Shown: in pieces, positions 1 through 64,000 of the stretch
Position numbering within the stretch: position 1 is the stretch's first letter
Layout of the letters: each line of letters begins with the position of its first letter
From: Octopus vulgaris
Lineage: Eukaryota
NCBI GenBank assembly: GCA_951406725.2
Contig: OX597827.1
Location: forward strand, 74,896,001-74,960,000
DNA: 64,000 bases
Reading direction: 5' to 3'
Made by a program: the position numbers and the translations under genes
Notes under the pieces: model-generated
Databases searched by the model: none
What the model was told of the DNA's origin: nothing
What the model saw: only the letters and a program-made list of their open reading frames with translations

Positions 1-277
1 CTGCCTGCCGAGCGCGACACCTTTACCGTTTACAGTTCCAATCCTGTTAGCGCAGTTGTGGTTATTATTTAATTATGACATCACTCATTTAGAGGTACCA
101 TTTGTAAGATTGTGCAATCACCAGTATTTTTATTGTGACACCATCACTAGGTGAGTTGCTAGTCAAGGCTCTGATAGTCCACATCTACCTTATGTACAGT
201 TTTTAGTGTCATTCTCGTTCATTCCAATGTTTTATATTTTTATATTTGACATTTTCACTCCTGGGAATTTTTGTTAA

Positions 278-495
278 GGCAGCTAGCTGGTAGAGTCGTT
301 AGCACGTTGGACGAAATGCTTAATAGTATTTCACCCATCGTTACATTCTGAGTTCAAATTCCGTCGAGATCGACTTTGCCTTTCCTCCTTTCGGGGTCGA
401 TAAATTAAGAACCAGCGGAACACTGGGGTCGATGTATTTGACTAGTCCCCTCCCCCAAAACTTCAGGCCTTGTGCCTTTACTAGAAAAGATTATT
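278..495 (+). mobile_element. tRNA-derived SINE (octopus-type); paralog at ~50333-50550, inverted relatives at ~44660-45105 and ~63190-63640
   Basis: A-box-like AGCTGGTAGAGTCG, B box GAGTTCAAATTCC, simple-repeat tail; dispersed copies on both strands. Confidence 0.7.
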
Positions 496-1435
496 GTTGT
501 TGTTGTTGTTGTTATCTCAACTGAATCACAAGTGTCGAATCGTCGGCGACTAAACCAGCAACTCCACAGAACCTGCTCTGTGGAGAGTGTATTTTTCTTT
601 CTATTTGCTAACCCTTCAGGATGAAATACAAGGCCTGTTGAAGAGTAGATGAACTCAGGGTAGTCAGCTGTCACCTACACAGCAACTTTTCATTAGTTGT
701 GCATCCGATTAGATCATTCCCGCTCAGAAATAATAAACCAGATATAACAATAATAGAAAAGGAAAGGCGAAGTTGCTTACTAATTGATCCATCGTGTCCG
801 TTCGATTCCAGGATTGTTAAGAAAGAAGAAAAACATTTTAAAATCCAATCCTTTAAAATTTGAAATTGCAAGAATTTGGAGCATGAAATATGTAAAAGTT
901 GTGCCTGCAATAATTGGTGCATTAGGATCTGGGAGTAAGGATATAGATGAATGGTTGGAAGAGATTGGAATAGAATGTCCTGAAGAGCTTCCACAGAGAG
1001 TTTGCCTCTTAGGGACAGGAAAGATTATCAGAAGGGTTTTCAGCACTTGAAAGATTAACGAAAGCTTGAGGATATATAAAGTTACTGGTTGTAACCCATT
1101 ACCCACATAAATTCTAGCAAGAATAAGAACGAACCTGAGTCAAATAATATCTTTTATTGTTAAAGAAACAACAAAAGAGTCGATTTCGCAAGGACAAATT
1201 AGAAAGCGAAACAAAAAAATATACTTCAAAAGAAAATCCTAAAGAGAGTAGGTTGACAGGGTAATTTTCAGTCAAATGAGGAAAAGAATTACACTAGGCC
1301 AATCACAGAAGGCCAGATAAATTCTGGCAGGTGAAGTCCTAACATAAAATTCGTCCATAAGTGATTTGAACTAAATATATTCACTTTGAAATTACTTCAT
1401 AATTCCAATGGTATAATCAGTTGTTTCATACTCAC

Positions 1436-1567
1436 ATTCTTGACAGCTTTTACCCCGATATCCAGCAACACATCCATGAGCACAATGACCATAAACTGGG
1501 TTGCAAGTGTCGTTAATACAATGACAGTTGTGATGACATTCATCTCCATATGTGCCTTTAGGGCATA
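1436..1567 (-). CDS. Exon A1 of multi-EGF gene; CPKGTYGDECHHNCHCINDTCNPVYGHCAHGCVAGYRGKSCQE
   Basis: 132 bp; polyT-cag acceptor, gtgagt donor; phase 1-1; within ORF 1392..1592. Confidence 0.9.
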
Positions 1568-2352
1568 CTGAAAAAAACCCCAGAAGAAACACGTTTTAAC
1601 TTACGAATTTATTGTTGCCTTTTAAATATCAGTAACATAATATTACTGGCATCATAGTCGACACCAACTGAAGACAGAAACATATTCTTTTGCAAATTTC
1701 ACAGAGTTTTCCTGAAGCTTCCAGATGGTTTGTTTCGTTCACAAGTCTTGAATCAAACCAGGACTTTCACAGAAGATATTTGCCAAACTTTCTTTGCATC
1801 AAAACCGAACCTTAAACAGGCTAAACTAGCTTCTTAATAAATTAACCAACCCAAAACTAAAAATGTATAAGACAGACGACTATTTCAAGCAATTAGTTAG
1901 ATGTCTTCAGGCACACAATCTTCTGCCATCTCCCTCCTTAGTACACACTGTGCGACTCTTGCGTACTTTGTTATCTTCCCTGTTAGCACACATTCTTCGC
2001 CCATGTTAGTATACTATGTAGTCAACGTTGACAATACATGTTATTACTTCCCTTGTCATCACAAGTTGCCGTTCCCTCTGATGTACCCCTAGCTGTACCC
2101 CTTGTTAGTATACTTTGTTATGTTGTTAGCTTAGGCTGTTGTTTCTCTAGTTTGTATATCTTGTTGTCTCCCTTGTTTTTATATTTTGCTGAAAAAGCAA
2201 GTACATTGTTAGTACACTGTTCCATGTCACACACAGTACTGTCACCCTTGTTGGTAATCTTTGCTATATCTTGTATTAGCATCTCAGAATACATAACTAA
2301 AAAGAGCAACAATTGCAATACACAATGACAACAGAAAGCAAACGTTATTAAC

Positions 2353-2487
2353 CTTCTTTACAAGTGCCTGACGTGAAACCAGGTGGACATCCATGTGGGC
2401 ATATTCCAGTGAATCTGTCGCACACGTCCTTATCTCGACAGTTGCATTCCTCATTACAGCCAGAACCATACTTTCCAGGAGAACACT
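2353..2487 (-). CDS. Exon B1 of multi-EGF gene; CSPGKYGSGCNEECNCRDKDVCDRFTGICPHGCPPGFTSGTCKE
   Basis: 135 bp; ttttcag acceptor, gttaat donor; phase 1-1; 8 Cys. Confidence 0.88.
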
Positions 2488-5400
2488 CTGAAAAGAACAA
2501 TTTCTGTTAATATCCACCAGATTTGATGTTAAACAGACTCTGTTAAAGTTTAAAATATCAGATACACTTTACTGACTACATGAATTAAAAATTAGAAGAG
2601 ACAAGTTAAAAGCTACCGAAAGAATTATGTGAAGGATTTCCTTACGATGCCATTTATCAAATGCTGTTTCTGTTATTGCGGAGTTCAGTTTAAAATTAGA
2701 TACGATGAGCATATCTATAATAGTTGATCGAAAGAGTAAGTGCAAGTCACAGATCTATTACACTTGATATACGAAGCCTTCACCACTTGGTGGGCCTTCG
2801 CACTAATACATCCTGAATATGAATTATTGTCAGTTGGGACATGTGTTTCTTTTTTTGCCCAGTCTATTTTTGTATGCTTGTCGGTTCAAGTGATGAACTC
2901 CTCGAGGACAAATGTGAAATCCAGAGAGCGTTTAAGGTGGTTCTTGGAGTTGTTTGGCCCCAAAACAATGACCACCCAGCTTATTTTCAGAGAGTGTGTA
3001 CAGTATCTGAATAGCTAAATTATCTTATGTATTCTTTCTTTGTATACGAGGGTAGTGTGTGATTTGAGGAAGATTTGGCTACTATTTCTTGCAGGTCAGG
3101 ATTGTGTGTGTGTGTGTGTTTCACCTGGACGGATATTCTCGTCAGAATAGTGTTGAAATGGTTGTTGCATCTAGCACTGTTAGCCTTGAACAGACATCTA
3201 AGGTATTCCGTCATTCGCTGTTGGTTTTAAGTGTAAAATATGTTTTTAAGATGGAGAATGCAATTTGAATGGCATTTGGCTGCTATTTTTAACAAATCAA
3301 TCAATCCTACAAAATTTCTTTTGTGGTCCTTTGGTGTTGTAGCAGTGTTGGGCTGTGTAACAGATATGTTTGAAGGAGTATGAGAGATTGATATTGCAGT
3401 ATTTGTGAAGGCGTTGTATATGCAAATGTTTGCTAATGGAGTTATAGAGATTGTAAGGGTTAGATTTTGCTGTACCAACACAATTTGTTCTTCGCTAGCT
3501 TTGGAGTGATTTAATTTTTAGGGCTAACTTAGAATGAGGAATGAAAGTAATGTATGATAGTGATGCATATCTGTTATTGGAAGTTATGTGCAGTTTAAGA
3601 TTAAAAGGAATGGGTAGAGTTTGGGTCTTTGTGGTAACTATACGGAATTTCTCTTGTATTTCATGGCTTAAATATTTTTAAAATCTTTACTCTTATCTAA
3701 ACATATATTTTGAGTAATTACTATACCAATAGATGCCCCTGTTAAGTACTACTCAACAAAATCGCATATGTCTGCTTATAAACTGTCTGCTCTACAAGTC
3801 AGACACTCAGACTTCAGAAATCCGATCCTTTTCTTCCAAAGACTTGGCGGATTAAACTATCTTCTAATCTCTGTCATTAACTCTTTGTTGATTAATCCAT
3901 TATCTCCAATTTGACAGCGAAATTAGGAGAGGTGTTTTATTTCTTCAGAAACTGACCTTCTCTGATGTCCAAATTTACTTTTCTTTACTATATATGAACT
4001 TCTCTAGTTTACGAATTTTAATAATCTTGTAATAATACCCAAACTGGGCGTTGCCATACCATGATGTACCTCAAGGTGTAATTAGATGTGCCACGATAAT
4101 AATACAATATTTTAAAGCAGAAAAGACAAATTAATGTACTTAATATAAAGTACTTCCTTTATTTACTAGCATTACATGTAAAAAAAAAATAGATTGAAGA
4201 AGAAATAAGGTATGTTTATCTTTAATAAATTCAAACATTGAAATATATTGATAAAAATATCAATATTGCGTTTCTCATTCATAACTAAATCCATTTACTT
4301 AATAAGGAAGTCAGTACCAAATAGATCCCTCTGGTTTAATTTGTTTATATTTCCTAGTTGTACAAGAAAGTAACTTGAATCAACTACATCGTGGAACAGC
4401 CATTTAATCAATAGCACACAAAACCGTTAAATCTTATAAAATTTGACATGATTTTAAACGTATTGACGCACAACTGCGAATTGGTCACTAACTCAGCGTT
4501 GTAGTGGATCTATGTCAAGAACCATTTTACAGCTGCGTGACGAAAATTTTGATACCTCATGAAATAAATTTAGATTTATAATGAATTTAACAGTGTGTTA
4601 TTAAATGGCTTCACAATATAGTTGATTATCTAATCATTTACATTTACATGCTAAAATATATTAATAGATTGTTGTTAAATAAATACATTATTTTACTTTA
4701 TTTACTTTGAAGTGTACAGCAGATGAAAAGACATAAACTCTACTGATCGGATTCTTAGGACGTTAACTGTCAAACAATTTACCAATCAACAAAGAATAAG
4801 TTACATAGATTAGAATCTGGACAACCGGACCACACTGTGTTTCCTTTAATGTGTTTTGGTCATGTCAGTAGCATTTCTACCGACTGAGTCCACCAAGATG
4901 GATTTGAGTACACTGAACTAGGCAAGAATTTTGTAAACTGAATATGGTGTACACAGCCACTACCATAACTTAGAGAAATACAGTTTCGAAGTTAAGAATA
5001 CAGATTACTCGTTGATGTATACATCACATAAAGATGTGTTAAGTAGCTATTTTTGTTTCAATTCTGTTTGAAAATTTAATTAAATATAACTAGATTTAAT
5101 ACATGCACATCTTCATCATTTTAAACTTTGTGGATCCTATCTCCCACTAAGAGCCGATTTTTTCAAGAAGGAAAAAAAATATTGGATTAGTTCTATATTC
5201 TTGACGCCAAAAGGATGAAAGGAAAAATTGACATCAGTGGTATTTGAAATCACTGTACAAATATTCTTAAGAAATACTGCAAGGTACTCTATTCGATGTT
5301 TTAACACCTCTGCCTATTCTGCGTCTATTGGCATTCAGTATATTGGGAAAGAAATTTTTTATGTCAGGAATGTAATGCAATGAAATTACCTGTAAAGTAT

Positions 5401-6839
5401 ATTACTGACACTAAATTTATCTTGTGGATTTCAACTCAAAGCCTGCAAACAAAAGTGAACTCAGTAATTTTTTTATCTGGTTGTTCTACTTTATCAACCA
5501 TCGATTTTTGCTTGAAATATATGAATATGTTGATTTCTTTTTGTTTCCTTTTGATGAGACATAGAAAAAAGATACTAAATTGAAAGAATTGTTGCAGTGT
5601 ATTGCAAAATCCTTGCAGTATTTAGCTTTGGCCATTTACGTCTGAAGTTCAAATTCTATTGACATTAACTCCACTTTCCATCCTTTGAGAATTAATAATA
5701 TTAAAAAAAATTTACCAATACCGGAATTGGTTTAATCGACTGATACTGATATCTCCCAAATTTTTCGAAGTATGAAACCTACGGCTGAAAATGAATCTTT
5801 AATGTCTTCATAGTCGTGTTTGCACTTTAACATTGCGTGAGAATATAAATTCCAACAGCTATAGTATTCTTATATGAAAAAACCCAGGTAGTATTAACTT
5901 TGAAACATATTCTACAAAATGTTAACGTAATAGTAGTAGTAGTAGTAGTAGTAGCAGTAGCAGCAGCAGCAGCAGGAGGAATTCAAAAACTGGTGGAAGA
6001 TACGGGGTAATTTATCCTCAGAGCAGAGACGATCCGGAATGCGACAGAGTGGTTTCTTCTAAAGGCAGCCAAGGGGTAGGTCATGATGTTAAAATGTTAA
6101 TGTAGTAGTAGTAGTAGTAAGTATAATTTTTATGGCCGCCCTACTAGGGAGATGCGGTAACTCGAAGCTCAGTAAGTTGTAGTAGTGTTCATAATTTTTT
6201 CAGAATTCTAAGGCACCGTTCTTTCGTTTTTTTTATCACCACCTTGTTTGTGACATTGCTTGGACTGCGCTAATAGTATTTTTGCTTAGAAATGCATTCT
6301 GTTTTGCAGGGGATGCGCATTAATTTTTTTGGGGGGGGGGGCCAACTAATGGAGAAGACAAATATTTTCTTATTTTCCATATATATTGAAACATGGCTGA
6401 TAAAGAAGTCATTATAATGTTCGACAACGGGATGCGTTCCTTGTCAGAGAAAAAAGTGAATACTGGCATACCATTGACTACAGTATGTGACCACCGTGCC
6501 AGCGAAAAAGAAAACCGAGTTGAATACATCTTCGTCTCTAAACAATGCTGAAACAGTGAAGTAGCAATTAAAGAAAACATACGAAGTCGACGGCGACGAT
6601 GACGACAACAACAACGTCAACAGCAATACCGATAATAACGAAGTGAAAGTTAAAGAAGGAAAGATAAACAAAGAAAATTTTAAAGGAAACGTGAACATCA
6701 CTACCGCCATAGATGCCACAACAGTCGCCGCTGCAGCCGCTAAAGCAGCAAGGGATCCTGGAATTAGGATTTTTTTAATTTTATTTCTTCATCGAAGAAG
6801 AATTGAAATTGGCCCAAAAAAATCGTTCAAAGAAATGGA

Positions 6840-8580
6840 AGAAAAGTTGCCCAAAACTCTCCACTCGACGTGATCGGAAACATCTTAAGATACTTGGTTA
6901 CATACTGCTGCATTGGAGTAAAATCGCTCCGAATGAAAAATGTTTCTGAAAGCCAAATCCAGAAATGCTTTGAATGTGCATGACAACAGAAGACCCACAT
7001 CATCCGAGGAAAGAAATTTGGGACGATTGAAGCTATTGCAGCTAACACCTTGCTAAAGCTGTGGTGATGAACGTGAAATATCACCAGAAATATCCATCGC
7101 CAGATGGTTAGTGGCCGCCGTCTTGGCAAGTATAGAGGAAGACAACGTGACTATCTTGGAGGTAAAGAAAATACCTCAACAAAACTGGTCATGTATAGGT
7201 ATGAAACTAACATTACAATGTATGCAAACCTATATCGACGAGCTACCTAACCTAATAGGCCTGCCGGATGGTACTCACCTGTCAACCAAGATGCCATATA
7301 TGTGAACCATTTAAAGGCTTTCTGCACTCAAGCAAGGAAAACAAAACTCCCACTGCTACCAACACCACAACCACCACAAAAACACAAAATCATGAAGACG
7401 TGCTCAAGATTCCTTCGCCCACACCAATACAAAGAAATCTACTCCCGGCTACCACGGAAATCAAGCTTCACCTGGACGTCCTGCCTCCCAAACCAACATC
7501 AACAGCAATGATATGGAGAGAGAAGAGCAGACCGAATAATGTATCACTGTGACAAACAGGAAGAGACGAAAGGGGAGGAAAGTACATACACCTGCTCAAG
7601 AACACAGCAAGACGAAAGTCAAACACCACTACTGCAACCCAATTCGCAACCACTCCAACAAAAATAACAACGACAACTTTTACAAAAACAGGAGCATCTT
7701 CAACAATAACTTGAAAACATAGAAACAGCCAATAATGACACTGCAAAAACAAGAAAATACTTTCAATTTTAGCCGAAATGTATCCATCAATTTCACTTTG
7801 TGAACAAATGCAACAGTGAATTGATGGATTTTGTAAAGGAAAATAAAATCAAAATTACAACACAGGGAAAGGAATTTAAGGATTTCATCTTCAAACTCCG
7901 AAGGACAGATTATTAGTTAAAATGTCCTCAGACTTTTAAAAACACTCAGCGAAAAATTCCTAATTAGTGTGGGATTTTTAAAAATCAATTGACAAAAGGC
8001 TTTTGGGAGGGCCTTTTAAAAAACATTTGCCAATAGAGAGGCCCAAAACTTCCGGGATTCTCGAAAATCAAGGAGAGCGACCTCTTTTTCTTTCTCCAAC
8101 TAGCACGACTATGATGAGAGTTGGGGCGTGAATGTACGTGGCTTGGGATCAGCTTGGAAGCAAGGACACTTACTCAACGATCTCAGGTTTCTTGATTTAG
8201 ATGTGGTTACCATTAGTGAAACAGTTGGGATGTACAGAGCGACTAATCTAAAAACACTACCTTCGCTATTGCTTACATCTAGGGCCATCAACTTACCATC
8301 CAGGCTCAGGAGGATCTGCCGTACCTCGAAATGCAGGCCTTTGCTAAACAGCACTGCCGCTCCTTTTCCCATTCCAAGCCAAAAGATTCGTAAATCTTAA
8401 AATTGTCGAAAATAGGTGTTAGATCGCTGTTTCAGAAGTCCTACTTTCGCTGACGGCCTACACATCCGTAGTTAGTAACCTGAGGTCGTTGAGCAGATAA
8501 CCTTGCTTCCAGGGCGACCACAATTCATGAACATTTGTACAACTCACTCTTAAGCCCACCATGATGATCGGAAAGAGCTT
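6840..8580. mobile_element. Tx1/L1-like LINE fragments: ORF1-like region plus two opposed APE-endonuclease N-terminal fragments
   Basis: NVRGLGSAWKQGHLLNDL..DVV.ISET on + (8111-8222); GKGAAVLF..DGKLMALDV..FRLVALY on - (8223-~8570); paralogs near 41640-43130 and 59040-60780. Confidence 0.6.
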
Positions 8581-8894
8581 GAAGAAAAACTTAGGCCTAC
8601 ATACTCACCAAGTACCACTGAAGGTCAGGTGGTTCAACCTCCATATCTTAGGGTTCCTTTGGGAATCCCGTTAAAGGCCTACTCATGGCTTTTACATTAG
8701 GAGTTGCCAATCCGTAGATTTTACATTAGGTGTTCCCTAATGCTTTTAAATGTTTCCACAGTCATACGCACTATCATTAATGTTTCTGTCACTAGAACGG
8801 TGGTGGCGCTGACAATCTTACCCTCTCACCCTCTCTCTCTCTCCCTCTCTCGCTATATACTTATATATATATATACATACATACATACATATAG

Positions 8895-8946
<52 letters not shown>

Positions 8947-9106
8947 AGAGTTTACGAAAAAAAACAAAAGACGAAGACAGGTGGTGTACAAAACAAACAG
9001 ATGTATTAGTATAACGCTCAGGAATAGAAAAAATCTTTTACGTTTCGAGCCTACGCTCTTCTTCAGAAAGGGACACAGAAAAAACAAGGAGAGAAAAAAA
9101 TGTATA

Positions 9107-9530
<424 letters not shown>

Positions 9531-9805
9531 TTTTATATATATATATATATATAAATGTATATATATATATATTTCTTTTCTTCGTGCTGTGAGAGCCCTC
9601 CTCACTAGCACTAAGTTTTGTGTTTGTGATTGGTTGTGTAAAGGGAACTGGTTGCTTCTTTACGCTTTTGGGGTGCAACACAATTTCCTTTCTTTTTGTT
9701 TCTAGAAACTACCAGTCAGGAACGAAACGCAAGTTTAAAAATAGATATAATTCTTTATTTTCTTGGTTCAACAATGAAACACGATGGTATGCTGGTATCC
9801 ACCTA

Positions 9806-11095
9806 CGAGGGGCGTTCAATAAGTAATGCCCCTGATCCACTTGAAGTTGTTCGATCCAGCTGAAATTTTGCATGTACAATTACTTATATCTCTATGGATT
9901 AAGTGGCAAATTACAGCTCTAAACTAATTGTGGTTTCTGATTTACAGGTGTTTGAACTGAGTCAAGTGTGAAATGGAGTCTGTTGAATGTCGAGCAGTGA
10001 TCCGGTTTTTGTATTTGAGAGGACGCACACCACGGGAGACTTTTGATGAAATGAAAGTAACTTATTGTGATAATGCCCCATCATATGACCTTGTAAAACG
10101 CTGACATCGTGAATTCAAACATGGTTGGAACTCTGTGGAAACAGCTCCCAGATCTGGTCGCCCCCTCTGCCATTGATGAGGCATCTGTCAGTCAAGTTGA
10201 GGCTGCCATTTTGGAAGATCGATGCATAACTATTCGCAAAATAGCCCATGAGGTCAAGATTAGTACCGGGTCTGTGGAAACTATCATTCATGACCATTTG
10301 CATATGCAAAAGGTGTCTGCCAGATGGATTCCCAGGTGGCTCACATCTTTCCAGAAGCAAGAACGCATCGATTGCTCGAGGATGAATTTGGAGATGTGCC
10401 AAGAAGATGAGTCAAAATTTTTCAAAAGACTGATTACACAGGATGAAACCTGGGCCCATCACTATGATCCAGAGACCAAAGCCCAGTCAATGCAGTGGAA
10501 GCACCGTGACTCCCCTCCTCCAAAGAATACAAGGGTGCAGCCCTCCGCTGGCAAGGTCATGCTCACAGTCTTCTGGGACGAGGACGGAGTAGTGATGACA
10601 GATTTCCTGGGAAATGGTGCCACAATTACAGGAGCCTATTATGCTTCCCTTTTGAAGAAATTAAGAGAAGCTATCAAAATCAAGAGGCGGGGCAAGATCA
10701 GCGAAGGCATCCTCCTCCTGCAGGACAATGCTCTGGTCCACAACTCACGTGTCACCAGATCAGAAGCACAGGCGTGCGGCTATGAACTCCTCCCCCATCC
10801 CCCTACTCTTCTGACCTTGCACCTTCTGATTTTCACCTCTTCCCAGCCATGAAGTTGTTTTTGAAAGGAAAGCGTTTCCCAGATGATGCAGCCTTGATTT
10901 CTGAAGTCACATTGTGGCTTGAGGACCAAACTGGTGTCTTCTACAGAAATGGTCTTCAGAGCTGCATCAAACGATGGGAGAAATGCGTAACTCTGGGTGG
11001 TTCCTATGTAGAAAAAGACTAATAACTATGCCAAGTTTCGTTGCTCTACTGCTATGGGAAGTGGGTCAGGGGCATTACTTATTGAACGCCCCTCG
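9806..11095 (+). mobile_element. Full-length mariner (DD34D) transposon inserted in the Gypsy 3' LTR; transposase 9973-11022 inactivated
   Basis: 30-bp perfect TIR CGAGGGGCGTTCAATAAGTAATGCCCCTGA; TA TSD; WIPR, QDETW, LQDNA and YSSDLAPSDF motifs; premature stop and frameshifts; empty site CACCTAGTT in the sister LTR (~14837). Confidence 0.96.
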
Positions 11096-11752
11096 TAGTT
11101 CAACACAGCAAGGCTGAATTCAAACGTTTGTAAGCTTTACAACAATTCAGCAGCAATAGAACAGGTTAAATCCTAAGCGTCTGGGACAGGAGAATAGGCT
11201 AATCACAGGTTTCAAAATATACGTCCTTTCTCTTCTATCGCCGTGTCTCAAGTCCCCGGCGCTATTAAGGAACGCTATAGAATTTATTCTTCAGTCTCTA
11301 GCGCATGTGAATGAGGGAACTTCCTTATGCCTTTCCAGAAGGTTCCAGAAAGCTCCAACCCCGTACACGCACACTGAAGAAGGACATTCCGCACACGCAC
11401 ACTGAAGAATGACGTTGCGTGTGCGCACACTGGCACATGACATCACTACAAAGGTGACGTTCCGCACACGCACACTGAAGAATGACACACTGCGTGTGCG
11501 CACACTGGAATATGACGTCACTACAAATTTTCCCCCTCGAGTGCGGAAGCACGAAACAAAATTCCTTGTAGTGGTTTCAGAATATAAGGTGGATACCAAA
11601 TCACCAAAATAGCTCATAATATGACAAATTAAAACAACAACAAAAATCCATAATATAAACAAGCATGCAGCAAAGGAAAAGAAAAAAATAATACTCAAAT
11701 GAACAAAGTTCAATTAGTATCATAACTGTCACTGGGAAGTCAATTGAGAATG

Positions 11753-14369
11753 TTAAATATAAATCGTCTTTGAAAGTTTCTTCGGCCAGTGAACAGTTGT
11801 GCCTGACCTCGTAACATAAGGTTTGTTCGAGGCAGGCTGCGACGACGAAGGTGGTGTTGCCGATGTTGGTGTTGATAAAGGTGCATGTGTAAATGGTGGT
11901 GTTTTCAAAGGTGCATGTGTGAATGGTGGTGTTGTCAAAGGCGCATGTGAAGGTTCAACGATGGTTGTGGCAGTGGGGTCATCAAAAGATATGGACACCT
12001 CAAAATATGCCCTTTTAAGACGATCTACGGAGACGGTCTCCGAACGACCGTTAATTTCAAGTTTGAATACCTTCGACGTGCGAGACATCACACGAAAAGG
12101 TCCTTTATAAGGAGAAACAAGAGGTCCTTTGACAGAATCATCACGAACAAAAACATGCGTCCAAGAATCAAGATTTGATGGCACATTAGAAGGATTTTGG
12201 TGTCGAGGGCCCATAGGAGGAAGGGCAGAAAAATATCTGCGTAGACGAGCAACATAAGACTCTAAATTAAGAGACTGTGACTTGTCTGGCACCAACATCA
12301 TACCAGGCAATGCCAGTGTGGTACCATACAAGAGCTTGGCAGAAGAAAAAACCAAAGTCTGCTTTAATCGCAGTCCGACATCCAAGCAGGACGATAGGAA
12401 GAAATTCAGTCCACGACTGTGGATTCGGCGAGGCACGCAACGTGGCCTTAAGTTGCCTGTGGAAACGCTCCCCCATCCCATTACAAGCGGAATGGTAACT
12501 AGTGGTGTGTATATGATGCATTCCCAGGATTCGTGATAACTCACGAAATAAAAACGCTTCGAATTGTTGACCACGATCTGTGGTTAAACTGGACGGTACA
12601 CCATACCTAGAAATCCAATTAGACATGAAAGCTTTCGCAACAGTTTCAGCAGAAATGTCTGCTATAGGAATAGCTTCCGGCCAACGTGAGAAACGATCAA
12701 TACAGGTTTAAATATATGAGAACCCGCGACTCACAGGCCATGGTCCAACCAAATCAAGGTGGACATAGCGAAAACGGGCCTCAGGAGAAGAAAACTGTCC
12801 AAGTGGAGCACGAACGTGTCTATGGACTTTAGCACTCTGGCACCTCAAACAAGAGCGTGCCCAAGAGGTAATCGATCGTCGCATATTGGGCCAGAAGAAC
12901 CGAGCAGTAACAAGCTTTACTGTGGCAGAGATACCCGGATGTGACAATGAATGAAGAGCTTCAAAAACAGAACGTTGATGTTTCTCAGGTACTAACGGTC
13001 TAGGAGAACCGGTGGATACGTCACAAAGAATAGAGCCTTCTGCTGAAGGGAGCGGTTGGTAGGCAAACTTACAATTGATAAACTTGGGCGAAGTTAAATC
13101 CGACTCCGCTAAAGGTGGTTGATCCTGCGAAATAGCAGTTAAGTCAATTTCTGCCGGAGAGGAAATGGAATTGACAGGGTGTCTAGAAAGAGCATCAGCT
13201 GGGACGTTCTCCTTCCCTGGCACATGTCGAATGTCTCTTGTAAACTGAGAAATATAGTCCAGGTGACGGAAAGCACGAGGAGAGAGTTTATCCGTTTTAG
13301 AAGATAGTGCAAAAGTAAGGGGCTTGTGATCAGTATAAATCACAAACTCTCGTCCCTCGAGCTGGTGCTGAAAATGCCGAACTGACAGATAGATCGCTAG
13401 TAACTCTCGATCAAAAGTACTATATCTGCGTTCAGCAGGCTTTAGCTGGCAAGTAAAGAAAGCCAAAGGTTTAGTTTCACCATCTACGGTGTGCTGCAAG
13501 ACAGCGCCAACTGCAGAATCTGATGCGTCCACAGATAAAGTAAGTGAAGCATCAGGAGCTGGATGTGCTAAAACAGGAACTGAAGCTAGTTCCTTTTTAA
13601 CTAACTCAAAGGCAGACAGTGCTTCAGCTGAAAGAGTAAGACGGGCGTCCTTTTTAGAATTGCCCTTTAGCAACTGCGTTAAAGGAAACAACTTATCCGC
13701 ACACCGATTTATGAAGCGTCGATAGAAATTAACTATACCCAAAAAATGGCGAAGTTGACGCAAAGAAGAAGGTGGTGCGATGCGCTGAATTGCATCGACT
13801 TTAGACGAGAGTGGTTTGATTCCACTCGAATCAATATAATGACCGAGAAAATCAAGAGATGGTTGCCCAAAAACACACTTGTCTGGATTAATGCGAACAC
13901 CATAGTCGCGAAGACGCTGAAAAAGCTGAGACAAGTGCTGGAGATGATTTTCATGCGTATCACTTGTGATGAGAATATCATCGACATACGCGAAAACAAA
14001 ATCAAGTCCACGAACAACTTCATCTATAAAACGTTGGAACGTACTAGTGGCGTTCCGCAAACCAAAACTCATATATAAAAATTCAAAACAACCAAAAGGA
14101 GTGGTAATAGCCGTTTTAGGAACATCGTCTGGGTTGACCGGTATTTGATGATAAGCACATATGAGGTCAACCTTAGAAAAAATGGTACAGCCATGGAGAT
14201 TCGCTGAAAAGTCATTGAGATTCCTAATTGGATATCTGTCCGGAATCGTCACAGAATTTAGACGCTGATAATCTCCCACCGGGCGAAAATCTGTATCCCC
14301 TTTTCGAACTAAATGAAGGGGTGATGCCCATGGACTGGTGGCTAGGCGTATCAGACCAAGCTGGAGCAT
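11753..14369 (-). pseudogene. Gypsy pol: RT (YVDD), RNase H, integrase; disrupted in the integrase region
   Basis: ORFs 12708..14369, 12267..12626 and 11753..12574 carry PFGL, YVDD, DAS, TDHKPL, HPG..CxxC, TTDRGQQF and SPYKGPF motifs. Confidence 0.92.
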
Positions 14370-16794
14370 ATGCTCAAACTCTTCTTAAGTTTGACTGCCT
14401 GTTATGCTTGGTCACGGATCACACTAACAGCTTAAGTCAAACTTTTTCGTCGACGAAGAAATTGCTGAAACTGCTTGAGACGACTGGAGACAAATTGTTG
14501 AAAGATAATGACTGCGGTGGGTTGATTGTTTCAAACTAGGTAGATTCTAGATTTCAGTTAAATGTTCTATGTTCGGGGTCACCACTGTAAAGGGAACTGG
14601 TTGCTTCTTTACACTTTTGGGGTGCAACTTGGGTGCAACACAATTTCCTTTCTTTTTGTTTCTAGAAACTACCAGTCAGGAACGAAACGCAAGTTTTAAA
14701 ATAGATATAATTCTTTATTTTCTTGGTTCAACAATGAAACACGATGGTATGCTGGGTTTTTTTTCTTTTTTTTTTAAATATATATAATTCTTAATTTTCT
14801 TGGTTCAACAATGAAACACGATGGTATGCTGGTATCCACCTAGTTCAACACAGCAAGGCTGAATTTAAACGTTTGTAAGCTTTACAACAATTCAGCAGCA
14901 ATAGAACAGGTTAAATCCTAAGCGTCTGGGACAGGAGAATAGGCTGATCACAAGTTTCAAAATATACGTCCTTTCTCTTCTATCGCCGTGTCTCAAGTTC
15001 CCGACGCTATTAAGGAATGCTATACAATTTATTCTTCAGTCTCTAGCGCATGTGCATGAGGGAACTTCCTTATGCCTTTCCAGAAGGCTCCAACGCCACA
15101 CACGCACACTGAAGAAGGACGTTCAGCACACGAACATTGAAGAATGACGTTGCGTGTGCACACACTGGCATATGACATCACTACAAAGGTGACGTTCTGC
15201 ACACGCACACTGAAGAATGACGTTGCGTGTGCGCACACTGGAACATGACGTCACTACAGTTGTTATTGCTTGGGGTGTTTTCTTTTTGTGAATTGTTGCA
15301 GTGGTGCTAGTATTGGTGGAGATGGTTGTAATAGTGGTGGATGTGTTGGTAATCGTAGTACAAGAGAGGTTGGCGTTGCTGTAGGTGTGTTTGTGGATGT
15401 TGTGAGCATATTTTCGAGGATTTTGGCGTGCGTTGGCGAGGGGAATGATACTTTATGCTTTTTATATTTCTTTTTCAGGCGGGGTTTCTCCTTCGTTTTC
15501 ACTTTGTGTTGCAGAGGTATCAGTATCTGTAGAATCAGAGTGCAAATCTGTATGTATTTGACCTTAAAGGAGATGGAGTGGGGACAGGAGAGGCCGGGCT
15601 TCGTTGAAAGGGACATACTGAGTGTCGGGTGTACGTTATAATTATTCTTTCTGCTGAGGGTGGTGGTGGTGGTGCATCTGTTACTCGCGTTATTGGTATT
15701 GTTGATGTTGTTGTTTTCCTTGGTTTCTTCCAGCATTTGCTGATTTTGTTGTTCTTGTTGATGATGCTGTTGTTTCCAGAGTTGTTGCAGGCTTTATTAT
15801 TGTTCTTGTTGATGATGCTGTTGTTTCCAGAGTTGTTGCAGCCTTTATTGTTGTTCACTGATAGCTGACTTGTGGCTTGTGGGGACCTGGTATTGACAAT
15901 AAGTAGGCCCTATTGTTCCCTATCTTCTGTTTAGAAGAGAAAGCTTTCAAGTGGCCAACCCCTCAACCTCCACGTAGGTGGTGCCATGGCCTTCTAACAT
16001 CAACTGTAAGATGCAGCACTTCTTCTCCAAGAATACCAAAGAGATCTGGGAGCTTGTGGATTGTGTCTGGTTTAATGTAGAGTAGTACCTTCACGCTAAT
16101 CCCAGACCGATTTCCACGATGGGTTCGCTTACCTCCAGGCGGCTGTTATTCCCTCCCAATACGACGCACGCTAAAATCCACCATAAATTTAACTCAGGTG
16201 GAATTCTTGAGATCTTCACTCTCACAGTCCTCCTTCCTAATACGATGGATAGAGAAGATGTCTTTCGCTCCAACAGGGAGCCACAGAGTATTTGACGGCC
16301 AGAACTTCAATCTTGAAGAGCAATCAAATACCCACAAATTGCTTGGCTCTCGAGATGTGCTGAATGTCGGATATTATTTCTTTCTCCAATGTACGGACAC
16401 TGAATTATTGCATGCAAGACGGTTTCGTCCCCCTGCATGCATCTCAAGCAGGCTCGGCTGTTGGATCTTCCATGCCTGAAGAGTTATTCTCTAACAGGCA
16501 ATGTCTCACTGTAGTACTGCTATACCGAAGACTTTTAGAAATTGTCCATGATCTTCGACCCGAAGATCTTCTGTCAAGGCCTAGATTCAATCTTAAAACA
16601 TCATCGCTCACACCATGAACTAGCCCCGCGCCCCAGAAATCTTGAGGTGTTTTCCCGTTAACGGTTTTGTGCAGCTGATGCAATTCAATGAGTTCCTGGC
16701 AATATTCTAGATGCCAAATACTCAACTTTGGTCTTCGTTTGATCCACGACTAGAGTTCTGTCAACAAGAAATGCTTCGGAGTAATTTGAACGTA

Positions 16795-16897
16795 AAGAAG
16801 AAGAAGAAGAAGAAGAAGAAGAAGAAGAAGAAGAAGAAGAAGAAGAAGAAGAAGGAGGAGGAGGAGGAGAAGAAGAAGAAAAAGAACAACAACAACA
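16795..16897 (+). repeat. (AAG)n/(GAG)n/(AAC)n microsatellite
   Basis: Direct reading; length differs from paralogs at ~45105 and ~63641. Confidence 0.95.
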
Positions 16898-17047
16898 TGA
16901 TCATCTTTATCATCATTAAAATATTTATGTACTGAGTGCATTAGATACGGAGAGGTAACTTAACCTGTGTGGGTGTTACTTCCACAAATTCTAGGATGTT
17001 AAACATGTCTGTTGTTCACATTTACTTCCCTCAGTTTTCATTAATAA

Positions 17048-17411
17048 TCTCTATATATATAAACGGCAAAATGTCTGCATGCGTGTCCTTTATACAAATC
17101 CACAATTTTTCAGTTAGAGGGCTCGCACTTTCTATGGTCATTCAAAACCGTCCAAGGGTGGTCAAGCACATCTTTACATTTCCCCAGTCACCCTGTAAAG
17201 CCATTAAAATATCAATAGAAGTGACTTTTTTGTGAATTTTCTTTCCAAAACCCAATCAAAATGCCTGAAACTTGATACGCCAATTGAATGCCAGCTAGCT
17301 GTATGTGATTGGTTGGAGATTTGGACAGTACTCGCGCGTATGTGTGCACGCACGCAGCTGTATATGCATGCATTAGCACTATGACCAGGCGTTGCCGGGT
17401 CATAGTGCTAG
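17048..17411 (+). mobile_element. Non-autonomous Helitron-like element (paralog 45292-45655)
   Basis: 5' TC, 3' CTAG, inserted at A|T, GC-rich 3' hairpin, no TSD. Confidence 0.75.
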
Positions 17412-17737
17412 TTCAACATAACTCAATGCTTAGCGAAATAAGTATTTATATACTTATGCCCTTGTAGAGAGTACGACAACTTGAATTAATCAATACATGT
17501 ATATACAACACATGTATATATACAATACCTATATACAATACATGTATATAGGTGAGATAGACATTGTTAAAGTAAGATTATAACAATCAAAATTTTAAGT
17601 AAGACATCTCAATATCAAATAGAAAAAAATTTTTTATGGGTTTATGCACATGTATCCCACTTGATTAAAGTTAAGAACAGATCATGTGTGTGAGTAGTGG
17701 GGAAATAGTTTGATTATAAGTATAGATGTATACTTAC

Positions 17738-17872
17738 GTTCCTGACATTCGGAACCCCCATATCCAAGTGCACAGCCTCTAGGACATGCACCATGAATCG
17801 GGTTGCAGTTGTCATCATCAATACAATTACATGTTTTGTTGCAATGTAGTCCATATGTGCCTTCATCGCAGA
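17738..17872 (-). CDS. Exon C1 of multi-EGF gene; CDEGTYGLHCNKTCNCIDDDNCNPIHGACPRGCALGYGGSECQE
   Basis: 135 bp; ttttacag acceptor, gtaagt donor; phase 1-1; 8 Cys. Confidence 0.9.
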
Positions 17873-18337
17873 CTGTAAAACAAACGTATTATATCTTATA
17901 TTGCGTAAAACGGTAAAGAACTCGTTTCATAAATGAAAAGATGGAAAAAAATCAATCAATGACTGATGACCAAGACAACCATAATAGGAAATCATTTAAC
18001 CAACTACGGCGCCTCAATATTTTCGATTGATCTGCTAGTAACAGCGACCAAATCTTCCTCAAACAATACCCTGTTAGACTACAAACAAGAAACATTAAAC
18101 AATGTAGACCTAAATATCTCTTAAGATGGCCACGGGTGGAATATCTATAACCGTAGATCTTTCTAATCAGTCAGGATTCATCAGAATATAAACAACAGCA
18201 GTAATAGTGGTTGAATAACATGGGACTGCCTTCTCGATCTGAGTTTACCTAAATGCAAATAACATCATCAGCAACAACAAAAGCAATGATATACAAACAA
18301 ATAAGAAAGCCAAATCTCTCAGCAATCGCTCAACTTG

Positions 18338-20084
18338 CTAGTACATCGTATCAACGAGGGAACTGACTTGGGCTTCATCTTTACCATAAAGTTTGAGGTC
18401 ATCCATGAATAACAAGTGGTTGACTATTTGTTGGTGGCTTTTGAATACATACCCAGCTTTTGCTTTCCTGAGAATCAGTGTTAGTGAAATCAAGCACAGT
18501 ACAAAGATCAATGGAGACAGGCAGTCCTCTTGGAAGATGCCTTTCTGATTTCTACTTTCCCTAAACTTCTTTCGTATACTGCCAGGTCTGTCCTCCAATT
18601 CACCATACTTTTTCCAAGCAATCGCTCAACATTCGATGCAATACCAAATAGGTTCATACATTCCATAATCCAAGAATGTAGGATCATATTGTACGCCTTA
18701 CGATAGTCGATCCATGACATGGCTAAGTTACTTTTCCTCCTCTTACAGTCTCTAAAAACAGTTTTGTCTATCAGGAGTTGATCCTTGGTACCTCTGCACT
18801 TACGCTAGCAACCCTTCTGCTCATGTGGCAGGACTCCAAATATTTTTCCAGATGTTCGTACATTGACTCTGCGAGTATTCCAGTTAATAATTTCCACGTA
18901 AGTGGCAAACAGGATATCGGCCAGTAGTTGTTTACCATATTGGCTTTTTCGATGTTTTTCAAGCACAGCACTGTCCTACCCAATGTCAACCACTCTGGTG
19001 TTACTTGGTCGGCATTTAACAAGGTGTTGATTTGTGCAGCTATTCGTGCATGACATTCACCAAATCATTTGATCCAGTAGCCTTGAACTCCATCTGATCC
19101 CGGGGCCTTCCAGTTGCTCTTTGTTTTGTTTTTTTTTTGCTTATTTCCTTCACTTTCCGAACTGAAATGACTAGTCCTGTCTGTTTTGGACAGACTACTG
19201 TTTGTTTCAGTTCTTGCAACCATAACCATTCAGCACCCTTTTCGTGCTCCTTATCTTTGCTCCAGATGTCACTCGAACATCTTTGACTTTCATTGTTATC
19301 TGGTATCAACTTTTCATCTGTACATTCTCCATTTATTCCTTTATAGAATCTCTTCTGATCTACTCTAAATAACCCATGCTGGTGGTAACCCTTCATTCTT
19401 TGGTCATATCTTACCATCTTTGCTTTCTTTGCAATGAAGTGCTGTTTCAGTTCTTCTATTACCACTTCAGGCCCTTTCTTTCAGTATCATACTTCCTGTT
19501 TGGTGTCATGTATTTTTATTCGTTTTTAAGTAACCTCTTCTCTTTTCGGTTTCACCAGTAATGTCTTTCGGGAACATATTTAACCCCACCTGTATTCTTC
19601 TTTTCTACCATGGATTTTTTTTCTTTTGTCACTCCCATTATATATCTTTTTCTTGACATCATCATCTACATTTTCTGCTACAACAATACTTGCTGCCTTC
19701 ATCAAATTTTTTGTTTCTGTAATGTTTTTTTGTTCTCGTGTATTTCAGAATTTCATGTCTCTCATCGAGCAAGTTATCACTGTTCCTTTCCTGTGGTTTA
19801 TTAGAGATCTCACCTCTGCTTTCTACTATGAGATTACTTTTATCAGTAAGAACAGCATTTTCATCGTTTCCTCTACTGCTGTTTCCCAATACCCGTCTTT
19901 TGATAGCTTCGAGCTATACTTCCGTGAACCAAAGATTTTTTTCTTATTTCTCTATCTTGATCATATAATCTCTGTTCCGTGTATTGAAACTATCCTCTCT
20001 CTCTTCCTTGATCATACATAAGTTGTCGGTATCCCCTAATATATGAAAACTATTTTCGTCTACAGGGTTGCTCAGGTAGTAACA
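18338..20084 (-). mobile_element. Degraded R4/Dong-like LINE fragment (RT region); its 5' part continues at 21952-22290
   Basis: [17 protein letters not shown] and NYWPISCL fragments; partial paralog at 46581-47533. Confidence 0.82.
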
Positions 20085-20833
20085 AATCTACAATATAGGA
20101 TTTCTTCAATTACAATTTACCTAGCAATTTTAAGAGTACAATGCATCGCGTCATGCCAGCTCCAGTTTTTAAAATTTAAACTCCAATTAAGCAAAATTTA
20201 CAGAAAACTCACATTCTGGTGTGTGTGTCAAATGCTTTTCTTAGTCTGGTTTACAGCACACGCAAACGCACACACACACTGTGTAACGAATAAAATGAAA
20301 CTAGATGTAATATTTGTTACTGTCCATGAACGCTGATAGATACATGAGTAAAATGTATGGGAAGCTAACAAATAAGAGTGAGTGAAAATGTTCTTGGAAG
20401 AGAGTAAATTTGAAGCTTGAGAACAATCAGATACATTTGCAACACATCTGTTGAAAATATTATTATTCACACACATACATATACATATATACATACAGAC
20501 AGACAGACAGATAGACACACACACACACACACACACACACATGATCCAGCATGGCCACAACCTCAAGGCTGAAACATATAAAAGAATAACAGAATATAAA
20601 TGTGTGCATGTGTGAGAGAGAGAGAGAGTGTGTGTGTGTATATGTATGTATGTATGTATATATATATAATAATGCGGTTTTTTCAACAGCTTGAACTAAA
20701 AGTCAGAGGGGAATGGGATAAACTACTTATATTAACTTGCTATAAAAGCAGGTAGTAATTTTATCTTGTCCTTATTCATAGTGCAAGTTTTGAAGAGTGC
20801 ATTTCGATTTTAACAGCTATTTTTTTCAAAGCT

Positions 20834-21255
20834 ATGTTGGAAGTAACAAAGGAGCATATTTGGCATATTTTGCTTTATGAGTTCAATAAAGACAACAACG
20901 CAACGGAAAGTACAAGAAATATTAATGCAGTATATGGGGATTGGACAATAAGCGTAAGGCAGTGTCAATGGTGGTTCCAGAAATTCCGAGCCATAAACTA
21001 CAGCCTAGAAGACGAGCCTCATCCTGAAAGATCTGTAGAACTCGACAAGGACATCCTGAAAACCCTGGTGGAACAAAATCTCATCGTAACTGTTGAGGAA
21101 CTAGCAGAGAAGCTTGGATTTGATCATTCAACCATTCATTGAGACCTGTGTGCTATCGGAAAAGTCAGCAAATTGGGTCAATGGGTTCCTCACGAACTTT
21201 CCGAGCCTAATTGCATGCAGAGAGTGAATGTATGCTTTTCTTTGCTGTCACATCT
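20834..21255 (+). pseudogene. Mariner transposase N-terminal (HTH) fragment
   Basis: HILLYEF..WFQKFR..SLEDEP..; WVPHEL-coding sequence at ~21182. Confidence 0.75.
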
Positions 21256-21277
21256 CACCACTACTGCGCTATGTATA

Positions 21278-21951
21278 TCTATATATATAAAACTGTAGTT
21301 GTGTGAGTGTCTGTCCCCTTCGATTTAGATTCCTAACTACTCCCACATTTTGCGGTGCAGTTTAACCAAATTCGGGTAGCTTATAGTCGTGATTCATATC
21401 GAGCCCGTCTGAGTATTAGCGCGCGTCTACGATGAGTCTACGATTTTAAAAATAATTTAACATCATTTTTTATTCCATTTTAATGCATAATTTTTCGTGT
21501 GTCGATGGCGGCGGAGTTGGCGTCCATGGTCACACCTGCACCTGTGTTGCTTTTCCCCCTTCTTCCTTCCCTCGTGAAGCTGTGGGGAAGGGAGTGTAAG
21601 GAAATCAACGTCGTAATGCGTTGTCAAGGAGACCAGCGTTCTTTTAGAACAACGACTTCATGGCTTGAAGACACCAAAACAGAAATGGCTAAGAAAGCGT
21701 CTACATGAGTCTACGATTTAAAAAAAAAATTACCATCGTTTTTTTTCCATTTTAATGCATTTTTCGCTATTATATAAGGGAAGTAACTCTCTAAAAATGT
21801 CTACGATGAGTCAACGATTTAAAAAGAAATTTACCATCATATTTTTTCCATTTTTAATGCATATTTTGCTATTTTGGGGCTATAACTCTCTAAAAATGCT
21901 TATATAGTTATTTCCCTTACAAACCCGAGCAACGCCGGGCGATACTGCTAG
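21278..21951 (+). mobile_element. Non-autonomous Helitron-like element
   Basis: A|TCTATATATATAAAA start; hairpin CCCGAGCAACGCCGGG, then CTAG|T; internal repeats. Confidence 0.75.
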
Positions 21952-22288
21952 TCCCCTAATATATGAAAACTATTTTCGTTTACAGGGTTGCTCAGGTAGT
22001 AACATTCCATGACTACAGCATTGATTTGTTAGTTCCATCTAATCTGTGTGGTTGGGTCCCTAGCTGGATAACGACAGGCGGGAATCGGACCAGTAGCTGT
22101 GAGCCTGCCAGGTGCAATGCTGTCACAATCATGGATTTCAGTTTCATTACTACCATTATTCACAATATTTTTCATCGTCACTCATATGAGATAGCGATTA
22201 TCAGATTGCACAATTACCAGTATTTTTATTGTGACCCCATCACTAGATGTATCATCAATCAGAACATGGGAAGTTTCCAATCGCTTCC

Positions 22289-22289
<1 letters not shown>

Positions 22290-22351
<62 letters not shown>

Positions 22352-23654
22352 GCTTTTTTCCTTCTTTCTTCAAATTTTCTTTTGTTTCTCGCCGAGTGTT
22401 TTCCATACACCTAGGGCAGAGAAGGGCATTGTATGCATTCCCAGATTACACGTGCAAATTCACAGATAAAATATGTATTTAAAAATTAATAAATAAATAA
22501 ATTCATGGATGGATGTTATTTTCACAACGATAGTGCTCTTCTGAGTAGATAAGCCGTTCCAGTTAATACAATTTTTTGCACTTCCTGTAGGGATGGTAAG
22601 CCTGGAATCATTTTCAAATAGGTTTCAGTACCTTTTTTAATCATTCCTAGAGATCCTACAATCACTGGTACTGTAGTCGTCTTGAGATGCCACATTTTTT
22701 CAATTTCCATTAGCAGGTCTTTATATTTACTAATCTTGTCAAATTCTTTCGCCGCTATATTGTGATCACAGGGAATACTCATATCAATTAATAAACACAT
22801 CCTTTTTGTCTGATCTTTTATAATGATATCCGGTTTATTAGCTTTTATAGTCCTGTCGGTCTGCACGGGGAAGTCCCACAGAATCGACACATTTTCTCCC
22901 TCAGTCACAGCTTCAGGATGATGTTTTACCATTTGTCAGCGGTTTTGATTTTGTAATGCTGACATATTGTCCAGTGTAAATACTGGCCTACTCTGTCATG
23001 TCTTGCTTTATATTCTGCAGGTGCTAAGACTCTACACCCTGAGATTAGGTGGTCTATTGTTTCAATCTCATCGTTACAGAATCGGCATTTTTCAGCTCCA
23101 TTTTTCATCACATTGGCTTGGTAGTTCCGGGTAAAAAAGCTTTGGTCTTCAGCAGCTAATATGAAACCTTCACTCTCTGCTTTTAGCCCTGAACTTCGTA
23201 ACCATTGGTGCGTGTATTTCTGGTGGACATCAGCTTGTTTGCTACGGGCCACATACTTGCCATGGAAAGGTTTCTGTTCCCATCTGCTAGCTAAATTTTC
23301 ATGTGCTTTTGTCTTTGCAATTAATTTTATTTAATTACAGCTGCAGTTGGCGCATTTCCTTCAGCCTGCTCAATCTGGTGGGTATCTAAGGGATCAGCAG
23401 CGAATTTTTTGCTCTCTTTGAGAATAGAGTGAAGTTTTTAGGCCTTTCATGTTTTTCAACAAGTTTTAGCATCCAATCGTTGGTTGCTTCAAGGTATTTG
23501 GCCAATCCGATTGTGGTGGTTTTGTATGTAAGTTCAAGCTGGATCAAACTTCGACCACCCTGAGCTCTGGGAAGGTAAAGGCGATCCACGTCTGCCTTTG
23601 GATGGTGCATCTTATTACAAGTCAGTAGCTTGCGGATTTTCCTGTCAATTTTCA
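22290..23654 (-). mobile_element. Older R4/Dong LINE 3' fragment with (TAA)n tail
   Basis: ORFs 22522..22932, 22926..23252 and 23386..23655 are homologous to the 516-aa ORF; partial paralog at 47527-48342. Confidence 0.88.
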
Positions 23655-26600
23655 TTATTATTATTATTATTATTATTGTTACTTTTTTTTTCTTCTTTCA
23701 AATTTGCTTCCATTTCTTGCCGAGTGTCTTCCCGACTCCTAGGGCAAAGAAACTCATAGTATACTTTGGTAGGCCATTAAACCAAACTCAGTAGTTGGTT
23801 TTTTTTTTTTTTTTTTTTTTTAAAGCTAAATTAAAATACATGAGCAGCAACAGTTCTCACATCGACAATGCTCTTCTCAATACGTGTGATGTACCAGTTA
23901 AGACAATCTTTTGCACTGCTTGCAGGGATGGTAAGCCAGGGATCATTCTCATATAATTTTCGGTTCCCTTCTTGATCATTCCTAGTGCTCCTACGATCAC
24001 TGGTATTGTAACCGCCTTGAGATGCCACATTTTCTCAATTTCAATGAGTAGGTCTTTATATTTTCTGAGCTTGTCAAACTCTTTCGCTGAGATATTATGA
24101 TCACAGGGGATGCTCATGTCGATCAATAAGCAAACTTTATTGTTTTGGTCTTTCACAACAATATCTGGTTTATTGGCCTTGATGGTTCGGTCTGTATGTA
24201 CTGGAAAGTCCCACAGAATGGTTACATTTTCTCCTTCAGTTACAGCCTCAGGGTGGTGATTATACCACTTGTCGGCAGTTTTCATATTGTAATGCCGACT
24301 TATTAGCCTGTGGAGATATTGGCCAACTCTGTCATGTCTTAATTTATACTCCACTGGTGCTAAGACTTTACATCCAGAGATTAGGTGGTTCACTGTTTCA
24401 ATCATGTCGTTGCAGAATCGGCATTTTGGGTCAGCACCATTTTTCATCACATTGGCCTGGTAGTTCCGGGTTAATAGGCTTTGATCTTGAGCAGCCAGGA
24501 TGAAACCTTCGCTCTCTGCTTTTAGCCCTGAGCTCTGTAGCCACTGATGGGTTTGCTTCTGGTCAACATCAGCTTGTTTGCTGCGGGTCACATATTTGCC
24601 GTGCAGAGGTTTCTCCTCCCACCTATCAGCTAATTGCTCGTGCGCTTTTTTCATTGCTATCATTTTCACCTTCTTTGCAACAATAGTTGCCGTACTTCCC
24701 TCAGGTTGTTCAGTTTGGGTATCCTGCACGAGATCAATAGCAAATTTTTTGATTTCCTTTATGATAGAATGAAGCTTCTTTCGTCTCTCGTGATTTTCCA
24801 CGAGCTTTAGCATCCAGTCATTCGATATTTCGAGATATTTGGCCAGTCCAATTGTGGTTGTTTTGTAAGCTAGTTCAAATTGGATCAGGCCTCGACCTCC
24901 TTGGGCTCTGGGAAGGTAAAGGCGATCTACGTCTGCCTTTGGGTGGTGCATCCTATTACAACTCAGCAGCTTGCGTATTTTTCTATCTATATTCTTTACT
25001 TCACTCATATTCCAGTTCAACACATTGTAGCTATAAGTAACAACTGGAACTGCTAAGGAATTTATAGCTAACACCTTGTTACGTGCATTTAGTTCAGATT
25101 TCAGGACTGCACGAACTCTCCTATAACATTCCTTCCTGATTTTCTCTTTCATGCTTGCATGCTGAATACCAGAGCCTTCATTTATCCCTAAATATTTGTA
25201 TGTTTGTTCTTGCTCAAGCTCTCTTATGACTGTGTCAACATCTAACACGACTGAATTTGCGGTCTTCACTTTCCCTTTCTGGAAAGTGGCCTTGGCACAC
25301 TTCTCAAGTCCAAACTCCATCCCGATGTCATCGCTGAATGCTTTCACGGTGCGCAATAGGCCTTCAAGTTCATTATTGTCTTTACCATAAAGTTTTAAGT
25401 CATCCATATAAAATAGATGGCTTATTTTTTTATTGGCAATTTTATACCCATACCCTGTTCTGTTTAATTCACTTATAAGGGGTATTAGGGCTATGCAGAA
25501 TATTAAAGGTGAAAGTGAGTCACCTTGAAAAATTCCACAGTTGATGTTTATATTTTCTGAGGCAAGTACTCCATTAGAGTGTTATAATTGGAGATTCGTA
25601 TTCCACAACGACATATTGTGCTTCAGGAAGTTTGAAATCACAGGGGAAATTTTGAAGATGTCCAGCGATCTCAAGATCCATGGATGCGGTATACTGTCGA
25701 AGGCCTTTTTGTAGTCAATCCATGCGGTGCTGAGATTTCTGCGCTTGTTGTGACAGTTCTCAAGGATCATACGATTGATTAGCAGTTGATCTTTGCATCC
25801 GTAAGAGCCTCGGCGGCACCCTTTTTGTTCAATGGGGAAAATATCGTTGTTCTCCATGAATGCATATGTTTTCTCCGCCAGGATAGATGTTAGGATTTTA
25901 TACGTGGTGGATAGACAGGTTATAGGCCGATAGTTTTTGGAAGGTTGGTTTCGTTATTCTTTGGGAGTAGGTAAGTAATGCCACTTGCTAACCATTCAGG
26001 TGTTTTCTTTGGGTCTCTCATAATTCCATTGAGCAGCTGAACTAGCTTACCGTGTGCGCATGGGAGCGATGCGAGCCAGAAATTCAGCACCCTATCTTTA
26101 CCGGGGGATTTCCAATTATGGGCCTTCGTGAGTCCCTTTCTTAGGTCTGCTATTGTGATGTCTTCCCATGCTTGTTGTAAATTTTGGTAGGATCCTTCAG
26201 TTTGTATAATCCAGTCTGCATTTATGTTGTACGTCTTCTTGTCACTCCAAATCCTTTTCCAAAAGTTTTGAACTTCTTCCATAGGAGGGGGGTCTTTAAC
26301 GGTTGCTTTCTCCTTCCCTATTTCTCTGTAGAATTTTTTGGCATTGGATGTGAACAGCTTATTTTGCTTGTAAAACTTGTTTCTCTTCTCAAATCTTCGT
26401 ATTCTTTGGGCTTTTGCTTGGACTTTTTGTTTCAGCGTTTCTTTTATTGATATCAGTTCTTCTCTTGGTGAGGATCCAAATTTTCTCTTCATCTTTCTTC
26501 CTGTTCTGGATCTTACATCATTTCCACATATTAGTTCATTTAATATTGATATTTCCCCTCTCATAAATTCAATCTCTTTTTCAATTTTACTTCTCCAGGT

Positions 26601-26925
26601 TTGATTTCTTCCCAGGTTTTGTTTTCTTTGTTTTTTCGGGGGCATACAGCTGGTTTCAATTGCCCTAGCAGAAGCGTAAATAATTACATTTAACTCAGTA
26701 AAATCAGGTTTTAATTCTCGTATTATTTCATTTGTTACATAGTTGCCAATTTGGATTTGTTTTTTATTTTGGTTTGTGTTTGAGAGTTTATGAAGTGGTT
26801 CTCTATCATTCATACTTGTATGTCTTACAACTTCAAGCGTATTCAGGATTTTCTGCCTCATTTCTGCCATAGGCTCTCTGTGTTCTTCAGCAAATGCGAG
26901 ATCTTCAGTTACTGTTGTTTTTTCG
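23655..26925 (-). mobile_element. Young 5'-truncated R4/Dong-clade LINE (RT plus restriction-like endonuclease), copy-1 specific
   Basis: ORFs 25920..26870, 25582..25857 and 23857..25407 (YMDD, CRFC..H..C, RHD, KPD..D..K..KY); (TAA)n tail; 18-bp TSD TTTTCCTGTCAATTTTCA at 23637 and 26926; empty site at ~48325-48345. Confidence 0.92.
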
Positions 26926-26969
26926 TTTTCCTGTCAATTTTCATTATTATTATTATTATTATTATTATT

Positions 26970-27491
26970 GAGTGAGAGAGCAGTGCATGCCATCAAAGTG
27001 ACACTGGGGTAAAATATACGAAGGGTACACTAGGCACATGCATCACAACCATATGTGCGCGACATGGTGATCTCATATCAAGATAAACAGCACATGACCT
27101 TGCAGGTGGAGCCCAGTTAGAATTTTCTTCAGGTTGAGTAGCCCATCCCGCTCAAAAGGTCCCTGAATAAGGGTTGTTTAAGGATGTTGAAAGAACCACC
27201 CATGTTTCCAGAGGTGAATTATTCAAACCCCAAAGAATCCCTCTCAACACATGGCTATGATGCTCCCCCACTACTTCTGCTCGTGATCAGAGATGCACAT
27301 ATCGTCAGCCACTAAGGGACATGCTCAACTGGTTAAGGTCAAACAACTGACAAGCAAATCTGTGGTATTGAGCAGAATATTTGCTGTAGCCCATCTTTTA
27401 TACCAAGACAAAACAATGTACATGATAACACTTCCAATCAGTTAAGATCAGAAGCCATGAGAGCCACTGCCTGGTACTGCATCAGGGCATT
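26970..27491 (-). mobile_element. (TAA)n-tailed SINE-like element; truncated second copy at 27688-27955; paralogs at 48391-48911 and 49171-49436
   Basis: Four related non-coding copies, each ending in (TAA)n on the minus strand. Confidence 0.72.
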
Positions 27492-27687
27492 TATTATTAT
27501 TATTATTACTATTATTATTATTATTATTATTATTATCATCATCATCACTAATATTATTATTATTATTATTACTACTACTACTACTATTATTATTATGATT
27601 ATAATTATCATTATTATTATTATTATTATTATTATTACTACTACTATTATTATTATTATTATAATTATCATTATTATTATTATTATT
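27492..27687. repeat. Compound (TTA)n microsatellite
   Basis: Direct reading. Confidence 0.95.
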
Positions 27688-28974
27688 GAGTGAAAGAGCA
27701 GTGCATGCCATCAAAGTGACACTGGGGTAAAATATACGAAGCCCAGTATGCCCCTCATGACTACCCGTCTGATAAGGGTACACCAGGCACATGCATTCCA
27801 ACTATATGTGCGCAACATGGTGATCTCATATCAAGATAAACAGCGCATGACCTTGCAGGTGGGGCACAGTTAGAATTTTCTACTGGTCGAGTAACCCATC
27901 CCACTCAAAAGGTATCTGAATAAAGGTTGTTTAAGGATGTTGAACAAAACACCCTTTCTACTTTTGTTAGCCACTCCGCGCTTTCTTTATATCTCGCCGG
28001 CTTCTTCTACAGTCTTCCTCCAAATTCTTTACTTTCTTCCGCATCTCAAATCAGTTCTTAGTGTTGGTGTCCCTCTGTTTCCTCATATAGACACCTTCTA
28101 TTTTATTGGAACAGTCTATGCCGTTCGAAACCTTTGCATTTATCATCATTTTTTTTTTCAATTTGGCTGTTTTTTTTGAGTCAATTCTTCCATCCGTTTC
28201 ATATTCTTCATGTTTTACCCTTTCATTACCGCTCTCTGCTACCGTTGTTTCACTCTCCTTCTGCTAATTTATTATTATGTTTCTCTGAATTTCTTCAATC
28301 TCTACTGCCATAACCCAGTCGTCCCCACATATTACTCTCGTTTAGTCTATCAGTCACAGGGCGGATGCTTCAAAGCCTCCTTTCTTCATCCCATATTCTC
28401 TTCATTTGATTCATGAAGCCTCTTTTATTTGGCTCACTTCTCAGCCAGTATTCGATTACTATTTAGTTTACTTCTTTTTATTTTGCACTTTTGACTGCGA
28501 CTTTGGTCCTGATCAATAGCTTGATGACGATCAGCCAGAACTTGACCAGATACTCCCTGCCTGCCGAGCGCGACATCTTTACCATTTACAGTTCCAGTCC
28601 TGTTAGTGCAGTTGTGGTTATTATTTAAATTTGACATCACTCATTTAGAGGTGCCATTTGTAAGATTGTGCAACCACCAGTATTTTTATTGTGACACCAT
28701 CACTAGGTGAGTTGCCAGTCAAGGCTCCGAGAGTCCACATCAACCCTCGTGTACAGTTTTTAGTGTCATTCTTGTTCATTCCAATGTTTTATATTTTTAT
28801 ATTTGACATTTTCACTCCTGGGAATTTTTGTTAAGGTGGCTAGCTGGTAAAGTCGTTAGCACGTTGGACGAAATGCTTAATAGTATTTCACCCGTCGTTA
28901 CATTCTGATACAAACCCTCTAGAGAAAGTGTCTCGAATGAAAATACTGGTGGTTGTTAAATCACTTTCCTTTGT

Positions 28975-31690
28975 ATGAGAGTAATGGATAAAAGTATTAA
29001 TACAAACAACGGCGTAAATGTGGACGAAACTTCAGGTGACGGGCTCTTGCCTTGTGGGTGAGTAGCACAGGCCCGGTCGTCATTATATGTTTGCCAGGAC
29101 AAAATGGTCTAAGGTGATGAAAATAGCTGCCATAGAATGTTATTTTTTTAGCAGACCTGTTGATGATGAAGGGAAACCTATAAAAGGATACAGAAAGAGA
29201 ATGCGTGGCATTTGGATGGAGATGCTCAACTTAGATATTTCAGAGAGAGTCTACATGACCAAGCAAGGATAATAAGGAAGAAAGAATGGTTAACAGCATT
29301 AGAATTTGATGAGATTAAGAAGACGGGGACGATCAAAAACACTGTGAGTGAAGTTGTATTGTTACAGAAAATGTTGATGAGTTGTATTGAATGAAGTTGC
29401 TCTGGAGAATGGTGCTGACTTAAGTTTTGAGAATATCGAAGGATTGAGCGACGAGGATAGAGTAATGATTGAAGATATCACTAGTATCATTCAGAAAAAT
29501 TTGAACATAGAAGTAAATGAATTCAAGAAATTGGTATAATTTTGCTCAGCGGATTGACTCGGAAGATGAATAAAATACTGAAAGTAACTAAGAAAGATAA
29601 TATAAATGCTACAGGTAGATTGGTTAAAACTAGTATCATCTATATAAGAAGAAAAGTAACCCTCAAACCAAATCGTAAAAGAGGAAATGAGACAAAAGAG
29701 CCTTGGAAGAAAAGAAGGATAATGTAATCAATGAATGAATCACGAAAGCATATCAACACTCTGAAAAGAAAGAAACAAGGTAAATCAAAACGGAGAAATA
29801 TCAAAACTAGAACGTAGGTTTAGTATCACGAAAAAGGGATTGAATGTAGCCCTGCAGATATACAAAAATCAAGGGATCTGACCACAGAATTTTACAACAT
29901 AAAATCAATATATTGTTCCAGCCAGATCAGAAAATGGTTTATCAGCAGATGGAGAGGTTAGCAGCAATGAGAAACCGAACGCTGAAGAAAGTAGGAGTTT
30001 TTAGAGTAACATCTGAGATAATGGAAGAAATCATCAGAAAGATGCTTGAAGGAATTAAGATCCGAGAAAATTTAAATGGAACAGAGCAGTATACGAATAT
30101 CAACTGAAATGTGACCGAGAAGACAACAATGATCTCAAACTGGAAGTGTCCTGGCCCAGATGGGGTTCAAAGGTAATGGCTGGAAAATTTCCCAGAATTA
30201 TACAAAAGAATAGATATGCAAATGGATAAAATGATCAACAACAGGGTATAAATCCCAAAATGCATTACCACAGGGAAAACAGCTTTTTACCAAAGACGAC
30301 TCCAGTAAATGTAATGCAGTGGAAAATTACCGGCCATTCTCCTACTTACTACTGATTTGGAAGTTGATGTCAGGAATGTAACTAACTGTGCGTATGACAT
30401 GCTGAAAATAACTGACAAGCTGCCAGTGGAACAGCAGAGATGCACATAGGCATTGATATGTAGTACCCAGGAACAAACCCTGAGAAATAATTACTCCAAG
30501 GTCCAAATAGACAAGAACAGTGAATCACTCCTTTGTGGGTTTATGGCATCAAAAAAACGAAATAATCTCACATATTGTGAGTGAATTTAGCAAACTGATC
30601 CAAAAGGAATACAAAAAGAGGCACGATAACAGGGCTAAGTTTGTTCACTAGAGATTGCATGAGAAGTATGGTCTTGAAAGAACACAGACAAAGCCTGCTA
30701 AAATATAGTAGGCTACTATAGAACAACACACAGAAAATACTAAAGGCAGTGAATAGAGAGCAGGTGGTCAAATGTGGAAATAGGAGGAAAAGACGAAAAT
30801 GATATTCAAAGAGAGCATTATAAACAGATTGGAAAGAAACCTCTGCATGGTCAGTATTTGAAAGCCACTGAAGATGTACGTGAAACAAAAATCTGGGCTT
30901 CATTAAAAACAAAAGGGCATTTAAAAAAAGAAACAGAGTGCCTTGTTAAAGCAGCTGAAGATAAAGCAATAAAAACAAATAATTTGAAAAAATATGTGTA
31001 TGGGGAGGTGTCAGCAAAATGTAAAGTGTGAGGTATTTCAGATAAAACAATGGTGCACATTGTTGCAGAATATCCCAGGTTGGCTCATACAGAATATACG
31101 AAATGGAGACATGACCAAGTATTGCAAGTTTTTCACTGGGCGCTTCATCAGAAATGGGGATTTGAAGCTCAAAGTACTTGGTATCACCATTGGGTTGAGA
31201 GGGTGCTTGAGTCGGAGAAAGCAAGATTTTATGGGATTTTCCCATTCAAACAGATAAGAAGCTAGGAAATAATAAACCAGATATAACAATAATAGACAAG
31301 GAAAGGCGAAGTTGCTTACTAATTGATCCATCGTGTCCGTTCGATTCCAGGATTGTTAAGAAAGAAGAAAAACATTTTAATATCCAATCCTTTAAAATTT
31401 GAAATTGCGAGAATTTGGAGCATGAAATATGTAAAGGTTGTGCCTGCAATAATTGGTGCATTAGGATCTGGGAGTAAGGATATAGATGAATGGTTGGAAG
31501 AGATTGGAATAGAATGTCCTGAAGAGCTTCCACAGAGAGTGTGCCTTTAGGGGCAGGAAAGATTATCAGAAGGGTTTTCATCACTTGAAAGATTAACGAA
31601 AGCTTGAGGATATATAAAGTTACTGGTAGTAACCCATTACCCACATAAATTCTAGCAAGAATAAGAACGAACCTGAGTCAAATAATATCT
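28975..31690 (+). mobile_element. Degraded R4/Dong-like LINE (paralogs ~50930-53645 and 727-1150)
   Basis: KWS..ECY, KPLHGQY, RHD and IIGALG fragments in many short ORFs; approximate ends. Confidence 0.8.
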
Positions 31691-31972
31691 TTTATTGTTA
31701 GAGGAACAACAAAAGAGTCGATTTCGCAAGGACAAATTAGAAAGCGAAACAAAAAATATACTTGAAAAGAAAATCCTCAAGAGAGTAGGTTGGCGGGGTA
31801 ATTTTCAGTCAAATGAGGAAAAGAATTACACTAGGCCAATCACAGAAGGCCAGATAAATTCTGGCAGGTGAAGTCCTAACATAAAATTCGTCCATAAGTG
31901 ATTTGAACTAAATATATTCACTTTGAAATTACTTCATAATTCCAATGGTATAATCAGTTGTTTCATACTCAC

Positions 31973-32104
31973 ATGCTTGACAGTCTATACCCTGATATCC
32001 AGCAGCACATCCATGAGCACACTGACCATATACTGTGTTGCAACTGTCGTCAATACAATGACAGGTTTTACTACAGTTATCTCCATATGTGCCGCTAGAG
32101 CATG
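31973..32104 (-). CDS. Exon A2 of multi-EGF gene; CSSGTYGDNCSKTCHCIDDSCNTVYGQCAHGCAAGYQGIDCQA
   Basis: 132 bp; polyT-cag acceptor, gtgagt donor; phase 1-1; 8 Cys. Confidence 0.9.
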
Positions 32105-32694
32105 CTGAAAAAAACCCAGAAGAAACACATTTTAACTTACAAATTTATTGTTGCCTTTTAAATATCAGTAACACAATATTACTGGCATCATAGTCGACAC
32201 CAACTGAAGACAGAACCATATTCTCTTGCAAATTTCACAGAGTTTTCCTGAAGCTTCCAGATGGTTTGTTTCATTCACAAGGCTTGAATCAAACCAGGAC
32301 TTTCACAGAAGATATTTGCCAAACTTTTTTTGCATCAAAATCGAACCTTAAACAAGCTAAACTAGCTTCTTAATAAATCAACCAACCCAAAACTTTGTAA
32401 AGTCAAAAACTTTAACCAACAGAAATCTAAAAATGTATAAGACAGACGACTATTTCAAGCAATTAGTTAGATGTCTTCAGGCACTCAATCTTCTGCCATC
32501 TCCCTCCTTAGTATACGCTGTGCGACTCTTGCATTCTTTGTTATCTTCCCTGTTAGCACACGTTCTTCGCCCATGTTAGTATACTATGTAGTCAACGTTG
32601 ATAATACATGTTATTACTTCCCTTGTCATCACAAGTTGTTGTTCCCTGTGATGTACCCCTTGCTGTACCCCTTGTTAGTATACTTTGTTATGTT

Positions 32695-35467
32695 TGTAGT
32701 GATCCTACAACGGCGCGCGATCGCGCACCGACCATTTGTATTTCGCATGTGTTGGTGCCTTTACCAAGGCAGAGAAAGGAAGGGCCCTCTCGCGCATGCG
32801 CGAACCACCGGAAGCACGACCCGCTTGCCTATCGTGGTGGTTAGCGATGCAAGGGGGTCGTAGAACGTTTGACCACTAGCAGCAGCAAGCGGCGACTTGG
32901 GACCCAGCGATTGAAGGCGGCGGTCAGGCATATTTTCTCTCCGTTCGAACTGATTCTAGCAGTCCTTTGGCCGAAGACTTTTAACCAAATTGTTGCCGAC
33001 CACATTCAACTTCCCTGTTCGACGCCATCTTGACCCCTTTCTGGTTTAGCGGCTGGACATTGTAAATATTGCAATCTATTAACTTTCAGCCTTGCGCGCC
33101 CAGAATCAAGGACATCAGATAACACACTTATTGTTATTGTTACCAAGAAAGAGAATAAAGTAGTTATATATATTTCACGTCTGCGTCTTGTTGTTTCTGA
33201 CGGGCAGAGATTCTGGATTATTAAAGCAACGGCTAGTGAGTGATTACCTTCTTGTACCCCGAAAGTACAAGATAAGACTTTCACACTCTCGAAGTTCGTT
33301 AACACTGGTGGACCCCCGACGTGATTCTGGTCTAAAACCAGAGCTCACTTATCAACAACAAAAAAAAATCCAGTTTTTCTGCGAAGTCGGAACACGATTT
33401 AACTCTACGCATTCATCTTTCGACGATTTGTTTCCGTCCTCTCGGACCGTTATAGAAGGAGCCCTTTTTCTTATTCTACAGCCATGATGACGAACGCCAT
33501 CATATATTCGATGCCTTTTCTCCACCTTCGTCATCATCATCGTTGTCTGTCTACTTCACGTCGTCGCTATGTTCGTCGCCATCATCACTAAGAACGATGT
33601 TGTCCCAAGTCCACTACAGTCGCCTTCCACCACCAACGTCGCCTTTCAACACCGTCGACCTCCACCAAGACGTACATAGCAACTCGCGGAAGTTTGGTCC
33701 ACTTGCCGTTTGTGCATTAGCACACCAAGAATTCACAGCCCAGCACTATCTACGAGATTTCTTCTGTTCCAGTTAACCTATCACAGCATCGAAGCCACAA
33801 CCGTTACACGATATGTGTTCAACCGGCATCTGCATTTTGTGATTTCAACATTTCTGTTACGGAATGAACTGCTATTGTGCATCAGGCTATTATAGACTGG
33901 TAAACTAATTCCATTGTCTGGAATAGCCCGAGAGACATTTTTTCTATGCGCTGTTTTTATATTTTGCTCGCATTCACCTTGTATGTATTTCTGTCGCACA
34001 CACGTACACACACATAAATGCTCTCTCTCACATACATACGTCACACATGCTTTTCTCACTTGTTTTTTCCATGCTAAATTTGCCTTTTGTGGACACCCCT
34101 CATTTCTATAGACCCTAGGTCGGTCACGTATACATAGAGAGGGTTGTTTGTCCATTATAACGCGCCAGCATGTCATACCTTTGTTCCTGTACGAACGAGG
34201 CATATAATCGCTCAACCACTGGCATATTCTTGCTGTTTTTTGGTCTGGCAAGCACTATTGCATTTCATGCGCCTTTTGCTTCGCACGTGTATTGCCTTGT
34301 TTTTTGCAACACGTTTGCGTTAGCCTAATTCTTTTCCCGACTCATAGACGTCGGATGTTCAAATGCGCTGCGCCGATTTATAGGCGTAATTATTTTTCCC
34401 TGTTAGACCACTGTTTGGTCACGTAATTAACAGAAAATTATCTGTGTCGCGCATCACACCAGCATGTTTGCACTTTTGCCTTTTGTGTTACTAGCGAGCT
34501 TCTGTCAATTCCATTTCCTCTCCTGCGGCAATTGATTTAACTGCTATTTCGCAGGATCAACTACCTTTAGAGAAGTTGGATTTTAATTTCGTTTAGGTTC
34601 AATAACTGTGAGTTCTGCCTTTTCTTCCGCTCCCTTCAGCGGAAGGTTCTATACTTTGTGACGTATACACTTTCATGCCTGCACTCTTGATTTTTGCTCA
34701 TTGAGTATTTTTTCTCTTTTTCCTTTAGTAAATTTCTTGTGTATGTTATAAATTTTGCCATTATATTATTGTGTGCTATTTGGTTATCTGGTGTCCACCT
34801 TGAGTTTTGCAGTCACTACAATAAGTTTCCTTTCATGCATACGCACTGGAGGGGAGCCTGTAGTGATCCTACAACGGCGCGCGCTCGCGCACCGTCCATT
34901 TGTATTTCACGCGTGTTGGTGCCTTTACCAAGGCAGAGAAAGGAAGGGCCCTCTCGCGCATGTGCGAACCACCGGAAGCACGACCCGCTTGCCTATCGTG
35001 GTGGTTAGCGAGGCAAGGGGGTTGTAGAACGTTTGACCACTAGCAGCAGCAAGCGGCGACTTGGGACCCAGCGATTGAAAGCGGCGGTCAGGCATATTTT
35101 CTCTCCGTTCGAACTGATTCTAGCAGTCCTTTGGCCGAAGACTTTTAACCAAATTGTTGCCGACCACATTCAACTTCCCTGTTCGACGCCATCTTGACCC
35201 CTTTCTGGTTTAGCGGCTGGACATTGTAAATATTGCAATCTATTAACTTTCAGCCTTGCGCGCCCAGAATCAAGGACATCAGATAACACACTTATTGTTA
35301 TTGTTACCAAGAAAGAGAATAAAGTAGTTATATATATTTCACGTCTGCGTCTTGTTGTTTCTGACTGGTAGAGAATCTGGATTATTAAAGCAACGGCTAG
35401 TGAGTGATTGCTTTCTTGTACCCCGAAAGTACAAGACAAGACTTTCACACTCACTAAGCTCGTTACA
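32695..35467 (+). mobile_element. Non-autonomous LTR retroelement (Gypsy-derived), copy-2 specific
   Basis: ~610-bp LTRs 32695-33304 and 34859-35467 (TG..CA); TSD TGTT; tRNA-Trp-like PBS at 33306; PPT GGAGGGGAG at 34848; no intact ORF; empty site at ~2121. Confidence 0.93.
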
Positions 35468-35697
35468 TGTTGTTAGCTTAGGCTGTTGTTTCTCTAGTTT
35501 GTATATCTTGTTGTCTCCCTTGTTTTTATATTTTGTTGAAAAAGCAAGTGCATTGTTAGTACACTGTTCCATGTCACACAGCACTGTCACCCTTGTTGGT
35601 AATCTTTGCTATATCTTGTATTAGCATCTCAGAATACATAACTAAAAAGAACAACAATTGCAATACACAATGACAACAGAAAGCAAACGTTATTAAC

Positions 35698-35832
35698 CTT
35701 CTTTACAAGCGCCTGTCTTGAAACCAGGTGGACATCCATGTGGGCATATTCCAGTGACTCTGTCGCAAACGTCCTTATCTCGACAGTTGCATTCCTCATT
35801 ACAGCCAGTACCATACCTTCCACCAGGACACT
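35698..35832 (-). CDS. Exon B2 of multi-EGF gene; CPGGRYGTGCNEECNCRDKDVCDRVTGICPHGCPPGFKTGACKE
   Basis: 135 bp; ttttcag acceptor, gttaat donor (weak); phase 1-1; 8 Cys. Confidence 0.88.
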
Positions 35833-38800
35833 CTGAAAAGAACAATTTCTTTTAACATCCACCAGATTTGACGTTAAACAGACTCTGTTAAAGTTTAAAA
35901 TATCAGATACACTTTACCGACTACATGAATTAAGAATTAGAAGAGACAAGTTAAAAGCTACCAAAAGAATTATGTGAAGGATTTCCTTACGATGCCATTT
36001 ATCAAATGCTGTTTCTGTTATTGCGGAGTTCAGTTTAAAATCAGATACGATGAGCATATCTATAATAGTTGATCGAAAGAGTAAGTGCAAGTCACAGATC
36101 TATTACACTTGATATACGAAGCCTTCACCACTTGGTGGGCCTTCGCACTAATACATCCTGAATATGAATTATTGTCAGTTGAGACATGTGTTTCTTTTTT
36201 TGCCCAGTCTATTTTTGTATGTTTGTCGGTTCAAGTGATGAACTCCTCGAGGACAAATGTGAAATCCAGAGAGCGTTTAAGGTGGTTCTTGGAGTTGTTT
36301 GGCCCCAAAACAATGACCACCCAGCTTATTTTCAGAGAGTGTATACAGTATCTGAATAGCTAAATTATCTTATGTATTCTTTCTTTGTATACGAGGGTAG
36401 TGTGTGATTTGAGGAAGATTTGGCTACTATTTCTTGCAGGTCAAGATTGTGTGTGTGTGTGTTTCCTTGGACGGATATTCTCGTCAGAATAGTGTTGAAA
36501 TTGTTGTTGCTTCGACCACTGTTAGCCTTGATCAGATATCTAAGGTATTCCGTCATTTGCTGTTGGTTTTAAGTGTAAAATATCTTTTTAAGATGGAGAA
36601 TGCAATTTGAATGGCATTTGGCTGCTATTTTTAACAAATCAATCAATCCTACAAAATTTCTTTCGTGGTCCTTTGGTGTTGTGGCAGTGTTGGACTGTGT
36701 AACAGATATGTTTGAAGGAGTATGAGAGATTGATGTTGCAGTAGTTGTGAAGGCGTTGTGTTTGCTAATGGAGTTATAGAGATTGTAAGGGTTAGATTTT
36801 GCTGTACCAACACAGTTTGTTCTTCGCTAGCTTTGGAGTGATTTCATTTTTAGGGCTAACTTAGAATGAGGAATGAAAGTAACATCTGATAGTGATGCAT
36901 ATCTGTTATTGGAAGTTATGTGCAGTTTAAGATTAAAAGGAATGGGTAGAGTTTGGGTCTTTGTGGTAACTATACGGAATTTCTCTTGTATTTCATGGCT
37001 TAAATATTTTTAAAATCTTTACTCTTATCTAAACATATATTTTGAGTAACTACTATACCAATAGTTGCCCCTGTTAAGTACTACTCAACAAAATCGCATA
37101 TGTCTGCTTATAAACTGTCCGCTCTACAAGTCAGACACTCAGACTTCAGAAATCCGATCCTTTTCTTCCAAAGACTTGGCGGATTAAACTATCTTCTAAT
37201 CTCTGTCATTAACTCTTTGTTGATTAATCCATTATCTCCAATTTGACAGTGAAATTAGGAGAGGTATTTTATTTTTTCGGAAACTGACCTTCTCTGATGT
37301 CCAAATTTACTTTTCTTTACTATATATGAACTTCTCTATTTTACGAATTTTAATAATCTTGTAATAATACCCAAACTGGGCGTTGCAATACCATGATGTA
37401 CCTTGAGGTGTAATTAGATGTGCCATGATAATAATACAATATTTTAAAGCAGAAAAGACAAAATAATGTACTTAATATAAAGTACTTCCTTTATTTACTA
37501 GCATTACATGTAAAAAAAAGTTGATTGAAGAAGAAATAAGGTATGTTTATCTTTAATAAATTCAAACATTGAAATATATTGATAAAAATATCGATATCGC
37601 TTTTCTCATTCATAACTAAATCCATTTACTTAATAAGGAAGTCAGTACCAAATAGATCCCTCTGGTTTAATTTGTTTATATTTCCTAGTTGTACAAGAAA
37701 GTAACTTGAATCAACTACATCGTCGAACAGCCATTTAATCAAGAGCACACAAAACCGTTAAATATCATAAAATTTGACGTGATTTTAAACGTATTGACGC
37801 ACAACTGCGAATTGGTCACTAACTCAGCATTGCAGTGGATCTATGTCAAGAACCATTTTACAGCTGCGTGACGAAAATTTTGATACCTCATGAAGAAAAT
37901 TTAGATTTATAATGAATTTAACAGTGTGTTATTAAATGGCATCACAATATAGTTGATTATCTAATCATTTACATTTACATGCTAAAATATATTAATAGAT
38001 TGTTGTTAAATAAATACATTATTTTACTTTATTTACTTTGAAGTGTACAGCAGATGAAAAGACATAAACTCTACTGATCGGATTCTTAGGACGTTAACTG
38101 TCAAACAATTTACCAATCAACAAACAATAAGTTACATAGATTAGAATCTGGACAACCGGACCACACTGTGTTTCCTTTTTCTACCGACTGAGTCCACCAA
38201 GATGGATTTGAGTACACTGAACTAGGCAAGAATTTTGTAAACTGAATATGGTGTACACAGCCACTACCATAACTTAGAGAAATACAGTTTCGAAGTTAAG
38301 AATACAGATTACTCGTTGATGTATACATCTCATAAAGGTGTGTTAAGTAGCTGTTTCTGTTTCGATTCTGTTTGAAAATTTAATTAAATATAACTAGATT
38401 TAATACATGCACATCATCATTTTAAACTTTGTGGATCCTATCTCCCACTAAGAGCCGATTTTTTCAAGAAGGAAAAAAAATATTGGATTAGTTCTATATT
38501 CTTGACGCCAAAAGGATGAAAGGAAAAATTGACATCAGTGGTATTTGAAATCACTACAAATATTCTTAAGAAATACTGCAAGGTACCCTATTCGATGTTT
38601 TAACACCTCTGCCTCTTCTGCGTCTATTGGCATTCAGTATATTGGGAAAGAAATTTTTTATGTCAGGAATGTAGTGCAATGAAATTACCTGTAAAGTATA
38701 TTACTGACACTAAATTTATCTTGTGGATTTCAACTCAAAGCCTGCAAACAAAAGTGAACTCTGTAATTTTTTTATCTGGTTGTTCTACTTTATCAACCAT

Positions 38801-38870
38801 CGATTTTTGATTGAAATATATGAATATGTTGATTTCTTTTTGTTTCCTTTTGATGAGACATAGAAAAAAG

Positions 38871-40314
38871 GGTTAATATAAAGCGTTACGCCTTTCAGAA
38901 AATCAAAAAAAAATGTGTGTAATAAGTGTAAAACAACTTGCTCTAAACGAATATGATTAAAAAAATGCGCGCTCGCGAAAGCGGGGTTGGGGAGAGGCTT
39001 CGGAAATTTGCCATCTTCAGTCCACGGCCTTTAAACTAAGAAAAAATAGTGTAATTGGTATAAAACTACTTGTTCTAAACGAGTATCAAGAACACACACT
39101 CACTCATGAATCATAAACTCTGTATTTTTGTACATATTTCGCAAAAAAAAAAATAAAGTGAAGAAATTCTGGAAAAAGTGAAGAAATGTTGGATCTCCGC
39201 CATGTGAATCAAAATACGTGTCAGAAACATCTTGAAATACTACAGAAATTATGTTACAAAAATGATAATGTATACATACCTCTTTGAGTGGTCCATCGAC
39301 AGTGTTGATAAAGAAATGAGATGGGTTGCGTTTGGAGGAAAAAATTATTTCGGGCCAGGATAAAGACTTGTATGATAGAGAATGGCACTTTGCAATTCAT
39401 GTGAATTAACATTACAGGATGGGATTCGCCGATTTACTAATGACAGTGAGGCATTAGATTTCTTTCGAAAACATAATATCATTCCCAACACAGTTGACTG
39501 CCCTAGATGCAATTTACCATGTACATTGCGCGAAAATACATACATCTTCCGATGTGGAAGGACTGTTCGCCGTCAAAGGCAAAGGCCAATGCAATGTAGA
39601 TATTCAATATCCCTATACAGCAACACATTTTTGGAGCGGAGTCAGCTACCACCCTGTAAAATCCTGTTATTTGTGAATTACTTCCTTACAGACTGTTGGT
39701 CGCATGTATTAGTCGTTGGAAATTTGAACATTTCGTATCCGACCTCAATTGATTGGCGATCCTTCTGCTCCGAGGTTTGTCAGCATTGGGTAGAGAATTA
39801 CCAGGACCAAATCGGTGGACCAGGAGTTGAAACAGTTATTGTAAGGAGAAAATACAATCGCGGAAGACTCACAAAAACTATCTGGCTTTTCGGTGGGATA
39901 GAGCGAGTAGCCAAAAAGAAATTTTTGGTACCTCTTTCATCTAAGTGCGGTGAAGAGGAAAGGCGAGATGCCGCCACACTGATCCCCTCAATTACCCGAT
40001 ATATACGCCAAGGGTCGGTAGTATATAGCAATTCTTGGGCTGCGTATAACTCTCTTGGAAATCTCGGGTATACCCACTTCCGCATCAACCACAGTAAAAA
40101 CTTTGTTGATCCGACAAACGCGTCGGTGCACACACAGACGATAGAGAGATTGTGGAGGTCAGTGAAGAGATCGGTTGTTCGCCCAGGCATTCATGCCTGT
40201 TACTTAAAACAATACCTCGCGAAGTACCTTTATATGGACAGCATTAAACCTGCTGCCAAGAGAATACACATATTCTTATTGGCAGCAGCAAGTCTGAAAG
40301 GCTTTATATTAACC
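38871..40314 (+). mobile_element. Merlin (IS1595/IS1016-like) DNA transposon, copy-2 specific
   Basis: TIR GGTTAATATAAAGC; 8-bp TSD GAAAAAAG; empty site at 5563-5570. Confidence 0.9.
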
Positions 40315-40329
40315 GAAAAAAGATACTAA
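39382..40329 (+). pseudogene. Merlin/IS1595-type transposase, probably catalytically dead
   Basis: CPRC..C Zn ribbon, RKYNRGR, WLFGGIER, INHSKNFVDP, HTQTIERLW; the VEIDE motif is missing and YSD reads YSN; ORF runs through the right TIR. Confidence 0.82.
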
Positions 40330-43300
40330 ATTGAAAGAATTGTTGCAGTGTATTACAAAATCCTTGCAGTATTTAGCTTTGGCCATTTACGTCTGAAGTT
40401 CAAATTCTGTTGACATTAACTCCACTTTCCATCCTTCCAGAATTAATAATATTAAAAAAAATTTACCAATACCGGAATTGGTTTAATCGACTGATACTGA
40501 TATCTCCCAAATTTTTCGAAGTATGAAACCTACGGCTGAAAATGAATCTTTAATGTCTTCATAGTCGTGTTTGCACTTTAAGATTGAGTGAGAATATAAA
40601 TTCCAACAGCTATAGTATTCTTGTAAGAAAAAACCCAGGTATTATTAACTTTGAAACATATTCTACAAAATGTTAACGTAGTAGTAGTAGTAGTAGTAGT
40701 AGTAGCAGTAGCAGCAGCAGCAGCAGGAGGAGGAATTCAAAAACTGGTGGAAGATACGGGGTAATTTATACTCAGAGCAGAGACGATCCGGAATGCGACA
40801 GAGTGGTTTCTTCTAAAGGCAGCCAAGGGGTAGGTCACGATGTTAAAATGTTAACGTAGTAGTAGTAGTAAGTATAAATTTTATGGCCGCCCTACTAGGG
40901 AGACAGGGTAACTCGAAGGTCAGTAAGTTGTAGTAGTGTTCATAATTTTTTCGGAATTCTAAGGCACCGTTCTTTCGTTTTTTTTATCACCACCTTGTTT
41001 GTGACATTGCCTGGACTGCGTTAATAGTATTTTTGCTTAGTAATGCATTCTGTTTTGCGGGAGATGCGCATTAATTTTTTTTTTTTTTTGCGCCAACTAA
41101 TGGAGAAGACAAATATTTTCTTATTTTCCATATATATTGAAACATGGCTGATAAAGAAGTCATTATAATGTTCGAAGACGGGATGCGTTCCTTGTCGGAG
41201 AAAAAAGAGAATACTGGCATACCATTGACTACAGTATGTGACCACCATGCCAGCGAAAAAGAAAACCGTGTTGAATACATTTTCGTCTCTAAACAATGCT
41301 GAAACAGTGAAGTAGCAATTAAAGAAAACATACGAAGACGACGGCGACGATGACAACAACAACAACGTCAACAGCAATACCGATGATAACGAAGTGAAAG
41401 TTAAAGAAGGAAAGATAAACAAAGAAAATTTTAAAGGAAACGTGAACATCACTACCGCCATAGACGCCACAACAGTCTCCGCTGCAGCCGCTAAAGCAGC
41501 AAGGGATCCTGGAATTGGGATTTTTTTAATTTTATTTCTTTTTTTTTTGTAAATGCTACGAGAAATCTTGAAGATTTCCCCATCGACGAAAAAGAATTGA
41601 AATTGGCCCAAAAAATCGTTCAAAGAAATGGAAGAAAAGTTGCCCAAAACTCTCCACTAGATGTGATCGGAAACATCTTAAGATACTCGGTTACATACTG
41701 CTGCATTGGAGTAAAATCGCTCCGAATGAAAAATGCTTCTGAAAGCCAAATCCAGAAATGCTTTGAATGCGTGTGACAATAGAAGACCCACATCATCCGA
41801 GGAAAGAAATTTGGGACGATTGAAGCTATTGCAGCTAACACCTTGCTAAAGTTGTGGTGATGAACGTGAAATATCGCCAGAAATATCCATCGCCAGAGGG
41901 ATATGTAGCCAGATGGTTAGTAGCCGCCGTCTTGGCAAGTATAGAGGAAGACAACGTGACTATCTTGGAGGTAAAGAAAATACCTCAACAAAACTGGTCA
42001 TGTATAGGTATGAAACTAACATTACAATGTATGCAAACCTATATCGAAGAGCTACCTAACCTAATAGGCCTCCCGGATGGTACTCACCTGTCAGTGTTAA
42101 TGGAGGGTAGAAAACCAAGATGCCATATTTATGACTCATTTAAAGTTTTTCGGCCCTCAAGCAAGGAAAACAAAACTCCCACTGCTACCAACACCACAAA
42201 CACAAAATCATGGAGACGAGCTCAAGATTCCTTCACCCACACCAATACAAAGAAGTCTACTCCCGGCTACCACGGAAATCAAGCTTCACCTGGACGTCCT
42301 GCCTCCCGAACCAACATCAACAGCAATGATATGGAGAGAGAAGAGCAGACCGAATAATGTATCATTAACACAAAAAAAAAGAAGAGACGAAAGGGAGGAA
42401 AGTACATACACCTGCTCAAGAACACAGCAAGACGAAAGTCAAACACCACTACTGCAACCCAATTCGCAACCACTCCAACAAAAATAACAACGATAACTTT
42501 TACAAAAACAGGAGCATCTTCAACAATAACTTGAAAACATAGAAACAGCCAATAATGAAACTGCAAAAACAAGAAAATACTTTCAATTTTAGGCGAAATG
42601 TATTCATCAATTTCACTTTGTGAACAAATGCAACAGTGAATTGATGGATTTTGTAAAGGAAAATAAAATCAAAACTACAACACAGGGAAAGGAATTTAAG
42701 GATTTCATCTTCAAACTCCGAAGGACAGATTATTAGTTAAAATGTCCTCAGACTTTTAAAAACACTCAGCGAAAAATTCTTGATTTAGATGTGGTTACCA
42801 TTAGTGAAACAGTTGGGATGTACAGAGCGACTAATCTAAAAACACTACCTTCGCTATTGCTTACATCTAGGGCCATCAACTTACCATCCAGGCCCAGGAG
42901 GATCTGCCGTACCTCGAAATGCAGGCCTTTGCTAAACAGCACTGCCGCTCTTTTTCCCATTCCAAGCCAAAAGATGCGTAAATCTTAAAATTGTCGAAAA
43001 TAGGTGTTACATCGCTGCGTCAGAAGTCCTGGTTTCGCTGACGGCCGTCACATCCGTAGTTAGTAACCTGAGGTCGTTGAGCAGATAACTTTGCTTCCAG
43101 AGCGACCACAAGTCAAGAACATTTGTACAACTCGCTCAGGAATAGAAAAAATCGATTACGTTTCGAGCCTATGCTCTTCTACAGAAAGGGACACAGAAAG
43201 AACAAGGAGAGAAAAAAAATGTATATATATATATATATATATAAATGTATATATATATTTTTTTTTTTTTTTTGTTCGTGCTGTGAGAGCCCTCCTCACT

Positions 43301-45980
43301 AGCTTTAAGTTTTGTTTTTGTGATTGGTTGTTATTGCTTGGGGTGTTTTCTTTTTGTGAAATGTTGCAGTGGTGCTAGTATTGGTGGAGATGGTTGTAAT
43401 AGCGGTGGATGTGTTGGTAATCGTAGTACAAGAGAGGTTGGCGTTGCTGTAGGTGTGTTTGTGGATGTTGTGCGCATATTTTTGAGGATTTTGGCGTGCG
43501 TTGGCGAGGGAAATGATACTTTATGCTTTTTATATTTCTCTTTCAGGTGGGTTTTCTCCCTCGTTTTCACTTTGTGTTGCAGAGGTATCAGTATCTGTAG
43601 AATCAGAGTGCAAGTCTGTATGTATTTGACCTTAAAGGAGATGGAGTGGGGACAGGAGAGGCCGGGCTTCATTGAAAGGGACACCCTGAGTGTCGGGTGA
43701 GCGTTATAATTATTCTTTCTGCTGAGGGTGGTGGTGGTGGTGCATCTGTTACTCGCGTTATTGGTATTGTTGATGTTGTTGTTTTCCTTGGTTTCTTCCA
43801 GCATTTGCTGATTTTGTTGTTCTTGTTGATGATGCTGTTGTTTCCAGAGTTGTTGCAGCCTTTATTGTAGTTCACTGATAGTTGACTTGTGGCCTATGGG
43901 GACCTGTTATTGACAATAAGTAGGCCCTATTGTTCCCTATTTTCTGTTTAGAAGAGAAAGCTTTCTAGTGGCCAACCCCTCAACCTCCACGTAGGTGGTG
44001 CCATGGCCTTCTAACATCAACCGTAAGATGCAGCAATTCTTCTCCAAGAATACCAAAGAGATCTGGGATCTTGTGGATTGTGTCTGGTTTAATGTAGAGG
44101 TGTACCTTCACGCTAATCCCAGACCGATTTCCACGACGGGTTCGCTTCACCTCCAGGCGGCTGTTATTCTCTCCCAATACGACTGTAGTACTGCTATACC
44201 AAAGACTTTTAGAAATTGTCCATGATCTTCGACCCGAAAGATCTGTCAAGGCCTAGATTCAATCCTAAACCATCATCCCTCACACCCTCAACTAGACCCA
44301 CGCCCCAGAAATCTTGAGGTGTTTTCCCGTTAACGGTTTTGTGCAGCTAATGCAATTCAATGAGTTCCTGGCAATATTCTAGATGCCAAATACTCAACTT
44401 TGGTCTTCGTTTGATCCACGACTAGAGTTCTGTTAACAAGAAATGCTGCAGAAAAGCTCGTTCTTATTTTCTCTCCCGTCATTCACATCATCGCTGTGAT
44501 TTACATATCTCTGTAGGTGATACAGCTTTAAGACTTGATCATAACAATCAAAAAAATAAGCGCTTCAATCTGGTCTAGGTTGTCTTAGGACAGGTACGAC
44601 AGTTAGGCGATAGTACACCACCGAGGCGATATATGCATTTGCTATAATGATAATGATGATTTCAAATTTAGGCACAAGGCCAGCAAGATTGGGGAAGGGA
44701 GTAAATAGATTACATCGACCCCAGTGTTTAACTAATACTTAATTTATTGACCACGAAATGATGAAATGGCAAATCGACTTCCACGGAATTTGAACTGAGA
44801 ACATAAGGTCGAACGAAAATACTGCTTAGTATTTTACTCAGCATATTAATGATTCTACCAGCTCGCCATAATAATAATATTAATAATAATATCAATAATA
44901 ATATTAATAATAATAATAATAATAATATTAATAATAATGGTAATAATAATGGTAATAATAACGACGACGACAATTTTGCAACAGGGCAGCAAGTTCGGGG
45001 TAGGTGATGAGTTGATTTCATCGACCTCAGTACTCAACGACTACTTACTTTATCGACCCTGAAAGGATGAAAGGCAAAGTCGACTTGGGAGTAATTTGAA
45101 CATGAAAAAGAAGAAGAAGAACAACAACAACAACAACAACATGATCATCTTTATCATCATTAAGATATTCATGTACTGAGTGCATTAGATACGGAGAGGT
45201 AACTTAACCTGTGTGGGTGTTTCTTCCACAAATTCTAGGATGTTAGACATGTCTGTTGTTCACATTTACTTCCCTCACTTTTCATTAATAATCTCTATAT
45301 ATATAAACGGCAAAATGTCTGCATGCGTGTCCTTTATACGTATCCACAATTTTTCAGTTAGAGGGCTCGCACTTTCTATGGTCATTCAAAACCGTCCAAG
45401 GCTAGTCGAGCACATCTTTACATTTCCCCAGTCACCCTGTAAAACCATTAAAAAATCAATAGAAGTGACTTTTTTGTGAATTTTCTTTCCAAAACCCAAT
45501 CAAAATGCCCGAAACTTGATACGCCAATTGAATGCCAGCTAGCTGTATGTGATTGGTCGGAGATTTGGACAGTACTCGCGTGTATGTGTGCATGCACGCA
45601 GCTGTATATGCATGCACTAGCACTATGACCCAGCGTTGCCAGGTCATAGTGCTAGTTCAACATAACTCAATACTTAGCAAAATAAGTATTTATATACTTA
45701 TGCTCTTGTAGAGAGTACGACAACTTGAATTAATCAATACATGTATATACAATACATGTATATACAATACCTATATACAATACATGTATATAGGTGAGAT
45801 AGACATTGTTAAGCTAAGATTATAACAATCAAAATTTTAAGTAAGACATCTCAATATCAAACAGAAAAAAAATTTTTAATGAGTTTATGCACTTGTATCC
45901 CACTTAATTAAAGTTAAGAACAGATCATGTGTGTGAGTTGTGGGGAAATAGTTTGATTATTAGTATAGACGTATACTTAC

Positions 45981-46115
45981 TTTGCTGACAGGCGTAACCC
46001 CTGTATCCAGATGCACAGCCTCTAGGACATGTGCCATAAATCGGGTTGCAGGTGTCATAACCAGAACATCTACATGTTTTGGTGCAATATTGTCCATACT
46101 CGCCTCTCGCGCAGA
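45981..46115 (-). CDS. Exon C2 of multi-EGF gene; CARGEYGQYCTKTCRCSGYDTCNPIYGTCPRGCASGYRGYACQQ
   Basis: 135 bp; tttcacag acceptor, gtaagt donor; phase 1-1; 8 Cys; hand-translated. Confidence 0.9.
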
Positions 46116-48340
46116 CTGTGAAACAAACGTATTATACCTTATATTGCGTAAAACAGTAAAGAACTCGTTTCATAATTGAAAAGATGGCAAAAAATCAATG
46201 AATGACTGATGACCAAGACAACCATAATAGGAAATCGTTTAACCAACTACGGCGCCTCAATATTTTCGATTGATCTGCTAGTAACAGCGACCAAATCTTC
46301 CTCAAACAATACCCTGTTAGACTACAAACAAGAAACATTAAACAATGGAGACCTAAATATATCTTAAGATGGCCACGGGTGGAATATCTATAACCGTAGA
46401 TCTTTCTAATCAGTCAGGATTCATCAGAATATAAACAACAGCAGTAGTAGTGGTTGAATAACATGGGACTGCCTTCTCGATCTGAGTTTACCCAAATGCA
46501 AATAACATCATCAGCAACAACAAAAGCAATGATATACAAACAAATAAGAAAGCCAAATCTCTCAGCAATCGCTCAACTTGCTAGTACATCGTATCAACGA
46601 GGGAACTGACTTGGGCTTCATCTTTACCATAAAGTTTGAGGTCATCCATGAATAACAAGTGGTTGACTATTTGTTGCTGGCTTTTGAATACATACCCAGC
46701 TTTTGCTTTCCTGAGAATCAGTGTTAGTGAAATCAAGCACAGTACAAAGATCAATGGAGACAGGCAGTCCTCTTCGAAGATGCCTTTCTGATTTCTACTT
46801 TCCCTAAACTTCTTTCGTATGCTGCCAGGTCCGTCCTCCAATTCACCATACTTTTTCCAAGCAATCGCTCAACATTCGATGCAATACCAAATAGGTTCAT
46901 ACATTCCATAATCCAAGAATGTAGGATCATATCGTACGCCTTACGATAGTCGGTCCGTGACATGGCTAAGTTACTTTTCCTCCTCTTACAGTCTCTAAGA
47001 ACAGTTTTGTCTATCAGGAGTTGATCCTTGGTACCTCTGCACTTACGCTAGCAACCCTTCTGCTCATGTGGCAGGACTCCAAATTTTTTTCCAGATGTTC
47101 GTACATTGACTCTGCGAGTATTCCAGTTAATAATTTCCACGTAAGTGGCAAACAAGATATCGGCCAGTAGTTGTGTACCGTATTGCCTTTTTCGAATGTT
47201 TTTCAAGCACAGCACTGTCCTACCCAATGTCAACCACTCTGGTGTTACTTGGTCGGCATTTAACAAGGTGTTGATTTGTGCAGCTATTCGTGCATGACAT
47301 TCACCAAATCATTTGATCCAGTAGCCTTGAACTCCATCTGATTCCGAACTAAAATGACTAGTCCTGTCTGTTTTGGACAGACTACTGTTTGTTTCAGTTC
47401 TTGCAACCATAACCATTCAGCATCCTTTTCGTGCTCCTTATCTTTGCTCCAGATGTCACTCGAACATCTTTGACTTTCATTGTTATTTGGTATCAACTTT
47501 TCATCTGTACATTCTCCATTTATTCCTTTATAGTCGTGTCGGTCTGCATGGGGAAGACCCATAGAATCAACACATTTTCTCCCTCAGTCACAGCTTCAGG
47601 ATGATGTTTATACAATTCGTCAGCGGTTTTGATTTTATAATGCCGACATATTGTCCAGTGTAAATACTGGCCTACTCTTTCATGTCTTGCTTTATATTCT
47701 GCAGATGCTAAGACTCTACACCCTGAGATTAGGTGGTCTATTGTTTCAATCTCATCGTTACAGAATCGGCATTTTGGGTCAGCTCCATTTTTCATCACAT
47801 TGGCTTGGTAGTTGCGGGTAAAAAACCTTTGGTCTTCAGCAGCCAATATGAAACCTTCACTCTCTGCTTTTAGCCCTGAACTTCGTAACCATTGGTGCAT
47901 GTGTTTCTGGCGGACATCAGCTTGTTTGCTACGGGCCACATACTTGCCATGGAAAGGTTTCTGTTCCCATCTGCTAGCTAAATTTTCATGTGCTTTTGTC
48001 TTTGCAATTAATTTTATTTTCTTTGCAGCTGTAGTTGGCGCATTTCCTTCAGCCTGCTCAATCTGGTGGGTATCTAAGAGATCAGCAGCGAATTTTTTGC
48101 TCTCTTTGAGAATAGAGTGAAGTTTTTTAGGCCTTTCATGTTTTCAACAAGTTTTAGCATCCAATCGTTGGTTGCTTCAAGGTATTTGGCCAGTCCGATT
48201 GTGGTGGTTTTGTATGTAAGTTCAAGCTGGATCAAACATCGACCTCCCTGAGCTCTGGGAAGGTAAAGGCGATCCACCTCTGCCTTTGGATGGTGCATCT
48301 TATTACAAGTCAATAGCTTGCGGATTTTCCTGTCAAATTT

Positions 48341-48390
<50 letters not shown>

Positions 48391-49010
48391 GAGTGAGAGA
48401 GCAGTGCATGCCATCAAAGTGACACTGGGGTAAAATATACGAAGGGTACACCAGGCACATGCATCACAACCATATATGCGCGACATGGTGATCTCATATC
48501 AAGATAAACAGCACATGACCTTGCAGGTGGGGCCCAGTTAGAATTTTCTTCAGGTTGAGTAGCCCATCCCGCTCAAAAGGTCCCTGAATAAGGGTTGTTT
48601 AAGGATGTTGAAAGAACCACCCATGTTTCCAGAGGTGAATTATTCAAACCCCAAAGAATCCCTCTCAACACATGGCTATGATGCTCCCCCACTACTTCTG
48701 CTCGTGATCAGAGATGCACATATCGTCAGCCACTAAGGGACATGCTCAACTGGTTAAGGTCAAACAACTGACAAGCAAATCTGTGGTATTGAGCAGAATA
48801 TTTGCTGTAGCCCATCTTTTATACCAAGACAAAACAATGTACATGAAAACACTTCCAATCAGTTAAGATCAGAAGCCATGAGAGCAGCTGCCTGGTACTG
48901 CATCACGGCATTTATTATTATTATTATTATTATTACTAATATTATTATTATCCTTTTTTTTACTATTGTTAATATTTTCTCTGGTCCTACATGAGTTTGA
49001 CTTTATTATT

Positions 49011-49041
<31 letters not shown>

Positions 49042-49117
49042 CTAATATTATTATTATCTTTTTTTTACTATTGTTAATATTTTCTCTGGTCCTACATGAG
49101 TTTTGACTTTATTATCA

Positions 49118-49166
<49 letters not shown>

Positions 49167-50929
49167 TATTGAGTGAGAGAGCAGTGCATACCATCAAAGT
49201 GACACTGGGGTAAAATATACGAAGCCCAGTATACCCAACATCACTACCCGTCTGATAAGGGTACACCAGGCACATGCATCACAACTATATGTGCGCAACA
49301 TGGTGATCTCATATCAAGATAAACAGCGCATGACCTTGCAGGTGGGGCACAATTAGAATTTTCTACTGGTCGAGTAACCCATCCCGCTCAAAAGGTCTCT
49401 GAATAAAGGTTGTTTAAGGATGTTGAACAAAACACCCTTTCTACTTTTGTTAGCCACTCTGCGCTTTCTTTATATCTCGCCGGCTTCTTGTACAGTCTTC
49501 CTCCAAATTCTTTACTTTCTTCCGCATTTCAAATCAGTTCTTAGTGTTGGCGTCCCTCTGTTTCCTCATATAGATGCCTTCTATTTTATTGGAACAGTCT
49601 ATGCTGTTCGAAACCTTTGCATTTATCATCATTTTTTTTATTAATTTGGCCTTTTTTTGGTGTCAATTCTTCCATCCGTTTCATATTCTTCCTGTTTTAC
49701 CCTTTCATTACCGCTCTCTGCTACCGTTGTTTCACTCTCCTTCTGCTAATTTATTATTATGTTTCTCTGAATTTCTTCAATCTCTACTGCCATAACCCAG
49801 TCGTCCCCACATATTACTCTTATTTAGTCTATCAGTCACAGGGCGGATGCTTCAAAGCCTCCTTTCTTCATCCCATATTCTCTTCATTTGATTCATGAAG
49901 CCTCTTTTATTTGGCTCACTTCTCAGCCAGTATTCGATTACTATTTAGTTTACTTCTTTTCCCGCATTTCATTCTTTTACTTTGCACTTTTGACTGCGAC
50001 TTTGGTCCTGACCAATAGCTTGATGACAATCTGCCGGAACTTGACCAGATACTCCCTGCCTGCCGAGCGCGACATCTTTACCGTTTACAGTTCCAGTCCT
50101 GTTAGTGCAGTTGTGGTTATTATTTAATTTTGACATCACTCATTTAGAGGTACCATTTGTAAGATTGTGCAACCACCAGTATTTTTATTGTGACACCATC
50201 ACTAGGTGAGTTGCTAATCAAGGCTCCGAGAGTCCACATCAACCCTCGTGTACAGTTTTTAGTGTCATTCTTGTTCATTCCAATGTTTTATATTTATATA
50301 TTTGACATTTTTACTCCTGGGAATTTTTGTTAAGGCGGCTAGCTGGTAGAGTCGTTAGCACGTTGTACGAAATGCTTAATAGTATTTCACCCATCGTTAC
50401 ATTCTGAGTTCAAATTCCGTCGAGATCGACTTTGCCGTTCCTCCATTCGAGGTCGATAAATTAAGAACCAGCGGAACACTGGGGTCGATGTATTTGAATA
50501 GTCCCCTCCCCCAAAACTTCAGGCCTTGTGCCTTTACTAGAAAAGATAATTGTTGTAGTTGTTTTTGTTATCTCAACTGAATCACAAGTGTCGAATCGTT
50601 GGCGACTAAACCAGCAACTCCACAGAACCTGCTCTGTGGAGAGTGTATTTTTCTTTCTATTTGCTAACCCTTCAGGATGAAATACAAGGCCTGTTGAAGA
50701 GTAGATGAACTCAGCGGAGTCAGCGGTCACCTACACAGCAACTTTTCATTAGTTGTGCATCCGATTAGATCATTACCGCTCAGAGTACTGGGTTGGTGTA
50801 CAATGCAAGATAGCTTACTTAAACTTTTAAAGGGTAGAGAGGCCCTGATGATTTTTTTGATACAAACCCTCTAGAGAAAGTGTCTCGAATGTAAATACTG
50901 CTGGTTGTTAAATCACTTTCCTTTGTATG

Positions 50930-53645
50930 AGAGTAATGGATAAAAGTATTAATACAAACAACAGCGTAAATGTGGACGAAACTTCAGGTGACGGGCTCTT
51001 GCCTTGTGGGTGAGTAGCACAGGCCCGGTCGTCATTATATGGTTGCCAGGACAAAATGGTCTAAGGTGATGAAAATAGCTGCCATAGAATGTTATTTTTT
51101 TAGCAGACCTGTTGATGATGAAGGGAAACCTATAAAAGGATACAGAAAGAGAATGCGTGGCATTTGGATGGAGATGCTCAACTTAGATATTGCAGAGAGA
51201 GTCTACATGACCAAGCAAGGTTAATAAGGAAGAAAGAATGGTTAACAGCATTAGAGTTTGATGAGATTAAGAAGACGGGAACGATCAAAAACACTGTGAG
51301 TGAAGTTGTATTGTTACAGAAAATGTGAACGAGTTGTATTGAATGAAGTTGCTCTGGAGAATGGTGCTGGCTTAAGTTTTGAGAATATCGAAGGATTGAG
51401 CGACGAGGATAGAGTAATGATTGAAGATATCACTAGTATCATTCAGAAAAATTTGAACATAGAAGTAAATGAATTCAAGAAAGTGGTATAATTTTGCTCA
51501 GCGGGTTGACTCGGAAGATGAATAAAATACTGAAAGTAACTAAGAAAGATAATATAAATGCTACAGATAGATTGGTTAAAACTAGTATCATCTATATAAG
51601 AAGAAAAGTAGCCCTCGAACCAAATCGTAAAAGAGGAAATGAGACAAAAGAGCCTTGGAAGAAAAGAAGGATAATGTAGTCAATGAATGAATCACGAAAG
51701 CATATCAACACTCTGAAAAGAAAGAAACAAGGTGAAATCAAAACGGAGAAATATCAAAACTAGAACGTAGGTTTAGTATCACGAAAAAGGGATTGAATAT
51801 AGCCCTGCAGAGCTACAAAAATAAAGGGATCTGACCACAGAATTTAACAACATAAAATCAATATATTGTTCCAGCCGGATCAGAAAATGGTTTATCAGCA
51901 GATGGAGAGGTTAGCAGCAATGAGAAACCGGACGCTGAAGAAAGTAGGAGTTTTTAGAGTAACATCTGAGATAATGGAAGAAATCATCAGAAAGATGCTT
52001 GAAGGAATTAAGATCCGAGAAAATTTAAATGGAACAGAGCAGTATACGAATATCAACTGAAATGGTGACCGAGAAGACAACAATGATCTCAAACTGGAAG
52101 TGTCCTGGCCCGGATGGGGTTCAAAGGTAATGGCTGGAAAATTTCCCAGAATTATACAAAAGAATAGATATGCAAATGGATAAAATGATCAACAACAGGG
52201 TATAAATCCCAAAATGCATTACCACAGGGAAAATAGCTTTTTACCAAAGACGACTCCAGTAAATGTAATGCAGTGGAAAATTACCGGCCATTCTCCTACT
52301 TACTACTGATTTGGAATTTGATGTCAGGAATGTAACTAACTGTGCGTATGACATGCTGAAAATAACTGACAAGCTGCCAGTGGAACAGCAGAGATGCACA
52401 TAGGCATTGATATGTAGTACCCAGGAACAAACCCTGAGAAATAATTACTCCAAGGTCCAAATAGACAAGAACAGTGAATCGCTCCTTTGTGGGTTTATGG
52501 CATCAAAAAAACGAAATAATCTCACATATTGTGAGTGAATTTAGCAAACTGATCCAAAAGGAATACAAAAAGAGGCACGATAACAGGGCTAAGTTTGTTC
52601 ACTAGAGATTGCATGAGAAGTATGGTCTTGAAAGAACACAGACAAAGCCTGCTAAAATATAGTAGGCTACTATAGAACAACACACAGAAAATACTAAAGG
52701 CAGTGAATAGAGAGCAGGTGGTCAAATGTGGAAATAGGAGGAAAAGACGAAAATGATATTCAAAGAGAGCATTATAAACAGATTGAAAAGAAACCTCTGC
52801 ATGGTCAGTATTTGAAAGCCACTGAAGATGTACGTGAAACAAAAATCTGGGCTTCATTAAAAACAAAAGGGCATTTAAAAAAAAGAAACAGAGTACCTTG
52901 TTAAAGCAGGCTGAAGATAAAGCAATAAAAACCAAATAATTTGAAAAAATATGTGTATGGGGAGGTGTCAGCAAAATGTAAAGTGTGAGGTATTTGAGAT
53001 AAAACAATGGTGCACATTGTTGCAGAATATCCCAGGTTGGCTCATACAGAATATACGAAATGGAGACATGACCAAGTATTGCAAGTTTTTCACTGGGCGC
53101 TTCATCAGAAATGGGGATTTGAAGCTCAAGTACTTGGTATCACCATTGGGTTGAGAGGGTGCTTGAGTCGGAGAAAGCAAGATTTTATGGGATTTTCCCA
53201 TTCAAACAGATAAGAAGCTAGGAAATAATAAACCAGATATAACAATAATAGACAAGGTAATGCGAAGTTGCTTACTAATTGATCCATCGTGTCCGTTCGA
53301 TTCCAGGATTGTTAAGAAAGAAGAAAAACATTTTAAAATCCAATCCTTTAAAATTTGCAATTGCGAGAATTTGGAGCATGAAATATGTAAAGGTTGTGTC
53401 TGCAATAATTGGTGCATTAGGATCTGGGAGTAAGGATATAGATGAATGGTTGGAAGAGATTGGAATAGAATGTCCTGAAGAGCTTCCACAGAGAGTTTGC
53501 CTCTTATGGACAGGAAAGATTATCAGAAGGGTTTTCAGCACTTGAAAGATTAACGAAAGCTTGAGGATATATAAAGTTACTGGTAGTAACCTATTACCCA
53601 CATAAATTCTAGCAAGAATAAGAACGAACCTGAGTCAAATAATAT
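50930..53645 (+). mobile_element. Degraded R4/Dong-like LINE, copy-2 paralog
   Basis: Colinear with 28975-31690. Confidence 0.8.
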
Positions 53646-53929
53646 CTTTTATTGTTACAGGAACAACAAAAGAGTCGATTTCGCAAGGACAAATTAGAAA
53701 GCGAAACAAAAAATATACTTGAAAAGAAAATCCTCAAGAGAGTAGGTTGACAGGGTAATTTTCAGTCAAATGAGGAAAAGAATTACACTAGGCCAATCAC
53801 AGAAGGCCAGATAAATTCTGGCAGGTGAAGTCCTAACATAAAATTCGTCCATAAGTGATTTGAACTAAATATATTCACTTTGAAATTACTTCATAATTCC
53901 AATGGTATAATCAGTTGTTTCATACTCAC

Positions 53930-54061
53930 ATGCTTGACAGGTTATACCCCGATATCCAACAGCACATCCATACTTACAAGTACCATATTGTTTGTTGCAT
54001 ACGTTGTAACGACAATGACAGGTGTCCTTACAGTCATATCCATATGTGCCTCTAGGGCATA
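53930..54061 (-). CDS. Exon A3 of multi-EGF gene; CPRGTYGYDCKDTCHCRYNVCNKQYGTCKYGCAVGYRGITCQA
   Basis: 132 bp; polyT-cag acceptor, gtgagt donor; phase 1-1; 8 Cys; hand-translated. Confidence 0.9.
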
Positions 54062-54882
54062 CTGAAAAAAAAACCCAGAAGAAACACGTTTTAACTTACG
54101 AATTTATTGTTGCCTTTTAAATATCAGTAACACAATATTACTGGTATCATAGTCGACGCCAGCTGAAGACAGAAACATATTCTCTTGTAAATTTCACAGA
54201 GATTTCCTGAAGCTTCCAGATGGTTTGTTTCATTCACAAGGCTTGAATCAAACCAGGACTTTCACAGAAGATATTTGCCAAACTTTTTTTGCATCGAAAT
54301 CGAACCTTAAACAAGCTAAACTAGCTTCTTAATAAATCAACCAACCCAAAACTTTGTAAAGTCAAAAACTTTAACCAACAGAAATCTAAAAATGTATAAG
54401 ACAGACGACTATTTCAAACAATTAGTTAGATGTCTTCAGGCACACAATCTTCTGCCATCTCCCTCCTTAGTAGACGCTGTGCGACTCTTGCATACTTTGT
54501 TATCTTCCCTGTTAGCACACGTTCTTCGCCCATGTTAGTATACTATGCAGTCAACGTTGACAATACATGTTATTACTTCCCTTGTCATCACAAGTTGCCG
54601 TTCCCTGTGATGTACCCCTTGCTGTACCCCTTGTTAGTATACATTGTTATGTTGTTAGCTTAGGCTGTTGTTTCTCTAGTTTGTATATCCTGTTGTCTCC
54701 CTTCTTTTTATATTTTGTTGAAAAAGCAAGTACATTGTTAGTACACTGTTCCATGTCACACACAGTACTGTCACCCTTGTTGGTAATCTTTGCTATATCT
54801 TGTATTAGCATCTCAGAATACATAACTAAAAAGAGCAACAATTGCAATACACAATGACAACAGAAAGCAAACGTTATTTTAC

Positions 54883-55017
54883 CTATTTTACAAGTGCCAT
54901 CCTTGTAACCAGCTGGACATCCATGGGGGCATTTTCCATTGACTCTGTCGCAATTCCAACGAAAAGGACAGGTGCATTTCTCTTTACAGCCAGAACCATA
55001 CGATCCCTCAGGACACC
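54883..55017 (-). CDS. Exon B3 of multi-EGF (MEGF10/11/CED-1-like) gene; CPEGSYGSGCKEKCTCPFRWNCDRVNGKCPHGCPAGYKDGTCKI
   Basis: 135 bp; acceptor ttttcag, donor gtaaaa; phase 1-1; pattern C-x8-C-x3-C-x-C-x5-C-x6-C-x3-C-x8-C; lies in ORF 54647..55030. Confidence 0.9.
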   Translation of the reverse strand, partial: GVLRDRMVLAVKRNAPVLFVGIATESMENAPMDVQLVTRMALVK

Positions 55018-58000
55018 CTGAAAAGAACAATTTCTTTTAATATCCACCAGATTTGACGTTACACAGACTCTGTTAAAGTTTAAAATATCAGATACACTTT
55101 ACTGACTACATGAATTAAGAATTAGAAGAGACAAGTTAAAAGCTACCGAAAGAATTATGTGAAGGATTTCCTTACGATGCCATTTATCAAATGCTGTTTC
55201 TGTTTTTGCGGAGTTCACTTTAAAATCAGATACGATGAGCATATCTATAATAGTTGATCGAAAGAGTAAGTGCAAGTCACAGATCTATTACACTTGATAT
55301 ACGAAGCCTTCACCACTTGGTGGGCCTTCGCACTAATACATCCTGAATATGAATTATTGTCAGTTGGGACATGTGTTTCTTTTTTTGCCCAGTCTATTTT
55401 TGTATGCTTGTCGGTTCAAGTGATGAACTCCTCGAGGACAAATGTGAAATCTAGGGAGCGTTTAAGGTGGTTCTTGGAGTTGTTTGGCCCCAAAACAATG
55501 ACCACCCAGATTATTTTCGAGAGTGTATACAGTATCTGAATAGCTAAATTATCTTATGTATTCTTTCTTTGTATACGAGGGTAGTGTGTGATTTGAGGAA
55601 GATTTGGCTACTATTTCTTGCAGGTCAGGATTGTGTGTGTGTGTTTCCCTGGACGGATATTCTCTTCAGAATAGTGTTGAAATTGTTGTTGCTTCGACCA
55701 CTGTTAGCCTTGATCAGATATCTAAGGTATTCCGTCATTCACTGTTAGTTTTAAGTGTAAAATATCTTTTTAAGATGGAGAATGCAATTTGAATGGCATT
55801 TGGCTGCTATTTTTAACAAATCAATCAATCCTACAAAATTTCTTTCGTGGTCCTTTGGTGTTGTAGCAGTGTTGGGCTGTGTAACAGATATGTTTGAAGG
55901 AGTATGAGAGGTTGATATTGCAGTAGTTGTGAAGGCGTTGTGTATGCAAATGTTTGCTAATGGAGTTATAGAGATTGTAAGGGTTAGATTTTGCTGTACC
56001 AACATAATTTGTTCTTCGTTAGCTTTGGAGTGATTTCATTTTTAGGACTAACTTAGAATGAGGAATGAAAGTAACATATGATAGTGATGCATATCTGTTA
56101 TTGGAAGTTATGTGCAGTTTAAGATTAAAAGGAATGGGTAGAGTTTGGATCTTTGTGGTAACTATACTGAATTTCTCTTATATTTCATGGCTTAAATATT
56201 TTTAAAATCTTTACTCTTATCTAAACATATATTTTGAGTAACTACTATACCAATAGTTGCCCCTGTTAAGTACTACTCAACAAAATCGCATATGTCTGCT
56301 TATAAACTGTCCGCTCTACAAGTCAGACACTCAGACTTCAGAAATCCGATCCTTTTCTTCCAAAGACTTGGCGGATTAAACTATCTTCTAATCTCTGTCA
56401 TTAACTCTTTGTTAATTAATCCATTATCTCCAATTTGACAGAGAAATTAGGAGAGGTATTTTATTTCTTCGGAAACTGACCTTCTCTGATGTCTAAATTT
56501 ACTTTTCTTTACTATATATGAACTTCTCTATTTTACGAATTTTAATAATCTTGTAATAATACCCAAACTGGGCGTTGCAATACAATGATTTACCTCGAGG
56601 TGTAATTAGATGTGCCACAACAATAATACAATATTTTAAAGCAGAAAAGACAAAATAATGTACTTAATATAAAGTACTTCCTTTATTTACTAGCATTACA
56701 TGTAAAAAAAAATAGATTGAAGAAGAAATAAGGTATGTATAAATCTCATAAAGATGTGTTAAGTAGCTGTTTTTGTTTCGATTCTGTTTGAAAATTTAAT
56801 TAAATATGACTAGATTTAATACATGCACATCTTCATCATTTTAAACTTTGTGTATCCTATCTCCCACTAAAAGCCGATTTTTTCAAGAAGGAAAAAAAAT
56901 ATTGGATTAGTTCTATATTCTTGACGCCAAAAGGATGAAAGGAAAAATTGGTTTAATCGACTGATACTGATATCTCCCAAATTTTTCGAAGTATGAAATC
57001 TACGGCTGAAAATGAATCTTTAATGTCTTCATAGTCGTATTTGCACTTTAAGATTGAGTGAGAATATAAATTCCAACAGCTATAGTATTCTTGTAAGAAA
57101 ATAGGTACGTTTATCTTTAATAAATTCAAACATTGAAATATATTGATAAAAATATCAATATCGCTTTTCTCATTCATAACTAAATCTATTTACTTAATAA
57201 GGAAGTCAGTACCAAATAGATCCCTCTGGTTTAATTTGTTTATATTTCCTAGTTGTACAAGAAAGTAACTTGAATCTACTACCTCGTCGAACAGCCATTT
57301 AATCAATAGCACACAAAACCGTTAAATCTCATAAAATTTGACGTGATGTTAAACATATTGACACACAACTGCGAATTGGTCACTAACTCAGCATTGCAGT
57401 GGATCTATGTCAAGAACCATTTTACAGCTGCGTGACGAAAATTTTGATACCTCATGAAATAAATTTAGATTTATAATGAATTTGTTGATTTCTTTTTGTT
57501 TCCTTTTGATGAGACGTAGAAAAAAGATACTAAATTGAAAGAATTGTTGCAGTGTATTGCAAATCCTTGCAGTATTTAGCTTTGGCCATTTACGTCTGAA
57601 GTTAACTCTTCATTAGGATCTGAAGTTAACTGACATTAACTCCACTTTTCATCCTTCCAGAATTAATAATATTAAAGACAATTTACCAATACCGGAATTG
57701 GTTTAATCGACTGATACTGATATCTCCCAAATTTTTCGAAGTATGAAACCTACGGCTGAAAATGAATCTTTAATGTCTTCATAGTCGTGTTTGCACTTTA
57801 AGATTGAGTGAGAATATAAATTCCAACAGATATAGTATTCTTGTAAGAAAAAACCCAGGTATTATTAACTTTGAAGCATATTCTACAAAATGTTAACGTA
57901 GTAGTAGTAGTAGTAGTAGTAGCAGTAGCAGTAGCAGCAGCAGCAGCAGCAGCAGGAGGAGGAATTCAAAAACTGGTGGAAGATACGGGGTAATTTATAC

Positions 58001-61000
58001 TCAGAGCAGAGACGATCCGGAATGCGACAGAGTGGTTTCTTCTAAAGGCAGCCAAGGGGTAGGTCACGATGTTAAAATGTTAACGTAGTAGTAGTAGTAG
58101 TAATAGCAGCAGCAGCAACAGCAGGAGGAATTCAAAAACTGGTGGAAGATACAGGGTAATTTATCCTCAGAGCAGAGACGATCCGGAATGCGACAGAGTG
58201 GTTTCTTCTAAAGGCAGCCAAGGGGTAGGTCATGATGTTGAAATGTTAACGTACTAGTAGTAGTAGTAGTAGTAGTAGTAAGTATAATTTTTATGGCCGC
58301 CCTACTAGGGAGACACGGTAACTCGAAGCTCAGTAAGTTGTAGTAGTGTTCATAATTTTTTCGGAATTCTAAGTCACGGTTCTTTCGTTTTTTTTATCAC
58401 CACCTTGTTTGTGACATTGCCTGGACTGCGCTAATAGTATTTTTGCTTAGAAATGCATTCTGTTTTGCAGGGGATGCGCATTAATTTTTTTTTTTTTGGG
58501 GCCAACTAATGGAGAAGACAAATATTTTCTTATTTTCCATATATATTGAAACATGGCCGATAAAGAAGTCATTATAATGTTCGAAGACGGGATGTGTTCC
58601 TTGTCGGAGAAAAAAGTGAATACTGGCATACCATTGACTACAGTATGTGACCACCGTGCCAGCGAAAAAGAAAACCGTGTTGAATTCATCTTCGTCTCTA
58701 AACAATGCTGAAACAGTGAAGTAGCAATTACAGAAAACATACGAAGACGACGGCGACGATGACGACAACAACAACGTCAACAGCAATACCGATGATAACG
58801 AAGTGAAAGTTAAAGAAGGAAAGATAAACAGAGAAAATTTTAAAGGAAACGTGAACATCACTACCGCCATAGACGCCACAACAGCCTCCGCTGCAGCCGC
58901 TAAAGCAGCAAGGGATCCTGGAATTAGGATTTTTTTTATTTTATTTCTTTTTTTTTTGTAAATGCTACGAGAAATCTTGAAGATTTCCCCATCGACGAAG
59001 AAGAATTGAAATTGGCCCAAAAAATCTTTCAAAGAAATGGAGGAAAAGTTTCCCAAAACTCTCCACTCGACGTGATCGGAAACATCTTAAGATACTCGGT
59101 TACATACTGCTGCATTGGAGTAAAATCGCTCCGAATGAAAAATGTTTCTGACAGCTAAATCCAGAAATGCTTTGAATGCGTGTGACAACAGAAGACCCAC
59201 ATCATCCGAGGAAAGAAATTTGGGACGATTGAAGCTATTGCAGCTAACACCTTGCTAAAGCTGTGGTGATGAACATGAAATATCACCAGAAATATCCATC
59301 GCCAGATGGTTAGTGGCCGCCGTCTTGGCAAGAATAGAGGAAGACAACGTGACTATCTTGGAGGTAAAGAAAATACCTCAACAAAACTGGTCATGTATAG
59401 GTATGAAACTAACATTACAATGTATGCAAACCTATTTCGAAGAGCTACCTAACCTAATAGGCCTCCCGGATGGTACTCACCTGTCAGTGTTAATGGAGGG
59501 TAGAAAACCAAGATGCCATATATGTGAACCATTTAAAGGCTTTCTGCCCTCAAGCAAGGAAAACAAAACTCCCACTGCTACCAACATCACAAACACAAAA
59601 TCATGGAGAAACGTGCTCAAGATTCCTTCGCCCACACCAATACAAAGAAGTCTACTCCCGGCTACCACGGAAATCAAGCTTCACCTGGATGTCCTGCATC
59701 CCAAACCAACATCAACAGCAATGATATGGAGAGAGAAGAGCAGACCGAATAATGTATCACTGTGACAAACAGGAAGAGACGAAAGGGGAGGAAAGTACAT
59801 ACACTTGCTCAAGAACACAGCAAGACAAAAGTCAAACACCACTACTGCAACCCAATTCGCAACCACTCCAACAAAAATAACAACGACAACTTTTACAAAA
59901 ACAGGAGCATCTTCAACAATAACTTGAAAACATAGAAACAGCCAATAATGAAACTGCAAAAACAAGAAAATACTTTCAATTTTAGGTGAAATGTATCCAT
60001 CAATTTCACTTTGTGAACAAATGCAACAGTGAATTGATGGATTTTGTAAAGGAAAATAAAATCAAAACTACGACACAGGGAAAGGAATTTAAGGATTTCA
60101 TCTTCAAACCGAAGGACAGATTATTAGTTAAAATGTCCTCAGACTTTTAAAAACACTCAGCGAAAAATTCCTAATTAGTGTGGAATTTTTAAAAATCAAT
60201 TGACAAAAGGCTTTTGGGAGGGCCTTTTAAAAAACATTTGCCAATAGAGAGGCCCGAAACTTCCGGGATTCGCGAAAATCAAGGTGAGCGATTTCTTTTT
60301 CTTTCTGCAACTAGCACGACTATGATGAGAGTTGGGGCGTGAATGTGCGTGGCTTGGGATCAGCTTGGAAGCAAGGACACTTACTCAACGATCTCAGGTT
60401 TCTTGATTTAGATGTGGTTACCATTAGTGAAACAGTTGGGATGTACAGAGCGACAAATCTAAAAACACTACCTTCGCTATTGCTTACATCTAGGGCCATC
60501 AACTTACCATCCAGGCCCAGGAGGATCTGCTGTACCTCGAAATGCAGGCCTTTGCTAAACAGCACTGCCGCTCCTTTTCCCATTCCAAGCCGAAAGATGC
60601 GTAAATCTTAAAATTGTCGAAAATAGGTGTTAGATTGCTGCGTCAGAAGTCCTGGTTTCGCTGACGGCCGTCACATCCGTAGTTAGTAACCTGAGGTCGT
60701 TGAGCAGATAACCTTGCTTCCAGAGCGACCACAAATCATGAACATTTGTACAACTCACTCTTAAGCCCACCATGATGATCGGAAAGAGGTTGAAGAAAAA
60801 CTTAGGCCTACATACTCACCAAGTGCCACTGAAGGTCAGGTGGTTCAAATTCCATATCTTAGGGTTCCTTTGGAAACCCCGTTAAAGGCCTACTCATGGC
60901 TTTTACATTAGGAGTTGCCAATCAGTAGATTTTACATTAGGAGTTCCCTAATGCTTTTAGATGTTTCCACAGTCATACGCACTATCATTAATGTTTCTGT

Positions 61001-61038
61001 CACTAGAACGGTGGTGGCGCCGATGATCTTACCCTCTC

Positions 61039-61168
<130 letters not shown>

Positions 61169-63857
61169 AGATATATAGGGAGAGTTTATGAAAAAAACAA
61201 AAGACGAAGACAGGTGGTGTACAAAACAAACAGATGTATTAGTATAACGCTCAGGAATAGAAAGAATCCTTTACGTTTCGAGCCTACGCTCTTCTACAGA
61301 AAGGGACACAGCAAAAAAACAAGGAGTGAAAAAAAATGTTTATATATATATATATATATAACGGATATATATATATATTTCTTTTCTTCATGCTGTGAGA
61401 GCCCTCCTCACTAGCACTAAGTTTTGTGTTTGTGATTGGTTGTTATTGCTTGGGGTGTTTTCTTTTTTGAATTGTTGCAGTGGTGCTAGTATTGGTGGAG
61501 ATGGTTGTAATAGCAGTGGATGTGTTGGTTATCGTAGTACAAGAGAGGTTGGCGTTACTCTAGGTGTGTTTGTGGATGTTTTGAGCATATTTTCGAGGAT
61601 TTTTGTGTGCGTTGGCAAGGGGAATGATACTTTATGCTTTTTATGTTTCTTTTTCAGGTGGGGTTTCTCCCTCGTTTTCACTTTGTGTTGCAGAGGTATC
61701 AGTATCTGTAGAATCAGAGTGCAAGTCTGTATGTATTTGACCTTAAAGGAGATGGAATGGGGACAGGAGAGGCCGGGCTTCGTTGAAAGGGACACCCTGA
61801 GTGTCGGGTGTATGTTATAATTATTCTTTCTGCTGAGGGTGGTGGTGGTGGTGCATCTGTTACTCACGTTATTGGTATTGTTGATGTTGTTGTATTCCTT
61901 GGTTTCTTCCAGCATTTGCAGACTTTGTTGTTCTTGTTGATGATGCTGTTGTTTCCAGAGTTGTTGCAGCCTTTATTGTTGTTCACTGATAGCTGACTTG
62001 TGGCCTACCGGGACATGTTATTGACAATAAGTAGGCCCTATTGTTCCCTATCTTCTGTTTAGAAGAGAAAGCTTTCTAGTGGCCAACCCCTCAACCTCCA
62101 CGTAGGTGGTGCCATGGCCTTCTAACATCAACTGTAAGATGCAGCAATTCTTCTCCAAGAATACCAAGGAGATCTGGGATCTTGTGGATTGTGTCTGGTT
62201 TAATGTAGAGTAGTACCTTCACACTAATCCCAGACCAATTTCCATGACGGGTTCGCTTCACCTCCAGGCGGCTGTTATTCCCTCCCAATACGACGCACGC
62301 TAAAATCCACCATAAATTTAACTCAGGTGGAATTCTTGAGATCTTCACTCTCACAGTCCTCCTTCCTAATACGATGGATAGAGAAGATGTTTTTCGCTCC
62401 GACAGGGAGCTATAGAGTATTTGACGGCCAGAACTTCAATCTTGAAGAGCAATCAAATACCCACAAATTGCTTGGCTCTCGAGATGTGCTGAATGTCGGA
62501 TATTATTTCTTTCTCCAATGTACGGACACTGAATTATTGCATGCAAGACGGTTTCGTCGCCCTGCATGCATCTCAAGCAGGCTCGGCTGTTGGATCTTCC
62601 ATGCCTGAAGAGTTATTCTCTAACAGGCAATGTCTCACTGTAGTACTGCTATACCAAAGACTTTTAGAAAGTGTCTATGATCTTCGACCCGAAGATCTTC
62701 TGTCAAGGCCTAGATTCAATCCTAAACCATCATCGCTCACACCCTCAACTAGCCCAACGCCCCAGAAATCTTGAGGTGTTTTCCCGGTAACGGTTTTGTG
62801 CAGCTAATGCAATTCAATGAGTTCCTGGCAATATTCTAGATGCCAAATACTCAACTTTGGTCTTCGTTTGATCCACGACTAGAGTTCTGTCAACAAGAAA
62901 TGCTGCAGAAAAGCTCGTTCTTATTTTCCCTGCCATCGTTCACATCATCGCTGTGATTTACATATCTCTGTAGGTGATACAGCTTTAAGACTTGGCACCT
63001 CATCCTCAAAGATGTCATCCCAAGACCACCACAGTGTGAATGCCGGCATCAATTGGTTTTTCTGACCATAACAATCAAAAAAGTAAGCGCTCCAATCTGG
63101 TCTAGGTTGTCTTAGGACAGGTACGACAGTTAGGTGATAGTACACCACCGAGGCAATATATGCATTTGCTATAATGATAATGATTATTTCAAATTTAGGC
63201 ACAAGGCCAGCAAGATCGGGGAAGGGAGTAAATAGATTACATCGACCCCAGTGTTCAACTGATACTTAATTTATTGACCACGAAATGATGAAATGGCAAA
63301 TCGACTTCGACGGAATTTGAACTGAGAACATAAGGTCGAACGAAAATGCTGCTTAGTATTTTACTCGGCATACGAATGATTCTACCAACTCACCATAATA
63401 ATAATAATAATAATAATATATAAAATAATAATAATAATAATAATAATGATAATAATAATAATAATGATGATGATGATGATGATGATGATCATGACGACGA
63501 CGACGATGATTTTGCAACAAGGGCAGCAAGTTTGGGGTAGGTGATGAGTTGATTTCATCGACCTCAGTACTCAACGACTACTTACTTTATCGACCCTGAA
63601 AGGATAAAAGGCAAAGTCGACTTGGGAGTAATTTGAATGTAAAGAAGAAGAAGGAGGAGGAGAGGAGGAGAAGTAGAAGAAGAACCAGAACAACAACAAC
63701 AACAACAACATGATCATCTTTATCATCATTAAGATATTCATGTACTGAGTGCATTAGATACGGAGAGGTAACTTTACCTGTGTGGGTGTTACTTCCACAA
63801 ATTCTAGGATGTTAAACATGTCTGTTGTTCACATTTACTTCCCTCAGTTTTCCTTAA

Positions 63858-64000
63858 TCTCTTATTATAAAAGGCAGATTTTATCTGCCTCCCTTTGTCT
63901 CTTATAGAAATCTACAATATAGGATTTCTTCAATTACAATTTACCTAGCATTTTTAAGAGTAAAATGCATCGGGTCGTGCCAGGTCCAGTTTTTAAAATT
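63858..64000 (+). mobile_element. 5' end of a probable Helitron-like element, copy-3 specific
   Basis: Colinearity breaks at A|TCTCTTATTATAAA; the body matches 20084-20175. Confidence 0.5.

Follow-up and report, generated by a model that had tools for sequence, protein, structure and literature searches.

Divergent EGF-like exons within near-identical introns of a predicted receptor gene in Octopus vulgaris

Main finding

Some repeated EGF-like exons in a stretch of 64,000 nucleotides of Octopus vulgaris DNA (the window) were found to be about ten times more divergent than the near-identical DNA surrounding them, a contrast that overstates their rate of change. They are interpreted as exons of one predicted receptor in which selection diversified and maintains the repeat types and recombination evened out the introns, the resulting rod, predicted to present diverse binding surfaces, most likely serving non-self recognition, and we give this interpretation as a whole a probability of roughly 55%. 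Its evolutionary part, selection on the repeat types combined with intron homogenisation, is probable, and the immune role is proposed tentatively, at slightly less than even odds.

Exons in the window

Eight EGF-like exons lie on the minus strand of the window:
54883..55017, minus strand, exon A1, 135 nt, divergent 'prime' type
53930..54061, minus strand, exon B1, 132 nt, prime type
45981..46115, minus strand, exon C1, 135 nt, prime type
35698..35832, minus strand, exon A2, 135 nt
31973..32104, minus strand, exon B2, 132 nt
17738..17872, minus strand, exon C2, 135 nt
2353..2487, minus strand, exon A3, 135 nt
1436..1567, minus strand, exon B3, 132 nt

The order on that strand is A1 B1 C1 A2 B2 C2 A3 B3, with outer edges at 55017 and 1436, and each exon is phase 1 at both ends. 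Class B here (132 nt) was called class A in the original prediction, and class A here (135 nt) was its class B. The cysteines, frame and splice sites that it described as intact were indeed so, all eight exons having the AG, the GT, eight cysteines and an open frame. Cysteines were retained at 160 of 160 positions across the 20 distinct exons of the whole array, and the probability that 18–20 changes avoid all eight cysteines by chance was 0.003–0.009 per pair (three of three pairs).

Exon and flank divergence

Class B exons of the window differed pairwise at 22, 30 and 30 of 132 nt (1, 0 and 0 synonymous-only codons), C1 and C2 at 29 of 135 nt (two such codons), and the class A pairs other than A1/A3 at 32 and 10 of 135 nt (one each). 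All six pair counts given previously were thus reproduced for nucleotides and synonymous-only codons, and the amino-acid counts agreed after inclusion of the codon that the intron interrupts. A seventh pair, A1/A3, absent from the earlier list, differed at 35 of 135 nt.

The flanking introns had been said to differ by only a few percent. For flanks of 300 nt this was the case in 12 of 14 comparisons (1.0–7.4%) but not in the remaining two (16–17%), both of which involve the downstream flank of A2, where the intron measures 3596 nt against about 820 in other units. Flanks of up to 2 kb differed by 1.0–5.4% (12 comparisons). Between copies of different type, 97 of 402 exon positions differed versus 82 of 3561 flank positions, and same-type duplicates had no exon excess (14/804 versus 143/6966, or 1.7% versus 2.1%). 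Since Octopus sinensis records carry the same repeat types, with 0–3 differences per repeat and 12 differences in 480 amino acids, the differences within the window are not sequencing error.

A mutational process without selection (RNA-editing copy-back, hypermutation or patches from other EGF exons) could account for the sharp exon boundaries, the many codon changes of 2–3 nt (11–24 of 131 codons per pair) and the greater CpG content of exons than of flanks (25 versus 16 per kb). It is nevertheless very improbable, as the spared synonymous sites largely refute it and the cysteines are spared too; moreover, the transition share is lower in exons (0.37 versus 0.51). RNA-editing copy-back was rejected because A>G changes were only slightly in excess in exons (23 of 152, versus 32 of 284 in introns). 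Conversion from one of the classes A, B and C into another was also rejected: with donors sought among these classes, only 3 of 275 minority sites fell within a 12-mer common to another class.

Selection tests

Codon models were run with our own code on 20 distinct in-frame exons (131 codons), after two frame-shifted exons and eight exact duplicates had been removed from the array's 30. Under M0, omega was 3.35 (2dL 21.3 against omega=1), and M2a placed 42.5% of codons at omega 11.2 (2dL 72.0); for each exon class alone 2dL was 16.2, 39.4 and 21.0, and M8 exceeded M8a by 71.9, all of these figures ignoring recombination, a known inflator of site-model tests. The comparison of M8 with M7, which had been suggested as a check on the original prediction, favoured M8 under the same limitation (2dL 72.7), with dN exceeding dS. 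Tree-free pairwise omega was 4.6, 3.1, 3.2 and 2.0, significant in three of four cases (p 0.13 in the other). At 62 codons invariant in amino acid, none of 39 two-fold third positions varied, and pi at four-fold positions was 0–0.11. Positive selection on the inter-cysteine residues of the EGF exons, as originally claimed, therefore holds, with a pooled dN/dS of 3.3, about 11 at 43% of codons, and dS that is unsaturated.

The prime type carried 26–31 private changes versus 2–4 relative to the triplet of O. bimaculoides (p below 2e-5 in three of three comparisons), from which it was 65 changes distant and the other types 38–42, assuming that this single triplet is a genuine outgroup sequence rather than the product of a collapsed assembly. 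As same-type copies had no excess over their flanks, selection appears episodic or past, and is not demonstrated as ongoing.

Intron homogenisation

Flanks were about 2% apart whether the exons differed by 1.7% or by 24%. One pair of homogenised units is given as an example:
28903..32694, strand., homogenised unit, 97.3% identity with 50855..54653 over 3.8 kb
50855..54653, strand., its partner

The B exons inside these two units differed at 30 of 132 nt. Of the informative intron sites, 54% were incompatible, neighbouring sites less so (p 0.0006), and the observed mosaic value was attained in 0/300, 0/300 and 2/300 runs of clonal simulations. The introns are thus mosaic, and were probably evened out by recombination between units. 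Because they are flat at about 2% and mosaic, intron distance is not a clean clock, and because exon dS (0.05–0.11) is 2–4 times the intron level, the exons are older than their own introns; for both reasons the ten-fold contrast overstates the speed of exon change.

A scenario named in advance as fatal to the prediction combined old exons of saturated dS with homogenised introns; the homogenised introns were found, and the saturation was not. In a related explanation there was no acceleration, and conversion wiped intron and synonymous differences from old specialised paralogues under purifying selection, mimicking dN > dS. The flat, mosaic introns, the exon dS above intron distance, the stability of repeat types in O. 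sinensis and a mild rise in flank diversity (to 0.05) within 50–250 nt of some exons all agree with this. We consider it distinctly improbable, given that almost no variation exists at synonymous sites lying only a few bases away from variable codons, a pattern that would require tracts shorter than about 7 nt; the variable codons appear to lie too close together for ordinary conversion tracts to remove the synonymous changes between them. The single triplet in the O. bimaculoides record and the greater distance of the prime type from it also speak for selection with homogenised introns.

The gene beyond the window

The window exons form part of a 30-exon A-B-C array in an Octopus gene of about 387 kb. 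Beyond the right end of the window lie 21 further A, B and C exons, a lectin-like domain and a signal peptide; beyond the left end lie one further C exon, a single-copy EGF exon and a transmembrane exon. The array would number about 23 exons if a 46-kb block, located at a gap in the assembly, represented a second haplotype, and seven of seven exon pairs from the two copies of this block were free of any substitution.

This doubled block, the frame shifts in two of the 30 exons (1-nt indels, outside the window) and in the Lys/Glu exon, and the missing cysteine of both PTP domains might suggest an assembly artefact or a decaying pseudogene. That explanation is highly implausible, as both EGF frame shifts fall in homopolymer runs and have intact twins, cysteines are fully retained, O. 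sinensis models carry the same repeat types in matching order, and the PTP cysteine change is common to O. bimaculoides. An artefact alters the exon count, not the divergence pattern.

The protein is predicted to comprise a signal peptide, an F-type-lectin-like domain, an EGF rod and a transmembrane segment; past the transmembrane exon, the gene probably continues into an exon encoding a Lys/Glu repeat and then into two PTP domains. The gene layout agrees with records P0005, P0002 and P0001 in an exon-by-exon comparison. The signal peptide, judged by eye, is an N-terminal hydrophobic 20-mer identical to that of P0005. On P0002, whose lectin exons map to the octopus gene at 97–100%, the galactose-binding/F5-8C domain scored 44.6 bits (PF22633) and 33.8 bits (PF00754), both above cut-off. 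The F-type fold is supported by sequence homology to FBP32 (3cqo_A, E 3.3e-12) and by a DG calcium motif, AVDGT. The fucose-binding motif HX24RXDX4(R/K), as given in the sections of PMC5712786 available, is altered in that alignment (His to Ser, Asp to Thr), which weakens the analogy with the snail lectin receptors discussed below. Residues 100–196 of P0005 resemble a second F5/8C-like domain (best ESM Atlas value 0.88), a lead only.

Multiple EGF-like repeats, of the MEGF/SCARF type claimed originally, were supported on P0005 by sequence matches to Tie2 and SCARF1 (SCARF1 chain 8hna_B, E 5.5e-5); Pfam gave no match on three of three single EGF exons, and querying with the last EGF exon retrieved no homologue. 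The single transmembrane segment is a hydrophobic exon with consensus splice sites that agrees with the end of P0005. With signal peptide and transmembrane exon located, the expectation of a single receptor is upheld as one predicted single-pass receptor gene. The alignment-free fold of P0005 was unusable (pLDDT 35.6).

The PTP exons lie downstream in the same orientation, and the phase of the next exon is compatible; the linking Lys/Glu exon is frame-shifted in the assembly, and no record or read spanned the transmembrane and PTP exons. The first domain of an active classical PTP is marked by an HC(x)5R P-loop and a WPD loop, both intact in two paralogues. Here D1 reads QSSNGVGRSG with WPE and D2 HGSDGMKNSG, so that both are without the catalytic cysteine, as is P0001 of O. 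bimaculoides.

Four runs (X1, X2, X4 and X5 of 24 listed) examined on 45900–55100 were dominated by intronic repeats, with no exon-exon joint in the best 15 of 92. A 408-nt contig from X2 (depth 4.4; run presumed RNA) fits 45981–46330; its fit ends at the donor site of C1 and leaves 58 letters over, a hint only.

A paralogous array at 74.01–74.09 Mb was without dN excess (pN/pS 0.070/0.064 and 0.083/0.108; 11 of 14 and 9 of 11 exons distinct; flanks 0.07–0.17, alignments noisy). A family-wide dN excess was rejected on this one array. The suggestion of a variable-receptor system was not sustained: diversity lies among the repeats of one gene, the block copies and O. sinensis barely differ, and the nearby array is without the excess.

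Comparison with known systems

SCARF1/SREC, MEGF10/11 and CED-1/Draper are likewise single-pass receptors whose extended ectodomain carries eight-cysteine EGF-like repeats. MEGF10, CED-1 and Draper carry an N-terminal EMI domain and an NPxY/ITAM tail; the octopus tail is predicted to be of PTP type instead, and no EMI domain was matched on P0005. With its lectin-like domain, young diversified repeats and apparent tandem PTP domains without catalytic cysteine, the octopus gene is not orthologous in layout to the MEGF10/CED-1/SCARF receptors to which it had been likened. In venom PLA2 and conotoxin genes exons also outpace introns and the signal peptide is conserved, but these are multigene families of secreted proteins, whereas the octopus units are exons of one receptor, where intron homogenisation adds to the contrast.

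PRDM9 zinc fingers are known to combine concerted repeat evolution with positive selection on part of their codons. The parts of PMC4986451 consulted describe the same for tandem WD, ANK and TPR repeats of fungal NLRs (HET-D, HET-R). Relative to PRDM9 and to those NLR excerpts, the octopus has one exon per repeat in kilobase introns, a predicted extracellular location and about 40% of codons involved; high allelic variability is not an established octopus feature.

The octopus architecture is of a known molluscan kind, the MEGF/galactose-binding-domain (GBD) receptor PTP. Such genes occur in schistosome-resistance-linked regions of Biomphalaria sudanica (SudRes1; PMC12297450) and B. glabrata (LG5R 'subgroup 1C'; PMC13712769), these links being, in the available portions of both papers, associations to gene-rich regions and not proven functions. 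According to those portions, the shared features are a signal peptide, a GBD/fucolectin-like domain, multiple EGF repeats, one transmembrane segment, tandem PTP domains (which in the octopus depend on the presumed link), clustered paralogues and variable EGF number. The long triplet-built EGF array, two PTP domains without catalytic cysteine and the large Lys/Glu repeat set the octopus gene apart from the snail receptors as there described, as does within-gene positive selection with homogenised introns, absent from those descriptions. In the cephalopod literature searched, also by accession, no description of the gene or pattern was found, most subscription journals lying outside the search.

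Proposed mechanism and function

A single A-B-C triplet, the state seen in the O. bimaculoides record, may have been expanded by unequal crossing-over, and one triplet lineage (the A1-B1-C1 type) may have been altered in a burst. Continuing conversion or crossover would be tolerated when confined to introns or to exons of one type, and rejected where a type would be erased. As all exons are phase 1-1, any splice order or change in copy number would leave the frame unbroken. The lectin-like domain and EGF rod would bind ligand, and the PTP domains, without catalytic cysteine, would be a signalling scaffold, a decoy or an inhibitor of neighbouring catalytically intact paralogues.

The same evolutionary mechanism could have acted on a gamete-recognition or sperm-surface protein, which we regard as somewhat unlikely. 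In the excerpts available, oyster bindin diversifies F-type lectin repeats through positive selection, recombination and splicing (PMC5712786) and ascidian HrVC70 varies between the cysteines of 12 EGF repeats (PMC9265791), so that lectin or EGF repeats are in both diversified at inter-cysteine or pocket residues, and bindin shares inter-repeat recombination with the octopus array. In addition, the single-copy ectodomain exons are just 53–80% identical to O. bimaculoides (signal peptide 20/20), and such species-level change, with near-equal block copies, would suit reproductive proteins. On the other hand, no ZP domain was seen by Pfam on P0005, and the family closest in layout is tied to parasite resistance. 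Bindin and HrVC70 are, by the same excerpts (PMC5712786, PMC9265791), acrosomal or egg-coat proteins with strong polymorphism between individuals; the octopus protein is a predicted single-pass receptor.

More speculatively, and quite unlikely as a whole, the gene might be a cephalopod decoy or scaffold receptor holding a panel of binding modules, in which homology between introns drives both the exchange of phase-symmetric EGF exons and changes in their number, the modules are kept distinct by selection, and alternative splicing, or variation of module order within the population, would individualise the rod per animal or cell.

Under the preferred reading of selection with intron homogenisation, the array shows very cleanly, within one gene, positive selection acting against concerted evolution, with exons 24% and flanks 2% apart, and it cautions that intron distance is unusable as a neutral clock in arrays like this. 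The pattern suggests that one surface protein of the octopus took part in an arms race, and it singles out the codons and repeat types in which this may be tested.

Exon structure and array

Exactly eight 8-Cys EGF-like exons, all on the - strand, were found by a six-frame motif scan of the window, and their outer edges coincide with the limits of the original prediction (1436..55017). All eight have AG, GT, 8 Cys, an open frame and phase 1-1 (8/8). The units are kilobase segmental repeats with 91–97% identity, exons included. The A2-B2 intron (window 32105-35697) is 3596 nt long compared with about 820 in the other units, an insertion of ~2.8 kb. The six exon pair counts reported earlier were reproduced after the A and B labels of the original prediction were exchanged for those used here.

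Neighbouring DNA was found to hold 30 A/B/C exons (11 A, 9 B and 10 C; 75,093,755 to 74,891,447), with 8 in the window, which spans C14:74,896,001-74,960,000, 21 upstream and 1 downstream. A 46-kb block doubles 7 of these exons, and both frame-shifted exons lie in one copy; in each of them a homopolymer run is altered by 1 nt, and the twin exon is intact. The doubled block is likely an assembly duplication in which two haplotypes were joined, which would leave about 23 repeats per haplotype.

Gene structure

The O. bimaculoides record P0005 spans signal peptide to transmembrane (TM) exon with one A-B-C triplet and aligns to this locus exon by exon. The signal peptide is identical to O. bimaculoides at 20/20 residues and the next four exons are 53–72% identical (C14:75,155,369-75,181,103). 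Residues 100–196 could represent another lectin-like domain that has degenerated.

Features of the locus and its paralogues (C14, contig OX597827.1; C30, another contig of this genome)
C14:75,181,103-75,181,044, - strand: signal peptide
C14 starts near 75,180,644, 75,163,825, 75,159,546 and 75,155,512, - strand: four N-terminal exons
C14:75,135,835, - strand: EGF exon before the lectin-like exons
C14:75,126,397-75,126,137 and 75,106,394-75,106,200, - strand: lectin-like exons
C14:75,098,936, - strand: EGF exon between lectin-like exons and array
C14:74,963,782-75,056,154: 46-kb tandem block, two copies at 99.5%, 100-N gap between them at 75,009,836
C14:74,881,225-74,881,091, - strand: last EGF exon
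C14:74,876,155-74,876,080, - strand: TM exon
C14:74,863,756-74,859,954, - strand: Lys/Glu repeat exon
C14:74,857,548 to 74,793,823, - strand: protein tyrosine phosphatase (PTP) exons
Window about 60476-60604, 42853-42981, 8265-8393 and further copies, - strand: intronic repeat behind the P0002 C-terminus
C14:73.28-74.73 Mb: cluster of at least 7–9 lectin-EGF-PTP paralogues, their EGF units split over two exons
C30:7,634,211-7,671,696: compact paralogue with EGF, lectin-like domain (one exon twice), few EGF and an intact PTP motif

The O. sinensis model P0002 (XP_029645473.2) links an F5/8C domain to A-B-C-A'-B'-C'. Its C-terminus derives from intronic repeat sequence found in most units, and the last exon of this public model is therefore likely false. 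Introns of the gene also hold reverse-transcriptase fragments (ORF list), which we take to be LINE-like from their motifs.

Between TM and PTP lies an exon of 3.8 kb of 45-nt and shorter Lys/Glu/Pro repeats. Its phase fits the TM exon, but it is frame-shifted in A-runs through 44- and 46-nt units, which are likely homopolymer errors. The TM-to-PTP link is spanned by no record; strand, phase and family layout suggest that these exons belong to one gene.

Selection on the EGF exons

Codon models were run with our own code on 20 distinct in-frame exons, in which Cys is retained at 160/160 positions. Omega was 3.35 under M0 and 11.2 at 42.5% of codons under M2a, with a 2dL of 72 against M1a, M7 and M8a. 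Because recombination inflates site-model tests, tree-free pairwise tests were run, giving omega of 4.6, 3.1, 3.2 and 2.0 (p 0.0002, 0.003, 0.013 and 0.13; dN 0.14–0.36, dS 0.05–0.11). Mean pN/pS was 0.177/0.083 for A, 0.215/0.043 for B and 0.166/0.089 for C. The pattern is real and statistically strong. Saturated dS, half of the alternative raised with the original prediction, was excluded, as same-residue codons differ at 3–4 of 77–106.

When the O. bimaculoides triplet is taken as the outgroup, private changes in the A1-B1-C1 type number 26–31, against 2–4. If the O. bimaculoides record is not collapsed, this is a burst of change along a single lineage. The pattern is not shared by all tandem EGF exons of this genome, since pN and pS are roughly equal in a neighbouring paralogous array.

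Homogenisation of introns

In the six-exon higher-order duplicate, exons differ by 1.7% and flanks by 2.1%; for different repeat types the values are 24.1% and 2.3%. Intron distance does not track exon type. Among 60 informative intron sites, 54% of pairs failed the four-gamete test, and the failure rate was lower for neighbouring sites (p 0.0006). At 34 sites upstream of A, the observed 55% was reached by clonal simulations in 0/300, 0/300 and 2/300 runs. Both results indicate active recombination among units.

Exon silent-site divergence is 2–4 times that of the exons' own introns. Introns had been proposed as the baseline for exon change; they are homogenised and do not serve as a clean clock. 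With about 40% of codons variable, we infer that ordinary conversion tracts could not remove silent changes yet leave the others in place. Both processes are needed, homogenisation for the flat 2% and selection for dN > dS. PRDM9 has an evolutionary regime of similar kind. Fungal NLR repeats, in the accessible text of the source, are likewise comparable (PMC4986451).

Variation between animals

As far as seen, variability between animals is little. The two 46-kb block copies have no exon substitutions between them, and 12/480 residues differ between eleven O. sinensis repeats and their closest counterparts here. Nine of the 12 are residues that also occur in another copy at this locus, the outcome expected of reshuffling. 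A receptor whose modules are shuffled so that it differs from one animal or cell to another is improbable.

Predicted function

The lectin-like domain matches FBP32; the fucose motif was not found in it on comparison with the F-type lectin motif. Both PTP P-loops are missing the catalytic Cys, in O. bimaculoides likewise. HCSAGVGR and WPD are kept in 2/2 paralogues examined. Paralogues at C14:73.3-74.7 Mb comprise at least 9 lectin exons and 7 PTP exons; the active site is intact in the one PTP examined, and two of the arrays are copies in opposite orientation, with about 99% identity across 25 kb. Further lectin exons were seen on contigs C3, C9, C12, C20 and C25.

As far as the accessible text of each source goes, the gene is laid out like the MEGF/galactose-binding-domain RPTPs of the B. 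sudanica SudRes1 region, whose haplotypes differ in EGF number (PMC12297450), and like B. glabrata LG5R subgroup 1C (PMC13712769). We predict a recognition receptor, most likely for non-self (probability roughly 0.45), with the dead phosphatase domains as scaffold or decoy. The main rival is a gamete role, for which bindin (PMC5712786) and HrVC70 (PMC9265791) are comparators within what the available parts of those papers describe. The receptor is of a known kind, and the combination of forces acting on it is also known, here in an unusual exon-by-exon form.
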